IMG/VR virus record: IMGVR_UViG_3300027917_000021
Coordinates: 64,001-128,000 of that record
Reading direction: 5' to 3' (one strand)
Length of the DNA stretch: 64,000 bases
Source of the DNA: a virus
Numbering within the stretch: the first letter of the stretch is position 1; each line of letters opens with the position of its first letter. The position numbers and the translations under genes were made by a program. The notes under the pieces were generated by a model, which saw only the letters and a program-made list of their open reading frames with translations, made no database searches and was not told the origin of the DNA. Below are positions 1 through 64,000 of the stretch, in pieces.

Positions 1-36
1 AATAAAAGATTTTATTTTGAAGAAAAACAATTTATA

Positions 37-267
37 ATGGAGAGAATAAAAGAAGCTGATTATAAATGTTCTTTAACAAACGAAGGCGGTCAAATGTCTG
101 TACATCATTTAGATTCAGTTCATTTATTTCCAAAAAAGAAATTTGACAAAAATAATACGATTGTTATAAAAAAAGATATACATTTAGATTTTCATAGGAA
201 ATATGGATTTCAGTGGGCTACAAAAAAGAAGTGGGAACAATATTTAAGAGAAAATAATTATGTATAA
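37..267 (+). CDS. HNH endonuclease, probably the C-terminal part of a gene starting upstream of the window
   Basis: HHLDS...N.IVI...H..FH..YG pattern typical of phage HNH proteins. Confidence 0.55.
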   Translation: MERIKEADYKCSLTNEGGQMSVHHLDSVHLFPKKKFDKNNTIVIKKDIHLDFHRKYGFQWATKKKWEQYLRENNYV

Positions 268-688
268 ACAAAGTAAAGCAGAAAGTAAAAAACAACAAAG
301 ATTCATGGGCATGGTTCATGCTGTGCAAAAAGGAGAATTATCTCCTAAAGAAGTTGGACCAGCAGTTCGTAAAGCTGCCCGTGAAATGAAATATAAAGAT
401 GCGAAAGACTTCGCAGAAACAAGCCACAAAGGATTACCAGAAAAAAAAGGGTCAGTACAAATGAAGTATTTTGAGAAAACAGCTTTCAAACCTATGGAGG
501 CATTAAAAAACATATTTAGTAAAGGACCTGGTACAGCTATGGTAAAAGCAGCCCCAACAGCAGTTATGACACAAGCCCCAAAAGCCCAACAAAAAGTAAA
601 ACGCTTGTTTGATGCAAGGGCTCTTGCCTCTGCAGGCATAGGCGGTGCTGCAGCAGGCTATGGTTTAGGATCAATTGGTAGCGAATAA
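260..688 (+). CDS. Hypothetical protein: small basic N-domain fused to an internal MKYFEKTA leader and a Gly-rich tail
   Basis: In-frame ATG at 461 encodes MKYFEKTA; C-terminus ALASAGIGGAAAGYGLG. Confidence 0.7.
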   Translation: MYKQSKAESKKQQRFMGMVHAVQKGELSPKEVGPAVRKAAREMKYKDAKDFAETSHKGLPEKKGSVQMKYFEKTAFKPMEALKNIFSKGPGTAMVKAAPTAVMTQAPKAQQKVKRLFDARALASAGIGGAAAGYGLGSIGSE

Positions 689-820
689 TAAAATATTTTA
701 TAAAAAACACATCCTAAAAGATTTGTTAAAGGAATCTTGGGACTAGGCACTGGTTTAGCCATCGCAGGATATGGGCTCAGTGGAGGAAGTATTAAAAATA
801 AAAATAAGGAAAAATTATAA
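688..820 (+). pseudogene. Decayed MKYFEK-leader gene
   Basis: ATA AAA TAT TTT ATA AAA (IKYFIK) overlaps the previous stop like intact TAATG junctions; after a +1 shift it reads THPKRFVKGILGLGTGLAIAGYGLSGGSIKNKNKEKL* to 820. Confidence 0.5.
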
Positions 821-822
821 AA

Positions 823-1239
823 ATGAAATATTTTGAGAAATTAGCCAAAGAAGACCCGGGATATTTTGGAAAACAAATGGCTGCAACACGAGCATCGAGA
901 ATTCATGATTCTGCGGCCGGGACATTAGTTGCAGATCCGAAATTGATTAAGAAAAGATTTGAAAAAGCAATTACATATGGTGTTCCAGCAGCTATAGGAG
1001 GTGCCGGAGTAGGAGCTTTAGTAGGAAAAATGAAGGGATATACAGGTTTCGGAGCAGCAGCTGGTGCTATATTAGCAGGTTATGGCGGTGAAGTAGCCGG
1101 CATACTGAAAGCAGACAAAGAATATTTAGCTAAAAAAGGAATTGAATTATCAGCATTTGGAAACGTCAAGAAAATGACTCCAGAGGCAAAAAAGAAATAT
1201 TTACACGAGAAATACCGCGGCGGCGGTTATAAAGGATAG
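823..1239 (+). CDS. MKYFEK-leader protein with Gly-zipper hydrophobic segments
   Basis: MKYFEKLA start; AAIGGAGVGALVG and GFGAAAGAILAG. Confidence 0.8.
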   Translation: MKYFEKLAKEDPGYFGKQMAATRASRIHDSAAGTLVADPKLIKKRFEKAITYGVPAAIGGAGVGALVGKMKGYTGFGAAAGAILAGYGGEVAGILKADKEYLAKKGIELSAFGNVKKMTPEAKKKYLHEKYRGGGYKG

Positions 1240-1249
1240 GAAAATAAAA

Positions 1250-1660
1250 ATGAAGTATTTTGAAAAAATAGCTATATCAAAAGAAGAAGAACAAACTTAC
1301 AAAAGAGCCCCATATAGGCTAGTGCCTTATGTAGGGCCATATTTAGGGACTCCAAAAGGTATGAGAAAAGAACATCCTTGGGTTTCGGCTCTATGGGGAC
1401 CCCCGGGGTCATTTGGTGCAAAATCAAAAGATACTGGAAAATCTTATTTAGAAGAAGCAGTTAAAACTGAAGCAGCAGTTCAAACTGGTATTGGTGCCGT
1501 AGCAGGCACTGTAGCAGGCGCTATGGCAGGAGCTAGAGGAAAACAATTAGCCAAAGTTATTGCTGCAGCTACAGGAATTGGTGCGGCCAGTGGGGCGGCC
1601 GGCGGTGCAATTGCTTACGGCGGTGGAAAATTATTTGCTGGGCAAAAGAAAAAAAAATAA
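1250..1660 (+). CDS. MKYFEK-leader protein with Gly-zipper hydrophobic segments
   Basis: MKYFEKIA start; GIGAVAGTVAGAMAG and GIGAASGAAGGAIAYG. Confidence 0.8.
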   Translation: MKYFEKIAISKEEEQTYKRAPYRLVPYVGPYLGTPKGMRKEHPWVSALWGPPGSFGAKSKDTGKSYLEEAVKTEAAVQTGIGAVAGTVAGAMAGARGKQLAKVIAAATGIGAASGAAGGAIAYGGGKLFAGQKKKK

Positions 1661-1698
1661 TGAAATATAATGAAATATAATGAAATATAATGAAATAT
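1660..1698 (+). repeat. 10-bp tandem repeat ATGAAATATA, almost 4 copies
   Basis: ATG at 1660, 1670, 1680 and 1690; only the last opens the ORF. Confidence 0.9.
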
Positions 1699-2394
1699 TT
1701 TGAAAAAAATGCTGCATCTGGTTCCATAGGTCTTTGGCCAGTTCCTAAAAATCTTGCAGGGGCGGCAATAGGAGCTACTATTTTTGGCCTTTCTGGATAT
1801 TCAGATGCAGATAAGGATAATAAATGGACATCTACAGCCAGTTCTGCATTATTAGGAGGAGTATTAGGCGCCGGAGCACAAGGTGCAGCAAGAGCAATGA
1901 AAAAATCTTTTAAGACGTCATTAAAAATGACAAAAAACATGTCAAAAAAAGACAATCCATTGGGCCAATATTTGTCAGAAGGCGTTGATCCTGCTGTAGA
2001 AAAAAGCAAGCGAGTGATGGACAAATTAAAACGTCAGGAAGACAAAATTAGGTCTCATAAAGCTAGCAAAAGTGGTTTTATGTATGAAGATGCAGTAAAA
2101 TATGTTAGGGAAAAGAAGGCTGCTACATTTAGAGTTTCTGAAAAAGATTTAACAAACAAAGAACTTCAACATGAGTTGAGAAGACCATATTTTGAAGGAT
2201 CTTTGCAGAATATGGCTTTTGGTGGAACATTTGGTGCAACCGCTTCTTTGCTTAATAAAGGAAAATCATACGGAAAAAATCTTCTAACTGGTGTTGCGGC
2301 TGGACTCATAGCAACTCCTATAGTTAATGCGTTAGATAAAAAAGACATATTAAAAGAAGTAGATCGCAGAAAGAAACACAAAGGTTATAGATAG
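1690..2394 (+). CDS. MKYFEK-leader protein with several Gly-zipper segments
   Basis: MKYFEKNA start; LAGAAIGATIFG, LLGGVLGAGA, FGGTFGA, LTGVAAGLIA. Confidence 0.8.
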   Translation: MKYFEKNAASGSIGLWPVPKNLAGAAIGATIFGLSGYSDADKDNKWTSTASSALLGGVLGAGAQGAARAMKKSFKTSLKMTKNMSKKDNPLGQYLSEGVDPAVEKSKRVMDKLKRQEDKIRSHKASKSGFMYEDAVKYVREKKAATFRVSEKDLTNKELQHELRRPYFEGSLQNMAFGGTFGATASLLNKGKSYGKNLLTGVAAGLIATPIVNALDKKDILKEVDRRKKHKGYR

Positions 2395-2666
2395 TGAAAT
2401 ACTTTGAAAAAATATCAGAGTATAAAGAGTGGGATGATAGACACGCATTCACAGAAAATATACCGGGAGGTGCTGCTATCGGAGCTTTCGTTGGTCCAAT
2501 AGCTGCTAAATTACAAGCACAATTAATAAATCGTAAATTAAAAGCTATAGAAGAAATTAAACCATTTAAACCCGCCTTAATTAGAGCGAGCATTATTGGT
2601 GGTTTATTAGGGTCCATTGTTGGAGCTGGTAAATATGTCTATGAAAAAGAATACTACACAAAATAA
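2394..2666 (+). CDS. MKYFEK-leader membrane-like small protein (GTG start)
   Basis: MKYFEKIS; GGAAIGAFVG and IIGGLLGSIVG. Confidence 0.75.
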   Translation: MKYFEKISEYKEWDDRHAFTENIPGGAAIGAFVGPIAAKLQAQLINRKLKAIEEIKPFKPALIRASIIGGLLGSIVGAGKYVYEKEYYTK

Positions 2667-3075
2667 ACCTAAATATTACCACTATGGTTATCGTTATATT
2701 AAACCACAGGATGAGCCTGAAGACTGGGATTATGCCATTCAGATGCATAAAAATCAAAATGGCACCCACTTTGATTTTAGATTAGCGAAGCCAGGACATG
2801 ATTATGCTTATTCCTGGGCATCACGCAAGCCACCTCTTAATATTACATCTCCTATTTTAACCCGCCGAACACATGATCATACTATAGAGCATATGGATTT
2901 TGAAGGTCCTCTTGAAACAGCAAGAGGCACGGGCACTGTGCAATTGCTTAAAAGGGGCAAAACTAAATTGCATTCTATAGATGATAAAGGTATTAAGTTT
3001 AAACTTGATACTGGTGAATTTTTACTTTTAACAAATGTTAAAGGTAAAAAATATATTCTAACAACTCCAACCTAA
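2617..3075 (+). CDS. Stand-alone LigD-type 3'-phosphoesterase (PE) domain; true start probably ATG 2635 or 2641
   Basis: YAIQMH...HFDFRL...SWA...THDHTIEHMDFEG...GTGTV matches the LigD PE motifs (QxH, HxDxRL, SWA, DH, FxG). Confidence 0.75.
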   Translation: MLELVNMSMKKNTTQNKPKYYHYGYRYIKPQDEPEDWDYAIQMHKNQNGTHFDFRLAKPGHDYAYSWASRKPPLNITSPILTRRTHDHTIEHMDFEGPLETARGTGTVQLLKRGKTKLHSIDDKGIKFKLDTGEFLLLTNVKGKKYILTTPT

Positions 3076-3103
3076 AAAAGAAAGGCCACATATGTGACCT
3101 TTC
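3075..3103. terminator. Probable bidirectional intrinsic terminator between convergent genes
   Basis: agaaagg-cac-atat-gtg-cctttct hairpin with an A-run on the left. Confidence 0.5.
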
Positions 3104-3114
3104 TCTAGACAATC

Positions 3115-3642
3115 CTACTTCTCGGTATCGTCTTTTGGCTCGAGTTTTTCAAGCTTCGATTTGGCGGCCTTAAGCTCTTTTTCAAGCTTGGTTTTTTCCG
3201 CCGAGGCAGTTTTCAATTCACCGGATGTCTTTTTCAGTTCTTCATCTCTCTGCTCAAGAGTATTTTGGAAAGCACGGTTTTTTTCGATTTCCTGCTCGTA
3301 CTTTACCTGTATTTCCTTCTTGTCATTTTCGGAAATTTCCAGCAATTTAACGGACTCTGTGAAATCATCTTCCAATTTGGCATGTTTTTCACTTACATCC
3401 TGATAAAGAGCTTTATAATCCTTGTCATCTTTCGACTTGGATTTTTTCCAAAAAGCCAGCTTGGAAACCTTTCCAAGAACTGATTTTCCGGTAGACTTCA
3501 TACCGTTTGAAAACTTCTCAGCAGCCTGTTTCGGAACAGCCTTGACATCACTAATTGTGACGTTGGCAGTCTTTCGTCCAACGAAAGCACCACCAATAGC
3601 TGTTGCAATGCTTGAGCCAACAATGACTAATACGCGGTTCAT
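3115..3642 (-). CDS. Membrane-anchored coiled-coil protein
   Basis: N-terminal hydrophobic stretch, charged heptad C-half, GGAGGT RBS. Confidence 0.7.
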   Translation of the reverse strand: MNRVLVIVGSSIATAIGGAFVGRKTANVTISDVKAVPKQAAEKFSNGMKSTGKSVLGKVSKLAFWKKSKSKDDKDYKALYQDVSEKHAKLEDDFTESVKLLEISENDKKEIQVKYEQEIEKNRAFQNTLEQRDEELKKTSGELKTASAEKTKLEKELKAAKSKLEKLEPKDDTEK

Positions 3643-3709
3643 AATTACCTCCTAAAAGTTAGATTGTTTAATTCATTTCTCTTATTCCATATTTGTGCTA
3701 TAATTCTAC

Positions 3710-3738
3710 TTGACAAAGAACCCTAACATAAGTATATT
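3710..3738 (+). promoter_or_regulatory. sigma70-type promoter TTGACA-N17-TATATT, near-leaderless
   Basis: TTGACA 3710-3715, TATATT 3733-3738, ATG at 3747. Confidence 0.75.
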
Positions 3739-3746
3739 AAAATATT

Positions 3747-4682
3747 ATGAAATGGCCACATAAAAAATTTATACAAGCACTGCTTTGTGAAAGATATGGT
3801 CCGGATCAGGTATTGGAAGAATTAAATAAGTATAATCTTCCTTTTCCAGTACAGGAACTTCAGGATATTTATATGGAGATAAAACCAAAGCAGGAAGCTT
3901 ATTTTAATCATAGAAGAAAAGAAATAGATCGTGATTTCCTTGATAATGAAGGTCTGCATAGAATGTGGGCTTACTACTTCAAGAAACCTACGGATTTAGA
4001 TACAAATCCTATAAAAGGTGCATTTTCTTTATTAGAAAATACGCAACTCCGTATTTTATTATTTGCTATGGCATTAGCAGGAGTATCTCCTGAAGATGCC
4101 GAATTAATAGTAAATGCTAAATTTGATATTAATGCATCTTCAGAAGATATTGATTCTTTTTTATTTTACTTTTTTAATTTAGAAAACTTTAATTATAGTG
4201 AAAAAACTGCATTAGAAGATATATTTGCAAAAGACGTTTCTACTAAACGAGCTTTTAAACTTGCTTTAACAGGCGATAAAAATTATATGCTTTGGAAATT
4301 AGGTGCAGCCCCAGACAAAAGTTTTGATCAAATGCTTCGTGATATGCTAGCTGATTCTTATTATATATTTAAAGAAAAAGCAAAATTGGACCCGGATACC
4401 GCAACTAAATTTGGTAGTTTGGCAGTAAAATTAGCTGATAGACTAGAGCGTGTAATGATCAATGAACAAAAAGCAGACGATTTATTTTCAGAGATAAAAT
4501 TTGATATAGAAAAAAATAATGAAGTGGTGAAAGTTCCGACAGCTGACGAAATTGGAGCAGAGGTTGGTGGAAAATTCGACGATTATGAAATAAAAAGCAA
4601 ATTACCAGATTTTAAACATATGGAACAATTAAATCCGGCCATGCCCGGTAAACCAAAGGATTTGGAAGATTTAGATGACTAA
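3747..4682 (+). CDS. Hypothetical protein; possible terminase small subunit by position only
   Basis: 311-aa ORF with its own promoter, two genes upstream of the terminase large subunit. Confidence 0.6.
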   Translation: MKWPHKKFIQALLCERYGPDQVLEELNKYNLPFPVQELQDIYMEIKPKQEAYFNHRRKEIDRDFLDNEGLHRMWAYYFKKPTDLDTNPIKGAFSLLENTQLRILLFAMALAGVSPEDAELIVNAKFDINASSEDIDSFLFYFFNLENFNYSEKTALEDIFAKDVSTKRAFKLALTGDKNYMLWKLGAAPDKSFDQMLRDMLADSYYIFKEKAKLDPDTATKFGSLAVKLADRLERVMINEQKADDLFSEIKFDIEKNNEVVKVPTADEIGAEVGGKFDDYEIKSKLPDFKHMEQLNPAMPGKPKDLEDLDD

Positions 4683-4878
4683 AATAAGATTAATTAATTC
4701 CAATGCTGTTCGAGAAGCAAAACCAGTGCCTGCTTTAGCAAACATACAAAATATGGTATCAAGAAAATTGGCTGAATTAAATATTTATACTACTAATTTA
4801 TCAATCACGATGACTGCAGGAAAATATCCTGATGTAAATATAGAAGGTGTTTTAAATACAGATTTATGGCCAAAATAG
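4675..4878 (+). CDS. Hypothetical protein
   Basis: Overlaps both neighbouring genes. Confidence 0.55.
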   Translation: MTKIRLINSNAVREAKPVPALANIQNMVSRKLAELNIYTTNLSITMTAGKYPDVNIEGVLNTDLWPK

Positions 4879-6419
4879 TTAAAATAGCCCCTAGCCAGTT
4901 TACAGAGCGATTTCTCTATCTAAATGGTAAACCGTTTTCATTTTCGAATTATGAATTCATGAAACCGATTTATGATTTAGATGCATCAGAAATTGTAATG
5001 AAATTTTCTCGTCAAACATCAAAGTCTACTACCATGGCGAATATTATGATGTCTAAAGCGGCCATGACACCGCATTTTAGACAATTGTATGTATCACCTT
5101 CAGTAGACCAAACAAAAATATTTTCTGGTGATCGTGTAGCACCGGTAATTGAATCAAGCCCTATTGTTAAAAAGCATTATGTGAATTCGAATGTATCACA
5201 GAATGTGTTTACAAAACGATTCCTTAACGGAAGTGTGCTATATCTCAGATATGCACAACAATCAGCTGACCGCCTCCGTGGTTTGTCAACCGATATAAAT
5301 TACTACGACGAAGCACAGGATTTGAATATGGAGATCATTCCTGTTGTTAATCAGTCTATGTCCAGGTCTTTATATAAAAAGACAGTTTATTCCGGAACTC
5401 CAAAAAGAACAAAAGGTACGTTAGCTGAACTTTGGTACCGCTCCACAATGTATGAATGGTTCTCTAAATGTGAGCATTGTGGTAAGTGGAATTACTTAGA
5501 TCAGAAAAACATCGGGTTGCATGGTGTCATATGCCGATACTGTGGGGAGCATCTTGACACTTCTAAAGGTCAATGGGTTAGTACTGGAGACAGAGATTCT
5601 AGAACCAAGGGTTTTAGGGTTAACCTATTGATGTTTGAGGCAGCACCCTGGGTTGATTGGCAAACTGACGTTATAGAGTACCGTAAGACTTGTCCAAGTG
5701 ATGCTATTTTTTATAATGAAGTTTTAGGTCTAGAATATGACGACGGTGTACAGCCAATCACCCTTGCTGATTTAAGAAGGTGTGCAACTGGCGGTCCGAT
5801 GCTGGAAGATCCAACCCAATTAGACTTATCAAGAGTACATACAACAATGGGGTTAGATTATGGGCCGGTAAACAGTAATAAATCTAAAACAGTTGCCTGT
5901 GTTATACAAAGAGATTCCGATAAAATAAAAGTTAAATATTTAAAAAGATATAAAGGCCATGAGGCTGATTATTCTTTTATTCATGGTGATATTCCACAGA
6001 TTTTTGCCAAATGGCATGCGGTGGTTATAGGGGCTGATGCTGGATTAGGAGATGGCCCTAATTCTGAAATACGGGCGCGTATTGGTATGCCTGAGCGATT
6101 GATTGCATTTAGGCATTCAGGATCACAAAGAGCAAAAGCAAAGTGGAATCCAAGTAGCAGTGAGTATACGCTTAATCGCAATATGGTCATGACAGACCTG
6201 TTCCGCAAGATTAAAAACAGACAAGTAGAGTTCCCTCGTTGGGAAGACTTTGAGCCTTTTGCCGACGATTTTATGAATATTGTAATCGAATATGATGATC
6301 GTTTAGGTACATATAAATATGTAAATACTGGCCCAGACGATGCACTACATTCAATTTTGTTTGGTGAGTTGGCACTTCAATTATTAACCGCGCGTGACGC
6401 AATGTTGATGGACTATTAA
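4866..6419 (+). CDS. terL: Terminase large subunit (GpA-like ATPase plus RNase H-like nuclease)
   Basis: KFSRQTSKST (Walker A variant), YYDEAQD (Walker B), SGTP coupling motif, CEHC/CRYC zinc ribbon, MGLDYG and PDDALHS nuclease motifs. Confidence 0.9.
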   Translation: MAKIVKIAPSQFTERFLYLNGKPFSFSNYEFMKPIYDLDASEIVMKFSRQTSKSTTMANIMMSKAAMTPHFRQLYVSPSVDQTKIFSGDRVAPVIESSPIVKKHYVNSNVSQNVFTKRFLNGSVLYLRYAQQSADRLRGLSTDINYYDEAQDLNMEIIPVVNQSMSRSLYKKTVYSGTPKRTKGTLAELWYRSTMYEWFSKCEHCGKWNYLDQKNIGLHGVICRYCGEHLDTSKGQWVSTGDRDSRTKGFRVNLLMFEAAPWVDWQTDVIEYRKTCPSDAIFYNEVLGLEYDDGVQPITLADLRRCATGGPMLEDPTQLDLSRVHTTMGLDYGPVNSNKSKTVACVIQRDSDKIKVKYLKRYKGHEADYSFIHGDIPQIFAKWHAVVIGADAGLGDGPNSEIRARIGMPERLIAFRHSGSQRAKAKWNPSSSEYTLNRNMVMTDLFRKIKNRQVEFPRWEDFEPFADDFMNIVIEYDDRLGTYKYVNTGPDDALHSILFGELALQLLTARDAMLMDY

Positions 6420-6420
6420 T

Positions 6421-6834
6421 ATGAAATACTTTGAAAAATTGTCAGGTTTTGGTGATTTTACTAGAAAAATGTTTAGTTATCATGACCTAGATAAAATGTC
6501 GGAAGAAACAAAAATACCTAAAAAATATTTAGAATATCAGTATCATAATACCCGTGTTCCAAATTCTTTTTTGTATTCATATGACAATGCTAAAAAAGAT
6601 ATGACAAAACTTTATAATTTAAGAAAAACATATGAAACTACCAGAGCACCACTACTTAAACTTAAAGAAGGATCAAAAGAAGACAAAGCCTTTTTAAAAA
6701 AGAATAAAAAAACTTTAGATAGTCAATTATTGGCCTGGGCAACGTACGGTAAGGGATTGCAAGAAAAATATCATAAGATAAAAAATCAACCGTCAGGTAC
6801 AATAGATTACAAAAAAAATTTAAAGAATAAATGA
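6421..6834 (+). CDS. MKYFEK-leader basic protein
   Basis: MKYFEKLS start. Confidence 0.75.
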   Translation: MKYFEKLSGFGDFTRKMFSYHDLDKMSEETKIPKKYLEYQYHNTRVPNSFLYSYDNAKKDMTKLYNLRKTYETTRAPLLKLKEGSKEDKAFLKKNKKTLDSQLLAWATYGKGLQEKYHKIKNQPSGTIDYKKNLKNK

Positions 6835-7241
6835 AATATTTTAAAAAGTTAGCTGCCGGGCCACCTGTTATTTTTAAAGTCCACCCAAAGAATCCAGAGG
6901 TAAAAGGAGCTTATATAATGCCTCGAAGAGAATGGGAAGTTTATCGTATTACACAAGATGAGGCTTTAGCAAATAAAGTTAGGAAAAAGGGGGCAATTCT
7001 TATAAATCCGGCAATAAAAGATCCAGAGCATATAAAGAAAATTAAACGTCATGAGTTGGTCCATTATTTACGACATAAAAACCGTCAGTGGTCGTCTATG
7101 AATTATGGTGCACTTCCCGGGGCACGTTTTGTTGAAGAAACGGCAGCATACGGGAAAGTACATGGAAGCAAAATAAAAGGCATGTTACATGCTATGAAAT
7201 CATCAAAACCTATAAGAGCAGTAGGAAAATTATTACATTGA
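6831..7241 (+). CDS. MKYFKK-leader HExxH (zincin-like) protein, paralog of 8593..9081
   Basis: MKYFKKLAAGP; KRHELVHYLR, WSS, VEETAAYG. Confidence 0.7.
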   Translation: MKYFKKLAAGPPVIFKVHPKNPEVKGAYIMPRREWEVYRITQDEALANKVRKKGAILINPAIKDPEHIKKIKRHELVHYLRHKNRQWSSMNYGALPGARFVEETAAYGKVHGSKIKGMLHAMKSSKPIRAVGKLLH

Positions 7242-8593
7242 GATACTTCGAAAAAAATGCCGATATTGTAAGAGAGTATAAAGATAGTCCAAAAGGATTG
7301 TTATATATTGCTCCAACTGGCTCTGGCAAAACTAAAAAAATATTAGAAGCTACTAGAAATGATCAGGCTGTTGCCATTACTCCAGCGTCAATAACAAAAA
7401 ATCTAGATAAAGAAGAACGTAAATTTTTTAATACACGTTCTTCAAGAAAATCTTTTACGTATGCTAAATTATCTCGTGGTGTTGATCTTCCGGAAAGAAA
7501 ACATTTGATATTGGACGAATCTCACAATATAAAAAATCCTAAGACAAAAACTTTTCAGAATATAGCATTACAAAGATGGAAGTTTGACAAAGCACTTTTA
7601 GCAACAGCAACGCCGATGTATAATGAACCATACGATATTGTATCCCAGGTGAATCTTGTTGCCAATCAAAAAGTTCTTCCAATGAATAAAAAAGATTTTT
7701 ACAAAAAATTTTATACGGAAGTTCAAAACGATCCTGGGCTAGTTGGACGTTTATTAGGAATTAAAGGTGCTAAAGAAAGAGTTTTAAAAGATCCAAAGCA
7801 TGTTCGCTCATTATTAGATAAGCATACTTATGTAGTCAGTGGTAATAAAGTAGAAAAACTTTTACCAAAGAAAGATGAAGAAATTGTTAAAGTTCCGATG
7901 TCAAAGAATCAGCAGGAACTTTATAAATACGTAAGTAAAAAATTGCCTTTTTATTTAAAATACAAAATACAAAGGAATCTTCCTCCAACTAAAACAGAAC
8001 AGAAAGACTTAAATAGATATTTGATGGGAGTAAGACAGGTTTCTAATACAACTCGTGGGTATAGTAGTACTCCTGAAAGTCCCAAATTTGAAAAAATGGT
8101 AGCTGACGCAAGAACAGAATTAAAGGCTGGAGGAAAAGTATTAATGTATTCAAACTTTAGAGAATCTGGAGTTGATGCATTATCAAAACGTTTAGAAAAC
8201 TTAAAAATTCCACATGGCAAGATCGTTGGAAGTATGACCAAAAAACAAAGGGCAGAAGAAGTATCAAAATATACAAGCAACAAAAATAAAGTATTACTAT
8301 ACAGTGGGGCCGGATCAGAAGGATTAAATTTACCAAAAACAACTTTGGTACAAATAGCAGAACCTTTTTGGAACAAATCAAGAATAGAACAAGCAGAAGC
8401 AAGAGGAATACGTAGAGGTGATGATCCCAAAAGAACTGTAAAAGTTAAAAAATACTTGTCAGTATTTCCGGAAGAGAAAAATATATTTGGTAAGAAGAAA
8501 CAAAAACGTGCTGTGGATGAGTATCTGGTAGAAATGTCAAATAGAAAAAACAAAGAAATAAAACAACTGCTTGAGGCAATAAAGGACGAGTAA
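7238..8593 (+). CDS. SNF2-like SF2 helicase/translocase with MRYFEKNA leader (TTG start)
   Basis: APTGSGKT, ILDESH, ATATP, EGLNL, QAEARGIR. Confidence 0.85.
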   Translation: MRYFEKNADIVREYKDSPKGLLYIAPTGSGKTKKILEATRNDQAVAITPASITKNLDKEERKFFNTRSSRKSFTYAKLSRGVDLPERKHLILDESHNIKNPKTKTFQNIALQRWKFDKALLATATPMYNEPYDIVSQVNLVANQKVLPMNKKDFYKKFYTEVQNDPGLVGRLLGIKGAKERVLKDPKHVRSLLDKHTYVVSGNKVEKLLPKKDEEIVKVPMSKNQQELYKYVSKKLPFYLKYKIQRNLPPTKTEQKDLNRYLMGVRQVSNTTRGYSSTPESPKFEKMVADARTELKAGGKVLMYSNFRESGVDALSKRLENLKIPHGKIVGSMTKKQRAEEVSKYTSNKNKVLLYSGAGSEGLNLPKTTLVQIAEPFWNKSRIEQAEARGIRRGDDPKRTVKVKKYLSVFPEEKNIFGKKKQKRAVDEYLVEMSNRKNKEIKQLLEAIKDE

Positions 8594-9081
8594 TGAAATA
8601 TTTTGAAAAACAGGCAGCAGGGCCACACGTAGTGTATGATACTATACCAAAAGAATTTGGGAATCTAAGAGGTGGATATTTATCAGACAAGTATATTAAG
8701 TATGTCCCAAAAAAATGGCAGGAAAGTACAAAAAAGAAAAAAGGACTTGTCATGATAAGTAAACCTATTCATGATCAGTTAATAAACAAATATGAATCAG
8801 ATCTTATAATACAAGGACTGCCAAAGCCAGTCATTGAAAAAGAAACGAAAAGATACGGAAATAAAATTATACAAAATACAAAAAGACATGAATTAGTGCA
8901 TCATTTACGTGCACAAAAAGGCAAATGGTCTAGTATAGAGACTGGCAAAAACCCAATTAAAAGAATAGTAGAAGAAACTGCGGCACATGGGAGAGTGGCA
9001 GGAAATAAATGGAAAGGGTTTAAAGAAGCCACAGAACTACATGCTCCAAAAATATACAAAATTATAAAAAAATTAATATGA
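8593..9081 (+). CDS. MKYFEK-leader HExxH protein, paralog of 6831..7241
   Basis: MKYFEKQAAGP; KRHELVHHLR, WSS, VEETAAHG. Confidence 0.7.
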   Translation: MKYFEKQAAGPHVVYDTIPKEFGNLRGGYLSDKYIKYVPKKWQESTKKKKGLVMISKPIHDQLINKYESDLIIQGLPKPVIEKETKRYGNKIIQNTKRHELVHHLRAQKGKWSSIETGKNPIKRIVEETAAHGRVAGNKWKGFKEATELHAPKIYKIIKKLI

Positions 9082-9491
9082 AATACTTTGAGAAGCAGGC
9101 AGACTTTTCCGAATGGTGGGATAACCGCAAAGAAGATTGGCAACAAGCAAAATACTTAGCTAAACATAAATATTATGTTTATAAAGGTGGCCGAGAACTT
9201 GGTGCAGATCCTATTACGTTGTTAAAACATGATTGGTCAAAATTAAAACCATCAATATGGGTGCCATATCGTGAATTTTTTTATGGTGGACATGGAAAAG
9301 ACCCTATGGTATTTCATGAGTTTCGAAGAGCTGTAGGAAAACATGTAGCCTCAGAAACACACCACGATTATAAATACAAAAACACAGGTAAACCCACAGC
9401 GGAAAATATAGCTGATTGGTGGAGCATTCAAAAAATACATCATCCGGAAACTCCGGATATTAAAACTTGGATTAGAAAAGGTGTAAAATAA
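9078..9491 (+). CDS. MKYFEK-leader HD-like phosphohydrolase family protein
   Basis: HKYYV...LLKHDWSK...PY...H...HH...ADW pattern seen in phage HD-type proteins. Confidence 0.55.
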   Translation: MKYFEKQADFSEWWDNRKEDWQQAKYLAKHKYYVYKGGRELGADPITLLKHDWSKLKPSIWVPYREFFYGGHGKDPMVFHEFRRAVGKHVASETHHDYKYKNTGKPTAENIADWWSIQKIHHPETPDIKTWIRKGVK

Positions 9492-9501
9492 CAATTAGGT
9501 A

Positions 9502-9530
9502 TTGACAAAATAATACGTACGTGTTATATT
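9502..9530 (+). promoter_or_regulatory. Promoter TTGACA-N17-TATATT (extended -10) for the head assembly genes
   Basis: TTGACA 9502-9507, TG at 9522-9523, TATATT 9525-9530. Confidence 0.75.
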
Positions 9531-9557
9531 TTAGAAACTTCAAATGGATGGAAGACA

Positions 9558-10517
9558 ATGACAAACGAGCAAATCGAATACTTCGGAAAAGAAGCGGCTA
9601 AAACATACCTTGAAGAAGGCACTGAATTAAATGAAACAATTACAAAAATAGCAGAAGAACACGCTCTTAACCGATATGAAATCGAAAGAATAGTAGAAGC
9701 GGCAAACACTAATACTTATTTATCTATGTTTAGTAATTTAGATGATAAATATATAGAATTTCCAGTAGCAGATGTTGAAAAAATAGCAGAAGCTTTATCG
9801 CCTATTGTGGAAGATGATCCGTATTATGATTATGATGAGCCGCCTGAAAAAGAATTAGAAGAAGTACAAATTTTTCCAGTTGAGGGTGCTGAGAAGACAT
9901 CCTCCGTTGCAGAAGAAAACAAGTTTTCTTCTGAAAATCTTCAATTCCGTCAGCGTGCTAAGTATGCAGAACAACAATTGATAGAAAGAATATCTCTAGC
10001 TGAGAATGCTTTTTCGGAGGAAACAGAGAATCTTTATCAAATGGTAAAACAAGCGGTGCTATCTGGTACCCGCTTCGGGCATATCAAAGCCGCGATGGAA
10101 CAGTACTCTCCTGGAAAATTTGTAGAAAAATTTGCTGAGTATACAAAAGAAAGATTAAAAAAAGAAGATCTTAGACTTGATCTTTCTGATTGTGAAGAAA
10201 AACTTGGTACAGTAAATAAAAATAATGAAATTATGAAGCAGCTTGATAAGATTGCAAATATTTATGGTGAAGCTGCTGTGTATAATGAAAAACTTGCAGC
10301 TTTTGGTTTAGATGTTGTCCGCCGCCTAGGTTCCGGTGCAATGAATTTTGGAAGAGGTGCTTTACGGTTCGCGGATACACACTCACGTACGGCATTATTT
10401 GGAACTGCAGCCGCAGGAGCTGTTGGTAGTGGTATAGCATATAAAGCAGGAAAAACAAAAGCTGAATATGAATTGTCTGCCATCCGAAACATACCACAAA
10501 AATATCAGAAGAGGTAA
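9558..10517 (+). CDS. Putative prohead core/scaffold-like protein, KxA-rich, with Gly-rich C-tail
   Basis: YFGKEAA, TKIA, EKIA, EKFA, DKIA, EKLAA; C-terminal TALFGTAAAGAVGSGIAY. Confidence 0.6.
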   Translation: MTNEQIEYFGKEAAKTYLEEGTELNETITKIAEEHALNRYEIERIVEAANTNTYLSMFSNLDDKYIEFPVADVEKIAEALSPIVEDDPYYDYDEPPEKELEEVQIFPVEGAEKTSSVAEENKFSSENLQFRQRAKYAEQQLIERISLAENAFSEETENLYQMVKQAVLSGTRFGHIKAAMEQYSPGKFVEKFAEYTKERLKKEDLRLDLSDCEEKLGTVNKNNEIMKQLDKIANIYGEAAVYNEKLAAFGLDVVRRLGSGAMNFGRGALRFADTHSRTALFGTAAAGAVGSGIAYKAGKTKAEYELSAIRNIPQKYQKR

Positions 10518-10520
10518 TGA

Positions 10521-11159
10521 ATGAAAAATGTGGAGCGAATAATCCGCCTTTATAAAGATGGAAAAATAGATGACACAACCATGGTTAAGATGGCAGTATT
10601 CAAAGAAAAGGTTGCAGAACTGATTAAAGAAAGTGGGCCCGGCGGTTTAACAAAAAATCAAGTATTGATGGCAGCTGCAATCTCTGCTGGTATTGGTTTG
10701 GGAAGTCAGGCTATTGAAAGTTTATCTAATTACTTTATAACAACGCGTGCAAAAAAACAATTAGATGAAACAACCGAGAAAATATTTGAAGATATTTATA
10801 ATTCACCGGAAGTAAAATCCTTTCCACGTGAAGTTGCGGAACAATATTTTAATACATTGAAACATTTTTCACCACATGTTGCCTCTGATCCATTAGCTGC
10901 AAAAACTTATTTATTGCAAATGCTCAAATGGTCAGATGAATATTCCGCTCCTATATCTACTATGACTGTAAGAGATTTAGCAGAAGTAGAAAATAAAGCT
11001 ATGGATGCTTTAAATAAAAGACCACTAGCAGGACCAGATATTGGTAAATTTACAGCACCAATTGTGGAGAGCATACAAAAAGCACCAAAAAACTTGTATA
11101 CGGAAATAAAAGAAACGCCACAGTCACTTCAAACAAGTATGTTTAACGAATATGATTAA
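10521..11159 (+). CDS. Putative head-associated protein with a hydrophobic segment
   Basis: VKMA, EKVA; VLMAAAISAGIGLG. Confidence 0.55.
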   Translation: MKNVERIIRLYKDGKIDDTTMVKMAVFKEKVAELIKESGPGGLTKNQVLMAAAISAGIGLGSQAIESLSNYFITTRAKKQLDETTEKIFEDIYNSPEVKSFPREVAEQYFNTLKHFSPHVASDPLAAKTYLLQMLKWSDEYSAPISTMTVRDLAEVENKAMDALNKRPLAGPDIGKFTAPIVESIQKAPKNLYTEIKETPQSLQTSMFNEYD

Positions 11160-12891
11160 ATATTTAGATTATTATCCAGGCGATAAAGGCGTTGAAATTT
11201 CTCTGATACATCCTGGTGTAATGGAGAAAACAGCCGAATATCATCCGGAACTACAAGAATTTTTACAAGTTTTAAAACCAGACCCAAAAAGATACTTTCT
11301 TTTAGTCAATGCATTAGGTGCAGGCGAATATTATGGCAGTAATCGCAATGGTGATTATTTCCCTGAACCTGCTTTGGTTGAATATCATAAGACCTTTGAA
11401 ACACTTGGAAAAGTATTTAGACATCACAAAAATAAACCTCAATTAGGCCATCGTGTTTATGGTGAAATTCTTTATTCTCATTATAATCCTAAAATGCACA
11501 GAGTAGAATTGGTTATTGGGCTTGATGTTGGTGCAGCACCAGATCTAAAAGAAAGAATTGATCGTGGTGAATTTCCACCAATTTCTATGGGATCGAAAGT
11601 TCCTTATGATGAATGTTCTATTTGTGGTAATAAAGCACCAAGAATACAGGATTATTGTGAACACGCAAAAACAATGATGAATCATGTTATGCCTGATGGT
11701 CGTAAAGTTTATGTTATTAATCGCAAACCTAAGTTTTTTGATATCAGCTTCGTTCATGTGCCGGCCGATCGTACAGCATATACTTTACGAAAAGTTGCTG
11801 AATACGTAGAAGAGGAACCATCGGCTATTAAAACTGCAAAAGCATTAAAACAGGCTGGCATTAAAGAATCAACCATCGTAAAAATCATAGATGGTCAAGT
11901 TGACTATGCCGGGCCAGATCCAAGCCGTCTTATTGTAGAATCACAGCCTAATATGTCAAAAAGGCTGATTAATGATTTGGCACATTCAGCCCCATTAAAT
12001 GAAGTACTAAGTACTCTCGTAGCTACAAGAGTTATGCCTAAAAAAGCAGAATTTCAAAGATTAATATTAACTGCAAAAGGCCAAGAAAAATTAGCAGAAG
12101 AACTTGAGAGAGAAAAAGTTTGTTTTATTATACATGATGATATTGAACCGGTTATTCCGAATGATGTGAATATTCATCAGTTCAACCAAAAAACAGCAGA
12201 AGTATTACGTTCTTATCCAGAATATTTTGAAAGAGCGCCATTAACTAAACCGGTTGTCATGGCCCGGATACTTGAGAAATATGCATTTTTAGATACTGGC
12301 CATCAAAAAGGCAGTCCAATGGAACAAGCAGGAGTAATCCCTCCTTTAAAAGATATGCCTGACGACAAACAAAATACTCATGGAGAAGAACAGCCTATTA
12401 TATCCCCTATAAAAAACCCACTAATACCTCTTACAGCAATAGGCGGTTTATATTTAGGTGTTTCAAAACTTATGAATTCTTTTGGTGCTGCAGAAGGACT
12501 AAAAGCATTATTGGCAAATAATCCGTGGTTGCTTCCTATACTTATAGGAGGAGCAACTATTGGTAGCATGGAAATGCAAAAGCGATTATTTGAAAAAACT
12601 GCTTCCGGAGTTGGATTTTTAGGAAGTATGTTATTAAGTGTTCCGGCCACTTATCTTTATGCCGGTTTTCAGGAAAACAAAGTAAGGCAAGGCAGACCAA
12701 TAGGCTCTTATTCTAACTTTGTTAGAAAGAATCCTCTATTGGCAAGCATTGGCCATGGTTTTCTTGGCAGTAAGACAACAAAATTGTTGTCTAAAGTAGG
12801 AGAAGCAAAAGGCAAACTTTTTGATGCTTCTCTTCAATTAGATGAACAAAAATTTAATAATATTTATAATATTGTTATACATGGTAATTAG
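11152..12891 (+). CDS. Prohead maturation protease (assemblin/HK97-type) with long C-terminal extension
   Basis: NRNGDYF, FRHH, ISMGSKVPYDECSICG, FFDISFVHVPAD; lies upstream of scaffold and capsid genes. Confidence 0.75.
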   Translation: MIKYLDYYPGDKGVEISLIHPGVMEKTAEYHPELQEFLQVLKPDPKRYFLLVNALGAGEYYGSNRNGDYFPEPALVEYHKTFETLGKVFRHHKNKPQLGHRVYGEILYSHYNPKMHRVELVIGLDVGAAPDLKERIDRGEFPPISMGSKVPYDECSICGNKAPRIQDYCEHAKTMMNHVMPDGRKVYVINRKPKFFDISFVHVPADRTAYTLRKVAEYVEEEPSAIKTAKALKQAGIKESTIVKIIDGQVDYAGPDPSRLIVESQPNMSKRLINDLAHSAPLNEVLSTLVATRVMPKKAEFQRLILTAKGQEKLAEELEREKVCFIIHDDIEPVIPNDVNIHQFNQKTAEVLRSYPEYFERAPLTKPVVMARILEKYAFLDTGHQKGSPMEQAGVIPPLKDMPDDKQNTHGEEQPIISPIKNPLIPLTAIGGLYLGVSKLMNSFGAAEGLKALLANNPWLLPILIGGATIGSMEMQKRLFEKTASGVGFLGSMLLSVPATYLYAGFQENKVRQGRPIGSYSNFVRKNPLLASIGHGFLGSKTTKLLSKVGEAKGKLFDASLQLDEQKFNNIYNIVIHGN

Positions 12892-12894
12892 GTA

Positions 12895-12923
12895 TTGACA
12901 AGAATTGTACAATTCTTTATATT
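12895..12923 (+). promoter_or_regulatory. Promoter TTGACA-N17-TATATT with a palindromic spacer, driving scaffold and capsid genes
   Basis: TTGACA 12895-12900, TATATT 12918-12923; AAGAATTGTACAATTCTT palindrome 12900-12917. Confidence 0.75.
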
Positions 12924-12964
12924 TAAACTGATTTCCATTTAATTTTAAACGGAGGAAAATATAA

Positions 12965-13546
12965 ATGGCTAAAGAAGGATTTAACCTTGAATCTTTTCTA
13001 AAAACTTTAGAAGATGACAAGGAAAAAACAGCTGAAGAAAAAGTAGAAGAACCAGTAGAAGAGCCTACTGAAGAACCTACTGAAGAACCTACTGAAGAAG
13101 AACCAGCAGAAGAAACAAAAACTGCTGAAAATCTCGAAAGAGAAAAAGTAGCTGAGCTGGTGGAAGAAGGCCAAATCATGGCTCGCGCTTTCCACGAAGA
13201 ATTAACAAAACTTGCTGTTGGTGATGGACCTTATACACCAAATCCAGCAGCTATAAAAGAGCCTAACGAAGTTAGCCACATGAGTGTTGGTGACATTAAA
13301 ATGGACCAAACAGCCAAAGTGGAAGCTCTTTTAAATCAAATTCAAGCTGCTGTACGTAGTGGTGGCGGAGACATGACATTTACGTTTAATCCTGGTGGGT
13401 CACAACCGGTAGTACCAGATGAAACCGTACTTCCTGCAGATGCTGCATCAGCACAAAAATCTCAAGCAGCCGCTGCAAGCATGAATAAAGCTGCAGCCGC
13501 AAAAATCATTGATAATCTTTACAAGAAAGTATTTGGAGAAGAATAA
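12965..13546 (+). CDS. Acidic scaffold-like head protein
   Basis: EKTA, KTA, EKVA, TKLA, NKAA; [VT]EEP repeats; GGAGG RBS. Confidence 0.65.
   Translation: MAKEGFNLESFLKTLEDDKEKTAEEKVEEPVEEPTEEPTEEPTEEEPAEETKTAENLEREKVAELVEEGQIMARAFHEELTKLAVGDGPYTPNPAAIKEPNEVSHMSVGDIKMDQTAKVEALLNQIQAAVRSGGGDMTFTFNPGGSQPVVPDETVLPADAASAQKSQAAAASMNKAAAAKIIDNLYKKVFGEE
13043..13105 (+). repeat. 12-bp in-frame tandem repeat encoding [VT]EEP
   Basis: gtagaagaacca gtagaagagcct actgaagaacct actgaagaacct actgaagaa. Confidence 0.85.
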
Positions 13547-13839
13547 TGGGACTTTTAGAAACTTACGAAGCCATGCAAAAAGAGGCAGCGGTTGCGGAAG
13601 TTGAAGCCCAACGTCGCGAAATGTTGACGAAATATGCTTCTGCCGCTGAAGAACTTCTTGAGAATGAATATGGCGATGATTATAATGCTGATGATGTAGA
13701 ACTATTAGCTGAGAAATTAATTGAAGCTGATGTAGAGGCTATGGAACAGCAAGAAAAAGTTGCTGAATATGAAGAAGCCGGCAAAATAATGGCACAAGCT
13801 TTTATTAAAGAGCTTAAAGAAAAAAAATCCGAAAAATAA
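13546..13839 (+). CDS. Acidic scaffold-like protein, paralogous to its neighbours
   Basis: EKVAEYEEAGKIMAQAF resembles EKVAELVEEGQIMARAF in 12965..13546. Confidence 0.65.
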   Translation: MGLLETYEAMQKEAAVAEVEAQRREMLTKYASAAEELLENEYGDDYNADDVELLAEKLIEADVEAMEQQEKVAEYEEAGKIMAQAFIKELKEKKSEK

Positions 13840-14292
13840 ATGAACATACAAAGAATACAGTTTCTGGAAAAATATGCTGCCCGAGCTGAAAATCTTTTGT
13901 CACAAAAATTCGGAAAAAATTATACGCCAGAAGATGTAGAGAAACTTGCTGAAGCATTGATACGCCTGGACGTTAAGCGGGCAGCGAATATCGATCGTGT
14001 TGAAGAATTAGTCAAACAGGCACAATATACAGCAAACGCTTTTGTAAAAGAAATAAACAAAGAATTGGGAGAAGATGCTTTTGCTAAATTAGCGAAAGCA
14101 CCTTTTCTTGATGCTTTAAAGCTATTAGTAAAAGGTAAAGGATCCGAGTTCAGCCAAAAACTTATAGGAGCCTTAAAAAATACCGGCCAAAGAACGATGA
14201 AATTTGTAAAAACAGATCCTTATTTGGCTGCCGGATTTGCCGGAGCTGGTGGTGCAACTGCTCTTACTGGCCATGCTTTATTATCGGATTAA
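13840..14292 (+). CDS. Scaffold-like protein with Gly-rich C-tail
   Basis: LEKYAARAENLL...NYTPEDVEKLAE is paralogous to 13546..13839; tail YLAAGFAGAGGATAL. Confidence 0.65.
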   Translation: MNIQRIQFLEKYAARAENLLSQKFGKNYTPEDVEKLAEALIRLDVKRAANIDRVEELVKQAQYTANAFVKEINKELGEDAFAKLAKAPFLDALKLLVKGKGSEFSQKLIGALKNTGQRTMKFVKTDPYLAAGFAGAGGATALTGHALLSD

Positions 14293-14298
14293 ACGCGA

Positions 14299-14778
14299 AT
14301 GATTAGTTTGAGAAACTTGTTAAAAGACATAGAAGCATCTGAACAAGAGAAGCATGCCGAACAAAGTCCGGAAATTACTATTGACGATTTACGTAATACA
14401 GCAAAATCTCTTGAAAAATTAGCTTCGCCTGATCGTGAGATTGATGTGATAGCTAAATTAGCAGTTCTTATGGATATGGGTCTTACCAAAGAAGCAGCCG
14501 ATATAGTTACAAAGGCTAAAAAATATCTTTGGAAAGTAAAAGATGCAAACAGGGCTGCAAAAATAATGGAAGAAGCGGGAAATATAGAGAAGGAAACAAA
14601 GAGAATCCAAGAAGGTAAAACTCTTGCTAAATATAAATGGCCTGCTATTGCAACCGCTGGTACAGTAGGTGGTTTGTATTTAGGTTCACAAATATCTGAA
14701 AAAAACAAAAAAGATGAACTTAAAAACGTTGCTCGTAAATACTTCTCTCTTGGCCGACAATCCGCAGGAGGAGCATAA
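14299..14778 (+). CDS. Head-associated protein with KxA sites and hydrophobic tail
   Basis: EKHA, EKLA, AKLA, TKEA; WPAIATAGTVGGLYLG. Confidence 0.6.
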   Translation: MISLRNLLKDIEASEQEKHAEQSPEITIDDLRNTAKSLEKLASPDREIDVIAKLAVLMDMGLTKEAADIVTKAKKYLWKVKDANRAAKIMEEAGNIEKETKRIQEGKTLAKYKWPAIATAGTVGGLYLGSQISEKNKKDELKNVARKYFSLGRQSAGGA

Positions 14779-15122
14779 TGAGTTTTGAAAAAACAGCTCA
14801 AGAACACTATAATTTTTTACTAGAAGAATATGAAAAATCACACGGTGCAGAAGAACGTGAGAAGCTCGCAATGACCGTAGTTACCAAAATGGTAGAGCGC
14901 GCAGATCTCACAGAGCCCGGTGAGGTTTTAGAAAAGTTGGCAGAACTTCGCCAACAAACAACAGAGGACTTAAAAATTCTCGAAAAAGCGGTCGAGTTGG
15001 GTAGAATTCCTGGGGGTGAGGGACCCACAAAAACAGCGTCAGCTTCGCTGGGTTCCCTAGCGGAGATCCCAAGCGGAGATGACCAGGATAATCTAACAAA
15101 ATTTCTACTCGAAGATTATTAA
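14778..15122 (+). CDS. Scaffold-like protein
   Basis: MSFEKTA, EKLA twice, KTAS; GGAG RBS. Confidence 0.65.
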   Translation: MSFEKTAQEHYNFLLEEYEKSHGAEEREKLAMTVVTKMVERADLTEPGEVLEKLAELRQQTTEDLKILEKAVELGRIPGGEGPTKTASASLGSLAEIPSGDDQDNLTKFLLEDY

Positions 15123-15145
15123 AAATAACGTAAGGAGATGCCCGA

Positions 15146-15607
15146 ATGTTAAGAGTTATTTCCGATTTAACACTGTGCGATCGTTTCGATAAAGAATATG
15201 AAGCTGGTGTAGCTACGAGCGGTGTTGCTGGAATGTGGGTCACTTTGAACTCAAGTGGAAAATTTGACCTTACAGCCACATCTACTGCAACTGGCTTAAG
15301 CTATCAGATCTGGAACGAAAGTAATCGCGATGGCACAGCCGGATTTAGCCCTGATGTTGGCGCAACTACTAAAGTTTCCGTTCTTAAAGGCAGTTATCGT
15401 GCACAAACTGACCAAATAGAAAGTTCTGCATATACTGCAGCTTCTGTTGGTGATGCACTAATGGCTGGAGACGACGGTTTACTTGTAGCTGCATCTGATG
15501 ATGCGGACGGCGCAAAAGCAACAGTGGCTTGGGTAACAGCCAAATTAGGATCTGTTACATATCTTGGCACTACTTACACTAACGTTGTTGAAATACACGT
15601 GAAATAA
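15146..15607 (+). CDS. Head decoration/cement protein
   Basis: Small Gly/Ala/Thr-rich beta protein immediately upstream of the capsid gene; AAGGAG RBS. Confidence 0.55.
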   Translation: MLRVISDLTLCDRFDKEYEAGVATSGVAGMWVTLNSSGKFDLTATSTATGLSYQIWNESNRDGTAGFSPDVGATTKVSVLKGSYRAQTDQIESSAYTAASVGDALMAGDDGLLVAASDDADGAKATVAWVTAKLGSVTYLGTTYTNVVEIHVK

Positions 15608-15621
15608 AGGAGAATAGACTA

Positions 15622-16542
15622 ATGGCTGATGTTCCTGCTAATGTAATTAACGAATTGTTCGTTTCTAAGCTGGATCAACCTGAAGGTCGCGAAAAGCTGG
15701 CTGCTGAAGGCTCTGCCTTCATTCGTACAAAGCTGCGTGAAGTATCCTTTGCACGTAAAATCATCAACCCAGTGTATGTGACCAAAGCTGATCTACAAAG
15801 ATCCGTACAACATGACGGTTTGGTAAAAATCGTCGATATTGAGCCTGATTCTGCAGCAATGGCTATCAACTTCCGTGGTGGAGCTGATACCCGTTACGTA
15901 GAAGGCGAACGCTACGAGATTCCTTTCTTCATGATTACTTCTGAAGATTTTCAGAAAACTGAAGAGGAACTGTTAGCGTATGAAATGCCGATTACAGACG
16001 TTATCGAAAGAAACTCTGTAAAAGACATCCAAGAAATTGAAGATAGTGCATTCATTACTCGTGTCAACGCAGCAATTGCAGTGTCTGGAAAATCAAATGT
16101 TGCTGTAACTACTTCTGGTGGTTATATTGACAAAACAGTTTTTGCGACATTGTTTAACCTGCTTGAAGCCGGTGGTGGCACAGTAGATCGTCTAAAAACA
16201 GAAGTTGTTCTTATGAACAACCAAGATTATAATGATCTATTACTATGGGAAGCCAACAGTGTAGGCGACCAAGTTGGTGCAGAAATCACTGTCAATGGTT
16301 ATACGTATGCAACTCTTTTTGGTAAGAGACTTATTGTAACCAATAAAGCAGATTTAGTTCCTGCAAAAACTATTTATGCCTTTGCAGCACAAGAGTTCTT
16401 AGGAAACTTTTTTATCCTGAACGATACACGGTTCTGGATTGACAAGAAAAAGAACCTGGTAACATGGAGTGCATATGAAAGCATTGGTATGGGTATCGGA
16501 AATATCCGTGCAGTTGCATCTGTTACTTGGACAAGCGCGTAA
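15622..16542 (+). CDS. Major capsid protein (HK97/encapsulin-like fold)
   Basis: 306 aa; FIRTKLREVSFARKII, DIQEIED, YESIGMGIGN; strong RBS, followed by a terminator; follows protease and scaffold genes. Confidence 0.8.
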   Translation: MADVPANVINELFVSKLDQPEGREKLAAEGSAFIRTKLREVSFARKIINPVYVTKADLQRSVQHDGLVKIVDIEPDSAAMAINFRGGADTRYVEGERYEIPFFMITSEDFQKTEEELLAYEMPITDVIERNSVKDIQEIEDSAFITRVNAAIAVSGKSNVAVTTSGGYIDKTVFATLFNLLEAGGGTVDRLKTEVVLMNNQDYNDLLLWEANSVGDQVGAEITVNGYTYATLFGKRLIVTNKADLVPAKTIYAFAAQEFLGNFFILNDTRFWIDKKKNLVTWSAYESIGMGIGNIRAVASVTWTSA

Positions 16543-16567
16543 TAGCGACTTAAAACATTAATAAATT

Positions 16568-16600
16568 AAGGGAGTTTATTCATTTAAACTCCCTTTTTTT
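16568..16600 (+). terminator. Intrinsic terminator after the capsid gene
   Basis: aagggagttta-loop-taaactccctt followed by a T-run. Confidence 0.85.
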
Positions 16601-16661
16601 ATTTGATTTTGGGCTTATTTTTTCATAAATTTAATTAGAAATAATTTAACCAAATAAACTT

Positions 16662-16865
16662 ATGGAACCACAAACAATTCAAATTAAAGATATTATCTTC
16701 AATATAGTTAAAACCAAAAAGAAAATTGAGGCTTTAAAAAGGGATTTGGCTATGCTAGAATCTCAGGTTGATCAACAACAAAAATTTTTAGAAGAGTCTG
16801 TAGTAGATGAAATTCTACAAAGGGCCTCAGTTCCTGCCGAGAAACCACAAAAAGACAAAACCTAA
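16662..16865 (+). CDS. Small coiled-coil hypothetical protein
   Basis: 67-aa ORF. Confidence 0.6.
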   Translation: MEPQTIQIKDIIFNIVKTKKKIEALKRDLAMLESQVDQQQKFLEESVVDEILQRASVPAEKPQKDKT

Positions 16866-16877
16866 TAGTTTTTGTTA

Positions 16878-16906
16878 TTGACATATTGCCTTAAATGTAA
16901 TATATT
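16878..16906 (+). promoter_or_regulatory. Promoter TTGACA-N17-TATATT for the virion appendage cluster
   Basis: TTGACA 16878-16883, TATATT 16901-16906. Confidence 0.75.
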
Positions 16907-16987
16907 TTTGTATATGTCGACTGCAAAAAATATAAGCTTTTGCAGTGACATCTGTAAAAGCTTATAAAATAACAAGGAGAAAATTTA

Positions 16988-18751
16988 ATGGCTATAGTTG
17001 ATACTGACTGGAGAGTCACAAGAGCTACGGGTGCCATAGAATATATCGGAGATGATCATGATGGTGTTGCTCCATCTTATGCTACCGTTATTGAATTTCA
17101 CAGATGGTTACAAGATTTAGCGGATGACGCAGTCGCTACCGGTGATGATCAACTTGATATTACTAATTTTGACCCATCTAGACGTTCAACGGATAACATT
17201 ATTACATTAATTAATGGTTATGCTATTACTGATACCGAAGCAGAACATTTGTATGATGGATCTATTATACAAGACGGTGGGGATACAATTTATGATGGTA
17301 TTGTGAATTTTGGTAATACTGACGTACAAATTCAGATTATCCAGAGTGGTGTTGTATTATCGGATGACTGGTGGAATTATGGTGATGGAGTATATGGTGC
17401 AGGTGGATTAAATTATAATGCAACTGCTGGTATTTCCCATAGATTTATGTTGAAAACTCGTATTAATGGCAATGATATAGATAATAGAAAAATTATCGGT
17501 ACGGCTCGTAGATTCGGATATACTTACTCAGAATTTAAAATTAATGCTACTGCACGTGGTAATAACGTTTTGGCGCTTACCGACACGGAAGATTTAAACA
17601 ACGTTACTGCTTCCGGAGTTGTTTCAGGGTGGTCATCAATATCTAATAACAACGAAGGATATGTTGGAATAGATGTAGACAATAATGGAACGCCAGAATA
17701 TTACTATTCAGAATGGGACAGAGATACTTATTCTATAAACCAATTTTATGAAAGATTAAAATTCCTTACAAGAGATACTTCACAGGATGGATTAGGATCA
17801 TCGACACTTTATGGTTTAGATGGTGAGCTATTTAGAGGAATAACACATCAAGTAGCAATTAGTTCCCCAACGGGAACATTTGTAGAACCAGAATATGTAT
17901 GGTGGGGAGCAGACGCTACTTTCGGAGCTGGCCAATTAATGGCAATAGATAGTGTTACTGCTGGAACAAAAATGTGGATTCAACTTTTATTAGGAGTTGT
18001 TCCGAACGCTAATACTATTTATGGTACTGGTGGTGGACAAGCTACCGCAGGTACTGTAACTGAAAGAACTATTTCAACACCGTTTGTTGGAGCTTCTACC
18101 GGATCAGCACTTATTGGGTCTTATGGACTAGGTGTAGAATATACAGATTTAACAGCTGCTGATAAAGTTACTGATCTAAATGGTAATGTAATAACTCCTC
18201 CTAACTATGTAACTAATACTATTGGTACTGTTATAACAGGTGATAGAATATTAGTTGCACCGTGGGATGGAGTATCACTCGATACCAATAATGATCCCGA
18301 GATACAAAAAGGTCAAATGACTCTTGGCATAAATTTAACAACTGACGATATAACAGAAATAGCTGTAACAGATGGATTTGATACTGCGATTCCACCCGAT
18401 ACACCATCTACTGGATTTATTCGTGTAACAGATGATGACGGATTTGAAAGACGTTTGCATTATACTTCATACGTTGGACAAACATTTTTTATTGATACAG
18501 ATGATGGAAATGAAGATTTTGCGGGAGTTAATGCGACTTCTGGAAATGATGTATATATTGCTTATTTAGATTTGCAAGTATCTGGAACCTCTGCACAATA
18601 CACAGCTGTTTATGACCAGGTTGGTGGAGATAGAGATTTAGTAGCATTAGTAAGAAATGGTGGAGGATCGCCAATTAAACAATTTATTTCAGGTTGGTCA
18701 TTTACGTCTTCCGCACAAACTTTGAATGCTATTAGAACTACTGACTTATAA
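16988..18751 (+). CDS. Virion structural protein (fibre/appendage-like)
   Basis: 587 aa, Thr/Gly/Asp-rich beta composition; AAGGAG RBS. Confidence 0.6.
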   Translation: MAIVDTDWRVTRATGAIEYIGDDHDGVAPSYATVIEFHRWLQDLADDAVATGDDQLDITNFDPSRRSTDNIITLINGYAITDTEAEHLYDGSIIQDGGDTIYDGIVNFGNTDVQIQIIQSGVVLSDDWWNYGDGVYGAGGLNYNATAGISHRFMLKTRINGNDIDNRKIIGTARRFGYTYSEFKINATARGNNVLALTDTEDLNNVTASGVVSGWSSISNNNEGYVGIDVDNNGTPEYYYSEWDRDTYSINQFYERLKFLTRDTSQDGLGSSTLYGLDGELFRGITHQVAISSPTGTFVEPEYVWWGADATFGAGQLMAIDSVTAGTKMWIQLLLGVVPNANTIYGTGGGQATAGTVTERTISTPFVGASTGSALIGSYGLGVEYTDLTAADKVTDLNGNVITPPNYVTNTIGTVITGDRILVAPWDGVSLDTNNDPEIQKGQMTLGINLTTDDITEIAVTDGFDTAIPPDTPSTGFIRVTDDDGFERRLHYTSYVGQTFFIDTDDGNEDFAGVNATSGNDVYIAYLDLQVSGTSAQYTAVYDQVGGDRDLVALVRNGGGSPIKQFISGWSFTSSAQTLNAIRTTDL

Positions 18752-18765
18752 CAAATAATAGCCTT

Positions 18766-19098
18766 ATGAATGATCGCAAGATCAAGGATAAAGTTGAGTG
18801 CATAATGTGTGGCTACTGTTGTGGCTACAGGCGGAATTATGAATTTGGTGGTGCGTCTTATATGCCAGATGAGGAAGTGCCAGAAAATATAGAAGTAGTA
18901 AAGTCTGAAGAAGGTTTTACTATTCCCGTAGATGAAGATGATGTTTGTATATATCTTGAAAAATTGGATAATGGATTTACAAGATGTACTATCCAAGATA
19001 AAAAACCACGAATGTGCAAGTTATACTATTGTTTGACTGAAAATAAAGTTAAACGATTGAAAGTTATAGTAGACGAACTTAAAGAGAAGTGTGAGTAA
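18766..19098 (+). CDS. YkgJ-like CxxCxxCC cysteine-cluster protein
   Basis: CIMCGYCC...CIYL...CTI...KPRMCKLYYC. Confidence 0.75.
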   Translation: MNDRKIKDKVECIMCGYCCGYRRNYEFGGASYMPDEEVPENIEVVKSEEGFTIPVDEDDVCIYLEKLDNGFTRCTIQDKKPRMCKLYYCLTENKVKRLKVIVDELKEKCE

Positions 19099-20897
19099 TG
19101 GCAACAGCAACATTAGGATTAATAAATTATACAGAAATCAATGATGCTGATTCTGCTACAGATTGGACAGAATTTACTACACCAGACGCTGACGTAAAAA
19201 AAGAAGGACTTAATGCACTGTCTGGAGTTCTTCGTGCGGATGGTGAGCATGGTTGGTATTTAGCCGGTTCTCCTATATCTTGTGCTGGGCAACATCTTCG
19301 TATGTGGGTAAATACTACTAACCTTCCTTATATGGAAGATACTGCCGGTGGCGGTTATCAAATGTCTGTATATGATAGTACAAATACCGATTATTATACG
19401 ATATTTAGTTCTGATGATTATGGTGGGGGGTGGTTTAATGCTGTTGTTGATTGTGCTCTCTTTACAACAGTAACACCTGCGAATGTTATTCGTTGGGGTA
19501 TATATGCCAATCATACAACAAATGCTAAGAATGTTATTAATACCTGGGTAGATTACTTTCGTTATATGGACGGATATTATATCACTGGTGGAACATCTGG
19601 TGATAAGGTTCGTCTTAGTGATGTTGCTATAGCTGATAAAGGCACTACTACCCTTTATGGATACGGCATAGTTGAAGAATACGAAGACACTTATTTTTCA
19701 TCCGGCGAGATTCAGATTGGTAACGGAGCCACAACTACTTATTTTGAGATGGATGGTGACGTTCTCGTATTCACAGATAAACCTGTTGCTGACGGATTAT
19801 ACAAATTAACAGCCGACGGCGCTGGCTGTAATTTAACAATTAAAGACTCTACTATTAAAGCTTCTGGATCCGGAGATGACAATAGGCCGGATATAGACAT
19901 GGTTACTGGAAGTCCAAATTCTGTTTCTATAACTGGTAGTGTTGTTAACCGTGCTGGAACATGTAGCTTTATGTCTGGTCAGACAATTACGAACAATATT
20001 TTTAATAACTGTGAACAGATAATTCCCAGTGGTGCTGCAATGGTTGGTAGTACAGTTAAAGGATATGAAGGTACAACAGGGACGGGGGCTCTTTTTTATG
20101 GTATCAATGCAGACCCTGATGGAGAATTGGATGCTATGTCTTTTAGCATGGGAACTGCTTTAACGCATGCAATTGAGTTTGGCATATCCGCTCCTCCTGA
20201 AATGACATTACGAGATATTGATTTTTCTGGATATCATGTAAGTGGTGCTCAAAATGATTCAACTCTATATTTTCCAGATAAAGGTACAGATACAACCTGG
20301 ACTGTTAATTTAGTAGGATGTACAGGAAATATAAGTTATACCCAAGCAAGAGGAGGCGATACAGTTGACCTTGTCATTGATCCAGTTACTACAGAAATAA
20401 CAGTAAGAGACATTACTACTGCTTCTGGTATTCAGGGTGCCAGGGTTTTAGCATGGGTAACCGATAATGCTAATTGGTTTTATAATGCATCAGTGGGTAT
20501 AACAGGGACAGGAACTACTGCAACAGTAGCACATAATTCACATGGACTTAGTACAGGAGATAATATAATTATAGAAGGTGCTAATGAGGATGTTTATAAT
20601 GGAGCATATACAATAACTGTAACCGGTGTAGATGAATATGAATATACAACTAATGAAACTATTGGAACATCTCCAGCAACTGGCACAATCACATCCACTT
20701 TTGCGATATTAAATGGAACTACGGATGCTGCTGGAGAAATAAGCGATACTAGATCTTTTTCATTTAATCAGCCTATTTTAGGAAGAGTTAGAAAGGCAAC
20801 AGCACCACCACCATATTATCAAGCAGGCCCTATAACAGGAGAAATTGATAAAGAGAGTGGATTTTCTTTAATAGTACAATTAATTCAAGACGAATAA
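19098..20897 (+). CDS. Virion structural protein (beta-rich)
   Basis: 599 aa; beta-helix-like middle; C-terminal HGLSTGDNIIIEGA...YNG module common in tail fibres. Confidence 0.6.
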   Translation: MATATLGLINYTEINDADSATDWTEFTTPDADVKKEGLNALSGVLRADGEHGWYLAGSPISCAGQHLRMWVNTTNLPYMEDTAGGGYQMSVYDSTNTDYYTIFSSDDYGGGWFNAVVDCALFTTVTPANVIRWGIYANHTTNAKNVINTWVDYFRYMDGYYITGGTSGDKVRLSDVAIADKGTTTLYGYGIVEEYEDTYFSSGEIQIGNGATTTYFEMDGDVLVFTDKPVADGLYKLTADGAGCNLTIKDSTIKASGSGDDNRPDIDMVTGSPNSVSITGSVVNRAGTCSFMSGQTITNNIFNNCEQIIPSGAAMVGSTVKGYEGTTGTGALFYGINADPDGELDAMSFSMGTALTHAIEFGISAPPEMTLRDIDFSGYHVSGAQNDSTLYFPDKGTDTTWTVNLVGCTGNISYTQARGGDTVDLVIDPVTTEITVRDITTASGIQGARVLAWVTDNANWFYNASVGITGTGTTATVAHNSHGLSTGDNIIIEGANEDVYNGAYTITVTGVDEYEYTTNETIGTSPATGTITSTFAILNGTTDAAGEISDTRSFSFNQPILGRVRKATAPPPYYQAGPITGEIDKESGFSLIVQLIQDE

Positions 20898-20911
20898 ACC
20901 AAAATAAAACA

Positions 20912-21196
20912 ATGGCAAACGAAGAAGTAAAAAAGATGGAAGCAGGAGAGATGGAACTCCGTAAAACATTTGAGGATGTTACTAAACAAAATGTACAAGC
21001 AAGTATAGATTTTTCTAATGAAACCAGAAAACTATTTAGAGAATTAGAAGATAAATTTAAACATCTAGAAAATACGGTATTAAGTCAAATTCAGTTAATA
21101 GAAGGACTTAAACAACAATTGTCTTTTGTGCAACGTACTCTATATGCAGGAGGAACGGAGCAACCAATAAATCCGACTGTAAAAAGCGATGGATAA
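20912..21196 (+). CDS. Small coiled-coil hypothetical protein
   Basis: 94-aa ORF in the operon. Confidence 0.6.
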   Translation: MANEEVKKMEAGEMELRKTFEDVTKQNVQASIDFSNETRKLFRELEDKFKHLENTVLSQIQLIEGLKQQLSFVQRTLYAGGTEQPINPTVKSDG

Positions 21197-21202
21197 TTTT
21201 AA

Positions 21203-22657
21203 ATGGCAATATCAATTGATTGGGCAACAAAAACCATAAATGTACCTCAGGCAGATTTAACACATATCACAGGAACATTGTATGAATTAGATACGGATAC
21301 TTTTAGATTAACTTTAAAAGCACTGGAAGCTTCCGAGTATGGTATGCCAAATCTTGTTACACATAGACATAATACACAAGTTACTGTTGCCGGTGTAACT
21401 TATGCTCGAACAGTTGAAATTATAAGTGGATATTCTGTTACTTTTGAAGATGGACAATATAGTGTTAGACTTGTAGGATCAAATAATAATATTTTTGATA
21501 TTCAAAATGGTATTTTAACACAAAATCAAGTACAGGTTATTCCTACAAACTCTGCAGGGCTTATCGCGGTTAATACTGGTTCAGGAGTCACGGAACAGGA
21601 TAAACTTGATATTGCCGATAGAGTGTGGGATGAAAGTAAAGATGACCATACTACAATAGACACATTTGGTGCAAAAAATCAGAACCTTGTTCCATCAGAA
21701 AATATAGACGACTATAAAGGTGGCACGGTAGATGTAAATTACTCAGGGATAACTGCTGCTGTATGGGATGCACAGCTTTCTGAATATACACTTTCTGGAT
21801 CAGCAGGATATGCACTTGGCAATGTTTCGGCCGGATCAGATCCTGGACAAATTGCTGATGCTGTATGGGATGAATTGAGGGCAGAGCATACTTCCGTTGG
21901 CAGTTTTGGTGAAAAGAATCAACTTGGTGTGCCTTCTGAGAACTTGGATGACTATAAAGCCACTGATGTAAGTGTTAGTGCCTCAGGTATAGCAGATGCT
22001 GTATGGGATGAAGTACTAACTGATCATAATATTGCTGGTACTTTTGGCTCAAAGAATCAGAATTTGGTTCCTTCAGAGAATATAGAAGATTATAAAGGTG
22101 GAACGGTAGATATTAATTATTCTGGAATTTCAGACGCAGTATGGGATGTACAATTATCTGGTTATCAAATTCCAGGATCAGCAGGATATACATTAGATAA
22201 TGTTTCAGCCGGCTCAGATCCTGCAACAATTGCGGATGCAGTGTGGGATGAGCAAACAGCTGAACATCAAATTGCAGGAACAACAGGAGAACAAATAGAT
22301 AAATTAACTTTTGATGCGTCTAATAACATACAAACAAGAGTTAATGATGCAGGAATACTAAACAACATATCAACTGGCGATGTGGCAATTGCTATATGGA
22401 ACGCTATTACAACGGATCATGTTACGCCAGGCACGTTTGGTGATGCGATAAGACGAACATTAGGATTATCAAAACAAAATATTAGAATAATAAATCAGGT
22501 TTTTGATAATGCTGGCCGTTTAGTCTCATCAACAATAAGAATATTTGAAAATGCCACAGATCTAGAAAATAATGCGAATTATATAGCGGAATATAAAATG
22601 ACCGCAACATATGACGCACAAGGTAAAAATACAAATTACCAAGTAAAAGAAAGTTAA
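21203..22657 (+). CDS. Virion fibre-like protein with repeated I[AS]DAVWD units
   Basis: IADRVWDE, ITAAVWDA, IADAVWDE (three times), ISDAVWDV; NLVPSENIxDYK repeated. Confidence 0.65.
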   Translation: MAISIDWATKTINVPQADLTHITGTLYELDTDTFRLTLKALEASEYGMPNLVTHRHNTQVTVAGVTYARTVEIISGYSVTFEDGQYSVRLVGSNNNIFDIQNGILTQNQVQVIPTNSAGLIAVNTGSGVTEQDKLDIADRVWDESKDDHTTIDTFGAKNQNLVPSENIDDYKGGTVDVNYSGITAAVWDAQLSEYTLSGSAGYALGNVSAGSDPGQIADAVWDELRAEHTSVGSFGEKNQLGVPSENLDDYKATDVSVSASGIADAVWDEVLTDHNIAGTFGSKNQNLVPSENIEDYKGGTVDINYSGISDAVWDVQLSGYQIPGSAGYTLDNVSAGSDPATIADAVWDEQTAEHQIAGTTGEQIDKLTFDASNNIQTRVNDAGILNNISTGDVAIAIWNAITTDHVTPGTFGDAIRRTLGLSKQNIRIINQVFDNAGRLVSSTIRIFENATDLENNANYIAEYKMTATYDAQGKNTNYQVKES

Positions 22658-22669
22658 CGGAGGAAATAA

Positions 22670-23140
22670 ATGGCCGGTTTTACTAATAGAGGGAAACTAA
22701 GAGTTTTGGAAATGGTATTTAGACAAGAATACGCTGGTGGTTCTTTACCAACCAACTTATACATTGCTCTATGTACTGTTGACAATGTACCAGATGCTGA
22801 TACAAACACGCTTGCTGATCTTACTCAAATAGCTACTGGAAATGGTTATACTGATGGAGGATATCAACTAAGCTTTGGAGCAACAGACTTTGACGTACAA
22901 AATGAGGTAGATGCTTCAGATTATTCATATATTCAAATTAAAGATGTTGTATGGACAGCTTCTGGCGGCGAACTTCCAAGTTCAGGCAACGGAGCAAGAT
23001 ACGCTGTTTTAACAGACGACAATGGCACAGTTGCAAACAGAGAAGTATTGACATACTGGGATCTAACAAGTGCCCGTAGTGTGTCTGATGGACAATCTCT
23101 TACCCTACAAAACTGTGAATTAAGATTAACTGAAACTTAA
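22670..23140 (+). CDS. Small virion/tail fibre-associated protein
   Basis: LYIALCT...GNGYTDGG...VVWTASGG...RYAVL; GGAGG RBS. Confidence 0.6.
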   Translation: MAGFTNRGKLRVLEMVFRQEYAGGSLPTNLYIALCTVDNVPDADTNTLADLTQIATGNGYTDGGYQLSFGATDFDVQNEVDASDYSYIQIKDVVWTASGGELPSSGNGARYAVLTDDNGTVANREVLTYWDLTSARSVSDGQSLTLQNCELRLTET

Positions 23141-23177
23141 TAGTTAGTTAATTAATTTAGTTTATCACGATCAGTGG

Positions 23178-23209
23178 AAGGGGGGAGGAACATATCTTCC
23201 CCCTTTTTT
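23178..23209 (+). terminator. Intrinsic terminator
   Basis: aagggggga...ttcccccttttttg. Confidence 0.7.
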
Positions 23210-23345
23210 GTAATAACAATTCTAATAACTGTAAAATTAACAGGAGATTTATGACACAACTTATAGTTAATAAAGATATTGGACTGAATAAGAGAATGGA
23301 ACAAAAAATAAGGAAAAATAAACACTTGATTAATAAGGAAATAAT

Positions 23346-24131
23346 ATGGCACAATTTATTGCTTTAAGAGAGGCAAAATATCGTGATGCTGAACCTATCG
23401 CCTTAAAAGGCGCAATAGTTCAAGTTAGAGCATCTGGTGAGCCTTGGGGCGGAGATGAACCTTTTTATTTTATAATGATTGATGTTCCGGCGTTTTCAAT
23501 AGATGCGGTTGTAAATTATTCTCGTCCATATCGTTTGGATTTATCGTGGAACGTTGAGTCTTTTGATGAGAATACAGATACTTATCAGTTACGCATTGAG
23601 GGCAATGCGAACACATCGCAAACCTACGGTCTTTCCCTTGCTCAGATAGAGCATTTTATTACCATGTGGAGCGGAACTGTTTTGAGTAATGGAACAAATT
23701 ATGTTGTTATAGAAGCCAATATTTTAACTGTTCTGACGAGCCGTGGTTTTTGGGATATGGAAACAAACCCTTTATATGATTCTGTTGTGTTTTCTGAATT
23801 GGCTTATGATGTGCCGAGCAGAACACATACAATAGAGATTGATTATTCTGCCATACAGATCAGCCCGACACACATGGAGAGGCTAATGCATCGAAAAGGT
23901 GCAGAGATAGTCAGTCATGCCGATCGTGTTCTTACCGTGAATATGACGAGTGCTGATGCTCGTGCTGCGTTTCAGGACGAAATAAAACGAAGAACGTCTT
24001 CTCTTACTTTATTAAAGACACGTTATTATGTTGATCCGATAGTAGTTGATGAAATAATTGCCGAGGGCGGAACTAGAACCACTACTCCGGCAACCGCTTT
24101 AACATACGTTCGAGATGTGATGAATGACTAA
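23346..24131 (+). CDS. Hypothetical virion-cluster protein
   Basis: 261-aa ORF with AAGGA RBS, coupled to the next gene. Confidence 0.6.
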   Translation: MAQFIALREAKYRDAEPIALKGAIVQVRASGEPWGGDEPFYFIMIDVPAFSIDAVVNYSRPYRLDLSWNVESFDENTDTYQLRIEGNANTSQTYGLSLAQIEHFITMWSGTVLSNGTNYVVIEANILTVLTSRGFWDMETNPLYDSVVFSELAYDVPSRTHTIEIDYSAIQISPTHMERLMHRKGAEIVSHADRVLTVNMTSADARAAFQDEIKRRTSSLTLLKTRYYVDPIVVDEIIAEGGTRTTTPATALTYVRDVMND

Positions 24132-27100
24132 TGGCAAATATCGTAAAGATTATAGACCCCGATGGGGGAACAGGATACAATTATTTAAATCTCGCTACTT
24201 GGTGTGCGGCTGAAGGCACCGATCTTACCTCTGATTTAGACACTCATACCGCAAAATGCCGCAGTACTTCCGGCGGCGCTGATACATACGATGTTGTTGA
24301 CGGAGACGTTTGGGGATCAAACGCCACATATTGGTTGAAGATTTGGTGCGATCCTGCTGAAAGTTACCGTCATGCTGGAGTATGGAATACTTCCAAATAT
24401 AGACTTGATTGTACTGCCGGTGCCTCGGAAACAGTGCGTTGCATTTTATGGGAAACGAGTTTTCAAGATAATCATTTGATTGTTGATGGTCTCCAAATGC
24501 GAATAACGCTGACCGGAAATGCTTATTCTGTGGGATGTTTTGAGTATAACGAGCCTTATGGCACAAATTATTGGGAACTAAAAAATTGTATTATAGTTGG
24601 TGTTAGGGCGGGATATGATCCTGACTATTTTATCGGAGCTGAACCGTATGTTGCTGGTGGCGGTTCCATAGATGGTGGGATTGTCAATAATATTATATAT
24701 GGCTTTACAATTAACACTGGTGAGTATGGCGATGGACTGTGGATAGATGCTACGCCCGCTGACACCGCTTTTGTTATTTACAATAATACCGTAGACGATT
24801 GCGACATAGGGATACATAACGAGTCGGTCAGCGGAGATAGCTGTTATTTTTATAATAATCTTGTTCAGAATTGTGAAACTTGGTGTTATTTTTGGGGCGC
24901 AGCTCCAGCCGGTAATGTCGCCAATCTAAGTGATGATACTACTGGAACAACAGGCTTTCAAGAAAAAACAATTAATTTTGCGGGTGCTGGAGACTATCAT
25001 CTTGATTCGTCTGATACGGATGCCATAGGAACAGCCACTAATTTATATAATGATTCCAGATACCCGTTTCAAACCGATATTGATGGGGATGATAGAGGGG
25101 GTAGCGGTGCTTCTTGGGATATTGGCGCCGATGAATATGTTGTGGGATCAGGTTTAGAACCGATAATAGTTATACCATCTGGAATAAGTGCTATTGCTGC
25201 AAATCAAAATCCAACTGTAAATCTTGGTAGCATTCTATATGAAACCGGTTATATTAATGCAGTAATTAATTCACAAGGCCCTACTACAATACTTGGCAGT
25301 ATTTATTTTTCTCCAAGCCAAATAAATGCTATTACTTCTTCTGTTGACCCTACAACTATTCGCGGAAGTATTTCTACAACTCCATCTGAATTAAATGCTA
25401 TTGCAACCTCTCAGGATCCGAGTACAATATTAGGCTCTACATCTGTAGAACCATCCGATATAAACGCAATAGCAAGTTCTACTGATCCCACAACCATACG
25501 CGGCAGTATATCAACAACTCCTTCTGAATTAAGTTCTATTGTTGCTTCTCAGGCACCAAACACAGTGCTAGGATCTACATCTATAGAACCGGATGGAATA
25601 TACGCAGTAAGTTCATCTAGTGGTCCCGTATTAGTATTTGGTTCTACAATAGCTGATCCAGCAGCAATTTATGCAATAACAGGCACAGTTAATCCTACAA
25701 TTCTTTATGGTTCTATAAACATACAACCAGATGGAATATATGCGGTAAGTTCAACAAGTGGACCAATATTAATTTATGGTTCTACAATAGCTGAACCAGG
25801 TGCTGTTCATACGATAGCAAATACACAGGCACCTTCAGTATTATATGGATCAGTAACTTTTTCTCCTAATTTTATATCTGCGATAGCTACCGGAGCTGAT
25901 CCTACAATTCCTTCAACATCTATCATTGTAACTCCCGACGGTGCATTCGCGCTGGCATCTACTCAAGATCCAACAGTAATATATGGTAGTATTGAATTTG
26001 ATCCTGGATTTGTTAGTACCATCGCTTCAAAAATTGATCCTGGAGTAGTTTTAGGATCCGTATCTGTCGATCCGGCAGTAATTTCTGCAATCGCCGGCGG
26101 TCAAGACCCTACTACAATAAAAGGCTCTATTATTTCTTCACCGGCGACAAGTTCTGCAATAGCAGAAACTCAAGCTCCAACTACAATAAAAGGATCTATA
26201 ATTGCTACTCCGGATGGCAGTTTTACAATAGCAAGTACGTTAAATCCAAGTATTATTTTAGGATCATTGTCATTTGAACCTACAGCCACGTCTGCTATTA
26301 CAAATTCTCTTGGACCATCAATTATTTATGGATCAACCTTTGTACAACCAGATGGCAGTTATGCAATTACATCTACAATAGATCCTATAACTATTCGTGG
26401 GTCCTTAGAATTAACTCCTGCCGGGGCAGATGTAATAAGTTCTACTATTGGTCCAGAAATATTTTTAAATTCTACTATAGCTATTGTAATACCTGTATCC
26501 GCCCAAGTTCTTACACTTGACCCATCAGTTGAAGCTGGCGGATCAATATTAATTATTCCTGATCCTAGTTTTGCATATGCTGATACTAATATTGGTGCAA
26601 TAGAATTAGGGTCAATGATTGTACAGCCAGACGGTACTTATGCGATAACATCCAAAATAGATCCAACTATTATTCTTGGCTCGTTAATTCTGGATTCTGG
26701 AGTTGGTGCTGCAATTACAAGTTCTTATGGCCCAACTACCATTTTAGGATCTACTGAAGTTCAACCAGATGGCACATATGCGATTACTGCAAGCGTTAGT
26801 CCTACAATTACATTAGGTTCTATTGATCTTACTCCTGCTGGCGTTGAGGCAATAAGTTCCACAATAGGTCCGGAAGTATTTCTTAGTTCTAGTATAGCCA
26901 TAGTAAGTCCGGCGACGGCAATAGCGACTGGTATTGACCCATCTGTAGAGGCAGGAGGATCTTTATTGATTCTTCCAAGTCCAGGAACTGTTTTAGCAAA
27001 CACTGCTTTAGGTGCAGTTGTGCTTGGTTCTACGATTGCACAACCAGATGGAAGTTATGCAATTGCTTCAAAATCTGACCCTTCTATTATTTTAGGTTCT

Positions 27101-28012
27101 TTGACATTAACAGACTATGCATTTGCACGAACAGTTTCGCTTGACCCTCAAACAATATTAGGTTCTATAAATGTACAACCTATTACTGCAACTACAATCA
27201 GTTTAGCATCTATAGAAGGTGTCGAACTTAGTTCAGTAACTGTTTCTCCGGATTATTCCAATGCGGTAGTGCTTACTGTTGATCCGTTTATTTCAGAAGG
27301 TACGCTTACTGTTATGCCGGTCCCTGGAAGTGTTATTGCAAGTGCGGCAGATCCAAGTTCAATATTAGGCTCTATAGTTTTTAGCCCAGAAGAGACCAGT
27401 GCAATTGCTGACATAATTGATCCTTCAATTGAATTAGGATCAACACAATTTAGTCCAGCAGCTGTAAATGCTATATCTAAAGTATTGGGCCCGACAGTTA
27501 TACTTGGCTCATTAAATTTAAGTCCATCTGCTGCACAAGCAATTACAGATGTGATTAATCCTGAAGTTCATGGATATTACGGAATAATAATTGTTCCAGC
27601 AGCAATTAACGCAATAACAGAAGCACAAGGTCCTACTACAATACTTGGATCTATAATCATAACTCCTGATGGATCCTATACTGTAGCACAAACATTAGGC
27701 GCCACTATACTTTATAGTGGTATTGAAGAAACCATTTGCATTCGAGGCGGAGATGGCTTATCTTTAGTTACTGAAGGTTTCTTAATACCTTGCCGTGGCA
27801 GAACAGAAATAGTTCCGGTAATGGTTAGAGTAACATCTATTGAGGGTAAAGTAAATGCTGAAACAAATGTTAAGGCATTATTAAAATCTTCTGCAGAAAT
27901 TAGTGGCGAAGTTGGAAGATATAAAATTATTTTAGGAAAAAAGAAAGTTCCAAGCAGAGTGAAAGTAAAAATTACTGAATCTGAAACTATAAAAGGTAAG
28001 GTAACTAAATGA
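24131..28012 (+). CDS. Large fibre/spike protein: beta-helix N-domain plus long ~24-aa repeat stalk
   Basis: NCII/NNII/NNTV/NNLV ladder, DYHL...AIG...DIDG..R...WDIGADE motif, then many xDPTxILGS-type repeats. Confidence 0.7.
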   Translation: MANIVKIIDPDGGTGYNYLNLATWCAAEGTDLTSDLDTHTAKCRSTSGGADTYDVVDGDVWGSNATYWLKIWCDPAESYRHAGVWNTSKYRLDCTAGASETVRCILWETSFQDNHLIVDGLQMRITLTGNAYSVGCFEYNEPYGTNYWELKNCIIVGVRAGYDPDYFIGAEPYVAGGGSIDGGIVNNIIYGFTINTGEYGDGLWIDATPADTAFVIYNNTVDDCDIGIHNESVSGDSCYFYNNLVQNCETWCYFWGAAPAGNVANLSDDTTGTTGFQEKTINFAGAGDYHLDSSDTDAIGTATNLYNDSRYPFQTDIDGDDRGGSGASWDIGADEYVVGSGLEPIIVIPSGISAIAANQNPTVNLGSILYETGYINAVINSQGPTTILGSIYFSPSQINAITSSVDPTTIRGSISTTPSELNAIATSQDPSTILGSTSVEPSDINAIASSTDPTTIRGSISTTPSELSSIVASQAPNTVLGSTSIEPDGIYAVSSSSGPVLVFGSTIADPAAIYAITGTVNPTILYGSINIQPDGIYAVSSTSGPILIYGSTIAEPGAVHTIANTQAPSVLYGSVTFSPNFISAIATGADPTIPSTSIIVTPDGAFALASTQDPTVIYGSIEFDPGFVSTIASKIDPGVVLGSVSVDPAVISAIAGGQDPTTIKGSIISSPATSSAIAETQAPTTIKGSIIATPDGSFTIASTLNPSIILGSLSFEPTATSAITNSLGPSIIYGSTFVQPDGSYAITSTIDPITIRGSLELTPAGADVISSTIGPEIFLNSTIAIVIPVSAQVLTLDPSVEAGGSILIIPDPSFAYADTNIGAIELGSMIVQPDGTYAITSKIDPTIILGSLILDSGVGAAITSSYGPTTILGSTEVQPDGTYAITASVSPTITLGSIDLTPAGVEAISSTIGPEVFLSSSIAIVSPATAIATGIDPSVEAGGSLLILPSPGTVLANTALGAVVLGSTIAQPDGSYAIASKSDPSIILGSLTLTDYAFARTVSLDPQTILGSINVQPITATTISLASIEGVELSSVTVSPDYSNAVVLTVDPFISEGTLTVMPVPGSVIASAADPSSILGSIVFSPEETSAIADIIDPSIELGSTQFSPAAVNAISKVLGPTVILGSLNLSPSAAQAITDVINPEVHGYYGIIIVPAAINAITEAQGPTTILGSIIITPDGSYTVAQTLGATILYSGIEETICIRGGDGLSLVTEGFLIPCRGRTEIVPVMVRVTSIEGKVNAETNVKALLKSSAEISGEVGRYKIILGKKKVPSRVKVKITESETIKGKVTK

Positions 28013-28776
28013 ATTTAAGCATATACAAAGGCAATGATAAAACCTTTGAAATAGAAGTAACAGACCAGGACGATGAAATTATTAATTTGAGTGGTGGACA
28101 ATTATTTGTAAATGTTACCGATTGGCAGGAAAACTCAAAAATTACAAAATCTAGCACCGACCCGACTCAAATAGAAATAACAGATCCGGAAGCTGGATTA
28201 GCACAAATACATTTTGTTCCTACTGACACGTCGTCTCTTGCTTCTGACATTTATGTTGTTTATATTAATTATATTAACTACGAGGGAAAGACTTATACTA
28301 TTTCTCAAGGTGAGTTTCAAATCTTAGATTTGGGAACTATCTCTTATATAAGAAACAGAATAAGAAATTTCAATGGAGACAAAGAAGAATTAAACGTACT
28401 TATTAGAGCATTAGAAACAACAGATGAAGAAATGAATGATTACATACAAAAGGCGGTTGATTTGTTTAACAGCCTTGGGTATACAACCTCATATACTTTA
28501 TCTGATTATCCTAATAAGGGAAATTTAATAGAGGGCACAGTAATCCAAATTTTGATGGGCAAAGGTATATTATCAGCAAGAAATATGCTTACTTATCGGG
28601 ATGAAGGAGGTATAACTGTACAAGATTTTGACACATATGGTCGGTATATTAATTTGTTTAATGTTTATATTAATCGATATATGCAGCAAGCAATGGATAT
28701 TAAAAGAAGTCTTAATGTAGATGGTGCATATGGAAGCATTGAAAGCCCAATGAATTATGTAGATATCTGGTATTAA
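28009..28776 (+). CDS. Ig-like (BppU-type) N-domain fused to a head-tail connector-like domain
   Basis: IYKGNDKTFEIEV...INLSG...IHFVPTDT; C-half SARNMLTYRDEGG. Confidence 0.5.
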   Translation: MNLSIYKGNDKTFEIEVTDQDDEIINLSGGQLFVNVTDWQENSKITKSSTDPTQIEITDPEAGLAQIHFVPTDTSSLASDIYVVYINYINYEGKTYTISQGEFQILDLGTISYIRNRIRNFNGDKEELNVLIRALETTDEEMNDYIQKAVDLFNSLGYTTSYTLSDYPNKGNLIEGTVIQILMGKGILSARNMLTYRDEGGITVQDFDTYGRYINLFNVYINRYMQQAMDIKRSLNVDGAYGSIESPMNYVDIWY

Positions 28777-28779
28777 TAA

Positions 28780-31269
28780 ATGATTACATTAGAAAATGTT
28801 ACAGTAGATACTTTAGGACTGGGCAACAGAAGAATACAATGGGAAGTAGTTCCGACACACGAAGATCTTAACCTATTTTTGTTGGATGTATATCGTGCGG
28901 AAGCTCCCGGGGCATTGTCAGAATTTGACCTGGTTGTATCAGGTTTATCTGTTCTCGATGGTACGTATATTGATAGTGGACTGCAAAGAATGGATTATTC
29001 TACAAACCGACAGATATACTATTACCTAAATGTATTAGACACAGGTACCGCGGAAACATCACTCGAAGGTCCATATGTGATGGAATCTGAGCCGGATTAT
29101 GCTTCTAATGAAATACTTCGTCGCTATGGCATTTTCTTTGACAATCCACGCTATCAGGTTCGTACATTTTATGTATTAAAGAAACGTACCTGGGGAAATC
29201 AATGCTCATGCATCGATGATGTAACACAGGAACCTAGAAACGAAAATTGTACTATATGCTATGGTACAGGTATAGTAGGCGGTTATTTTAATCCAATTGC
29301 TGTTCGAGGAATGCGTTCAGACAAGCCAAGTCGCCAAATGATAAACCTGTTTGGAGCATGGCAGGACACTAATGTATTTTTCAAACTGGAAAATACCGTT
29401 AAGGTAATTCCCGGTGATTATATTGTCGACGAACATAATGAAAGATATCTGATCGAAGGGCCTGTAAATCACCTACAAAAGGGTATTTATACCTTGATGA
29501 GTAATGTTCGTGCCAAAACTGTGTCAAAATCAGATCCGATATATCGGTATGGTATGATTGAAGAACTTGGTGGAACCGAGGAAGAGATTATTATAAGCGG
29601 TAATGAAATAGCGGTATTTAATGGGACATCCTCCTATATGGAAATTATAGACAATGATTTATTGTCTTTTTTAAATGGGTCGTTTAGTATTACTGGATGG
29701 TTTGAATTAAATAATGCTCCTCCCGGACCATCAATTTCAGAAACAATAAGTCAAACGGTTTGCGATGATGAAGGTTTATATGAAGCAGAATCCATTACTT
29801 TATCAAATGGCAATGTTTTTATGGCATATTCAGATTACACAAATATTTATGCTTCCTACAACATTATTACACAAAGTGGAACTGAAGTAACTGGTCCAAT
29901 AGTATTGGAAAACACTATGGGCAGTGTATTTAGTGTTACCCAATTAACCAATAATAATATATTTATATGTTATGCATCAGGACCAGACAGTTCAAAACCT
30001 GCCAAGTATGCCTTAGTAGATGAATCTGGAACTTTGCTGGCTGGTCCCATAGCAGTCCCAGGAATTACATATTCCAATTATTTTGGTTGCACTAAAACAA
30101 ATAATGGAAATATTTTTGTAGTATATTCAGACCCCGATGATGGAAATAAAGGGAAATTTATAATTTTAGATAATTCAATTAATTTAATTTTTGGCCCAAC
30201 TACCTTCCATTCCAATGTAACATATTATCAGAGAGTATCTTTATTACAAAATGGTAATATATTTTTAAGTTATTCTAACCAATCGGATAATCGTGGAGAA
30301 TTTGTAATTTATTCTCAAGCCGGAGCACTTATTAAATCTGCTACTATTTTTGAAACAAATCCTGTTTATGATTTATGGAGTTCAATATTAGTAGGAGGAA
30401 ATATAATTATAGTATATGGAACTACATCAGATTCATCTGGTAAATTTACCATATATGATGAAAACGGAAATATAATAAAAACCCCAACTACCTTTGAATC
30501 AGGAGGAGCATCTTATTATAATTCTGTAGCGCCTACATTAGATGATCGAGCTGTTATAGTATATCAAAATCCTTCTAGTTATTATACATCATGTGTAATA
30601 GTTGATAGTGAAGGAACCATAACACAAAGTTCTTTTAATATTAATACTAATGAAACTTATGATTCACATATAACTCTGCTTGGAAATGGAAATGTAATGA
30701 TACTTTATGATGTGTATGATGGAGTAGATACGGCAATTTTACAAGTTTATGATGTAATAGGACAATATCAACCACTATTAGTGAAAGACGATAAATCATT
30801 GAATCATGAATGGATATTAGTATATGATAATTCAGGCAACATACATATTCGCATAATTGGTTCAAACAATAATTTTATAGGTAAATATTATAATTATCCA
30901 ATAAATGGAGAACTTCATCATTATGCAATTACATATAATGGTAATAATTCCTCAGACGGAATTAATTTATATATAGATAATAATTTAGTTCAGTCAATAC
31001 CAAATAATTTAGGAATATATACACCACCAATTAATACAAGTTTAAATGTGTTTATTGGAAAATGGGCAAATTCTTTTTTTGCTGGAAAAGCACGAGATAT
31101 TAAAATATTTAATAAGGCATTATCAAGTGCAGATATAAATCAAGAATATGCCCTGGGAAATTATAGAGTTGGAATAGTTGCAAATTACAAATTACACGAA
31201 GACACAAATGATTATGGAAGATATAGTTTACACGGTATAAACACAGATATAATATTTACACAGGAATAA
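28780..31269 (+). CDS. Neck/head-closure-like N-domain plus beta-propeller repeats plus LamG domain
   Basis: CSC...CTICYGTGIVGGYF; LxNGNxFxxY repeats; LHHYAIT...LYID...IKIFNKALS. Confidence 0.6.
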   Translation: MITLENVTVDTLGLGNRRIQWEVVPTHEDLNLFLLDVYRAEAPGALSEFDLVVSGLSVLDGTYIDSGLQRMDYSTNRQIYYYLNVLDTGTAETSLEGPYVMESEPDYASNEILRRYGIFFDNPRYQVRTFYVLKKRTWGNQCSCIDDVTQEPRNENCTICYGTGIVGGYFNPIAVRGMRSDKPSRQMINLFGAWQDTNVFFKLENTVKVIPGDYIVDEHNERYLIEGPVNHLQKGIYTLMSNVRAKTVSKSDPIYRYGMIEELGGTEEEIIISGNEIAVFNGTSSYMEIIDNDLLSFLNGSFSITGWFELNNAPPGPSISETISQTVCDDEGLYEAESITLSNGNVFMAYSDYTNIYASYNIITQSGTEVTGPIVLENTMGSVFSVTQLTNNNIFICYASGPDSSKPAKYALVDESGTLLAGPIAVPGITYSNYFGCTKTNNGNIFVVYSDPDDGNKGKFIILDNSINLIFGPTTFHSNVTYYQRVSLLQNGNIFLSYSNQSDNRGEFVIYSQAGALIKSATIFETNPVYDLWSSILVGGNIIIVYGTTSDSSGKFTIYDENGNIIKTPTTFESGGASYYNSVAPTLDDRAVIVYQNPSSYYTSCVIVDSEGTITQSSFNINTNETYDSHITLLGNGNVMILYDVYDGVDTAILQVYDVIGQYQPLLVKDDKSLNHEWILVYDNSGNIHIRIIGSNNNFIGKYYNYPINGELHHYAITYNGNNSSDGINLYIDNNLVQSIPNNLGIYTPPINTSLNVFIGKWANSFFAGKARDIKIFNKALSSADINQEYALGNYRVGIVANYKLHEDTNDYGRYSLHGINTDIIFTQE

Positions 31270-31273
31270 ATCA

Positions 31274-31672
31274 ATGAAATATTTTGAAAAAAATGCAGAT
31301 ATACAATATGCCTTGAAAGGAATGGTCAAGGGATTTAAAGCTGGAACAATGGATTTAGCTACCGCAGCAGATAGAATTAAGAGGTTAGCTGAAAGAAAAA
31401 AGAATTTAATGCAATATATAGACTTAAATCCAAATGTATTTGATCAAAATCCTGCCATGGTAGATAAAGTACATCGTTATTCTAAAATGCTTGTTGGAAG
31501 TAATATGTTATATAATAAAAGGCAGGTTGACCTACTTAAGTTAGGTGCAGCACCAGTGCATCCTATGCAAGGCACACTGCTGAATGTGCAAACAAGAGAA
31601 TCACAAACAAAATACAACTCTAAAGTTTTAGGTAAAAAAAGAGCTGACATTTTAGTACCACTATGGCGTTAA
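31274..31672 (+). CDS. MKYFEK-leader protein
   Basis: MKYFEKNA start, 22 kb from the nearest other copy. Confidence 0.75.
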   Translation: MKYFEKNADIQYALKGMVKGFKAGTMDLATAADRIKRLAERKKNLMQYIDLNPNVFDQNPAMVDKVHRYSKMLVGSNMLYNKRQVDLLKLGAAPVHPMQGTLLNVQTRESQTKYNSKVLGKKRADILVPLWR

Positions 31673-32904
31673 AAGAATACATTCTGAATAATTTTCAATA
31701 TCTTATAGAAAATAATCCGGATGGTATTGTAATACATTCAGATGGTATCATAAGATATGCAAATAAAAGTATTCTTACTATATTTGGTGCTTCATCGGCT
31801 GATGAAATTATAGGTAGAAATATTTTTGATTTCATACAACCGGATTATCATGAAGCTGCAAAAATACGTATTGCCAAAGCACTAAACAATATGGAACCCG
31901 CTCCACTAGCAGAATATGAAGCAATAAAATTAGATGGAGCAAAAATATATATAGAAATACTTTCAATACCTTTTATGAGAGGAGAAGCTAAGGCATTACA
32001 AGTATTAGTTAAAGATATTTCTGAAAGAAAAAGACAATATAAAGCTTTACAATACTCTGAAGAAAAATTTCGTGCTTTATTTCAAACAGCGCCTGACGCA
32101 ATTTTATTGTCAAATAAAGAAACAAATATTATTTCTTTAAATTCTGCTTTGGAAGATATGTTTGGTTATACTTACGATGAATTAATTGGTAAATCATGGA
32201 TGTTGCTTGTTGCCAAAAGGTTGCGAAATGATCGAATGGAGCGTATAGAATATATAAGAGAAAAACTAAAAGCTGGTGAATTTCTTAAAGAAGAAGTATA
32301 TGGAACAACTAAATTTGGCAAAGACATCCCTGTAGAAATAAAAGTTGGGCGATGGCAAATAAATGGTGAACCTTTTTATACTACCATTATAAGAGACATA
32401 TCGGAAAGAAGAGAGTTTGAAGCCAAATTAAAGCAATTAGCTGATATTGACCATCTAACTGGAATATATAATCGTCGTGCCGGTTTAATACTTACAGAAC
32501 AATTGTTAAAAACTTCTAGAAGAACTAACCAACCTATTACTTTATGTTATTTGGATCTCGATAATTTTAAATATGTAAACGATTCACATGGGCATGTTGC
32601 AGGAGATAAAGTTTTAAATGCTGTAGCGAGTTTAATAAAAGATAATCTTCGTGAATCAGACATATTTTTTAGGCTTGGTGGTGATGAATTTATAATTGTC
32701 TGGAACAATACATTTCTAGAACAGGGACATCAACAATGGTCCAGAATATTAAATAAATTTAATGAGTGGAATAAAGAAAATTATTCTACTCGATTGGGGA
32801 TAAGTGCTGGATTTGTATGTCCAGATCTTAAGAAAGACATAAACATTGATCGTATTATAGATATTGCAGATAAGGAAATGTATAAATCCAAAGGAAACAA
32901 ATAA
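31663..32904 (+). CDS. PAS-PAS-GGDEF diguanylate cyclase
   Basis: Two PAS repeats ending KDISERK and RDISERR; DHLTGIYNRR, DLDNFKYVNDSHGHVAGD, RESD I-site, RLGGDEF. Confidence 0.95.
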   Translation: MALKEYILNNFQYLIENNPDGIVIHSDGIIRYANKSILTIFGASSADEIIGRNIFDFIQPDYHEAAKIRIAKALNNMEPAPLAEYEAIKLDGAKIYIEILSIPFMRGEAKALQVLVKDISERKRQYKALQYSEEKFRALFQTAPDAILLSNKETNIISLNSALEDMFGYTYDELIGKSWMLLVAKRLRNDRMERIEYIREKLKAGEFLKEEVYGTTKFGKDIPVEIKVGRWQINGEPFYTTIIRDISERREFEAKLKQLADIDHLTGIYNRRAGLILTEQLLKTSRRTNQPITLCYLDLDNFKYVNDSHGHVAGDKVLNAVASLIKDNLRESDIFFRLGGDEFIIVWNNTFLEQGHQQWSRILNKFNEWNKENYSTRLGISAGFVCPDLKKDINIDRIIDIADKEMYKSKGNK

Positions 32905-34250
32905 TGGAGTATGCACCAGGAATACCTGATAAAAGCTCTAAATCAGTAATACCTTCTTCTCAAGACAAAATATGGTCATATGTAATTCAGTATCATATGG
33001 CAGATGTTGCTGGGCCACACTATGATTTTAGAATATCTGATGGGGCAGTAGCATACTCTTGGGCAACGAGAGCAGGGTTGCCGAGCTTAGGAGATAAGGT
33101 ACTGTGGATACGACAGCCAGACCATACTCCAGAATATATGTCTTTTTCAGGAGAAATTGCCGATGGATATGGAAAAGGATCAGTTAAAGTCATTGATTCA
33201 GGCCAGATCCATGTAATTAGTGCAACCCCGGAAAAAATATCATTTAATTTATATAAAGGTGCAGGAACGCAAAAATTTACTCTTGTTTATACAGGAGGAA
33301 ATAATTGGTTATGCATGAACACAACGCCAACCAAAGAAACACGCCCAGAAATACCAGAGAAAAAAATACAAGCAAGATCTATTGATCCATCTAAAATATC
33401 TTTTACAAATTCTAACCAAATTTTAACTGAAAAGATAGATGGGGCTGCCAGTTTATTTGTATTAAGAAAAGGACGACCAGTAGAAGTTTTTAGTTATAGG
33501 AAAAGCAAGCGAGGTCCGGAACTTATAAATCGGACATATAAATATCCTGATTTATATAATACCATGGTGCCTGAAGAATTAGATAAAACTACTTTATGGG
33601 GAGAGGCCTATGTTAGTGATGCTGAAGGACGAACACTTCCACACAGAGAAGGTACTGGCCTGCTCAATGCTAATGTGTGGAGAGCAAGAGATGAGGTAGC
33701 TAAAAGACACCTTAAATTCGACAATGTAATATTTAATATTGATAAATACAAAGGTGTGGATTACTCTAAAAAACCATATGGTGAAAAAATAGAGCTATTG
33801 AAAGAGATCCAAAGTAAGCTGCCTCAACTCAAGCTCCCTATTATGGCTGAAACTCCTTTAGAAAAAAGAAGATTATATGATGCTATAAAATCCGGGAAAC
33901 ACCCTCACACAACAGAAGGGTGGGTTATTTGGGATTTGAATTCAGACCGCCCAATTAAATCTAAATTAAAATTGGATACAGAATTATATGTACAGGGATA
34001 TGAAGAAGGCAAAGGAAGATTAGAAGGAAAACTTGGAAAAATTTTGGCAACTCCCGATCCACAAGGAAAGGGCCCTATTACGAGAGTAGGTGGAGGATTT
34101 ACAGATTTTGAGCGAGAACAAATCTGGAATAACCGGTTAACATATTTGGGAAAACCGATTACTATAGAATATCAAGAAAAATTACCGTCTGGTAAATATA
34201 GAATGCCCATTTTTAAAGTATTTCGTACTGCAGAGTTTTGGCCTACCTAA
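32904..34250 (+). CDS. LigD phosphoesterase fused to an ATP-dependent DNA ligase
   Basis: YVIQYH...HYDFRI...YSWA...DH...YGKG; EKIDG adenylation motif, EGWVI, VGGGFTD, RMPIF. Confidence 0.85.
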   Translation: MEYAPGIPDKSSKSVIPSSQDKIWSYVIQYHMADVAGPHYDFRISDGAVAYSWATRAGLPSLGDKVLWIRQPDHTPEYMSFSGEIADGYGKGSVKVIDSGQIHVISATPEKISFNLYKGAGTQKFTLVYTGGNNWLCMNTTPTKETRPEIPEKKIQARSIDPSKISFTNSNQILTEKIDGAASLFVLRKGRPVEVFSYRKSKRGPELINRTYKYPDLYNTMVPEELDKTTLWGEAYVSDAEGRTLPHREGTGLLNANVWRARDEVAKRHLKFDNVIFNIDKYKGVDYSKKPYGEKIELLKEIQSKLPQLKLPIMAETPLEKRRLYDAIKSGKHPHTTEGWVIWDLNSDRPIKSKLKLDTELYVQGYEEGKGRLEGKLGKILATPDPQGKGPITRVGGGFTDFEREQIWNNRLTYLGKPITIEYQEKLPSGKYRMPIFKVFRTAEFWPT

Positions 34251-34259
34251 TTAAGCAAC

Positions 34260-34288
34260 TTGCCTAAAGCCAATTTTTTGTGTATATT
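34260..34288 (+). promoter_or_regulatory. Promoter TTGCCT-N17-TATATT, leaderless
   Basis: TATATT 34283-34288; ATG at 34296. Confidence 0.55.
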
Positions 34289-34295
34289 TGTCTTG

Positions 34296-35159
34296 ATGAA
34301 AAAAATTTTAATAGTGCTAGGGCATAATCGCCTTACCGGAGTTAATACATGGGCATTTACTCTTGGTGATTTTTTAATAAGAAAAGGATATAGAGTTGAC
34401 TTTGAGATAAAAAAAGATTTTGAATATGAACCTAAATTAGAGATAAGTATTCTAAATTCTTTAAATACTCTTAGAACAACTATATATGAAAAAACTTTAC
34501 CAGATTATAATTCATACGATCGTTGTATATTGAATTATAACGTACATCAAAAATTTATGTTACCAGAACAAATAATTTTTGTATCACATGGATCGATGTT
34601 TGAACCATATACACCCTTTGGCAAGGTTTACGCGCATGTTGCTGTAAGTGAAAGGACAAAAAAAGCTACAAATGCTGATTTAGTTATACATAATGGTATT
34701 GATCTTAATAAATTTAGTATTAAAAGATTTCCAAGGACTCCTCCAACTAAGGCTTTAAACATTTTTCGTGGTATTCCTAATTATAGTATATATCGGGCGT
34801 GTACTAATTTGGGTATAGAATATAGACATGTTGGAGCAGCGTTAAATATTGAAACTGAAATAGTCCCTAATGACATAATTATTGGCTATGGAAGATCTGC
34901 TTATGAGGGAATGGCTTCTGGTAAAGCAGTATTGGTACATGGCCCATTCGGAACTGATGGTTGGGTAAAACCTGAAAATTTTGAAAAGCTATTGTATAGA
35001 AATTGTTCAGGTTGGACTGGAGCATACTTTCCAACTCTTCAAGAATTGATGGAACTTATCGATCAATATGATGCTGTAGACGGTAGACATAATAGGGCAT
35101 TGGCAGAAAAATATTTATCTGCAGAAACAATGGCTAATAAGTTTGAAGAATTGTTTTGA
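34296..35159 (+). CDS. GT-B (GT4-like) glycosyltransferase
   Basis: MKKILIV...TGVNTW, SHG, AVSE, IHNGIDL, GRSAYEGMASGKAV; start moved from 34260 on promoter evidence. Confidence 0.8.
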   Translation: MKKILIVLGHNRLTGVNTWAFTLGDFLIRKGYRVDFEIKKDFEYEPKLEISILNSLNTLRTTIYEKTLPDYNSYDRCILNYNVHQKFMLPEQIIFVSHGSMFEPYTPFGKVYAHVAVSERTKKATNADLVIHNGIDLNKFSIKRFPRTPPTKALNIFRGIPNYSIYRACTNLGIEYRHVGAALNIETEIVPNDIIIGYGRSAYEGMASGKAVLVHGPFGTDGWVKPENFEKLLYRNCSGWTGAYFPTLQELMELIDQYDAVDGRHNRALAEKYLSAETMANKFEELF

Positions 35160-35169
35160 TAATTAGTTG

Positions 35170-35198
35170 TTGACAATTTGAAGTAAAAGGTTTATATT
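35170..35198 (+). promoter_or_regulatory. Promoter TTGACA-N17-TATATT, leaderless, for the tail genes
   Basis: TTGACA 35170-35175, TATATT 35193-35198, ATG at 35205. Confidence 0.75.
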
Positions 35199-35204
35199 TT
35201 CTAT

Positions 35205-35426
35205 ATGCTTAGGCCTGTAATATACCGCGCGACGGAAGGATCAAGTGGTGAAAAGATAGTAGAGATGATAGCACAGAAATTATCTAGACTATCATATAAT
35301 CTACATTTTGATGCACAGGGAGATGTTGTAACAGTAATATCTATGCAAGCCCCAATGTCGATGTCTGACTATTTTACTAAACGGATGTCACAAAAGGAAA
35401 TAAAAGAACTAATTAGGATGCTTTAA
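35205..35426 (+). CDS. Hypothetical protein
   Basis: Directly after the promoter, coupled to the next gene. Confidence 0.6.
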   Translation: MLRPVIYRATEGSSGEKIVEMIAQKLSRLSYNLHFDAQGDVVTVISMQAPMSMSDYFTKRMSQKEIKELIRML

Positions 35427-36280
35427 TGGGATTTTCTATAGATGCGAAAAGAATATTTATTGGGTTTGCACAGAAATTATTTGCAGAGAATTATGCACTT
35501 ACATGGACGTTAGATCCCAAAACTACTGGTATTTTAATAGGAGATAAGCATTTTATTGAAAGTCCTTTGATTGAAATGAAACCGGCTATAATTGTTAGCC
35601 GTGGCCCATTGAGATGGGGACAACATACAATAGACCAGAGAATGAGTTATAGTTTGGCAAACTTAGATAAAAAGTTTTCAGACATAATTTATGGGACTAT
35701 TGTATATAACGTTCTTTCACAGAATGAATTTATAACAGAGCGATTAGCAGATTATCTATTTACAAAATTAACTGGATATAGAGACCAATTTCGTAGAAAT
35801 GGCATTAATAATATTATAAATATTGCCATGGGAGATACAGTACTTTTAAAAAACAATACAGAAGTAGAGTTTATAAACGTACCAATATCTGTTAATTATG
35901 CGATGCAAAGAAATATTGACCTTGTGCATGATACTTTTTCTAGTATGTATATTACCTCAGAAGCACTAGACATAGAAAATGTTGATGGTGCTGAACTGGG
36001 GGCCGGAATAACAGGAACATATGGAAAAGGTCTTTATATACAGGGTATCGATTATACAATAAGCGGTTCTGATATTCATTTTATAACTATTCCAAGTGGA
36101 GTAAAATTAACATTTGTATATACAGGAAGTACTACATTATCTACTTATTCTGAAGAAATTATTGTACCAACAAATAATCCACTACTCAGTTATGATTTGA
36201 TAGAACCGGTAGACTATATATATCCATTATACTCAGGAATCATTATCTATGACCAACTCTACTCAGGAATATCTAATTAG
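35426..36280 (+). CDS. Putative tail completion/terminator protein
   Basis: Upstream of the sheath; KPAIIVSRG motif. Confidence 0.45.
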   Translation: MGFSIDAKRIFIGFAQKLFAENYALTWTLDPKTTGILIGDKHFIESPLIEMKPAIIVSRGPLRWGQHTIDQRMSYSLANLDKKFSDIIYGTIVYNVLSQNEFITERLADYLFTKLTGYRDQFRRNGINNIINIAMGDTVLLKNNTEVEFINVPISVNYAMQRNIDLVHDTFSSMYITSEALDIENVDGAELGAGITGTYGKGLYIQGIDYTISGSDIHFITIPSGVKLTFVYTGSTTLSTYSEEIIVPTNNPLLSYDLIEPVDYIYPLYSGIIIYDQLYSGISN

Positions 36281-36998
36281 AAGACAAGCTTTTATAGACG
36301 AACTTGAAAAGTTAGGGGCTGTTGGCTTAATTGGTAGGTTGGTTACAGGACTAATGTCTCAAAGTCCTATAGCAAAAGAACTATTTGGAAAAGCATCAAG
36401 ATTTGCTACACAATATGCTACTAATCTTGGAAGAGAGGGATTTCGACAATCAGGAAAAGTTTTTCAAGAGGGGATGACAGCATTAAAAAGCACAACTGGG
36501 AAATCAACAATTCGTCCCATGTTTGGAACCTCTAAACAGGTTATGGGCATTAGGGAGTCAAATAAAATTCCGTTTATGAAAGACCCTATCAGATCAATTG
36601 GTCAGTCGGTTCTGAGAGGCGCTGCTAATTTAGTTAATACAGGAAAAACTATTGCTAAGGAAGGCTTTGGAGCCTATTTGAAAAAAGATTTGGCTAGAAC
36701 GCAGCTTTTTACTAAAACAATAACCGGTGAGGGTGGAAAAGCATTTGATGTGCTTGCTAAACGATCTGTAACCGGAAGACTGATAAATCCTGTATTGGAT
36801 ACAGGAGTTGGTTTTGGAGGTTTAGCTTTAGCCACAAATAAATATGACGAAGCAGGACGTGCACGCAGTTTTGTATCTCGTATTGGTGGCGCAGCTAAAG
36901 AAAGTATTCTTTGGGGACCACTGAGACCATTGGCTATGGCTCATATGACGACCGTAGAATTACCAAAAATGACAAAAGATATAATTAAAGGCTTTTAA
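36249..36998 (+). CDS. Basic protein with N-terminal AFIDELEKLG leader-like motif
   Basis: RRQAFIDELEKLGA followed by a basic Gly-rich body. Confidence 0.6.
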   Translation: MTNSTQEYLIRRQAFIDELEKLGAVGLIGRLVTGLMSQSPIAKELFGKASRFATQYATNLGREGFRQSGKVFQEGMTALKSTTGKSTIRPMFGTSKQVMGIRESNKIPFMKDPIRSIGQSVLRGAANLVNTGKTIAKEGFGAYLKKDLARTQLFTKTITGEGGKAFDVLAKRSVTGRLINPVLDTGVGFGGLALATNKYDEAGRARSFVSRIGGAAKESILWGPLRPLAMAHMTTVELPKMTKDIIKGF

Positions 36999-37017
36999 CT
37001 ATTAAGGAGTAATCTTT

Positions 37018-38628
37018 ATGGCTTACGTAAAACCAGGCGTCGAAGTTACTCAAACCCAAGTACGCGTTTCTCCAAGTTTGATATCTCCAGATTTAGGAAC
37101 AGTTTTAGTTGGAAAGGCATTCTTTGTTGAAGAAGTAGGAGACTACTCTTATACTGATGTATATAGTGGTGTCCAAATTGATGTAGATTATGCCGGTCTT
37201 CCATCTGGAGCTGAAGTACATACAGCAAGTGTGTATGTTGATCTTATTGGTGGTACAGGAGCATCAGCTGGAACGAGAGTTCATTTAGAATCTGGAACAG
37301 ATTTTACACCTGGAGCAACTTCTGTACAAATTAACGCAGGTTTGGGTTCAACATATCCGGAAGTTACTGGGCTAGAAAATGGCGCAGCAATTGAAATTGG
37401 ATATCGTGCACTTCGTACCGATTTAGATCCATTTTTAACCATGTCAACATTAACTGACATAGAAGAAAAAGTTGGATCCACAATATCTTATAATCCGCTG
37501 GGCGTGGCACTTCATAAAGCTATGTTAAATACTGCTGGATACGTCTTTGCGTCTCCTACACAGGAAGACACACCAGTGGAAACATCAAATGAATTTACAT
37601 CTGCTGATGTAGCATTTGACACGTTGAAGACCAAAGAAATTTATGCAATGGTTCCTTTAACAACAACTGATGCCACAATAAGTGCATTTAAAACACATGC
37701 AATAACATATTCTGAACCGGAAGAAAAAAGAGAAAGAATGGTTGTTGCAGCTCCAAGTATTCCTTGGAAAGACACTGGCGGCTCACCTACATCAGCTGAC
37801 CTGGCAGATACAGCAGTGACTGCCGGTGCAATTAAAGAAGCTGCGTACAATCAACAAGAACGTAGACTTGTCTACGTATTTCCAGATACAATGTTTGTAA
37901 CTGAAACACGACATGTGTCCACGTTGACGGATACTTATCGTGATGCAGTTCAGGGAGTAACCGGAATACCTTTTTATTTAGGGGAAAATAAAACTGTTAC
38001 TGTTAGTGGCACAAAATATTCTTATAAAAAAGGCGATGTTTTGACATCGACAGTGTTATCAAATATAGCTACAGACAATACTTTTCTTATAGTGAATTCT
38101 CCGGTTCCTGGATATATAGGTGCAGCTGCAATTGGTGGAATGATTTCTGGATATCCTCCTGAAACACCATTCACTAATTTAGCTATTACCGGTGTTAGTC
38201 GTTTGAAATATTCGATGGATAAATTTACTGAATCTGACCTTAACACAATGGCCGAAGGTGGTAATTATCTATTAATTCAAACATCTGAAACAGCACCAAT
38301 TTACTGTAGACATCAACTTACAACAGATATGACTTCTGTTGAAAGACGTGAATTAAGCATTCTAAAGACATTAGACTTTGTTGCAAAATTCATGCGTAAC
38401 GGATTATCCGGATATATTGGACGTTATAATATTAGTCCACAGTTTATGAAGCTGCTTACCATGACTATACAAGCACAAATTCTGTATCTTGTTAAAAATG
38501 GCCATGTCAACGACATTAAAATTCTTAGTATTGCACAGGCCGAAGAAGCTGCTGATACAATAGAAGTAAGTCTAAATGTATTGGTCAAATATCCTGTCAA
38601 TTACATTAAGATAGATCTACAGTTCTAA
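37018..38628 (+). CDS. Contractile tail sheath protein
   Basis: MAYVKPGV start; PFTN, RHQLTTD, RELSI..LDFV, YPVNYI. Confidence 0.85.
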   Translation: MAYVKPGVEVTQTQVRVSPSLISPDLGTVLVGKAFFVEEVGDYSYTDVYSGVQIDVDYAGLPSGAEVHTASVYVDLIGGTGASAGTRVHLESGTDFTPGATSVQINAGLGSTYPEVTGLENGAAIEIGYRALRTDLDPFLTMSTLTDIEEKVGSTISYNPLGVALHKAMLNTAGYVFASPTQEDTPVETSNEFTSADVAFDTLKTKEIYAMVPLTTTDATISAFKTHAITYSEPEEKRERMVVAAPSIPWKDTGGSPTSADLADTAVTAGAIKEAAYNQQERRLVYVFPDTMFVTETRHVSTLTDTYRDAVQGVTGIPFYLGENKTVTVSGTKYSYKKGDVLTSTVLSNIATDNTFLIVNSPVPGYIGAAAIGGMISGYPPETPFTNLAITGVSRLKYSMDKFTESDLNTMAEGGNYLLIQTSETAPIYCRHQLTTDMTSVERRELSILKTLDFVAKFMRNGLSGYIGRYNISPQFMKLLTMTIQAQILYLVKNGHVNDIKILSIAQAEEAADTIEVSLNVLVKYPVNYIKIDLQF

Positions 38629-38639
38629 GGAGGAATTAG

Positions 38640-39269
38640 ATGGCCAAGACAACATACCAAGATTGGGAATTTAAAGAAGCACACGTAGAGCCAGATGTAT
38701 TAAATAATAATGAAAATTTTGTATCATCTGAATCCATAGTTATTTGTGCTGGTCCTTCCTACGTGGACGAAGGTACAGATTTAGCCGGTCAATTGTATCC
38801 TATAGGTATTCTTGAGAGTGCTGCAGTAGTGCAGAATAAACAAATTCAACAATTGTTTGAAATTGGTTCAAGAAAACCATACATGATTCCGGGACGTACA
38901 AGAGTACAAGTAGGACTTAGTCGAGTAATATTTAATGGTGATTCACTATTAGCTGCTATGTACTATGGAAAGTATAGTGGAACCTTGCCAGAACAAGATG
39001 CAAGTGAAGATTCTCCTGGACATGCTAGCAATTATCCTGCGACAGGTGAAGGACACTTCTATTTAAATCTGGCTTCTAGTTTCTTTAATAAGCCATTTGG
39101 ATTAGCTCTAATAGTACACGATAGTGAGGATGAACAAACAGCAATGATATTACTTCAAAACTGCATGGTTCAATCTCATCAAATGAATGTTGGTGCAAAT
39201 CAGACGATAGTAATGGAAAATGTTAATATTATCGCAGATAGTATCCAGCCAATTATTGTTAGTGCTTAA
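38640..39269 (+). CDS. Tail tube protein
   Basis: Follows the sheath; QQLFEIGS..YMIPG, LQNC, IVMENV. Confidence 0.8.
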   Translation: MAKTTYQDWEFKEAHVEPDVLNNNENFVSSESIVICAGPSYVDEGTDLAGQLYPIGILESAAVVQNKQIQQLFEIGSRKPYMIPGRTRVQVGLSRVIFNGDSLLAAMYYGKYSGTLPEQDASEDSPGHASNYPATGEGHFYLNLASSFFNKPFGLALIVHDSEDEQTAMILLQNCMVQSHQMNVGANQTIVMENVNIIADSIQPIIVSA

Positions 39270-39280
39270 AAATTAATGTA

Positions 39281-39315
39281 AAAATATAGGGAGGAGCATT
39301 TCCTCCCTTTATTTT
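39281..39315. terminator. Terminator where the two transcription arms converge
   Basis: agggagga-gcatt-tcctccct with A/T-rich flanks. Confidence 0.75.
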
Positions 39316-39524
39316 GCATTTCCACTAATCGCTATTTCAGTCTCATCCAGGACTTTTTCTGTTTCTTGAAATATTTTTTCTATTTCTTCAAGACGCTTGT
39401 TAACCTTTTCTAGTCGTATTGTAAGAAGTTCCGAAATTGGATTTCCATCATCCTTTAAAGTTTTAATTCTTGATTCGAGATATTTTTTTTCCATTAGGCA
39501 CATCTCTTTATTCGGACAAACCAT
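39309..39524 (-). CDS. Small hypothetical protein
   Basis: 71 aa; AAGGAG RBS. Confidence 0.65.
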   Translation of the reverse strand: MVCPNKEMCLMEKKYLESRIKTLKDDGNPISELLTIRLEKVNKRLEEIEKIFQETEKVLDETEIAISGNAK

Positions 39525-39704
39525 AATTTTCTCCTTTTTTATTTATATTTTTCTTATACCAGCTTAAGATAAAAAAAAGAGCTGTACTTTACATCCCCTT
39601 GTCTTCGGCAGTTAATTTTAATTTGAAGATGCTTATTTTTTCTAATTTGTTAGTCGTTGCAACTAACGAAGTATTCTGTTTTATCTACAGCTCACATCGC
39701 AAGG

Positions 39705-40290
39705 CGGCACAGCTGGGAATATTTCCCAGCTGGTGCTTGCTATTTATCCGCCGGACTAGAGCGGTTACAAATAAACTCGGAGATTTATCTCCGAGTTTTT
39801 TGGAATGCGATTGCTCGGCGGATAAAATGAGATGTTCTGGCAAAACGAAACGTCATGCTCATCTCTTCTAGAAATATTTAACTAATACTCCTAGAAGAAA
39901 CGAGCGGGGGACGCCACCCCGATGCATCTCATTTCTTCTGCTTCGACGACGATCGCGTCTCTCTCGGGCTCCAGCCGCCAGAAACCTGGATCCGGATCCG
40001 AGCGTGCGCGCGACGGCCGCCTTGCATGGTCCCACTGGCCGGCGTACCCCAGGCGCCCTAGGCGCCCGCGGTCCTGAAGGGGGGTACCTTCACGTGGCAG
40101 CCCGTCGACTGGAATCAGGGCACAGTACTCTCGCGCATGCACTGCAGCAGGCCTTAGGCGCTGCAGCTGGCCGCACGTTGTCTCTGGTCGCCTGGTCGGG
40201 GACGGTTTTGTTGTAACGGAGACAGGGACGTCAGAGTTACAACAAATAGAGCCTTAAACGAAAGACGAGACGTCTCTCTAGGCTCAGGCA
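39705..40290. other. Non-coding, GC-rich, hairpin- and palindrome-dense island
   Basis: Several perfect 10-12 bp stems; 22 six-base palindromes in 39921-40170. Confidence 0.75.
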
Positions 40291-40298
40291 GGAGCAAG

Positions 40299-40493
40299 TT
40301 ACTCCTTTGCGTCAATTGTTTCTTTCGAAACAGGCGTTTCTGCTTTTGCCGCCTGTCTTTTTAATTTACGTTGTTTGGCCTTTTCCATCTTCATTTCATA
40401 GCGAAATTTTTTTTGTTCTTTATTTTTTTCTCGACGATGTTCCAATTTGTATGCTTCGCACTTCTTTTTATTCCTGCCTTGTTTTTTGCCCAT
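40299..40493 (-). CDS. Small Lys/Arg-rich protein
   Basis: 64 aa with AAGG(T) RBS. Confidence 0.6.
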   Translation of the reverse strand: MGKKQGRNKKKCEAYKLEHRREKNKEQKKFRYEMKMEKAKQRKLKRQAAKAETPVSKETIDAKE

Positions 40494-40515
40494 AACACCT
40501 TTCCTAAAAATTAAA

Positions 40516-40739
40516 GAGGTCCGCTGAGGATTCTAACCTCTTGCACAAGATTAATTTTTCATCACTTATCCCCTGTACCGCGATGGATTTACACCAATGC
40601 ACTCGGTGTAGGTGTCTGCGAGGCCTTGTTCGCTCCGAACGAAAAGGATGTGCTTTTTCAAGTAAGAGCTCTTATACCATCATTACGGAAGCTCCAAGGA
40701 AGTACTACGTCACGCGCCGGAAATACTTCCGCGGACCTC
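40516..40739 (-). ncRNA. Putative structured ncRNA with tRNA-like termini
   Basis: 9-bp terminal stem GAGGTCCGC/GCGGACCTC, T-arm-like GAGG-TTAGAAT-CCTC, several internal stems. Confidence 0.55.
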
Positions 40740-40925
40740 AAATTTTCTTAATTATGTTTGTTTGTCTTTAGAGGGACGAATAATAAATTCGCATCTCGCC
40801 GCTGCCGTATAACCTGCCTCTTTTTCACGGAAAAGGCTCCTAGCTTCAGGGCTTATGCCGACACGCGTTTTCAATTTGTTAAACTACCCTCCGCAGGTCA
40901 AGTATACCGATAATTATATCGGTAT

Positions 40926-41591
40926 TTATTCTTCATCTTTTTTATTAATAATGATGTCTGGTGTATTCGGATCATAAAAATTATTAAGCTGTGTAATTCC
41001 AGACCGCCTTGCGTCAAAATATTTTGCAAATCCTTCTGCAGTTGCCGCGTAGGCTTCAGCGCGTCCGGCATTAGAACTTGTATATGAAAATGTGTTATTT
41101 GTAACAAAGTTTAATTCTTGTTTATCTTCTAGTCCTTCAATTCCTTGAAATACAAATGTCCAATTTCCCTTTTCTTCCCTTTCCAAAATCATGTTATTGA
41201 TTTCGTCTCGAGAAAATATAGATGAGCTGTTTTCCCATCCGTCTGTAAATATATAAACTAATGCGGCATCATCATCTTTAATAACACCATCAATTAATTT
41301 TATTGCCTGACCAATGCCATCATACATAGGAATAGATCCAGATGGAACGTAGTTTTGATGATCGAGGTGTTTTGCTACCCTAGCATCCTCATTAAAATAA
41401 ACTACTTCGCCCTCTCTATTACGAAATAATACTAGAGATACTTTTACTTTTCCAGCGAGTCTTGCCTTTTCAGCTCGCATTAAGTCAATTATTTCATTTA
41501 CTCCGGTGATTGTTGTTTCGATGTCGGCGCTCATGGAGCCACTTCCATCCAAAACTAAAGCGATATAAGTATCGCCTGCCACTTTTGCCAT
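40926..41591 (-). CDS. von Willebrand factor A (vWA) domain protein
   Basis: LVLDGSGSM MIDAS motif, PMYDGIG, IFTDGWENSS, WTFVFQG. Confidence 0.85.
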   Translation of the reverse strand: MAKVAGDTYIALVLDGSGSMSADIETTITGVNEIIDLMRAEKARLAGKVKVSLVLFRNREGEVVYFNEDARVAKHLDHQNYVPSGSIPMYDGIGQAIKLIDGVIKDDDAALVYIFTDGWENSSSIFSRDEINNMILEREEKGNWTFVFQGIEGLEDKQELNFVTNNTFSYTSSNAGRAEAYAATAEGFAKYFDARRSGITQLNNFYDPNTPDIIINKKDEE

Positions 41592-41607
41592 TAAATTCTC
41601 CTTTTAT

Positions 41608-41646
41608 AAAAAAGCGCGACTGCCCTACCCTGGGTATGCCGCGCTT
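41608..41646 (-). terminator. Probable terminator ending the upstream ncRNA transcript
   Basis: aagcgcg...cgcgctt stem followed by a U-run on the - strand. Confidence 0.5.
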
Positions 41647-41707
41647 ATAATGTATTCTTCAAAAATACAATGTGTTAGATTGTTCTATCCAAAGAATGAC
41701 TGCTTAT

Positions 41708-42081
41708 GCCCTATAATGTAATTTCATCAACTTATTTTTTTAATCTGAAACGTCCACGTCCTACCTCTGGACTACCGCGCCATATAAGGATTTGGATGTC
41801 ACTGTCCTTTACAAACTGTCAACTATGTTTGTCGCGCGAATCCTGGCTACGCGAGTTTTGTAATGAAACCAACATGAAGGTTTTCGCACAGAGCAAACCT
41901 ACAAATACTGACTACTGTCTCGTCGTAGCCACCGTTATCATGTAAGAGTGATAACCTCCTCTCATTGCGTAGAGATCCCGGTTTTTGTTAAAGGTGGTAT
42001 TCTCCATCTTGTGACTTGAGGCGCGGAAGGGAATCGAACCCCTGCTTTGGAGGAATATAAAATAAGCGATTACTTTCGGGC
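41708..42081 (-). ncRNA. Circularly permuted tRNA-like (YrlA/Y-RNA-like) RNA with a ~235-nt insert
   Basis: T-arm, then 3' acceptor strand, insert, 5' acceptor strand and D-arm, all closed by a long interrupted stem. Confidence 0.7.
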
Positions 42082-42241
42082 GTGTGGCAGTATAAATCTG
42101 GACACAATAAGCTAAGTTTGAATCGAATTACACTCCGTTCTCCCAATAGAGGGCCATTGCTACAATTATGTAACAATGGCGATTAGGATACTGGTAAGAT
42201 ACGATGTATGAGTCTAAGTCTTAGCGTGAGTCTAGTGTCGT

Positions 42242-43009
42242 TTATACTGATAAACCACCATGTAAAATATTACCTGTTATTATTTTACCAAGTTTTTCGT
42301 CTTCAACGATCTTGGCATTATTGGCTCTTTGGCGAGCATCTTTAACCGCCAATTCCCATTTATCATGACGAGAAAGAATTTCTGATTTCATTTTAGGGGT
42401 AATGGCTCCAGATACTTTTGTCTCATTCCAAGTGCCGACTACCATATCTTCATGTACTAATTCGGTTTGTGCCGGGTGTTCTTTTGTTGCCTCATATTTT
42501 ACTAGAACTTTCGGAACTTTTTTGGATTTGAATGTTTGGAGTGGATCGGTTTTGTAATAATTATTGTCCTTGTCCCATTTCCAATTAAACTTTGGGTCTA
42601 AGGTTGGAATTGACATCAACAATGATCTTAATTGTTTTAATTTGTTTTCCAAGCTTAGTAAAGACGTTGCATGTAAATTTTCTGCAATAGTATATCCTTC
42701 ATAAACCAAATTAGCAGTTGCCACTGCATTGGTTTCTTCTTTCACTATCGAATGATTGATAGCATCTGACAGAGCATCAAAATAATATGATATTTTTTCT
42801 TGCACAGTTGTTACCAAAGGCTCTGTCTCAGGAGGAAATTGTTCTCCACCCTCTTCTTTGGGCTGGTATACACGAAATCTGCCAGCGAAATGATGCTGTT
42901 TTTTGCCTAGCGTATTTTCTGCCTCTTTAGCCAAATTTCTTTCTTTTTCTTTAACATTTGGCTCTGCAGCAAGGTGCTGGTGTAGCTGAGTTTTACTTTC
43001 TTCTGCCAT
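42242..43009 (-). CDS. Uncharacterised helical protein (LHQxLA ... HPAQ ... VG.W ... SGA ... ARQRAN pattern)
   Basis: 255-aa ORF with AAGGA RBS, flanked by AGACT repeats. Confidence 0.75.
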   Translation of the reverse strand: MAEESKTQLHQHLAAEPNVKEKERNLAKEAENTLGKKQHHFAGRFRVYQPKEEGGEQFPPETEPLVTTVQEKISYYFDALSDAINHSIVKEETNAVATANLVYEGYTIAENLHATSLLSLENKLKQLRSLLMSIPTLDPKFNWKWDKDNNYYKTDPLQTFKSKKVPKVLVKYEATKEHPAQTELVHEDMVVGTWNETKVSGAITPKMKSEILSRHDKWELAVKDARQRANNAKIVEDEKLGKIITGNILHGGLSV

Positions 43010-43148
43010 AGAAATATTCCTTTAGTTAATTAGTCTAAGTCTAAATATTAAAAAGAAAAATGACAGGGCTCTCCGACGGGCCCAACATTTTTCTTAATTT
43101 GTATTTTCTCCAGGATTACTGCGGTTTGGGTTCTTTTTCCCGGACTTG

Positions 43149-43302
43149 CCTGTGTGCCTAGGGGGCCGATGACCGAGTGCGTACTCAGCGAGCTGGCCGC
43201 AGCAAGGGGCCTACAGCAAGGAAGGTGCCCTTCTTTGCTGGAGGGACCGAAGACGCGGCTTGCGAGGAGGACGTGCCGGTCGAAGGCTATGTAGCACACA
43301 GG
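43149..43302. ncRNA. Putative structured RNA/DNA element
   Basis: GC-rich intergenic region closed by cctgtgtgc/gcacacagg; 12-bp inner hairpin 43214-43240. Confidence 0.45.
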
Positions 43303-43339
43303 AATATCAATAATGTTGCGAAACACAACAAATAGATAT

Positions 43340-43714
43340 TTATGAATTTTTTGCCTTTTTTCGTCTTTTACGTCGCTTACGCTTTGTCGGAGATTTTGAA
43401 GTAGAAGGCTTGGAATTCTTTTTTCTTATTCCAGGATTTTTTAAAAGCTTGCAATCCTTTGCTAATAAGGTTCTTAATCTTTGGTCATTGTCAATACATT
43501 CAACACAAAGTTGTTGTTTTTCATCAATATAAATATTTTTAATAGTTAATTTATAGCGACTTCCTTCATAACAATTAATAATTTTTTGTCCGATTAAGTT
43601 CTCATCTTTTTTTGTGATTAATTGTGATTTGGGCACCAACTTCATTTGAAATTGTGGTTTTCTAAGAATTATTGTCCATTCCTTTTCTGTAATACTTTTT
43701 TTACGTTTGACCAT
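43340..43714 (-). CDS. Hypothetical protein with basic C-tail
   Basis: 124-aa ORF. Confidence 0.55.
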   Translation of the reverse strand: MVKRKKSITEKEWTIILRKPQFQMKLVPKSQLITKKDENLIGQKIINCYEGSRYKLTIKNIYIDEKQQLCVECIDNDQRLRTLLAKDCKLLKNPGIRKKNSKPSTSKSPTKRKRRKRRKKAKNS

Positions 43715-44271
43715 GAATGTGCTTCATAATCTGGTTTAGGGTCATAATCATAAATTTCCATAAGGCCAGCATGATTATACCAAATTGATGTTAAATCAGG
43801 CCAATCTTGTTTTACTGAAGAAACATTTTTTGGTTTATCATCAATAAAAGCCACGGGATTTTCATACTCTCCAACTATCCTTGATTTATCCCTATGTGAT
43901 TTTGCAAACCTCAAATCGGCTTTTAAATCGTCAAGAATACCAAGATTATTTAGGTTTTTTACCCTTTTTTCTCTGTATGCTTCTGGCACTGTAGTATTAT
44001 ATATTATTTTGAAGCGTTTGGATGACCATTCTAAAAATTGTTTGGCTCCTTTTATAAATGAAAGATTTTCAAATAAATCCGATTCCCAAGTTTTTACTAC
44101 AAGTTTATATACCTGTCTGCGACTATATCCTCTTGATTTTAAAAGATCCCATTGCTTAAAGTCATCTTCGTTTAGATCTATATTTTCGTTTTCTTTTAGT
44201 ATGACGGCATAGGCTTTATCAAAAGAAAGAATACACCCGTCTACATCTAGAATGATAGGCCTTTTTTGCAT
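43669..44271 (-). CDS. HAD-family 5'(3')-deoxyribonucleotidase-like protein
   Basis: ILDVDGCI, FIDDKPKN. Confidence 0.8.
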   Translation of the reverse strand: MQKRPIILDVDGCILSFDKAYAVILKENENIDLNEDDFKQWDLLKSRGYSRRQVYKLVVKTWESDLFENLSFIKGAKQFLEWSSKRFKIIYNTTVPEAYREKRVKNLNNLGILDDLKADLRFAKSHRDKSRIVGEYENPVAFIDDKPKNVSSVKQDWPDLTSIWYNHAGLMEIYDYDPKPDYEAHSWSNVKKVLQKRNGQ

Positions 44272-44924
44272 AGAAACTCCTTTATGTCATTTAACATTTC
44301 CTGAGGAGGTTGATTAGAGTCTACAATGCATTCAGTTGGGACCCGAATACTGTCTATTTCCTTCTCTGAAGGATGCTCTAAAACGGATTTATCAAATTCT
44401 CCATATAACTTTTTTATTCGTGCTTCTTGGGTTTCTTTTGATATAAACAAAAATATAGATTGCCAATTATTTCTATCAAACCATTCAAATTCATTTTTAA
44501 ATCTGCAATCATCTATTATCCATACTGTATTTGGATCCTTTTTAGATTTGGCATCTGCTATTTTTATCCATATTTGATCATCTATCCTTTTTCTAGCGCC
44601 ATCTGTACCAAGAAACTGTAATCGTTTGCGAGGTTTAGGTTTTTCATGTGGAATAAAACGAGTTTCAAAAATAATTTTATGCCACGCAGTATAAAATTCT
44701 TCAGGAATATCTAACCCTAATTTTGTTTGTATTTCGTCCCTGGGATCGTAATATGGAAGAATATATTTATTGATAAGGCTTTTCCAGTCTTCGTCAATAT
44801 TGTTAACCAGGTCATAAACTGGTCCGGCCAATCTTAATATTTTACTATTAGGTATTTCCTTAACAAGTAGGTTAGCGGCCGTTGTTTTACCACTTGTCAT
44901 TTTACCTACGATTAATATGTTCAC
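44247..44924 (-). CDS. Deoxynucleoside monophosphate kinase
   Basis: GKMTSGKTT, RKRLQFLGTD, IIDDCRFKNE, HPSE. Confidence 0.85.
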   Translation of the reverse strand: MNILIVGKMTSGKTTAANLLVKEIPNSKILRLAGPVYDLVNNIDEDWKSLINKYILPYYDPRDEIQTKLGLDIPEEFYTAWHKIIFETRFIPHEKPKPRKRLQFLGTDGARKRIDDQIWIKIADAKSKKDPNTVWIIDDCRFKNEFEWFDRNNWQSIFLFISKETQEARIKKLYGEFDKSVLEHPSEKEIDSIRVPTECIVDSNQPPQEMLNDIKEFLCKKGLSF

Positions 44925-44936
44925 AATGTTTTCTGG

Positions 44937-45446
44937 TTATTTTTTCCAATGGTCTGCTACGTAAGCATCTACTTTCACTGGCGTATGTTTTATCCATAAT
45001 TGTGCAGCATCAACCATAAGTTTACTTAACATATTTTTTGCATCTTCTGCAATATTTTCTCTGGCTTCCAATAAAATTTCATCATGGATAGTACTAATGA
45101 TTTTACAGTCATTGTCCCAACCACGCGCGATAATTTCATATTTAACCAGAGTTAATGCTTTCTTTGTAATACTGGCATTGCCGCTTTGCAAAGACATATT
45201 CTTTGCAATATTTGCTGCGTGTGCTCGTTGTTTTGGAAGTCTAAGATTAAAACCTTTAAGCCACCTTAGTCGGTTATCCATATAACATCTTACACATTCA
45301 CTTTCTAAAGCTTCTGCAGCTCTAGCATCGAGGAATTCCCTTACTTTTGGAAATGCATGCCAGAACTTGGACAATAGCCTTTGGGCTTCATCGTATTCAA
45401 CTTCTAATTGGTTTGCTAGCCTTGTAGGACCAAGGCCATAAGCTAC
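44937..45446 (-). CDS. polA: DNA polymerase family A, exon 2
   Basis: VAYGLG completes motif B; NMSLQSGNA; TIHDEILLE (motif C). Confidence 0.9.
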   Translation of the reverse strand, partial: VAYGLGPTRLANQLEVEYDEAQRLLSKFWHAFPKVREFLDARAAEALESECVRCYMDNRLRWLKGFNLRLPKQRAHAANIAKNMSLQSGNASITKKALTLVKYEIIARGWDNDCKIISTIHDEILLEARENIAEDAKNMLSKLMVDAAQLWIKHTPVKVDAYVADHWKK

Positions 45447-45980
45447 CAGGTACCCCAATGTTTCCAATGGGCCTGGACTATCCCTTTATGTATCTACCCG
45501 TAATTGGGTTGCGTGTGCAATGATGCTTTTGGTGACAACTTTTACACAATATTTCTAGATTTGATAGATCATTATTTGTTCTGTCTTTGTCTATATGATG
45601 TGTTAATAAGTTATTCACTGAATCACAACGATTGCATTTTTTATCGTAGTGATCAAAAGCTCGTTTACTAAAATTTCTAATTCCATTTTTATACATATGG
45701 TTTGTGGTGCCAAATTGATTACCACCACTACCAACACCAGGCTTAGATATAAATCCATGTTTCACTCTCCAATTGTAAGAGTGAAATGCTGATGAGCATT
45801 TTGTAGAACAAAATTTTCGTTTTCTTTTTGGCAATTCATTGCCACAACGCATACATACCGCTCGTCTAGCCTCTACACTTTCTCTTGCCAAAGAGCTTAG
45901 CTCGGGATTGCCATCACCATTATGTGTTAAGGTTTCCCCGAATTTGGGCGGTTTTATTTCGGCATAATTAGTTTTCATCT
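45447..45980 (-). mobile_element. Group I intron in DNA polymerase motif B (NFG/VAYG)
   Basis: 5' exon ends TTCGGT and pairs with IGS GCCGAA (U.G); core elements AATTCGGGGAA, AATCCCGAGC, GTAGAGGCTA, AAGGGATAGTCC; GAAA-capped P9; terminal G; splicing gives a 611-aa protein. Confidence 0.9.
45478..45978 (-). CDS. Intron-encoded HNH homing endonuclease
   Basis: CMRCG...FCSTKC zinc motif; CNRC...HHIDKDRTNNDLSNLEILCKSCH. Confidence 0.85.
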   Translation of the reverse strand: MKTNYAEIKPPKFGETLTHNGDGNPELSSLARESVEARRAVCMRCGNELPKRKRKFCSTKCSSAFHSYNWRVKHGFISKPGVGSGGNQFGTTNHMYKNGIRNFSKRAFDHYDKKCNRCDSVNNLLTHHIDKDRTNNDLSNLEILCKSCHQKHHCTRNPITGRYIKG

Positions 45981-47306
45981 ACCGAAGTTAATATTTTTTC
46001 CGATTGGTCTTAGATCAGCATTGACATCTTCAGTTGCTACTTTAACAATTCCTTTATCTAAATACTTATCGCCTTTACGGATAACAAGTTTATCTTGAAT
46101 CATTGTAGCAACGTGTCCATGTGCATCCAGTCCCAAATCAAATATCTTTTTGAATTCTGGGTCTTCTGAGAATTCCGCAAGTAATACTAATTCCATGCCA
46201 GCGTAGTCGGCACCTACAATTTTCCATCCTTTTTCTGCAGTGAATGCCGCACGATAATTAGTATCACGTGGAATATTTTGTGCATTTGGCTCGCGACTAG
46301 AGTAACGACCGGAGTCAGTGCCACCTACTTGTACAAATGTAGGATGTATTCTTCCGGTTTTTGGATGTACGTGTTCTTTATAAAAACCTGTGCCGTACGT
46401 TGTTACGCGTTTTTCATATTCCCGATATTTAAGTAATGCCCTTACAGCAGGATGTACAATACGTTCAAGGACCTCTTTGCCAGTCCCAGGAATACTATGC
46501 CCAAGAATTTGTTCTAATAATGGTTTTAATTGTACATGAGAATTATAATTTACAATTGGATCTCCAAATAAATCCTTTTCACAATGTTGCAAAAAATGTT
46601 TATCCAATTCCTGTTTTTTAAGCAAACTTTCTTTTTTGGCAGTTGCTTCTAATGCACTCCATTTTGCAAAATCAAGATGCAGGCCATTAAGTTCCATATC
46701 ACCGGTGACAGAAATTACCTCACATTCTAAATTATATACAGAGTCTAATTTCAAATCAACAATATCAAGGACAAGTACTTTGTGTAATTTATGTAAATAG
46801 GCCACATCATCGGCTGCATATTTTATTTGCTCGTCTGTAAAAGGGCCTTTGTGGTTTTCAAATGTTTGTCTAACTGATTTTGACAAATCAGCTAAATTAT
46901 AATCATGAGTTAAATCATCTAATCCGAAACCTTTCTTTTGTAGTCCGGCCCGAATTAATTGTGCAGCGATCATTGTATCTTTTAGATAAAGAAGTTCTAT
47001 TCCAAGAGACTGCTTTATCATTTTATAATCAAATTTTGCATTATGCAGAATAAAAACTTGTTGTGGATGTTCCATAACAGTTTTAAATTCTGATAATAAT
47101 TCAGGAAATGTTCCTAATGTTTTTTGTACGTCTATAACCGCCTGGTTGCCTTGTTCAGTGCCAAGCTGTATTAATAATAATTTCGAAGTGAATGGGTCTA
47201 GTCCGGTAGTCTCTGTGTCAAGAGCTAGTGGGGCATTATCCAAACGTCTAATTGCTTCCAGCAAATCAGTGAAAGCATCCTTGGTGTCTATAAATAAAAC
47301 GCTCAT
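45981..47306 (-). CDS. polA: DNA polymerase family A, exon 1 (3'-5' exonuclease plus polymerase N-part)
   Basis: LDTETTGLD, HNAKFD, YAADD, GRYSSREPNAQNIP, ADYAGMEL, GKNINFG. Confidence 0.92.
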
Positions 47307-47339
47307 TTATTTTTGGTTGGTTTGGTTATGTTTGATTGT

Positions 47340-47420
47340 GGAGGATTAACAAAAGAAAATGTACAAATATTATGTAAATCTTGTAATAGTTTAAAAGGAA
47401 TAAATTGTGAAGATTATAGA
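47340..47420 (+). pseudogene. HNH endonuclease C-terminal remnant, antisense to the operon
   Basis: Reads GGLTKENVQILCKSCNSLKG. Confidence 0.55.
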
Positions 47421-47433
47421 ATATTATTCCATA

Positions 47434-48216
47434 TTACAAATATTTGTCTAATAAATTACGAGCACGTGGATTACGTCTAATTTTTTTGAGGGATTTTTTC
47501 TTTATTTGTCTGATCCTTTCTCGCGTTAAACCAAGAATGTTTCCTATCTCTTCCAAAGTAAAAGGTCTAAATTCATCCACACCGTGATAATATTTTAAAA
47601 TTTCTATTTCCCTATCGTTTAAATTGTCTAATATTGTTTCTAAATCTATCCTTAAAGATTCTGCTTCGAACCTGTTGTCCGGCGGCAATGCATCTTTATT
47701 TGGAAATAATTCAATCATTGGCTGATCGGTCGAAGTTTCAGAATCAAGTCTTACTGGAAATGCTGAATACATTTCAAGAATTTCATGATCAACCTCGTAC
47801 TCAGAGGGAGACAAGTCTCCCTTTTCTTGCATATCTTGTTCCATCAATTTTCGTGTTTTCTGTATCTCATTAATTTTATTAATTGGAATTCGCACCACAC
47901 GAGTATTTTCGGAAAGAGCTTGGAGAATACTTTGTCGTATCCACCATACGGCATATGTTATAAACTTCATGCCTTTTTCTGGATCAAATCTTTCTGCTGC
48001 TTTGCATATTCCATAATTGCCTTCAGCTATTAATTCTTCCAATGGCAGGCCTTGACCTTGATATCCTTTTGCCACATCTATTACATACCGAAGATTTCTT
48101 ATAATTAATTCATCCTTTGCACGTTTATTTCCACGTACTGCTTTTCGTGCTATTTTTCGCTCTTCTTCGGCTGTAAAAAGCTCTGTTTTTCCGACGTCTT
48201 TTAAATATTTGTCCAC
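47434..48216 (-). CDS. RNA polymerase sigma70-family factor (RpoD-like, lacking region 1.1)
   Basis: NLRYVIDVAK, AAERFD, YAVWWIRQSILQAL, TLEEIG...LTRERIRQI. Confidence 0.92.
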   Translation of the reverse strand: MDKYLKDVGKTELFTAEEERKIARKAVRGNKRAKDELIIRNLRYVIDVAKGYQGQGLPLEELIAEGNYGICKAAERFDPEKGMKFITYAVWWIRQSILQALSENTRVVRIPINKINEIQKTRKLMEQDMQEKGDLSPSEYEVDHEILEMYSAFPVRLDSETSTDQPMIELFPNKDALPPDNRFEAESLRIDLETILDNLNDREIEILKYYHGVDEFRPFTLEEIGNILGLTRERIRQIKKKSLKKIRRNPRARNLLDKYL

Positions 48217-48473
48217 TAAGATTTACTTTCGTAATATTTATCTGCGCGCTCAAAGTATTCATGGTGCGTTCTTATAAGAGTATGTTTCAACATTCCCCAC
48301 AAGAACCTTTGCCAGTGATTGTCAGGATTCCACCCCATGCTAATTATTACAGCATTTTTTATTTTCAAACTATTTTCAGTGTTTTCCATAAAGTCTGGTT
48401 CGCCAGAGTTTAAAGATAAAACGTTGTCAATTTCAATTTCAAATTCAGGAATAGCAGGTTTCTTTTTAGCCAT
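48216..48473 (-). CDS. Hypothetical protein
   Basis: Coupled to the sigma gene. Confidence 0.55.
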   Translation of the reverse strand: MAKKKPAIPEFEIEIDNVLSLNSGEPDFMENTENSLKIKNAVIISMGWNPDNHWQRFLWGMLKHTLIRTHHEYFERADKYYESKS

Positions 48474-48478
48474 AATAA

Positions 48479-48763
48479 TTAACTGGATGGTAGATATAAT
48501 TTTGCAAAATTTTGTAAATTAATCGTATGAGAAGTATTGGCGCCATCAGTGTATGTTATAGTGCCATTGGCATCGTAAGTAGTTATTGTACCTACGCTGG
48601 AAGTACCGTCGGAAGTTCCAGACCAATTGATTTTAAATACATTGCTTGTGTCGGAAGCTACTGACCATTCTCCAATCTGATCAAGCACTTGCTGATTAAA
48701 AATAAATTCGTAAGTAAGTACTTTTTCTTTTACGCCATTCGCTTCTATTATTCTTACTTTCAT
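48479..48763 (-). CDS. Hypothetical protein
   Basis: 94-aa ORF. Confidence 0.55.
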   Translation of the reverse strand: MKVRIIEANGVKEKVLTYEFIFNQQVLDQIGEWSVASDTSNVFKINWSGTSDGTSSVGTITTYDANGTITYTDGANTSHTINLQNFAKLYLPSS

Positions 48764-48811
48764 ATTTCTAAGTGGTTAACGATTTTAATTTAAGAAATAA
48801 AAATACAAAAG

Positions 48812-49195
48812 TCAATTTAATATAGTAATTCCTTTTGGAATATTTTTTGGATTTATTTCTATCGTACTTTTTAATGTATAAAAGGGTTGTCCTATTCTTT
48901 TATCATCAACAAAAAAATCGAATTCGTACACATAAGTAAATGGATATTTAAACAGCATATTGAGTATTTTTGGAATTTGATATCTATCTGTTTTATGTAT
49001 CCATAAATGCATGGTTGCATTTTTTACGTCTATTTTTGTTATTTTTATTTCCTTTACATTTTTCTTTTTTACAAGAAATCCGTAGCGATGTTGCATGTCT
49101 TTTTTCATCATGCGTATAACACCTGTCAGTGTTTTTGGATATTCCGGAGCAGGTTTTGCGGACTGGTTATCCATTAATTTCCATTCTCCCTTCAT
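48812..49195 (-). CDS. Hypothetical protein
   Basis: 127-aa ORF. Confidence 0.55.
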   Translation of the reverse strand: MKGEWKLMDNQSAKPAPEYPKTLTGVIRMMKKDMQHRYGFLVKKKNVKEIKITKIDVKNATMHLWIHKTDRYQIPKILNMLFKYPFTYVYEFDFFVDDKRIGQPFYTLKSTIEINPKNIPKGITILN

Positions 49196-49875
49196 TATAT
49201 AATTAATCCTTTTGGAAGTTGTGTATATATTGTTCCATCCAAATATGGATTTCTTATTAGTTTTCCGCCAATTAAAGCTTGCCTATAATAAAATGGAATG
49301 TTTAAATAATCAGCATAATGATGAATACTTCTTACTATATCAGTACGCATATACTGTCGTTTATCACCAGACACTACTATCCATTCTATCATGTATTTAT
49401 TTGTATATCCGTCGCCCGGACATGTTTGGCAGGGATATGCAGGCTGCCACCCCTTTTCACCATAGTGTACTTTATTATCACATCTAAATAAAGGTGACAA
49501 GTCTATGTTTTTTGTTAGACCATCGAAGAATAACCATCTTTTAACAAATGGAAGATGTTCGATGGACCTTAATAAAACATTAAGGTTAGTATTATTATCT
49601 ATTTTTAATCCTATCCAGGTATTTGGCAAGATACATGTAAGATCTGGCTGAGAACTCGGAATCAAAAAGATGTGTTGTTTTTGTTTATTTATTATTTCAA
49701 CAGCATCTTTTCTCCACATATGAGGAACATCTGGGTCGAAAAAATCAGCCTCCGTACCTACAAATATTCTAATAGGATTTTTATATGTAAAAGGACGAAA
49801 AAAGGTAGTATTAGACGTACGCCGTAATCTACCTTTTTCGTATATCCATGGATTCCAAGTTTTATGATACATCAT
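49195..49875 (-). CDS. DUF5131/Gp37Gp68-like protein, degenerate
   Basis: TWNPW, DFF, NTWIG, IEWIVVSGD, IPFY; lacks the N-terminal Cys cluster. Confidence 0.6.
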   Translation of the reverse strand: MMYHKTWNPWIYEKGRLRRTSNTTFFRPFTYKNPIRIFVGTEADFFDPDVPHMWRKDAVEIINKQKQHIFLIPSSQPDLTCILPNTWIGLKIDNNTNLNVLLRSIEHLPFVKRWLFFDGLTKNIDLSPLFRCDNKVHYGEKGWQPAYPCQTCPGDGYTNKYMIEWIVVSGDKRQYMRTDIVRSIHHYADYLNIPFYYRQALIGGKLIRNPYLDGTIYTQLPKGLII

Positions 49876-51092
49876 GTATTAAAACCCATGCTTTCTGTTT
49901 GTACGTTGAATTTGTTATATTTTTCCAGTTCTACAACTATATAATCGGCTTCTTTGATTGAGATGGTTTGTCTTTCATAATGTGTTATACTTGACATAAC
50001 AAAATCTTCTACAAAAGCCATACTAAATCCTTTTTTAACTAATTTCGGGACATATTCTTCTGTAGTTTTTTCATTTTTAATTTCGAACTGGCGCCTTTTG
50101 AAAAACCCAAGAATTCCGGAAATATCTGGTTTTTTAAATTCGTAAATGCGGTCGAATCTTCCAGGTCTTCCTAATATAGCACTTGACAACTGATCCGTAT
50201 TATTTGTAGTACCAATTATGATTAATCCGTTCGCAAGACGAGAAACACCATCTATAGCTGTTAAAAAATCAGATAAAGTTATTTTTGCATAATCATCATC
50301 GTTTCTTCCTATAACTTTATCCATATCTTCCAAGTAATATATGGATACTGGATTATCTGTTTCGTGTCCTATGGCAAATTTTTCAATGTCGAATGATCTG
50401 TCATCAGCAAAAGGTTGGTCATAATATTCATGTGGCATTTTTATAGTGCCATCTTTTTCTATTCTGGTAATAATATCAACCATTTCTATCCCAAATGCCA
50501 AACCTAACTTTCTCAAAAATAAAGTTTTACCATTTCCTGGAGGACCATGAAATATGTATCCTCTTTTCCAGATCATGCCAAACTTTTCGTATTTTTCTCG
50601 GCTTTTAAGAAATTTCTCGAAGTCAGATAATATAGCATTTTTTAGATTATATGGTAAAATTACATCTTCTAAAATTTGTTTTCCCTTAAGAAATTTTGTT
50701 TCTTGAAGTGATTTTTTATATTTTATGTATATTTTTGACAATTCTTTTATAATATTAAAAGCGTTTTCCTGTGTCATATTTTGCTTTAATATTGATGCTT
50801 TCCATATATAATCTGCACCATCAAAAATTGTATAAAAAATCCCATAGAAACCAAACCCAAGATCAAAAACATATTCTATCGGAGGCTCGTCTGATGAAAA
50901 GTGACCATTTATTTTTAACAAACCTTTATTGCAAGAAGCAATTAAAGGAAAAGTATCAGCAAACATTTGCAATATACCGTTGCCAGAAGAAATTCCAAAT
51001 CCACTATATTTCTTATCTTTATCTGCAAAAAACTTTTCTTCTACAACATTCAGATTAATTATTTCATTGCCTAACTTAAAATAATCATTCAT
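49872..51092 (-). CDS. AAA+ ATPase (classical AAA clade)
   Basis: HGPPGNGKT, YYLEDMD, GTTN, RPGRFDR. Confidence 0.88.
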   Translation of the reverse strand: MNDYFKLGNEIINLNVVEEKFFADKDKKYSGFGISSGNGILQMFADTFPLIASCNKGLLKINGHFSSDEPPIEYVFDLGFGFYGIFYTIFDGADYIWKASILKQNMTQENAFNIIKELSKIYIKYKKSLQETKFLKGKQILEDVILPYNLKNAILSDFEKFLKSREKYEKFGMIWKRGYIFHGPPGNGKTLFLRKLGLAFGIEMVDIITRIEKDGTIKMPHEYYDQPFADDRSFDIEKFAIGHETDNPVSIYYLEDMDKVIGRNDDDYAKITLSDFLTAIDGVSRLANGLIIIGTTNNTDQLSSAILGRPGRFDRIYEFKKPDISGILGFFKRRQFEIKNEKTTEEYVPKLVKKGFSMAFVEDFVMSSITHYERQTISIKEADYIVVELEKYNKFNVQTESMGFNT

Positions 51093-51098
51093 ATTAAA

Positions 51099-51449
51099 TT
51101 ATCCTATTGTTAATTTTAGTATTAGCATTCCAATTAAGCAACCGGACAAATTCCATACAAAAGCATCTTGTAACGAAAATTTATCTGAATAACAAAAGTT
51201 TTCTCTTAACCAATTTAACCAGTATGGCTTACTTTCATCATATTCAAATTCATAATACCATGGGTTAATGCCATCCCACATCTCCCATAAAATTCCAAGC
51301 ATCCATACGGCTAATGCGGCATGCACTACGTTTTTCTCTGGCATTATAAAGTAAAATCCAATTGTTAGAATAAGGCTAGCACAGAAATGAAACCAGTTAT
51401 GCCAGCTTTTATATTTTATATTATTTAAATCATTATTTACTTCAAACAT
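51099..51449 (-). CDS. Small membrane protein
   Basis: Three hydrophobic segments, HF and WE motifs. Confidence 0.6.
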   Translation of the reverse strand: MFEVNNDLNNIKYKSWHNWFHFCASLILTIGFYFIMPEKNVVHAALAVWMLGILWEMWDGINPWYYEFEYDESKPYWLNWLRENFCYSDKFSLQDAFVWNLSGCLIGMLILKLTIG

Positions 51450-51838
51450 TAATATCGACCTGTGCCTTCTATTTGCTCAATCATTCTAATCATTGTGTTT
51501 TCATTTAATGGCTCATCTTTTGCACGGTTTACCAAACGTATAGTATAATCATATGATTTGTGCGCCGCGCTAAATAAACCATTAATATTTATTGGTGGGA
51601 TATTTTTTAATAATTCATTAAAATCTGATCCCATCATTGCATATCGGTGGCCTTGTAAATCTTCAAATATGGTTCTAAAACTTCCTCGTGTTGAATGTAC
51701 TTCTACCAATCTTAAATCTAATTCTACTTCAAAATTTGGAAGCCATTCTTTTGTATTCTTGTCTGAATGTGCCCAATAATAACTTGATAATTTACCATTA
51801 GATTTAAGTATTGGTACTGGAAAATTTCTACTTCTCAT
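51449..51838 (-). CDS. Hypothetical protein
   Basis: 129-aa ORF coupled to its neighbours. Confidence 0.6.
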   Translation of the reverse strand: MRSRNFPVPILKSNGKLSSYYWAHSDKNTKEWLPNFEVELDLRLVEVHSTRGSFRTIFEDLQGHRYAMMGSDFNELLKNIPPININGLFSAAHKSYDYTIRLVNRAKDEPLNENTMIRMIEQIEGTGRY

Positions 51839-51839
51839 A

Positions 51840-52451
51840 TTAAAATCTGGCTATAAATTTAGGTGAATTTTTTTCATTTCTTAAATAATTAATGAAAAGC
51901 TGAGAACCAATTGCAGCAATTATTTTATTTCCTTGCTGAATAATTCCTTTTTCTAGTTCATGTGCTAATTGGCAACTTGTGCCATCTTCTGGTGTTTCAG
52001 CTAATGTTTCTAACATTTTGTCCAGCGTATTTTTTTCGTGTTTAGTAAAAAATGCAACTGAACGCCCTTCCGATCTAAGATCGATCCAATGTTTTTCTGG
52101 ATTTTTTTCTGCCCAATGATATAAAAGTTTCCTGAATTGACTATTATCTACTGCTGCTATAACTATATCATAAGCATCTAACTGAGATTCTTCAGTTAGT
52201 CTATCTACTTCATAGTCAAAATTATATTTCATTCCAAGTACTTCTGATTTTTTATCGCCTAAATCAAATTCTTGGAAATTTTGATATTTGAGATTTTTGG
52301 TATCTACCGTGTCATCATCCCACACAGTTACTTCTATTGAATATGCGCCATATTGTCCGTGTTGTTCAAAATTATATAGCTCTCTACAAAAATAACTGCC
52401 TATGCCACCACCACCTACTACAGCGATCCTACGTCTTTCCACGATTCCCAA
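51840..52451 (-). CDS. ThiF/E1-like adenylyltransferase
   Basis: VVGGGGIGS, DDDTVDTKNL..Q, AVDN...R, WIDLRSEG, candidate catalytic Cys in TSCQ. Confidence 0.88.
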   Translation of the reverse strand: MGIVERRRIAVVGGGGIGSYFCRELYNFEQHGQYGAYSIEVTVWDDDTVDTKNLKYQNFQEFDLGDKKSEVLGMKYNFDYEVDRLTEESQLDAYDIVIAAVDNSQFRKLLYHWAEKNPEKHWIDLRSEGRSVAFFTKHEKNTLDKMLETLAETPEDGTSCQLAHELEKGIIQQGNKIIAAIGSQLFINYLRNEKNSPKFIARF

Positions 52452-52930
52452 ATCCTTTCTTGTCCATCCGGATATACTGCATCCGGCGTAATATTTTCTT
52501 CATTTATAGATATTCTTTTAAAATATGTACCATCCCAATACCAGGCGGCCAGATCATCTGCCGCAACTCCATATATTAAATATACGGTATGCCACGCCGC
52601 ACCAGTTACATCATATTGGCTTGGAACTGGTCTTCCATTTGGATGTGTGTGAAAAGTAGCGGTTAAATGCAATGCAGATTCTTTGTTAAATAAAGTTGTT
52701 CTTTTTAATACTGATAAGTATTGATTAGGATCCATTATATAATCCCATTTAAATTGTGTTTTACTAACATTATTTATTGGATGAAAAAATACTGGCAATG
52801 CTCTGTATTCATTATCTATATGATTTATAATACCGGTTAATAATCCACAACATTCTTCTGGATAGTGTTCTTTGCTATATTGTTGTAATTCATCCAATAA
52901 TTCTGGTCGTATATCAATTTTATGTATCAT
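52418..52930 (-). CDS. JAB/MPN+ metalloprotease
   Basis: PEECCGLL; FHTHPNGRPVPSQYD (HxH-x7-S-x2-D). Confidence 0.9.
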   Translation of the reverse strand: MIHKIDIRPELLDELQQYSKEHYPEECCGLLTGIINHIDNEYRALPVFFHPINNVSKTQFKWDYIMDPNQYLSVLKRTTLFNKESALHLTATFHTHPNGRPVPSQYDVTGAAWHTVYLIYGVAADDLAAWYWDGTYFKRISINEENITPDAVYPDGQERIWESWKDVGSL

Positions 52931-52940
52931 TTTTCCTTAA

Positions 52941-52972
52941 AAAATAAGGGGAGATTTCTCTCCCCTTATTTT
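52941..52972 (-). terminator. Intrinsic terminator between the Ubl and JAB genes
   Basis: Perfect 14-bp stem aaaataaggggaga-tttc-tctccccttatttt. Confidence 0.8.
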
Positions 52973-53213
52973 AGTTTCCGCCTGCCAAGGCATTAGTTAA
53001 GATAATATCTTCGGCTAAATCAAGATCTCTTGTTGTAAGCATTTCTGGATTTTTAAAATCACCATCTATATATAGCCATTTTGCCTCATCTTTGACCAGA
53101 GTACGAATATTATTTAATGCTGTTAGATGGTCAAGCTGATATTCGTCGTCACCATTTGGAGAGACTACTCTAAAATGGATGTTTTCTTTTTCGAATTTTT
53201 CTGTTTTTTGCAT
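52971..53213 (-). CDS. Ubiquitin-like (beta-grasp) protein ending ...LAGG-N
   Basis: 80 aa; WLYIDG, IILTNALAGGN; adjacent to JAB and E1. Confidence 0.75.
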   Translation of the reverse strand: MQKTEKFEKENIHFRVVSPNGDDEYQLDHLTALNNIRTLVKDEAKWLYIDGDFKNPEMLTTRDLDLAEDIILTNALAGGN

Positions 53214-53214
53214 T

Positions 53215-55269
53215 TTAATTTATGTTTGAATACAGTGTACTAATTTGTTTAGCCAATAATTGATCATTGACCAGGGCGTAAATTCTATTAACGAATTTGT
53301 CAACGCCAACTTGTTGATTTGGTGTTTTATCAACTATGCAAACATACTGCATATCTGGGTATGTATATACACCACAATCACTAGTATGCTTGTTATTTTC
53401 ATAGGATACGAAGTATGTTTTTATTTTTCCTGGAACAATGTATCCAGATTTTCTTCCGCCTTTTAAATCTAGCGTGGTTTTTTCTAATTTAAATTTTTCT
53501 ATCGTATTTTCCAGCAATTGCTTTGATTTTTCAATTGCATCGGTATACGCTTTACGTGCCAAAATTACTAATTCTTGTAGATCTTCTGGAGTAATTCCTT
53601 CTATATTTTCAGGATTTAATAATACATCGATTATATCATCTAAATACTCTTTATTTGGTAGATTGACTATTCGTGGAGTATTTTTTATTAAAAATGCTTT
53701 ATTTCCAATCTTCAAATGCTGGCGTTTATTTTTTCTTACCAATTCCAATTTCATTAGAATTGATTCACCTTTTAATGGATTTTTTACTTGTATGTCAATT
53801 CCTGTATCAAGTAGTCCGTGGATCTTTAATGAGCATGTACTTACTTGCTTAAGAAAGGTATTGTATGTTGCTACGTTTTCAAAACAAGCAGTTCTTCGTA
53901 ATATTGGTTCAAACTCATCTCGATTTACACGAATTTTATTTATATAATATACCGCGTAGGGTGCACCAGTTTTATTTGTTCCACGTTTTTGATGTAATAC
54001 AATATTGATATCTCCGATTCTTGCGGATATGTCTTTATTATATTCATGCATGGTATTGCCTATTAATTCAGATATAAACATTTCAAAAGCACGATCATAG
54101 TTTATGTCATCTAGATCATGATATCTGTGCATTTTTGTTAATAATTCTTTAATGTCTACATTTGGACTTTCTAGAACTTGTCCAGCATATTCTATTTTAT
54201 TTCCGCTAAATACTGTTTCATTTAACTTCAATGGATCTTTATCAATATTCTTTATACGGGTGTTGATTTTTATAGCCACCTGTTCTTTTTTTAACTTGTT
54301 ATCACGATCCATCGCCTGTTTTATCATGTATTTTTTGTTTGCTTTATCAATCATGTCTTGATTAAAAACAAACACTTGATCTTTTTTACGGCCTATATAG
54401 TATTCAAGTGGATCAAAGCTTTTGGGAATAGATTTTACACTATTGTCAAATTGTATCTTTCCAGGAATATGGTCTTCAAATTGTGCAGCAAAAGTTCCTT
54501 CATCAACATAATTATAAGCAGGATTCTCATGAGGAATATCATAAGCACACCATTGTAAATCATCGTATGATCTGCCATAACCATAATGATATTGTCGCTT
54601 TGCCCCAAATTTAATTACTACCGCAAGACGTCTATTATTATCAATATCTTTTACACGAAAGAAATTATGTATTTGCCACGAGAAATCTTTAAATTTACTA
54701 TTTAAAGCATCTATTTTTTTAGAAACAAAACCAGTTGTATCGATATCAGTATCATATAACCAATTTAGATGTTGTACGAATCCCTTTACTTTTTCAATAT
54801 CAGTATAAATATGTGGATTTATTGTGCCATACCCTGTATTTGAGAGGGTATCGTGCGTACGAATATAATCAATAATGGCATATTTGTAATCATCCATATT
54901 ATCGAAAATACCTCTGGGCTTTGCCCATACTCGCATATTCAATTTTATATAGTTTATGGCTTTTATGTCTGTTATAGTTGGAACAAAACTAAACCTGGTT
55001 TCTGCAGTTTCAAACCAACGTCCGTTATCATCTTCTTTTCCGCATCGTTCTTGTAATCCAACCACTTTATCATCATTTCCATAAGGTGGTTTTGATAAAC
55101 GAGTTTTTAAAATATATTTTTGCTGAAAAATGCAGTATGCAAATTCATTTTCTAATTTATTAGTTTTGTGTTTTTTGTATACGTCTTCTGCTTCTTTAAA
55201 TATTTCATCGGGTATATTTAAGTCTAGCAGTTTGTTAGAAATTTTTAAGTTACGAAAATTTGTTCTCAT
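53215..55269 (-). CDS. Large hypothetical protein directly upstream of the Ubl
   Basis: 684 aa; C-terminal GKIKTY...YVCIVD...RIYALVND. Confidence 0.7.
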   Translation of the reverse strand: MRTNFRNLKISNKLLDLNIPDEIFKEAEDVYKKHKTNKLENEFAYCIFQQKYILKTRLSKPPYGNDDKVVGLQERCGKEDDNGRWFETAETRFSFVPTITDIKAINYIKLNMRVWAKPRGIFDNMDDYKYAIIDYIRTHDTLSNTGYGTINPHIYTDIEKVKGFVQHLNWLYDTDIDTTGFVSKKIDALNSKFKDFSWQIHNFFRVKDIDNNRRLAVVIKFGAKRQYHYGYGRSYDDLQWCAYDIPHENPAYNYVDEGTFAAQFEDHIPGKIQFDNSVKSIPKSFDPLEYYIGRKKDQVFVFNQDMIDKANKKYMIKQAMDRDNKLKKEQVAIKINTRIKNIDKDPLKLNETVFSGNKIEYAGQVLESPNVDIKELLTKMHRYHDLDDINYDRAFEMFISELIGNTMHEYNKDISARIGDINIVLHQKRGTNKTGAPYAVYYINKIRVNRDEFEPILRRTACFENVATYNTFLKQVSTCSLKIHGLLDTGIDIQVKNPLKGESILMKLELVRKNKRQHLKIGNKAFLIKNTPRIVNLPNKEYLDDIIDVLLNPENIEGITPEDLQELVILARKAYTDAIEKSKQLLENTIEKFKLEKTTLDLKGGRKSGYIVPGKIKTYFVSYENNKHTSDCGVYTYPDMQYVCIVDKTPNQQVGVDKFVNRIYALVNDQLLAKQISTLYSNIN

Positions 55270-55327
55270 ATATTATTCTAATTTATCTGTTATTGTCCAA
55301 AATGAAAAAACCTGACATAAATCAGGT

Positions 55328-55699
55328 TTAATCTGCACTACCAACTAGCAAGTCTTTTTCTCCAACGAAGAGATCAATTTCAAGTCCTACTAAATCCTGT
55401 ATAGTGGTTTTTCCGTATTTTCTCATAAATTTTCCGAGTGTAGAAAAGTAGTTCACTGATCCGGAAGCATCAGTAGATACCCACAATCCTCGTTGTTTCT
55501 TTGTCCCTTTATAATCTTGTACAAATACTTCATTAACTCGAATAATTTTTCCATCTTCCCGTTTGATCATTAAGCAAATCTTATCTCTTTGTTTAGGCGG
55601 CTCATTCTCTTCCATGGGAATATTAACTGTTTCTATTTGAATTTCTTCAACAGTGCCCTTTTTTGAATAGGTTCCTAAGGGCGTTGATAAGTCTATCAT
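55328..55699 (-). CDS. Hypothetical protein
   Basis: 123-aa ORF followed by a hairpin at 55305-55329. Confidence 0.6.
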   Translation of the reverse strand: MIDLSTPLGTYSKKGTVEEIQIETVNIPMEENEPPKQRDKICLMIKREDGKIIRVNEVFVQDYKGTKKQRGLWVSTDASGSVNYFSTLGKFMRKYGKTTIQDLVGLEIDLFVGEKDLLVGSAD

Positions 55700-55736
55700 T
55701 TTTTAGTTAGATGGTTAAATTCTAGTTTTCTTATAC

Positions 55737-55982
55737 CTATTTTTTATCCGATACTTTTTGATATCCTCTTTGCTCTCTTCTTTTGATTAATCTTTGCATC
55801 TCTTTAAAACAGGTATTCCAGTCTCCTGCCGCTTTTATTTCGGCACGTGGACGGGGGGTATCAATTTTTCCCCATTTAGCACGTACTGCAAATGTTTCTC
55901 TTCCTTGAGAATCGTCTGGTCCTGGAATTAAATCAATTTCATAAAACTTATTGTGTCCGTTTTTGCGATTTTCATACCGCAT
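55737..55982 (-). CDS. WGR-domain protein
   Basis: HNKFYEI...VRAKWGKI...KR...RGY. Confidence 0.75.
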   Translation of the reverse strand: MRYENRKNGHNKFYEIDLIPGPDDSQGRETFAVRAKWGKIDTPRPRAEIKAAGDWNTCFKEMQRLIKRREQRGYQKVSDKK

Positions 55983-55986
55983 AATT

Positions 55987-57972
55987 TTACTCCTTGTCAG
56001 GTATTTTCATTTCGCAACTGTCGTTTGAGCAATATTTTTCGTCATAATCATGTACAGTTCCGTTGCCATTTAGTTTATCATAATTTAAAGGTTTTAATTT
56101 TTTAATTATTTCTTTATATCGTTCTTTTGTTATTTCTTCATATGGTGGTTGTTCATATCCGTGCTCTGTCAAAGGCAAAAAACTTATTGATTTTAGTGAG
56201 TCTTCATATGTTTCTAGTACCGTTTTTATGTCTTGTTTTTCATTTTCTTTGACAGTCACAGTTATACTAACCTGATTGTCAGACCAATAATACTGTAAAT
56301 CTGCAGCATTTTTTACCTGTTCCCAAATAGTAACATCGTTTTTTCCTTTACTAAAATATATTTCTTCTATAGGAAAAGAAATAACCGTGGTGCTGGGAGA
56401 ATATTTGTCTGGCTCTATAGGAAAATTAGCCTTTTTTAATATGGGAACTAAAGGACTATTATCCATCATTCTAATTCGTCTTATATAATATTTTGAATGA
56501 GGATAATGAATACCAGGACTAACTCCAGCTAATAAAGATACTGTGCCCGAAGGTTTAACGGTTGTCATCTTTATAGAGCGAGGAATACATAGCCAATCAG
56601 AATACATTTTATCTAATTCTTTTATGTACTGATATCCTTTATCCATTGCTATTAATGTATTTCTTTTTCCAAATTTATTAAATGTATCAATTATTCCAGA
56701 AATAGATAGCCCGATTCTTCTGTTACGACCCATTACTGCATTAGTTCTTTCGTCGTGAGTTAATAATAATGTAACGGATTTAGCGTACAAGTACGCAAAT
56801 TTTAATGTTTTTATCCAATCTTCCAAAGTTTCATGATTACTAGGATATGTTTCTACTAGGTTACATAATTCAAAACTTTCCAATGTTTGTTCTGAACAAG
56901 GATTAGTTCCTAATGCTCGTCGATCTTTCCAATTGGGTTTATCTATAAGACGTCCATATTTTTGGGAGTTTTCCAACCAAAAATATCCTGGCTCCCCATT
57001 TATTGCTGTATCTTCTGCATATTTTGAATAATTCATTCCTATATGTGCAATGATAGAATTATTACTAGCCCACCTATGACTCATAAGTTTTTCTTTATCT
57101 TGTTTTAATTTGCGAAAAACTTCATCATCTGGTGCACCTAGCATTAATTCTGCAGATCTTCTAACATTGCCTGCAACGACACAACGGCCTATTAAATTGA
57201 AAATGTCAACAATTTGATCAGATCTTATTTTATAATCTTCTCCACCATTATTTTTTGGATGCAATATTTTTATTATATCTTCTAGAGCATCTACTAATGG
57301 CCCGGGACCAGAAGCAACACCGCCAAAACCCCTTATTGGTGCTCCAGAGGGTCTTACTTGTGATACATCCAAGGTCTGTAATTTTCCTTTTCCAATGAAA
57401 GAATTAAGCACCATTTCAAGCGCGGCTACCCAACCTTCTCGAGTATCTGCTACAATAAATTTATCGTCGTCTTCCGCCTGTTTGGGTGTACTTATTTTTA
57501 AAGTATCTGCCCCCTTTGTATCTCCTGATACACCGACTCCAAGCATAAGCATATCCATCATAAAACAAAAGGGTGCTGAAAAGTTTGTGCTGATTTCATT
57601 AGTACTTACAAAGGCACAATTATTAAGTGCGGCTGATCCACGTTCATACATAAAGTCTGTTCCCATAATCCAAAATCCACGACCTGCAGGAGTAAACTTA
57701 AATTCCCACATAAGTTCAAACATTCTTTGTGCTGAGCGTTGTGCTTTTTGATCATTCCATGGAAGCTTTAAAGTTTTGGCATGTATTTTTTGCAAAGAAT
57801 ATACACCGTTTATTACGCGTTCTAAAGTTTCCCAATATTCTTCTGTTCTTTTTTCTTCTTTTATAGATCTAGAATATGTACGTTTGTATGTTATATACCC
57901 AAGTGGTCCCCAATTAGGCTGTTTACCAATGTATTGTTCTAGAAATGTTTTTGATAATTTAAACCTTTCCAT
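55987..57972 (-). CDS. nrdJ: Class II (adenosylcobalamin) ribonucleotide reductase, monomeric RTPR type
   Basis: RTYSR, PAGRG, NNCAF, GNVRRSA, GTNPCSEQ, TTVKPSGTVSLL, C-terminal YCSNDSC. Confidence 0.92.
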   Translation of the reverse strand: MERFKLSKTFLEQYIGKQPNWGPLGYITYKRTYSRSIKEEKRTEEYWETLERVINGVYSLQKIHAKTLKLPWNDQKAQRSAQRMFELMWEFKFTPAGRGFWIMGTDFMYERGSAALNNCAFVSTNEISTNFSAPFCFMMDMLMLGVGVSGDTKGADTLKISTPKQAEDDDKFIVADTREGWVAALEMVLNSFIGKGKLQTLDVSQVRPSGAPIRGFGGVASGPGPLVDALEDIIKILHPKNNGGEDYKIRSDQIVDIFNLIGRCVVAGNVRRSAELMLGAPDDEVFRKLKQDKEKLMSHRWASNNSIIAHIGMNYSKYAEDTAINGEPGYFWLENSQKYGRLIDKPNWKDRRALGTNPCSEQTLESFELCNLVETYPSNHETLEDWIKTLKFAYLYAKSVTLLLTHDERTNAVMGRNRRIGLSISGIIDTFNKFGKRNTLIAMDKGYQYIKELDKMYSDWLCIPRSIKMTTVKPSGTVSLLAGVSPGIHYPHSKYYIRRIRMMDNSPLVPILKKANFPIEPDKYSPSTTVISFPIEEIYFSKGKNDVTIWEQVKNAADLQYYWSDNQVSITVTVKENEKQDIKTVLETYEDSLKSISFLPLTEHGYEQPPYEEITKERYKEIIKKLKPLNYDKLNGNGTVHDYDEKYCSNDSCEMKIPDKE

Positions 57973-57986
57973 TCACGTTGTTCTCC

Positions 57987-58295
57987 TTATTCTGTTTCAG
58001 TATTACAATTACAATGTGATGGAAAAGAAACTAATGTTCCTATATGATCTCCGGTCTCAAGATCAACCGGATAAGGAGTTAAATTTATAATTGTTATGAT
58101 TGTAACGCCTGATGTAATAATATCAGGATATAACATTATTTTGTTTTGTTTACCAAAATCTGATGTAGTTATCAGGGCTTTTGGATATTCTTTTGGCCTG
58201 GAAATTTTTACTTCGAATTGATGTATTCCATGACCATTAATTCTTAGTCTGTTCTTTGCCGGTAATCCGGTATCAAATAATATTTTATTAGTCAT
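57987..58295 (-). CDS. Degenerate dUTPase-fold protein
   Basis: C-terminal IINLT..PVDLETGDHIGTLV resembles dUTPase motif 4; other motifs absent. Confidence 0.4.
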   Translation of the reverse strand: MTNKILFDTGLPAKNRLRINGHGIHQFEVKISRPKEYPKALITTSDFGKQNKIMLYPDIITSGVTIITIINLTPYPVDLETGDHIGTLVSFPSHCNCNTETE

Positions 58296-58297
58296 TA

Positions 58298-58546
58298 TTA
58301 TTCTATTGGATTTTTTGGGGAGTCTGTTACATCTATTATGGCTCCAATTAAAGATGATTTAATGGTATGTGGATAACGAATTATCTGTATTTGTAATCCT
58401 ACATTTTTTTCTATTATATCCAACTCTTCCTGTGATGGCATTGGGTCTATTGGTAAAAGTTCAATTTCTAACTTCTCTAATGAAGGTATTTCTTGAACCA
58501 TACCAAACATTGGGCTAGTCCCTACCATTGCTATTATTCTTTTCAT
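58298..58546 (-). CDS. Hypothetical protein
   Basis: 82-aa ORF. Confidence 0.55.
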   Translation of the reverse strand: MKRIIAMVGTSPMFGMVQEIPSLEKLEIELLPIDPMPSQEELDIIEKNVGLQIQIIRYPHTIKSSLIGAIIDVTDSPKNPIE

Positions 58547-59000
58547 ATAGATTTAAATAGTCTTCTGTTTTTCTCATCCAGGTTTTTTGAAAATCTGACA
58601 GAGGCACAGATTTGCGACCTTTTTTTCTATTATCCCAATATTTTAATATTAAGGAAATAGGAGTCATATAAAATTTTTCAAAACCTTGGACATTATAAAA
58701 TTGTATAAATACGTAGGCTTCACCACCTACCTTATCCCAATATCTTAGAAATTCTATTTGATGCTGTTTCATATTAGACAGGGGGAAACTAGTTGTCTCC
58801 CCCGTCTGTTTTGCGTCAAATGCAATCCCTTTTCCATTGGGACCATATACACCAGTAAAATCCACAGTGGATTGTTTTAGGATATTTCCCTTCACCGGTA
58901 TTTCATGATACTCGATTACCGCCAACTTATCTTTACGATATTTGTAATTTACTTTCTTGATCGAGTTCTCGAAGTTTTTCCACTCTTTTGGTTGTCCCAT
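58515..59000 (-). CDS. recU: RecU-like Holliday junction resolvase
   Basis: STVDFTGVY, IAFDAKQT, FPLSN...HQIEFL. Confidence 0.85.
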   Translation of the reverse strand: MGQPKEWKNFENSIKKVNYKYRKDKLAVIEYHEIPVKGNILKQSTVDFTGVYGPNGKGIAFDAKQTGETTSFPLSNMKQHQIEFLRYWDKVGGEAYVFIQFYNVQGFEKFYMTPISLILKYWDNRKKGRKSVPLSDFQKTWMRKTEDYLNLYEKNNSNGRD

Positions 59001-59475
59001 CTGGCTTTATAAAATGGATTTCATCAAAACTTTCTTCAAAAGAAGGTTTTGTTAATGTTCGTAATGCTTCTGGAATAAATTCTTCTAACTTTTCACGCTG
59101 ATCTAATGTTTTATCTGTTCTACTTTCATTTCGTAAAACAGCCTCTTTTAAATCAGGTTCAAAATATAAAGCAACAACATACAAGTCTCTTTTTATATTT
59201 TTTGCCTTATTAATGAATCTTTTCCTAGATTTTGGAGTAAGATTAACTCTATCAATATAAATACTAAATCCAGCTTGAAGGGCAGATTCTAAAATTACAT
59301 TTTCAGAGTCTTTGATAACATTATTTATGTTTTGTGTGTATACTGGCCCAGATAACATTGTATTTATATCATCTCTAGAAATCCTCAATACTTGCTCTTT
59401 GTCAAAATGTTCAGCCCAGTAAGTAGTTTTTCCAGAAGCCGGTATTCCAACCGGAATATAAAGTTTTTGCGTCAT
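58933..59475 (-). CDS. P-loop kinase (polynucleotide kinase-like)
   Basis: GIPASGKTT, ISRDD, IDRVNL, RNESR, PSFEE. Confidence 0.8.
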   Translation of the reverse strand: MTQKLYIPVGIPASGKTTYWAEHFDKEQVLRISRDDINTMLSGPVYTQNINNVIKDSENVILESALQAGFSIYIDRVNLTPKSRKRFINKAKNIKRDLYVVALYFEPDLKEAVLRNESRTDKTLDQREKLEEFIPEALRTLTKPSFEESFDEIHFIKPDGTTKRVEKLRELDQESKLQIS

Positions 59476-59492
59476 ACCATAATTCCTGGGAA

Positions 59493-60167
59493 TTATATAC
59501 CTTTAATAATTTGGATTATTTCCTTAGGAGTTTTTGGAGTAGTTGGGGCTAATCCACGAATAGGACGTAGTTGGGAAATTATTGCTTCTTGCCATTGTGC
59601 TAATATTGACACTGCTCCAGGAACACCTAGCTGTTCAGCAACTGCAGTCGGTGATGCTGGCCTAGAAGGGGCCATACCAGGAGTATGTTTTCGATAAAAA
59701 CCTTGAATGGTATGTTGCCATCCTTTTAGAATATCTTCTGCAGTATTATCACCTACAATTTTAAGAGGCCTTAACTGATCTTCTGAAGGTCGGCCGTTTG
59801 CAACTGGCGCAGCAATTTCTGGAGGTTTTTCGTCTTTAATTTCGTCTTTATTTTCATCTTCAGATGTAGTTTCACTCTGTATGTCTTCCTCATATGTATT
59901 ATTTACTTCTACTCCCACAGGAATATCTTCTTCAGGGATTGAGGTTTTTGCTACGGCATCCGCAACATCTTCTATAGAAATAGTTAAATCTCCATTTTTC
60001 AAGACTGGGGCCGCGTCAACCATTTCTTTAAAAGAAGGTTTATGTGTAAAAATTCTTTCTACAAGCTCATTATTTGTACCAGATGCATCAAGATTTAAGT
60101 TTTCGGCGATTTCGATAAGCTGTTTTTTCTTTTTAGATTTCAATTCATTCATTGTGTAACTAGGCAT
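59493..60167 (-). CDS. Protein with N-terminal SAP/HeH-like nucleic-acid-binding motif
   Basis: LKSKKKKQLIEIAENLNLDASGTNNELVERI. Confidence 0.65.
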   Translation of the reverse strand: MPSYTMNELKSKKKKQLIEIAENLNLDASGTNNELVERIFTHKPSFKEMVDAAPVLKNGDLTISIEDVADAVAKTSIPEEDIPVGVEVNNTYEEDIQSETTSEDENKDEIKDEKPPEIAAPVANGRPSEDQLRPLKIVGDNTAEDILKGWQHTIQGFYRKHTPGMAPSRPASPTAVAEQLGVPGAVSILAQWQEAIISQLRPIRGLAPTTPKTPKEIIQIIKGI

Positions 60168-60188
60168 TTATTGTTCTCCTTTTAAAAT

Positions 60189-60232
60189 AAAAAAGAGTTC
60201 GGTTAGGCAAAAATCTGGCCATAACCGAACTC
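60189..60232 (-). terminator. Hairpin/terminator after the SSB gene
   Basis: gagttcggtta...taaccgaactc with a U-run on the - strand. Confidence 0.65.
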
Positions 60233-60240
60233 AAAACATA

Positions 60241-60693
60241 CTATTTAAATAAATTACTCTTTGGTTGTCCGATAGGTGTTTCTGTCGGAGCATTATCTGT
60301 ATCTCCGTCAGTTACCTCTTTCCAATTAGTAATTTTATTTCTTGGGTCACCAGAAGGAGTGGTGTCTGGCTCTAGAAATGCTTTACATATTAATCCTGGC
60401 ATAGAGGCCACGATTGCGTCTTCGTCAACATCTCCGCGATTAACCAAATCAGATTTTGCTTTTTCCAGAAAAGTTTTTAACGCCCAAAGTGAGTTGGAAC
60501 CGAGATTAAAGTTATTCCAAACTTTGCGTTTATCATATTTTGCTGGAGAAAGAATATTAAATTCTGTATTAATTAAAGTTCTGGGGCCATTTTTTGAATC
60601 TTGCAATTCAGCCTTAACAACTTTTACCACATACCAGCCTTCGGGTAAAGCAGTTTTTACGTTTCCTGTTTCAACGTTAGTAAAATTTATCAT
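60241..60693 (-). CDS. DUF669-like single-stranded DNA-binding protein
   Basis: LPEGWY.VKV..AE...SKNG, RKVW, N.I; follows the Sak4-like gene. Confidence 0.7.
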   Translation of the reverse strand: MINFTNVETGNVKTALPEGWYVVKVVKAELQDSKNGPRTLINTEFNILSPAKYDKRKVWNNFNLGSNSLWALKTFLEKAKSDLVNRGDVDEDAIVASMPGLICKAFLEPDTTPSGDPRNKITNWKEVTDGDTDNAPTETPIGQPKSNLFK

Positions 60694-61625
60694 TAGTTCT
60701 CAGTGGTTATTTCTTGTAATGATGAGATAAACATTGCAGCTTCATCTTCTCTTAAGTCAAGAGCACTTGTAACTGCATATTCGTCCAGAAGTTTGTGGTT
60801 TACTACTTCTTCATCAAGAGTAGAGACTATTGTTTGTAGTTCTTCTAATTGAGCTGCAGTAATTCCTGCAGTTAATACCGTGGTTCCCTGGAATACCACT
60901 TCATTATTGCGTCCAGCGGCTTGATTAAAACTTGACTGTTGTTCAAATTGAACAGCTTCTCTTTCTAACCCATCCACACCTAAATACTTAACAAAAGAAG
61001 GATAACTGAATTCAAAAGTTTCAGGCATGCGATTACTTCTATCTTTTTCTACTATTGCCAGCCTTTTTCCATCTTCGTCTTTTTCTAGCCTTAAGACAAC
61101 GTCAACCAAGTATGGCAAGTCCTTTGGACCATCTGGTTGTACGCCAATAATTTTCATAAATTCGCCCTCGTCTTCAGAATATTGGTTCTTGGTAGGGGCG
61201 GTTAAAATAATATTCATATCCAAAGATAATATTTTTCTGAAAAGAATATTTCTTTCTTCTTTTATTACTTTGTAATCAAGCGGTTGCAGCGAATAATTGG
61301 GGTTCGCTTTTTTAACTCGCATTCTTTTTAGTTGTTTTAATACGATACTATCATCAATTCTGCGGATAGGATCTATTACAAATGTTTTAAAATCTTTTGG
61401 ATCTGCAAGTAATTCGTCAACTGCTTTATCAACTACTTCATGATCCTGTGTTTGCAGGCGATAAAAATTAAATTTATCACCATAGAAATTAGTTCCTTTT
61501 TCTGTATCAATTACAGCTGGATTCGGGAAATGGAGAGAAGTTACTGTTTTTCCGGATCCAGAGGGACCATAAACATACATCTTTAAGCGATTTGCTTTTG
61601 GTTCTGCTTTTTCAAATAAACTCAT
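60693..61625 (-). CDS. Sak4-like (AAA_24) recombination ATPase
   Basis: YGPSGSGKT, IDTEKG, FVIDP, KDR. Confidence 0.8.
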   Translation of the reverse strand: MSLFEKAEPKANRLKMYVYGPSGSGKTVTSLHFPNPAVIDTEKGTNFYGDKFNFYRLQTQDHEVVDKAVDELLADPKDFKTFVIDPIRRIDDSIVLKQLKRMRVKKANPNYSLQPLDYKVIKEERNILFRKILSLDMNIILTAPTKNQYSEDEGEFMKIIGVQPDGPKDLPYLVDVVLRLEKDEDGKRLAIVEKDRSNRMPETFEFSYPSFVKYLGVDGLEREAVQFEQQSSFNQAAGRNNEVVFQGTTVLTAGITAAQLEELQTIVSTLDEEVVNHKLLDEYAVTSALDLREDEAAMFISSLQEITTEN

Positions 61626-61629
61626 TTAG

Positions 61630-61971
61630 TTAACTGGTTTCTGTGAGGGTGCGTTGTTCATCCAACTTTTTCCCCACATCCTCTATAATTTTTAGCATCT
61701 CTTTCTTAGCAGATGCTAATGTTTGTTTCAATTTTATTGGATCTATCGGCGCTTTTTTATATTTGATCATATCATCAACTAGATGATTATAAACATTTTC
61801 TAATGATGTCAAATAAAAGGGCCCGGAATTTCCAAAGTGGTAAATCCACTGCCGAGAATCCCAATCTAGCTTAAGAACGGTTTTTCCAATCTTTGTTCTT
61901 ATTCCAGTTTCCGTTTTGATGTTTGAGATAGTTTTTTGTGATTTTGTAGATTTCATAAGTTGCTTCAACAT
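61630..61971 (-). CDS. Hypothetical protein (start uncertain)
   Basis: ORF fills the gap between neighbours. Confidence 0.5.
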   Translation of the reverse strand: MLKQLMKSTKSQKTISNIKTETGIRTKIGKTVLKLDWDSRQWIYHFGNSGPFYLTSLENVYNHLVDDMIKYKKAPIDPIKLKQTLASAKKEMLKIIEDVGKKLDEQRTLTETS

Positions 61972-62602
61972 CTCTCATGGCATATTCTGCTATTTCTTTT
62001 ATTTTTCCTTGTTGGAAAGCAGCCGCTACCGTATCTGCCTTCACATCACCTTCTTTTGGTGTAGGGATACCAAAGAATTCACATGCAAGTTCCAATGATG
62101 GCCTTAAATTCATTGTCCAGTTGGCTAAATGCTGCATAACATCATAATGTGGATAATTTTGATATAATCGTAAATCTAGAAAATCATTATTTGTTACTTC
62201 TACACGATGCTTCATTGAACGTACCTGTATAAACCAGGTATCAAATCTAAGACTATTGAATCCTACAAACGTACCAGTAAATCCTTTGACATAATCCCAA
62301 AAATCTTCGAGCAAAATTTTTTCTTCTGGCTCTACTAATCCATTTTTCATTTGTTTGGGAGCTGCTACCAGGGTTGACCGATTACCAGATGGAAATCTAT
62401 CTGAAATTTCATACATTGAAATACAGATGATTTGGCCAAAAAACGGATTGGTGGCTGCTACTAATCGTTCAGCCTCACCAGGATCCATATCACTTTTTTC
62501 TACGTAATAATCTATTCTGTTAGCCATTTTTTCTTTCTGCAATTCACTAAATAGTGAAACCTGCGGGACAGTTTCGATGTCCCATACTATAATATTTTCC
62601 AT
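61871..62602 (-). CDS. Stand-alone DEDD 3'-5' exonuclease (PolB-exo-like)
   Basis: WDIETVP, GFNSLRFD, YAMRDV. Confidence 0.85.
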   Translation of the reverse strand: MENIIVWDIETVPQVSLFSELQKEKMANRIDYYVEKSDMDPGEAERLVAATNPFFGQIICISMYEISDRFPSGNRSTLVAAPKQMKNGLVEPEEKILLEDFWDYVKGFTGTFVGFNSLRFDTWFIQVRSMKHRVEVTNNDFLDLRLYQNYPHYDVMQHLANWTMNLRPSLELACEFFGIPTPKEGDVKADTVAAAFQQGKIKEIAEYAMRDVEATYEIYKITKNYLKHQNGNWNKNKDWKNRS

Positions 62603-62637
62603 AATATTTTGGTTTTTGCGTTGTAAATATACTTAAA

Positions 62638-62973
62638 TTATTCTATCTTTTCAAGCATTTTATTGATTACTTGGGTATGATGATCCCAAATTTTTAAGTG
62701 TTTCATTACTTCGCATTTTATGAGATTTAACTTGTTTATTTCTAATTTTACTGCTAATCCTATTATATTAGGAATGGTTTTTTCTGCATCAACTTTATAG
62801 CCAACATAGAGTTCCATCATTTTTTCTGTCTCGGAATACACAACACCAACATAATCACTTTCAATATTGTATGATGCCATATTGCGTTTTCCAAACTTTT
62901 TTGATGGTTCAGCCAGGACAGCTTCCAAATGATTTACTTTCCAAACTCTTTTATGGTATGTAGTTACTCTCAT
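62638..62973 (-). CDS. Hypothetical protein
   Basis: 111-aa ORF. Confidence 0.55.
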   Translation of the reverse strand: MRVTTYHKRVWKVNHLEAVLAEPSKKFGKRNMASYNIESDYVGVVYSETEKMMELYVGYKVDAEKTIPNIIGLAVKLEINKLNLIKCEVMKHLKIWDHHTQVINKMLEKIE

Positions 62974-63719
62974 TTTAATTCTATAGGGTCCAACGTGGGA
63001 GCAATAAGAAATGTTCCAGAATAATTAGGAAATTTACTTCTTGCCGCTTTTAAAACTTTGTCTGATCTGTTGGTTCGATCTGACAAATGGGCAAATATTA
63101 CAAAAGATGTTTTGTCTATCCCTATTTTTTCAAGGCCATCTAATGCATCGTCGGTACTTAAATGTCCATATGCACTTGCTATACGTTCTTTTAAATAATC
63201 AGAATAATATTCATAATCTTTTAGCATTTGAACATCGTAATCTGTTTCAATAAAATACGCATCAGCGTGTGTCATATATTGTACCATTAGCGGGGTAATA
63301 ATTCCCGTGTCTGTAACATAACATAATGTTTTATTATAAGTTGTATCTTTTATTAAAAATCCAAAAGTATACTTTGCATCATGCTTTGTACTAAACGTTT
63401 TAATCTCTATATCACCAAATGTTAAAATATCTGATGGTTTTAGATTTACCATTGTAACATCTTCAAACAGATGTTTTTTTGCATTATAACTCCACTCATG
63501 CATATATACAGGACATTTAAACTTTCTACCAGCAGGGCCGGCGGAGTTAATATGGTCCGAATGTTCATGTGAAATTATAATAGCATCGAACTTATCTCTT
63601 CCAGTATTTTGTGTTATTTTTTTGACAGAGACACCCACATCTATTAAAATGTGAGCATCCTCTGTCCAAATATAAGTACAGTTTCCGGATGATGAGCTCG
63701 CTATAGGTAATATTTTCAT
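62970..63719 (-). CDS. Metallo-beta-lactamase-fold hydrolase (YycJ/WalJ-like nuclease)
   Basis: ASSSSGNC, SHEHSDH, TDTG, GHLS, AHLS. Confidence 0.88.
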   Translation of the reverse strand: MKILPIASSSSGNCTYIWTEDAHILIDVGVSVKKITQNTGRDKFDAIIISHEHSDHINSAGPAGRKFKCPVYMHEWSYNAKKHLFEDVTMVNLKPSDILTFGDIEIKTFSTKHDAKYTFGFLIKDTTYNKTLCYVTDTGIITPLMVQYMTHADAYFIETDYDVQMLKDYEYYSDYLKERIASAYGHLSTDDALDGLEKIGIDKTSFVIFAHLSDRTNRSDKVLKAARSKFPNYSGTFLIAPTLDPIELK

Positions 63720-63723
63720 TAAA

Positions 63724-64000
63724 TTATTTTGTGACTATAGTGACTGCGTGGCCATGTCCTCTTCTCGTTATCCACGCTTTGAGTGCTCTGGCCTGTCGCC
63801 AGTCAATCTGGTGAAAATTCTTTACAATACTTGAAGCATCGAAATTAGCATAAGCACTTACCCATGCGCGGATTCCAGTAGCATTTATTAGGCGTGGAAT
63901 ACGCACTTTGTCTTCCAACGTAAAGTTAGTTACATCTTGTACGTTATTTGTTTTACCTGATGCTAGGGCTGTTTTAATATGGTTCGTATGCTTATATGTA
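63724..64000 (-). CDS. Hypothetical protein, probably truncated by the window end
   Basis: Reading frame appears open to the window edge. Confidence 0.4.
   Translation of the reverse strand, partial: TYKHTNHIKTALASGKTNNVQDVTNFTLEDKVRIPRLINATGIRAWVSAYANFDASSIVKNFHQIDWRQARALKAWITRRGHGHAVTIVTK

What the first reader, a model, noticed from the sequence alone, without database searches (positions are those of the whole stretch)
461..31672. Shared MKYFEKxA N-terminal leader on mostly unrelated proteins: candidate capsid-targeting and cleavage tag
Seen: M[KR]YF[EK]Kx[AS] begins ORFs at 823, 1250, 1690, 2394, 6421, 6831, 7238, 8593, 9078 and 31274, and occurs internally at 461. Apart from one paralog pair and shared Gly-rich composition, the bodies are unrelated (Gly-zipper proteins, SNF2 helicase, HExxH pair, HD-like protein). 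Nucleotide differences between copies are mostly synonymous (AAA/AAG, TAT/TAC, GAA/GAG, ATG/GTG/TTG), so selection acts on the peptide. All copies lie in the virion arm. Known: T4 internal proteins share a ~10-aa capsid-targeting sequence that the prohead protease removes. Inference: this is an analogous modular tag that loads a cargo set into the prohead, is cut after KxA, and delivers the cargo with the DNA.
Basis: partly seen in the sequence, partly recalled or inferred. Interest (0 to 1): 0.9.

Follow-up and report, generated by a model that had tools for sequence, protein, structure and literature searches.

The report
Shared capsid-loading tag on phage proteins
Eleven mostly unrelated, strongly basic proteins of this uncultured 156-kb phage carry the same 8-residue tag, which matches the motif its head-maturation protease most likely cuts, so the tag probably marks proteins packed into the capsid and delivered with the DNA, although packaging and cutting are not yet shown.

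Summary
M[KR]YF[EK]Kx[AS] occurs 11 times in the window (0 expected) and nowhere else in the 155,895-bp genome. Ten copies start ORFs; one is internal. Conservation stops at codon 8, and most differences are synonymous.

Four new points:
- The tag core, hydrophobic-x-K-x-A/S, is a head-specific code. It is 3-4 times over-represented in head-core proteins here and in cultured phages Arash and D181, but not in tail proteins.
- Conserved copies flank the catalytic domain of a T4 gp21/herpes-assemblin-fold protease and sit in the capsid protein N-arm.
- In relatives the tag lines up with internal junctions of fused proteins, as a cleavage site would.
- The tag belongs to a wide family. A sister phage has at least 17 MKYFTKxA genes, and 105 ORFs in IMG/VR start M(x)NKYLEKIA. 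Tagged genes cluster around the protease gene and are about 90% basic.

Best reading (0.65): a T4-CTS-like capsid-loading and cleavage tag in an unrelated phage lineage. Packaging, the exact cut and ejection are inferred. It is a new variant of a known kind. This scan has noted similar shared leaders on other phage DNA.

The parts
260..688 (+). DUF3008 protein with an internal tag (MKYFEKTA, nt 461-484) followed by a Gly-rich basic tail
   Evidence: The orthologue L001:3130-3669 keeps the internal tag and has it in tandem (MKYFEKNP-IKYFEKDA-GLFEKILK).
823..1239 (+). tagged ORF, 138 aa, Gly/Ala-rich; pI 9.8 without the tag
1250..1660 (+). tagged ORF, 136 aa, Gly/Ala-rich, pI 10.0
1690..2394 (+). 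tagged ORF, 234 aa, pI 10.0
2394..2666 (+). tagged ORF, 90 aa, GTG start, pI 9.2
   Evidence: Orthologue L001:3978-4250 (52% identity).
6421..6834 (+). tagged ORF, 137 aa, function unknown, pI 9.8
   Evidence: Weak relative in G002.
6831..7241 (+). tagged HExxH protein, 136 aa, paralogue of 8593
   Evidence: Fused to the helicase in L001:11550-13397.
7238..8593 (+). tagged SNF2-family helicase, 451 aa, TTG start overlapping the stop of 6831
   Evidence: Pfam SNF2-rel_dom and Helicase_C. Homologue of Arash Gp217 (E 3e-62). Its tag aligns with a fusion junction in relatives.
8593..9081 (+). tagged HExxH protein, 162 aa
9078..9491 (+). tagged DUF5662 protein, 137 aa
   Evidence: Pfam. Its tag aligns with an internal SLEKTA site of L001:14136-14720.
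31274..31672 (+). tagged ORF, 132 aa, between tail genes and a PAS-GGDEF gene
   Evidence: Tagged orthologue in G001.
9558..10517 (+). conserved head protein (Arash Gp220-like) with the tag-like N-terminus ...EYFGKEAA and five further h-x-K-x-A sites
11152..12891 (+). prohead protease with a gp21/assemblin-fold domain (residues about 41-217). It has K-x-A sites at residues 26-28, 214-216 and 482-485 (RLFEKTAS).
12965..15122 (+). five small acidic scaffold-like genes dense in h-x-K-x-A. ORF 14778 starts MSFEKTA; ORF 13840 has QFLEKYA at residues 8-14.
15622..16542 (+). major capsid protein, with a conserved K-x-A (REKLAA, residues 23-28) at the base of the N-arm

Best explanation
The 8-residue leader M-[KR]-Y-F-[EK]-K-x-[AS] is a capsid-targeting and cleavage tag. 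It is analogous to the T4 capsid targeting sequence but not homologous to it.

Proposed mechanism:
1. Late in infection the phage makes a set of very basic proteins with this tag. They include an SNF2 helicase, two HExxH proteins, a DUF5662 protein, a DUF3008 fusion and several Gly-rich small proteins.
2. The tag presents the same hydrophobic-x-K-x-Ala/Ser element that fills the scaffold-like proteins, flanks the catalytic domain of the prohead protease and sits in the capsid protein N-arm.
3. The tag is recognised inside the assembling prohead, and the gp21/assemblin-fold protease (11152-12891) removes it, most likely just after the Ala/Ser.
4. The basic mature proteins stay with the packed DNA and enter the host with it.

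Shown: the motif, its peptide-level conservation, its head-specific distribution, its internal equivalents at domain junctions, the protease fold, co-occurrence and clustering with the protease gene, and the basic cargo.

Inferred: binding or loading, the scissile bond, and ejection.
For: 1. There are 11 copies against 0 expected, and none elsewhere in the genome. Conservation is limited to codons 1-8 and differences are mostly synonymous.

2. h-x-K-x-[AS] is specific to head-core proteins.
- In the nine head-core proteins 9558-16542, none of which carries the tag, it occurs 25 times against 8.0 expected (z 6.5).
- Eight rearranged control motifs give z between -2.2 and +2.0. Tail proteins and the rest of the genome are at expectation.
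- The same holds in cultured relatives: Arash 35 against 9.1 and D181 40 against 11.2 (z 9.2 each).

3. In 21 protease homologues of 37-88% identity, K26 and A28 are invariant and K214 and A216 are at least 90% conserved. A C-terminal [LFM]-x-x-K-x-[AS] site reads RLFEKTAS here. In the AlphaFold model the first and third sites lie in low-confidence segments; the second is followed closely by one.

4. The protease domain matches T4 gp21 (Z 9.4, rmsd 2.9 A, 129 residues) and herpesvirus assemblins (Z 6-8.5).

5. The capsid protein N-arm keeps K-x-A in 53 of 54 distinct homologues.

6. The tag is equivalent to internal junction sites.
- The helicase tag aligns with LKKFIKRA or IKKHIKKTA in HExxH-helicase fusions.
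- The DUF5662 tag aligns with an internal SLEKTA.
- The DUF3008 protein keeps an internal copy, which is tandem in its orthologue.
- Helicase orthologues without a tag start 1-3 residues after the tag position.

7. The tag forms a family.
- Relative G002 has at least 17 MKYF[T/E/K]Kx[AS] ORFs.
- 105 distinct ORFs start M(x)NKYLEKIA.
- Five of five complete genomes with that tag encode this protease family.
- 29 of 32 tag copies lie within 15 kb of the protease gene in genomes of 168-193 kb.

8. The cargo is basic: 11 of 11 here (pI 9.2-10.3; genome median 6.9), 17 of 17 in G002 (pI 9.4-12.0), and 90% of 97 NKYLEKIA ORFs against 30% of neighbouring ORFs.

9. Arash Gp217, the homologue of the tagged helicase, gave 38 peptides and 1148 spectra in purified virions (PMC10585845).

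10. Precedent: the T4 CTS is the only conserved part of diverse internal proteins and loads foreign proteins into the head (PMC3012670).
Against: - There is no direct evidence of packaging, cleavage or ejection for any tagged protein, and no phage with this tag is cultured.
- Arash Gp217 lacks the tag yet was found in virions. Either the tag is not the only route in, or that proteome (116 proteins) includes contaminants.
- Many helicase orthologues in phages of the same protease family have no tag.
- In relative G001 three tagged genes sit beside homologues of genes of unknown function at 20-24 kb of this genome, not beside head genes.
- Position 5 of the tag (E here, T in G002) does not co-vary with the protease's own sites.
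- Part of the K-x-A density in scaffold proteins could be structural rather than sites that are actually cut.
Confidence: 0.65

Rival explanations
1. The leader is only a protease substrate site, a propeptide. The prohead protease trims it, for example to hold the enzymes inactive until they are inside the head, but it plays no part in getting the proteins into the prohead. Loading depends on the basic bodies or on other contacts.
For: All the evidence that ties the core motif to the protease fits this reading equally well. Arash packages a tag-less helicase homologue. Internal junction copies need cleavage, not targeting.
Against: A bare cleavage site needs only h-x-K-x-A. Yet the whole M-K-Y-F/L-E-K-x-A is conserved across 100+ unrelated ORFs and distant lineages, which suggests more than the minimal site is read. 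An 8-residue propeptide is unlikely to block enzymes with such different folds.
Confidence: 0.15
2. The leader is a docking peptide that is not cleaved. It binds scaffold, portal or the inner capsid surface and stays on the mature protein.
For: Head-proximal location and basic cargo. The exact tag is longer than the core motif.
Against: The tag shares its core with sites that flank the protease domain and with inter-domain junctions of fused orthologues. That is the pattern expected of cleavage sites.
Confidence: 0.09
3. The tag is read by some other partner: a modifying enzyme, the HExxH peptidase, a chaperone, or a membrane or secretion pathway (many cargo proteins have Gly-zipper segments).
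For: HExxH proteins are themselves tagged and are fused to the helicase in relatives. Zincin-like peptidases are proposed to process polyvalent proteins (PMC5512222).
Against: No HExxH homologue was found in 0 of 5 complete genomes that carry the sister tag, while 5 of 5 have the protease. The core motif is enriched only in head-core proteins. The tag has no hydrophobic signal-peptide character.
Confidence: 0.08
4. The conservation acts on the nucleotides or on translation: an initiation-enhancing start region, or a 24-bp recombination site for shuffling gene cassettes.
For: The sequence is AT-rich, has AAA as second codon, and lies at gene starts. The gene sets differ between relatives.
Against: Differences are mostly synonymous and the flanks are not conserved. 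ATG, GTG and TTG starts are all used. The motif recurs internally at homologous positions. Distant lineages keep the peptide with different codons.
Confidence: 0.03

Closest known systems
T4 capsid targeting sequence (CTS, MKTYQEFIAE) of internal proteins IPI-III, removed by the gp21 prohead protease (Mullaney and Black 1996; reviewed in PMC3012670)
   Same: A short N-terminal peptide is the only shared part of diverse, fast-evolving, basic proteins encoded with the head genes. The phage has a gp21-fold protease. The peptide carries the motif that recurs in scaffold and capsid proteins.
   Different: There is no sequence similarity. The motif ends in Ala/Ser after a Lys, not in Glu. The phage lineage is unrelated (terminase at most 30% identical to any cultured phage). 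The sets are larger, at 11 to about 20 genes per genome. The cargo includes enzymes such as an SNF2 helicase. The same element also works as an internal junction in fused proteins. Function is not demonstrated.
Herpesvirus assemblin release and maturation sites ((V/L/I)-x-Ala|Ser; my own knowledge of the family)
   Same: The catalytic fold is shared (Z 6-8.5). Conserved sites with a small residue (Ala) lie directly after the catalytic domain and near the C-terminus, often followed by Ser (KVAS, KTAS).
   Different: An invariant Lys lies two residues before the Ala. There is an extra site before the catalytic domain. Cleavage after Ala is inferred, not shown.
Polyvalent proteins of phages and conjugative elements (Iyer et al. 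2017, PMC5512222)
   Same: The domain repertoire (SWI2/SNF2 ATPase, HExxH protein), the position in the head module and the predicted delivery with the DNA all match. A close relative has HExxH and SNF2 in one polypeptide.
   Different: Here the modules are mostly separate genes, each with its own tag, so the arrangement is an unbundled version. The HExxH protein is not recognised as a zincin by Pfam.
Propeptides of phiKZ/SPN3US ejection proteins cut by gp175/gp245 (PMC10052503), and the P1 Dar proteins
   Same: Many internal head proteins are processed by one prohead protease at a short motif, and anti-host enzymes are packaged.
   Different: Those propeptides are long and dissimilar to each other. 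Here a single, nearly identical 8-residue leader is reused.

Membership tests
T4-type capsid targeting sequence (functional class) | One short N-terminal peptide shared by otherwise unrelated proteins of one phage | tested here: met
   11 copies. Only one related pair remains once the tag is removed.
T4-type capsid targeting sequence (functional class) | Tagged genes are encoded with the head-morphogenesis genes | tested here: met
   10 of 11 copies lie within 11 kb of the protease gene and none is in the other 125 kb. 29 of 32 copies lie within 15 kb in five complete genomes. Exception: three genes in G001.
T4-type capsid targeting sequence (functional class) | The phage encodes a gp21/assemblin-fold prohead protease | tested here: met
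   VIA-align Z 9.4 to 5jbl (T4 gp21) and Z 6-8.5 to herpes proteases. PHROG head maturation protease, E 4e-10.
T4-type capsid targeting sequence (functional class) | The tag ends in the cleavage motif of that protease | tested here: inconclusive
   The core h-x-K-x-A/S is head-specific (z 6.5-9.2) and conserved in the protease and capsid protein. No cleavage site has been determined experimentally in this family.
T4-type capsid targeting sequence (functional class) | The tag is sufficient for encapsidation and is absent from the mature virion protein | not testable with these tools
   Needs virion mass spectrometry or tag-reporter packaging.
T4 CTS (sequence family) | Sequence related to MKTYQEFIAE, ending in (L/I)-x-Glu | tested here: not met
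   By inspection the tag is MKYFEKxA and ends in Ala/Ser. It is an analogue, not a homologue.
Assemblin-type autoprocessing sites | Conserved small-residue sites directly after the catalytic domain and near the C-terminus | tested here: met
   K214/A216 are at least 90% conserved. The C-terminal K-x-[AS] is present in about 18 of 21 homologues and in the four proteases read from the NKYLEKIA-type genomes.
Assemblin-type autoprocessing sites | Hydrolysis of the Ala|Ser bond | not testable with these tools
   No biochemical data.
Polyvalent proteins | Two or more unrelated effector domains in one polypeptide | tested here: not met
   The genes in the window are single-module, apart from the DUF3008 + Gly-rich fusion. 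The relative L001:11550-13397 does fuse HExxH and SNF2.
Polyvalent proteins | Typical domains (SWI2/SNF2 ATPase, zincin-like peptidase) | tested here: inconclusive
   SNF2 is confirmed. The HExxH pair has no Pfam match even at E 1.

The most novel reading that the evidence does not exclude
The tag family K-Y-[FL]-x-K-x-A is a portable address code used by a whole clade of large uncultured phages (the protease family has over 2000 members). It would be read and cut after Ala by a gp21-fold protease with herpes-like rather than T4-like specificity. Scanning genomes for it would then list each phage's injected protein arsenal, here an unbundled set of polyvalent-protein modules. The 8 residues alone would load any protein into these capsids.
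Probability: 0.4. Interest if true: 0.75.

Novelty: new variant of a known kind. Interest (0 to 1): 0.62.

Why it matters
If the tag works as proposed, it is a sequence-only way to predict which proteins a large group of uncultured marine and sediment phages inject with their DNA. These are likely first-minute anti-defence and takeover factors, most of unknown function and turning over quickly between relatives.

It would also define the specificity (K-x-Ala) of a widespread prohead-protease family that bridges T4 gp21 and herpesvirus assemblin. It shows the same element serving both as a gene-start tag and as an inter-domain junction, which links separately tagged genes to polyvalent fusion proteins.

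The cultured relatives Arash and D181 share the head-specific K-x-A code, so the cleavage rule can be tested directly at the bench.

Tried and rejected
Relatives were therefore reached through IMG/VR pattern and profile scans only.
- Pfam and a PDB sequence search did not recognise the protease. Foldseek alone was weak (best gp21 E 0.036); the VIA second look gave the fold.
- The portal gene was not identified. tblastn with the Arash portal found nothing. PHROGs, Pfam and the ESM Atlas gave nothing for candidate large ORFs.
- I looked for co-variation between tag position 5 (E here, T in G002) and the protease or capsid sites. None was found; G002 keeps LEKTA and LEKVA.
- Family-wide enrichment of the core motif in the first 10 residues of called ORFs is 2.3-fold. 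Neighbouring control motifs with Lys are also raised (1.6-2.0-fold), so I give this little weight.
- Coverage figures in the Arash virion proteome cannot show N-terminal trimming, and no raw data are deposited.
- IMG/VR hits L004, L008 and L011 are the C-terminus (DTMKYFEKLAAS) of a gp32-like single-strand-binding protein of T4-like phages. L010 is a 28-codon ORF. I treat these as unrelated or chance hits.
- HExxH as the universal processing enzyme is rejected: 0 of 5 complete tag-bearing genomes have a homologue.
- No paper holds MKYFEK in a phage context, and none holds NKYLEKIA.
Full report
**Observation.** The window is bases 64,001-128,000 of a single 155,895-bp virus record. Ten copies are the first start codon of ORFs of 90-451 aa. 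The eleventh, at 461, is residue 68 of ORF 260-688, directly after a DUF3008 domain. A degenerate DNA pattern gives 11 matches against 0.00 in 100 shuffles, and the other roughly 92 kb of the genome outside the window has none.

The conservation is confined to codons 1-8, and neither flank is conserved. Differences inside the tag are mainly third-position A/G or T/C changes. Only four alter the residue, all conservatively, and ATG, GTG and TTG starts are all used. So selection acts on the peptide. With the tag removed, only 6831 and 8593 (the HExxH pair) are related.

**What surrounds it.** The + strand from 1 to about 39.3 kb is the virion arm:
- large terminase, 4866-6419;
- a 579-aa protein, 11152-12891, that hits a PHROG head maturation protease;
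- acidic scaffold-like genes;
- the major capsid protein, 15622-16542;
- the tail sheath, 37018-38628.

An AlphaFold model of the 579-aa protein, built from 21 homologues, has a folded domain at about residues 30-217. That domain aligns best with T4 gp21 (Z 9.4, rmsd 2.9 A, 129 residues) and then with a run of herpesvirus assemblins (Z 6-8.5). The protease family is very large: 2151 proteins at E below 1e-5. Its only cultured members at useful distance are Vibrio phages D181, D148 and D69, Salmonella phage Arash, Bacillus phage G and cluster C mycobacteriophages.

**The tag core is a head-specific code.**
- In the nine head-core proteins from 9558 to 16542, none of which carries the full tag, hydrophobic-x-K-x-[AS] occurs 25 times against 8.0 expected from within-protein shuffles (z 6.5).
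- Eight control motifs with the same residue classes in another order or spacing, or with one class changed, stay between z -2.2 and +2.0. Tail proteins and the rest of the genome are at expectation.
- The same holds in cultured Arash (35 against 9.1) and D181 (40 against 11.2), both z 9.2, with tails and controls flat.

The motif also sits at conserved positions:
- In the protease alignment K26 and A28 are invariant and K214 and A216 are at least 90% conserved. A third site near the C-terminus reads RLFEKTAS here, almost the tag itself.
- The sites bracket the catalytic domain. The first and third lie in low-confidence segments of the model, and the second is followed closely by one. They recur in four proteases read from genomes of the sister tag group.
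- This layout resembles the release and maturation sites of herpesvirus assemblin, which are cut after Ala (my own knowledge).
- The capsid protein keeps K-x-A about 25 residues from its N-terminus in 53 of 54 distinct homologues.
- The conserved Gp220-like head protein keeps [FLM]-[GA]-K-x-[AI]-[AS] near its start.

**The tag behaves like a junction as well as a start.**
- In the closest relative (contig IMGVR_UViG_3300037247_002101, terminase 84% identical) the helicase is fused behind an HExxH domain. The window's MRYFEKNADIVREYK aligns with the internal LKKFIKRAGLVEEYK.
- Other fused orthologues have IKKHIKKTAGLVEEYK. Stand-alone ones start MKYFEK[IT]AG.
- The DUF5662 tag aligns with an internal SLEKTA of a longer orthologue that carries its own tag at its start.
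- The DUF3008 protein keeps its internal copy in the relative, where it is triplicated.
- Helicase orthologues without a tag begin one to three residues after the tag position.

An element that can be internal or terminal, and always sits at a domain boundary, is what a processing site looks like. It excludes an explanation based on translation initiation.

**The tag is one form of a wide family.**
- An exact-pattern scan of IMG/VR finds MKYFEK at ORF starts in five further contigs.
- One of these, G002 (53 kb), has 16 pattern matches with 0 in the control. It has at least 17 ORFs starting MKYF[T/E/K]Kx[AS], including the helicase orthologue.
- More distant helicase orthologues (30-37% identity) start MNKYL[ETV]KIA. 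A scan for that form returns 67 stretches where I estimate about 0.7 by chance, with 105 distinct ORFs.
- All five complete genomes tested that carry it encode the same protease family (46-51% identity). None has an HExxH homologue.
- 29 of their 32 tag copies lie within 15 kb of the protease gene in genomes of 168-193 kb.

**The cargo.**
- All 11 tagged proteins here are basic (pI 9.2-10.3, net charge +3 to +40). The genome median is 6.9 and 38% of its proteins are above pI 9.
- All 17 in G002 are basic (pI 9.4-12.0). So are 90% of 97 NKYLEKIA proteins, against 30% of neighbouring ORFs. That suits proteins that share a capsid with densely packed DNA.
- Cargo sets differ strongly between relatives. 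Of 41 tagged proteins in four genomes, only a handful are orthologous. T-even internal protein loci also turn over quickly (PMC3012670).
- The helicase is a full-length homologue of Arash Gp217 (E 3e-62). Gp217 was among the most abundant proteins in purified Arash virions, with 38 peptides and 1148 spectra (PMC10585845).
- SNF2 ATPases and HExxH peptidases are the commonest modules of phage polyvalent proteins, which are predicted to be packaged and injected (PMC5512222).

**Limits.**
- Nothing here shows packaging, cleavage or ejection.
- Arash Gp217 has no tag, and many helicase orthologues lack one. The tag is therefore not the only way in, or not all orthologues are packaged.
- G001, a 169-kb contig from the same sample as contig 2101, is probably the rest of that phage: it has no protease, and its genes in the four stretches compared match this genome's (mostly 55-86% identity). 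Three of its tagged genes lie next to homologues of genes of unknown function at 20-24 kb of this genome.
- I could not find the portal gene.
- The exact scissile bond is unknown. A cut after Ala/Ser is suggested by three things: the sharp end of conservation at residue 8, the frequent Ser or Ala that follows in the protease sites, and the assemblin precedent.

**Comparison and verdict.** In function this is closest to the T4 capsid targeting sequence: one short leader, diverse basic cargo and a gp21-fold protease. It is not a sequence relative of the T4 tag, it ends in K-x-Ala rather than x-x-Glu, and it lies in an unrelated phage lineage. I file it as a new variant of a known kind.

Earlier notes of this scan describe comparable shared leaders, and K-x-A-rich head modules, on other phage DNA. 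I treated them as leads and re-tested the K-x-A claim myself. I found neither peptide in a phage context in the papers searched.

My confidence that the tag is a head-assembly targeting and cleavage signal is 0.65. The main alternative is that it is cut but does not itself do the targeting.

Noticed in passing
L080:3971-7198 and L080:8657-12772 (relative G002); also protease homologues P0015, P0016, P0020 and others: In relatives the large terminase (1075 aa) and the prohead protease (1371 aa) are interrupted by intein-like inserts. The protease appears to carry two. Many protease homologues carry LAGLIDADG or intein Pfam domains (PF14528, PF14890).
   Followed up: no
window 31663-32904 and L126:6100-7119 (genome 25,099-26,118): The phage encodes a PAS-PAS-GGDEF diguanylate cyclase (GGDEF E 5e-35) and, elsewhere, an HD_5 (HD-GYP-type) protein (E 2e-36). 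That is both halves of c-di-GMP turnover.
   Followed up: partly
window 2617-3075 and 32904-34250: There are two LigD_N (3'-phosphoesterase) domains: one free-standing next to the first tag cluster, one at the N-terminus of the DNA ligase. The same Pfam domain is fused to distant SNF2 helicase homologues (P0186, P0222).
   Followed up: no
window 9558-10517, 11152-12891, 13840-14292, 14299-14778, 36249-36998, and the tagged ORFs 461-2666: Many head-module proteins end in Gly/Ala-rich, zipper-like hydrophobic segments. The same is seen in small proteins of Arash and D181. Their role (membrane pore after ejection, or inner-capsid contacts) is unexplained.
   Followed up: no
L013:3252-7829 (Arash Gp206) and L014:7754-9298 (D181): The protein annotated in Arash as the RNA polymerase beta subunit (the most-detected virion protein in its proteome) and its D181 counterpart start MPKSAS and MPKKAS. 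That is a minimal M-x-K-x-A-S start resembling the tag core.
   Followed up: partly
L004:556-1449 (also L008, L011): A gp32-like single-strand-binding protein of T4-like contigs ends in DTMKYFEKLAAS. This is the tag sequence at a C-terminus, in an unrelated phage type. It is probably coincidence.
   Followed up: partly
L002/L007/L122-L125 (IMGVR_UViG_3300037247_001890) and L001/L015 (IMGVR_UViG_3300037247_002101): The 169-kb contig lacks terminase, protease and capsid genes, while the 36-kb contig from the same sample has them. Both resemble this genome closely, so they are probably two pieces of one phage of about 205 kb.
   Followed up: partly
L199:11578-13374 (Pseudanabaena phage PA-SR01): A homologous SNF2-type helicase (36% identity to a distant homologue, P0162, of the window's helicase) also sits inside the head module of an otherwise different cyanophage, between the capsid gene and a Mu-like protease I gene.
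   Followed up: no

Follow-up and report, generated by a model that had tools for sequence, protein, structure and literature searches.

We found that a GC-rich, non-coding core in a phage genome is most probably kept filled by selection with many different perfect GC-rich 6-bp palindromes, their exact words and positions being free to change, and that this core sits within a conserved non-coding minus-strand module, probably transcribed, that a basic-protein gene bounds on one side and a 23-bp hairpin on the other (probability of this reading as a whole, about 0.8). The existence of a heritable, selected palindrome array is well supported, and such an array falls outside the known kinds of element. 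The window analysed here is a stretch of 64,000 nt, bases 64001–128000 of the 155,895-nt IMG/VR virus record IMGVR_UViG_3300027917_000021 (G000), which has an overall GC content of 35.5%. The minus-strand arm of the genome starts across a two-way terminator from the plus-strand arm, and the features that frame the island, in window coordinates, are these:

32904–34250: gene for a LigD-type phosphoesterase-ligase (3′-phosphoesterase plus ligase)
37018–38628, plus strand: tail sheath gene, at the end of the plus arm
38640–39269, plus strand: tube gene, the last of the plus-strand arm
39309–39524, minus strand: 71-aa ORF, past the island and last in minus-strand order
39777–39806, no single strand: two-way terminator-like hairpin downstream of the module, read from the sequence, with a 9-bp stem that has T6 after it on the plus strand and TTTATTT after it on the minus strand
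39858–39904, minus strand: hairpin P4 of about 23 bp, the 3′-most element of the module
39905–39921, minus strand: hairpin P3, terminator-like, CGGGG/CCCCG around a conserved GRCGUC loop, present in the minus-strand terminator scan
39939–40206, no strand assigned: palindrome-dense, fast-evolving GC-rich core (a natural ‘polylinker’), supported by palindrome counts and by homologous cores in seven other alleles, all of them enriched
39941–40090, no strand assigned: hypervariable sub-block of the core
40207–40246, minus strand: hairpin P2, a 10–11-bp stem with a conserved loop that holds a small inner stem
40249–40285, minus strand: conserved 5′ hairpin module, with outer GAGCC/GGCUC pairing and an inner GACG-UCU-CGUC hairpin
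40299–40493, minus strand: 64-aa, very basic ORF directly upstream of the island
40926–41591, minus strand: vWA protein gene, a neighbour in the minus arm
42242–43009, minus strand: DUF7873 gene, a neighbour in the minus arm

Read along the minus strand, the order is DUF7873, the vWA protein, a conserved non-coding block, the 64-aa ORF, the island and the 71-aa ORF. The basic ORF, which is 64–77 aa long in relatives and lies on the same strand as the module, adjoins the island in every allele checked (called or seen) and has no relative in Pfam or PDB. An initial annotation, made from the sequence alone, had taken the island to be non-coding, which our analysis supports, and to sit near the junction of the two arms, which needs correction: the plus arm ends at 39269 and the island lies about 650 nt inside the minus-strand arm. 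The phosphoesterase-ligase that it ascribed to the phage is the gene at 32904–34250. The annotation had also suggested a sensor of host methylation state; no C5 or N6/N4 DNA methyltransferase genes were found in the record. Sequence around the island locus is mosaic.

All of the six-base palindromes counted by hand between 39921 and 40170 (22, of 19 kinds) were present where reported, and the GC content of this segment, first given as about 66% in an AT-rich genome, came to 0.664. The rough expectation of five palindromes was close as well, with 5,000 dinucleotide-preserving shuffles giving a mean of 5.50 (s.d. 2.25, maximum 15). The enrichment survived this null, which the annotation had itself proposed as a check, with a z-score of 7.3 for palindrome count and for kinds alike. 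Two copies of GACGTC said to follow the array were located at 40227 and 40269, beyond that segment. Over the core proper we counted 21 six-base palindromes of 18 kinds against 6.0 expected (z 6.4), and 18 maximal palindromes of exactly 6 bp against 4.3 expected.

Across all 155,895 nt, no other 250-nt segment is as dense in palindromes as the island (22 against a genome mean of 4.6), and for GC-rich palindromes it reaches 20 per 250 nt, compared with a genome mean of 0.84 and 6 in the next-best window. Five other GC islands and two neighbouring non-coding blocks of the same genome showed no excess (z −1.1 to 0.9), and the excess was absent from a coding-like control at 66% GC (z 1.2). A second copy of the island is absent from the 155,895-nt genome, and G000 and its relatives G001 and G002 carry one island apiece, unlike a mobile GC-rich palindromic element of the mitochondrial GC cluster or REP/MITE-like type. 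In fungal mitochondrial DNA, GC clusters and the Neurospora PstI palindromes are mobile elements scattered in many copies, which form one repeated family and fold into hairpins. Like the island, they are GC-rich palindromic tracts, dense in restriction sites, that lie within AT-rich genomes in non-coding DNA next to RNA genes, whereas the island is a single-copy locus made of many different words.

Searches with the tube protein brought in seven more contigs, in which the genes are ordered as in the window and the same conserved hairpins flank a variable core (tube-protein identity 99% for L017, 93% for L072, 89% for L073, 86% for L074, 84% for L075 and 81% for both L002 and L019). Allele cores are 119–291 nt long with GC contents of 0.50–0.69, and each is enriched in hexamer palindromes (z 2.6 to 8.6); pooled over the eight alleles, there were 113 perfect hexamer palindromes against 34.8 expected (z 14). 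The retention of palindrome density in diverged relatives, which the annotation had named as a further check, is therefore borne out by all seven other alleles, including the near-identical phage L017, which diverges by 35–45% inside the core and keeps its palindrome count (25 palindromes of 22 kinds against 5.6 expected). In the sub-block at 39941–40090, identity to L017 is 0.53–0.67, against 0.94–1.00 in most flanking 50-nt windows. This sub-block holds 12 palindromes in the window phage and 13 in L017, about half of them different words; palindromes here are replaced rather than lost.

The letters behind this turnover can be followed in individual words. Between sister alleles, GGTACC (KpnI-type) and GGATCC (BamHI-type) disappear from one site and occur at another, and L017 differs from the window by a 9-nt insertion with GGTACC and a 7-nt insertion that gives GCCGGC/CGGCCG. 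Nine palindrome kinds are shared among clades, against about eight by chance (hand arithmetic), indicating that it is density that is conserved and not particular words. More distantly, L076 (tube identity 58%) has 20 palindromes in the same gap against 9.9 expected (z 3.3), 6 of them within 86 nt, and the single island of G002 (tube identity 43%), which lies elsewhere in its genome, has 27 palindromes of 24 kinds against 12.8 expected (z 4.0). When viral and genome collections were scanned for the conserved hairpin as a DNA pattern, only the one known relative came up.

The signal has a sharply defined unit. In the pooled alleles, maximal palindromes with 3-base arms numbered 85 against 25.6 expected and those with 2-base arms 92 against 99.8, and the chance of extension past 6 bp was 0.25, compared with 0.26 in shuffles. 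Enrichment starts at 6 bp, with 4-bp palindromes and longer extension at chance. Gapped inverted repeats (gaps of 1–8 bases) were not enriched in the window. Hexamer palindromes that require wobble pairing on the minus (RNA) strand were at chance (36 against 37.6), and quasi-palindromes with one G-T on the plus strand were slightly raised (73 against 55.6, z 2.4). Kinds were more varied than in random null draws, with P = 0.04 in the window, 0.006 in L017 and 0.045 in G002. Most island palindromes occur once, and by a hand estimate neighbouring palindromes overlap about as often as they would if placed at random. AT-rich palindromes are the commonest kind in the genome and are almost absent from the island.

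When the REBASE list in Biopython was used, exact and degenerate 6-bp palindromes alone stood out, and asymmetric (Type IIS-like) and bipartite words showed no enrichment. The GTCTC/GAGAC and GGGAC sites that the annotation had seen following the array do exist, although asymmetric restriction-type words taken together show no excess. Known interrupted restriction palindromes were mildly raised (44 against 23 summed over five islands; z 3.8 in G002).

An array of this kind resembles a polylinker, and one relative contig, L018, passes from the island into foreign-looking GC-rich coding DNA; we nevertheless consider it vanishingly improbable that the island is an artefact, whether a cloning-vector polylinker, a synthetic spike-in or a chimeric assembly. 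Checks for a vector match and for misassembly spoke for a natural sequence: blastn with 11-base words matched the island to none of 72,556 plasmids and none of 50,697 phage records, the independent Logan assembly of the source marine-sediment sample contains the identical island sequence with phage flanks on both sides, and diverged versions are present on seven contigs drawn from other samples and archives. The database screens, the Logan assembly and the diverged wild alleles refute the artefact reading for the window's own sequence. In sequencing runs X2 and X3, contigs break within the island. A synthetic multiple cloning site is likewise a dense run of different 6-bp restriction words, whereas the island is natural, diverges among wild phages, has no vector match and has spaced sites with some overlap.

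On the minus strand, the core is flanked by hairpins that RNAalifold supported across eight alleles (the 5′ hairpin, P2, the P3 region and P4). In the 5′ hairpin, an inner pair changes from A-U to U-A between clades and the outer pairing from GAGCC/GGCUC to GAACC/GGUUC in L002 and L019. The P2 stem is invariant in the eight alleles, with one inner-stem pair changed from A-U to C-G in two of them. P3 occurs with three stems in three lineages (CGGGG/CCCCG, CAGAG/CUCUG and UAGGG/CCCUA), and with eight alleles RNAalifold prefers an overlapping alternative pairing. P4 carries compensatory changes at eight positions across the eight alleles (RNAalifold), and its G-U pairs, which are A-C mismatches on the plus strand, are kept in seven to eight of the eight. 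Relative to shuffles, folding gave a z-score of −4.6 for the minus strand and −2.1 for the plus strand. From the covarying minus-strand hairpins and the better minus-strand folding, the module is most likely part of a minus-strand transcript, as judged from sequence; it may form a long 3′ portion of the basic-protein mRNA, which would then end in P3 and P4.

The palindromic core itself folds no better than its composition predicts. Compensatory changes and strand-specific G-U pairs, which mark structured RNA generically, were found in P2, P4 and the 5′ hairpin and not in the core, whose stability does not exceed that of shuffles (z +1.6 to −2.3, with L019 at −3.1 to −3.6; RNA or DNA parameters). 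The annotation had suggested that the palindromes might serve as self-complementary loops, which the predictions do not support: palindromes lie in predicted hairpin loops, with a closing stem of at least 4 bp, no oftener than other GC-rich 6-mers (24% against 22%), and their predicted accessibility equals that of controls (0.295 against 0.295). On these two measures we rejected a kissing-loop dimerization RNA of the HIV DIS type. Rfam 15, including ROOL, GOLLD, OLE, Y RNA and tmRNA, gave no gathering-score match in the window, a search at E up to 10 over 39500–40950 returned chance-level matches alone, and ARAGORN found no tRNA or tmRNA in the window.

Phage genomes are textbook examples of restriction-site avoidance, and the initial annotation had assumed that phages normally avoid sites such as these. 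The present phage departs from that expectation: the palindrome kinds of the island occur in 420 copies outside it, against 331–406 expected, and genome-wide avoidance holds for WGCGCW alone. That class is purged, with zero copies of AGCGCT, TGCGCA, AGCGCA and TGCGCT in G000 (156 kb) and in the 169-kb relative G001, against 12–21 copies expected by the model for AGCGCT and TGCGCA; G002 has 21–28 copies of each WGCGCW word. Classical palindrome avoidance is thus seen in this phage for WGCGCW, whereas the island concentrates its words about fourfold, is inherited, and uses kinds that are unavoided elsewhere in the genome.

Among the 32 GC-rich palindrome kinds, 28 are present in at least one of the eight alleles, and the four never seen include both purged palindromes, AGCGCT and TGCGCA, a coincidence that chance would produce about once in 80. 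G002, in which WGCGCW is unpurged, carries AGCGCT in its island. Together, these observations indicate that the island samples the words that the genome tolerates. Since words of these kinds are tolerated in the rest of the genome, the island offers no unique cut site, and the phage does not purge them in general. The earlier proposal of a decoy or repairable cut site for host restriction enzymes therefore fits poorly as a unique genomic site, given the many further copies elsewhere and the lack of purged WGCGCW words in the island, as in each of the eight alleles, although the LigD-type ligase that it invoked is present. As a class, the island's words are the same as Type IIP restriction-modification sites: perfect, ungapped, 6 bp long and of many kinds.

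With about 28 different words turning over, only two readers are conceivable, namely the varied enzymes of restriction-modification systems that recognize 6-bp palindromes, or base pairing of the molecule with itself. Our best explanation, which we hold tentatively and expect could well be wrong, is that the array is bait for host restriction-modification enzymes, in whatever physical form. The readers would be dimeric enzymes that recognize palindromes of 6 bp in duplex DNA, in practice the diverse Type II restriction-modification enzymes present among hosts. The array would act, as decoy or sensor, as a multi-specific bait that covers words the genome still carries and omits the purged class. 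The working form would more likely be a multi-copy derivative, because one genomic copy would make a poor bait, and a candidate route runs from transcript to cDNA by way of the retron-type reverse transcriptase (RT) of the lineage; here we infer transcription, copying into DNA and contact with restriction enzymes alike.

Several properties argue for bait: the sharp 6-bp unit, the restriction to perfect symmetry, the variety of kinds and the lack of an RNA-structural correlate, together with a turnover that looks like an arms race, with low L017 identity in the core, high identity in most flanks and the count kept. The missing purged class, the mild enrichment of interrupted palindromes, the RT of relatives and the LigD-type ligase lend further support. 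Against bait, one more copy would add little to the roughly 420 already present elsewhere in the genome, the link to the RT is weak, and asymmetric words are not enriched though systems that read them are common. The near absence of AT-rich palindromes is better explained by base-pairing strength. In addition, because most palindromes occur once, single-stranded cDNA would fold without displaying them in duplex form.

The record G000 has no RVT_1 match and no RT. In G001, a retron-type RT (L047:1414–2343) matches PADLOC retron RT models at E = 1e-71, and a 182-aa partner gene overlaps it. Both lie in a 40-kb segment that spans precisely the gap between the ends of the window's record; since the record lacks that segment, the absence of an RT from G000 is uninformative. 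The G002 orthologue of this RT lies 3.1 kb from the single G002 island, and in G001 the distance is 77 kb. Four of the five RT loci (G001, L070, L071 and L080) have no island within 8–10 kb, G002 being the sole exception. RVT_1 had no match in 12 partial relatives, whose incompleteness (14–56% complete) makes that absence uninformative, and an alignment-based locus search for RT relatives returned the two known loci alone. RT-adjacent gaps gave no convincing local alignment with the island RNA and no covariance-model similarity; a covariance model of the 5′ domain gave weak, AT-rich hits of 15–20 bits in the RT loci of G001, G002, L070 and L071, without the P2 hairpin. The link between RT and island is thus weak and one of lineage alone.

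The island was also compared with retron non-coding RNA (msr-msd), and this identity was rejected: no RT adjoins the island, whose flanking genes are the 64-aa and 71-aa ORFs, and the core, no more stable than its dinucleotide shuffles, has no long stable template stem-loop. A retron-like closing a1/a2 helix was discarded as well, because the long-range helix seen with four sequences was gone with eight alleles and the 5′/3′ duplex energies equalled those of shuffled controls in all eight. Like Retron-Eco1 non-coding RNA, the island has conserved hairpins around a variable middle, and relatives encode a retron-type RT with a small partner gene, one of them with its island 3 kb from the RT; unlike a retron, it has no adjacent RT, a1/a2 helix, long template hairpin or similarity to RT-adjacent gaps. 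Retrons are bacterial defence systems and are not known as phage tools. It is improbable that phages of this lineage carry an evolvable ‘polylinker’ RNA whose core a retron-type RT copies into many DNA copies bearing nearly every hexamer palindrome that the genome retains, and that this DNA soaks up or reports the restriction enzymes of the host. Such a mechanism would be a general, sequence-programmable counter-measure to restriction and would give a phage-encoded retron its first function.

The other conceivable reader, base pairing, would make the palindromes sticky words at the RNA level: copies of the transcript or cDNA would pair through single-copy GC-rich palindromes into multimers, a gel or a condensate, perhaps with the 64-aa basic protein whose ORF always adjoins the island. 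We think this possible, though rather unlikely. Base pairing alone can read palindromicity whatever the word, so that words could change as they do with their count kept, and words that occur only once block intramolecular pairing and force pairing between molecules. Confinement of the enrichment to GC-rich words of at least 6 bp fits a stability threshold, the GC-richness of the island within an AT-rich genome is explained, and the module around the island has RNA hairpins that covary on the minus strand. Precedents exist, since the dimerization sites of HIV-1 (DIS) and of the oskar 3′ UTR are 6-nt GC-rich palindromes. The predictions run the other way, with palindromes neither displayed in hairpin loops nor more accessible than controls, no enrichment of wobble-tolerant palindromes on the RNA strand, nothing gained by longer palindromes and no Rfam match. 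Some twenty sticky sites per molecule would also lie far above any known RNA assembly. ROOL and GOLLD, large phage-associated RNAs, form homo-oligomers (PMC12286853) and offer a further precedent. HIV-1 DIS, the oskar 3′ UTR and the homo-oligomeric ornate RNAs ROOL, GOLLD and OLE resemble the island in placing GC-rich 6-nt self-complementary words in non-coding RNA, but there one or a few words sit in hairpin loops of a conserved fold, whereas the island has about 20 words outside loops, in a core without a conserved or unusually stable fold and without an Rfam match.

A cis-acting DNA element with no connection to restriction is a further alternative, such as a binding array, a hotspot of recombination where modules meet, or a signal for replication or packaging that needs short dyad symmetry. 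It would accommodate the single copy per genome, the position 0.65 kb from the convergent junction between structural and early arms, constant over eight alleles and the 58%-identity L076, the limitation of enrichment to perfect duplex symmetry and the mosaic sequence around the locus. We judge it improbable nonetheless: no single protein could read about 28 words that turn over, the G002 island is at another genomic place, and the conserved flanks behave as RNA, with G-U pairs on one strand. Less probable still is a mutational by-product in little-constrained non-coding DNA, whether of template switching at short inverted repeats, of recurrent breakage and repair, or of biased gene conversion. 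Both L017 insertions do carry new palindromes, the excess of plus-strand quasi-palindromes with one G-T is what strand-biased decay or creation would give, and the phage has an end-joining-type ligase; but template switching and fill-in repair would yield many lengths and not a sharp 6-bp unit with chance extension, the other non-coding blocks and GC islands of the genome are unremarkable, and density has been held through 35–45% divergence in at least eight alleles and two remoter relatives.

By direct comparison, then, the island lacks the defining features of a retron non-coding RNA, a kissing-loop RNA, a mobile GC cluster and a vector polylinker, and the literature searched contained no description of such palindrome islands. 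It marks a locus at which selection opposes avoidance, with many hexamer palindromes kept at fourfold excess while the sequence turns over, and it is without a described counterpart in that literature. If the bait reading is true, the island would be a broad-spectrum phage answer to variable restriction-modification repertoires; if self-pairing is, it would be a natural RNA built on multivalent self-complementary words. The trait can be scored from sequence alone, as an excess of palindromes with exactly 3-base arms, and the purged WGCGCW class offers a direct handle on the main restriction system of the host.

As a separate observation, the run of contig L018 into GC-rich LamG-like coding DNA could be either a chimera or a capture.

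Restriction-site usage in the window's source record and its relatives was assessed by whole-genome count. Across the 155.9-kb record, window included, the words AGCGCT, TGCGCA, AGCGCA and TGCGCT each occur zero times, and the same four words are likewise absent from the closest full relative (G001, 169 kb), so that WGCGCW is wholly purged from both genomes; the number of copies expected for each of the two palindromic forms, AGCGCT and TGCGCA, is about 12–19. Unlike these two genomes, the remoter relative G002 carries 21–28 copies of each WGCGCW word. The hosts of this clade probably have a main restriction system that recognises WGCGCW.

Four features of the window outside the palindrome-dense island are as follows:

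32904–34250, plus strand: ORF that combines a LigD-type 3'-phosphoesterase and a ligase OB domain in one fusion protein
40299–40493, minus strand: basic ORF, 64 aa, rich in lysine and arginine
40494–40925: conserved non-coding block separating the vWA gene from the basic ORF
43060–43338: second non-coding GC island (GC up to 66%) between two minus-strand genes

The LigD-type ORF represents an end-joining-type ligase encoded by the phage, and relatives keep it upstream of the tail genes. Among relatives the basic ORF ranges from 64 to 77 aa and is always positioned immediately upstream of the island; neither a Pfam nor a PDB relative was found for it. The adjoining non-coding block aligns well with L002, a relative carrying an island allele, and positions 40605–40892 are matched at about 93% by a rhizosphere-metagenome contig. 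This block is likely to be another RNA gene. The second GC island shows no palindrome excess (2 palindromes versus 4.0 expected) and is presumably a different structured RNA.

Comparison with G001 also bears on the extent of the record itself. A 40-kb segment of G001 (C1:60000-100000; loci L047 and L068) is absent from the window's record and falls between its two ends, and because this segment is missing, the 94% completeness estimate for the record is probably too high. Within the segment, G001 encodes the retron-type reverse transcriptase (RT) and an overlapping 182-aa partner that belongs to no known family. When the surroundings of RT homologues were compared across four contigs (L070, L071 and two others), gene context proved conserved: first comes a gene for a multisubunit-type RNA polymerase, which lies on the opposite strand, and after it a bpMoxR AAA ATPase, a vWA protein, a gap of 200–430 nt and then the RT, with an overlapping ORF of 150–197 aa after the RT in two of the four. 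On one RT contig, a 5.6-kb stretch without called genes adjoins the RNA polymerase gene.

Two further relatives showed local peculiarities. In L018 (L018:3265–3659, SDBT01123614.1), the contig passes out of the island into DNA of 66–68% GC that extends to the contig end and whose minus strand has an open frame resembling LamG; either the assembly is chimeric here or the island has taken up foreign DNA. In the remoter relative L076 (tube protein 58% identity), the gap after the tube gene holds a pair of direct repeats, each roughly 55 nt long (5900–6120), beyond which six different palindromes are tightly clustered at 6215–6300.
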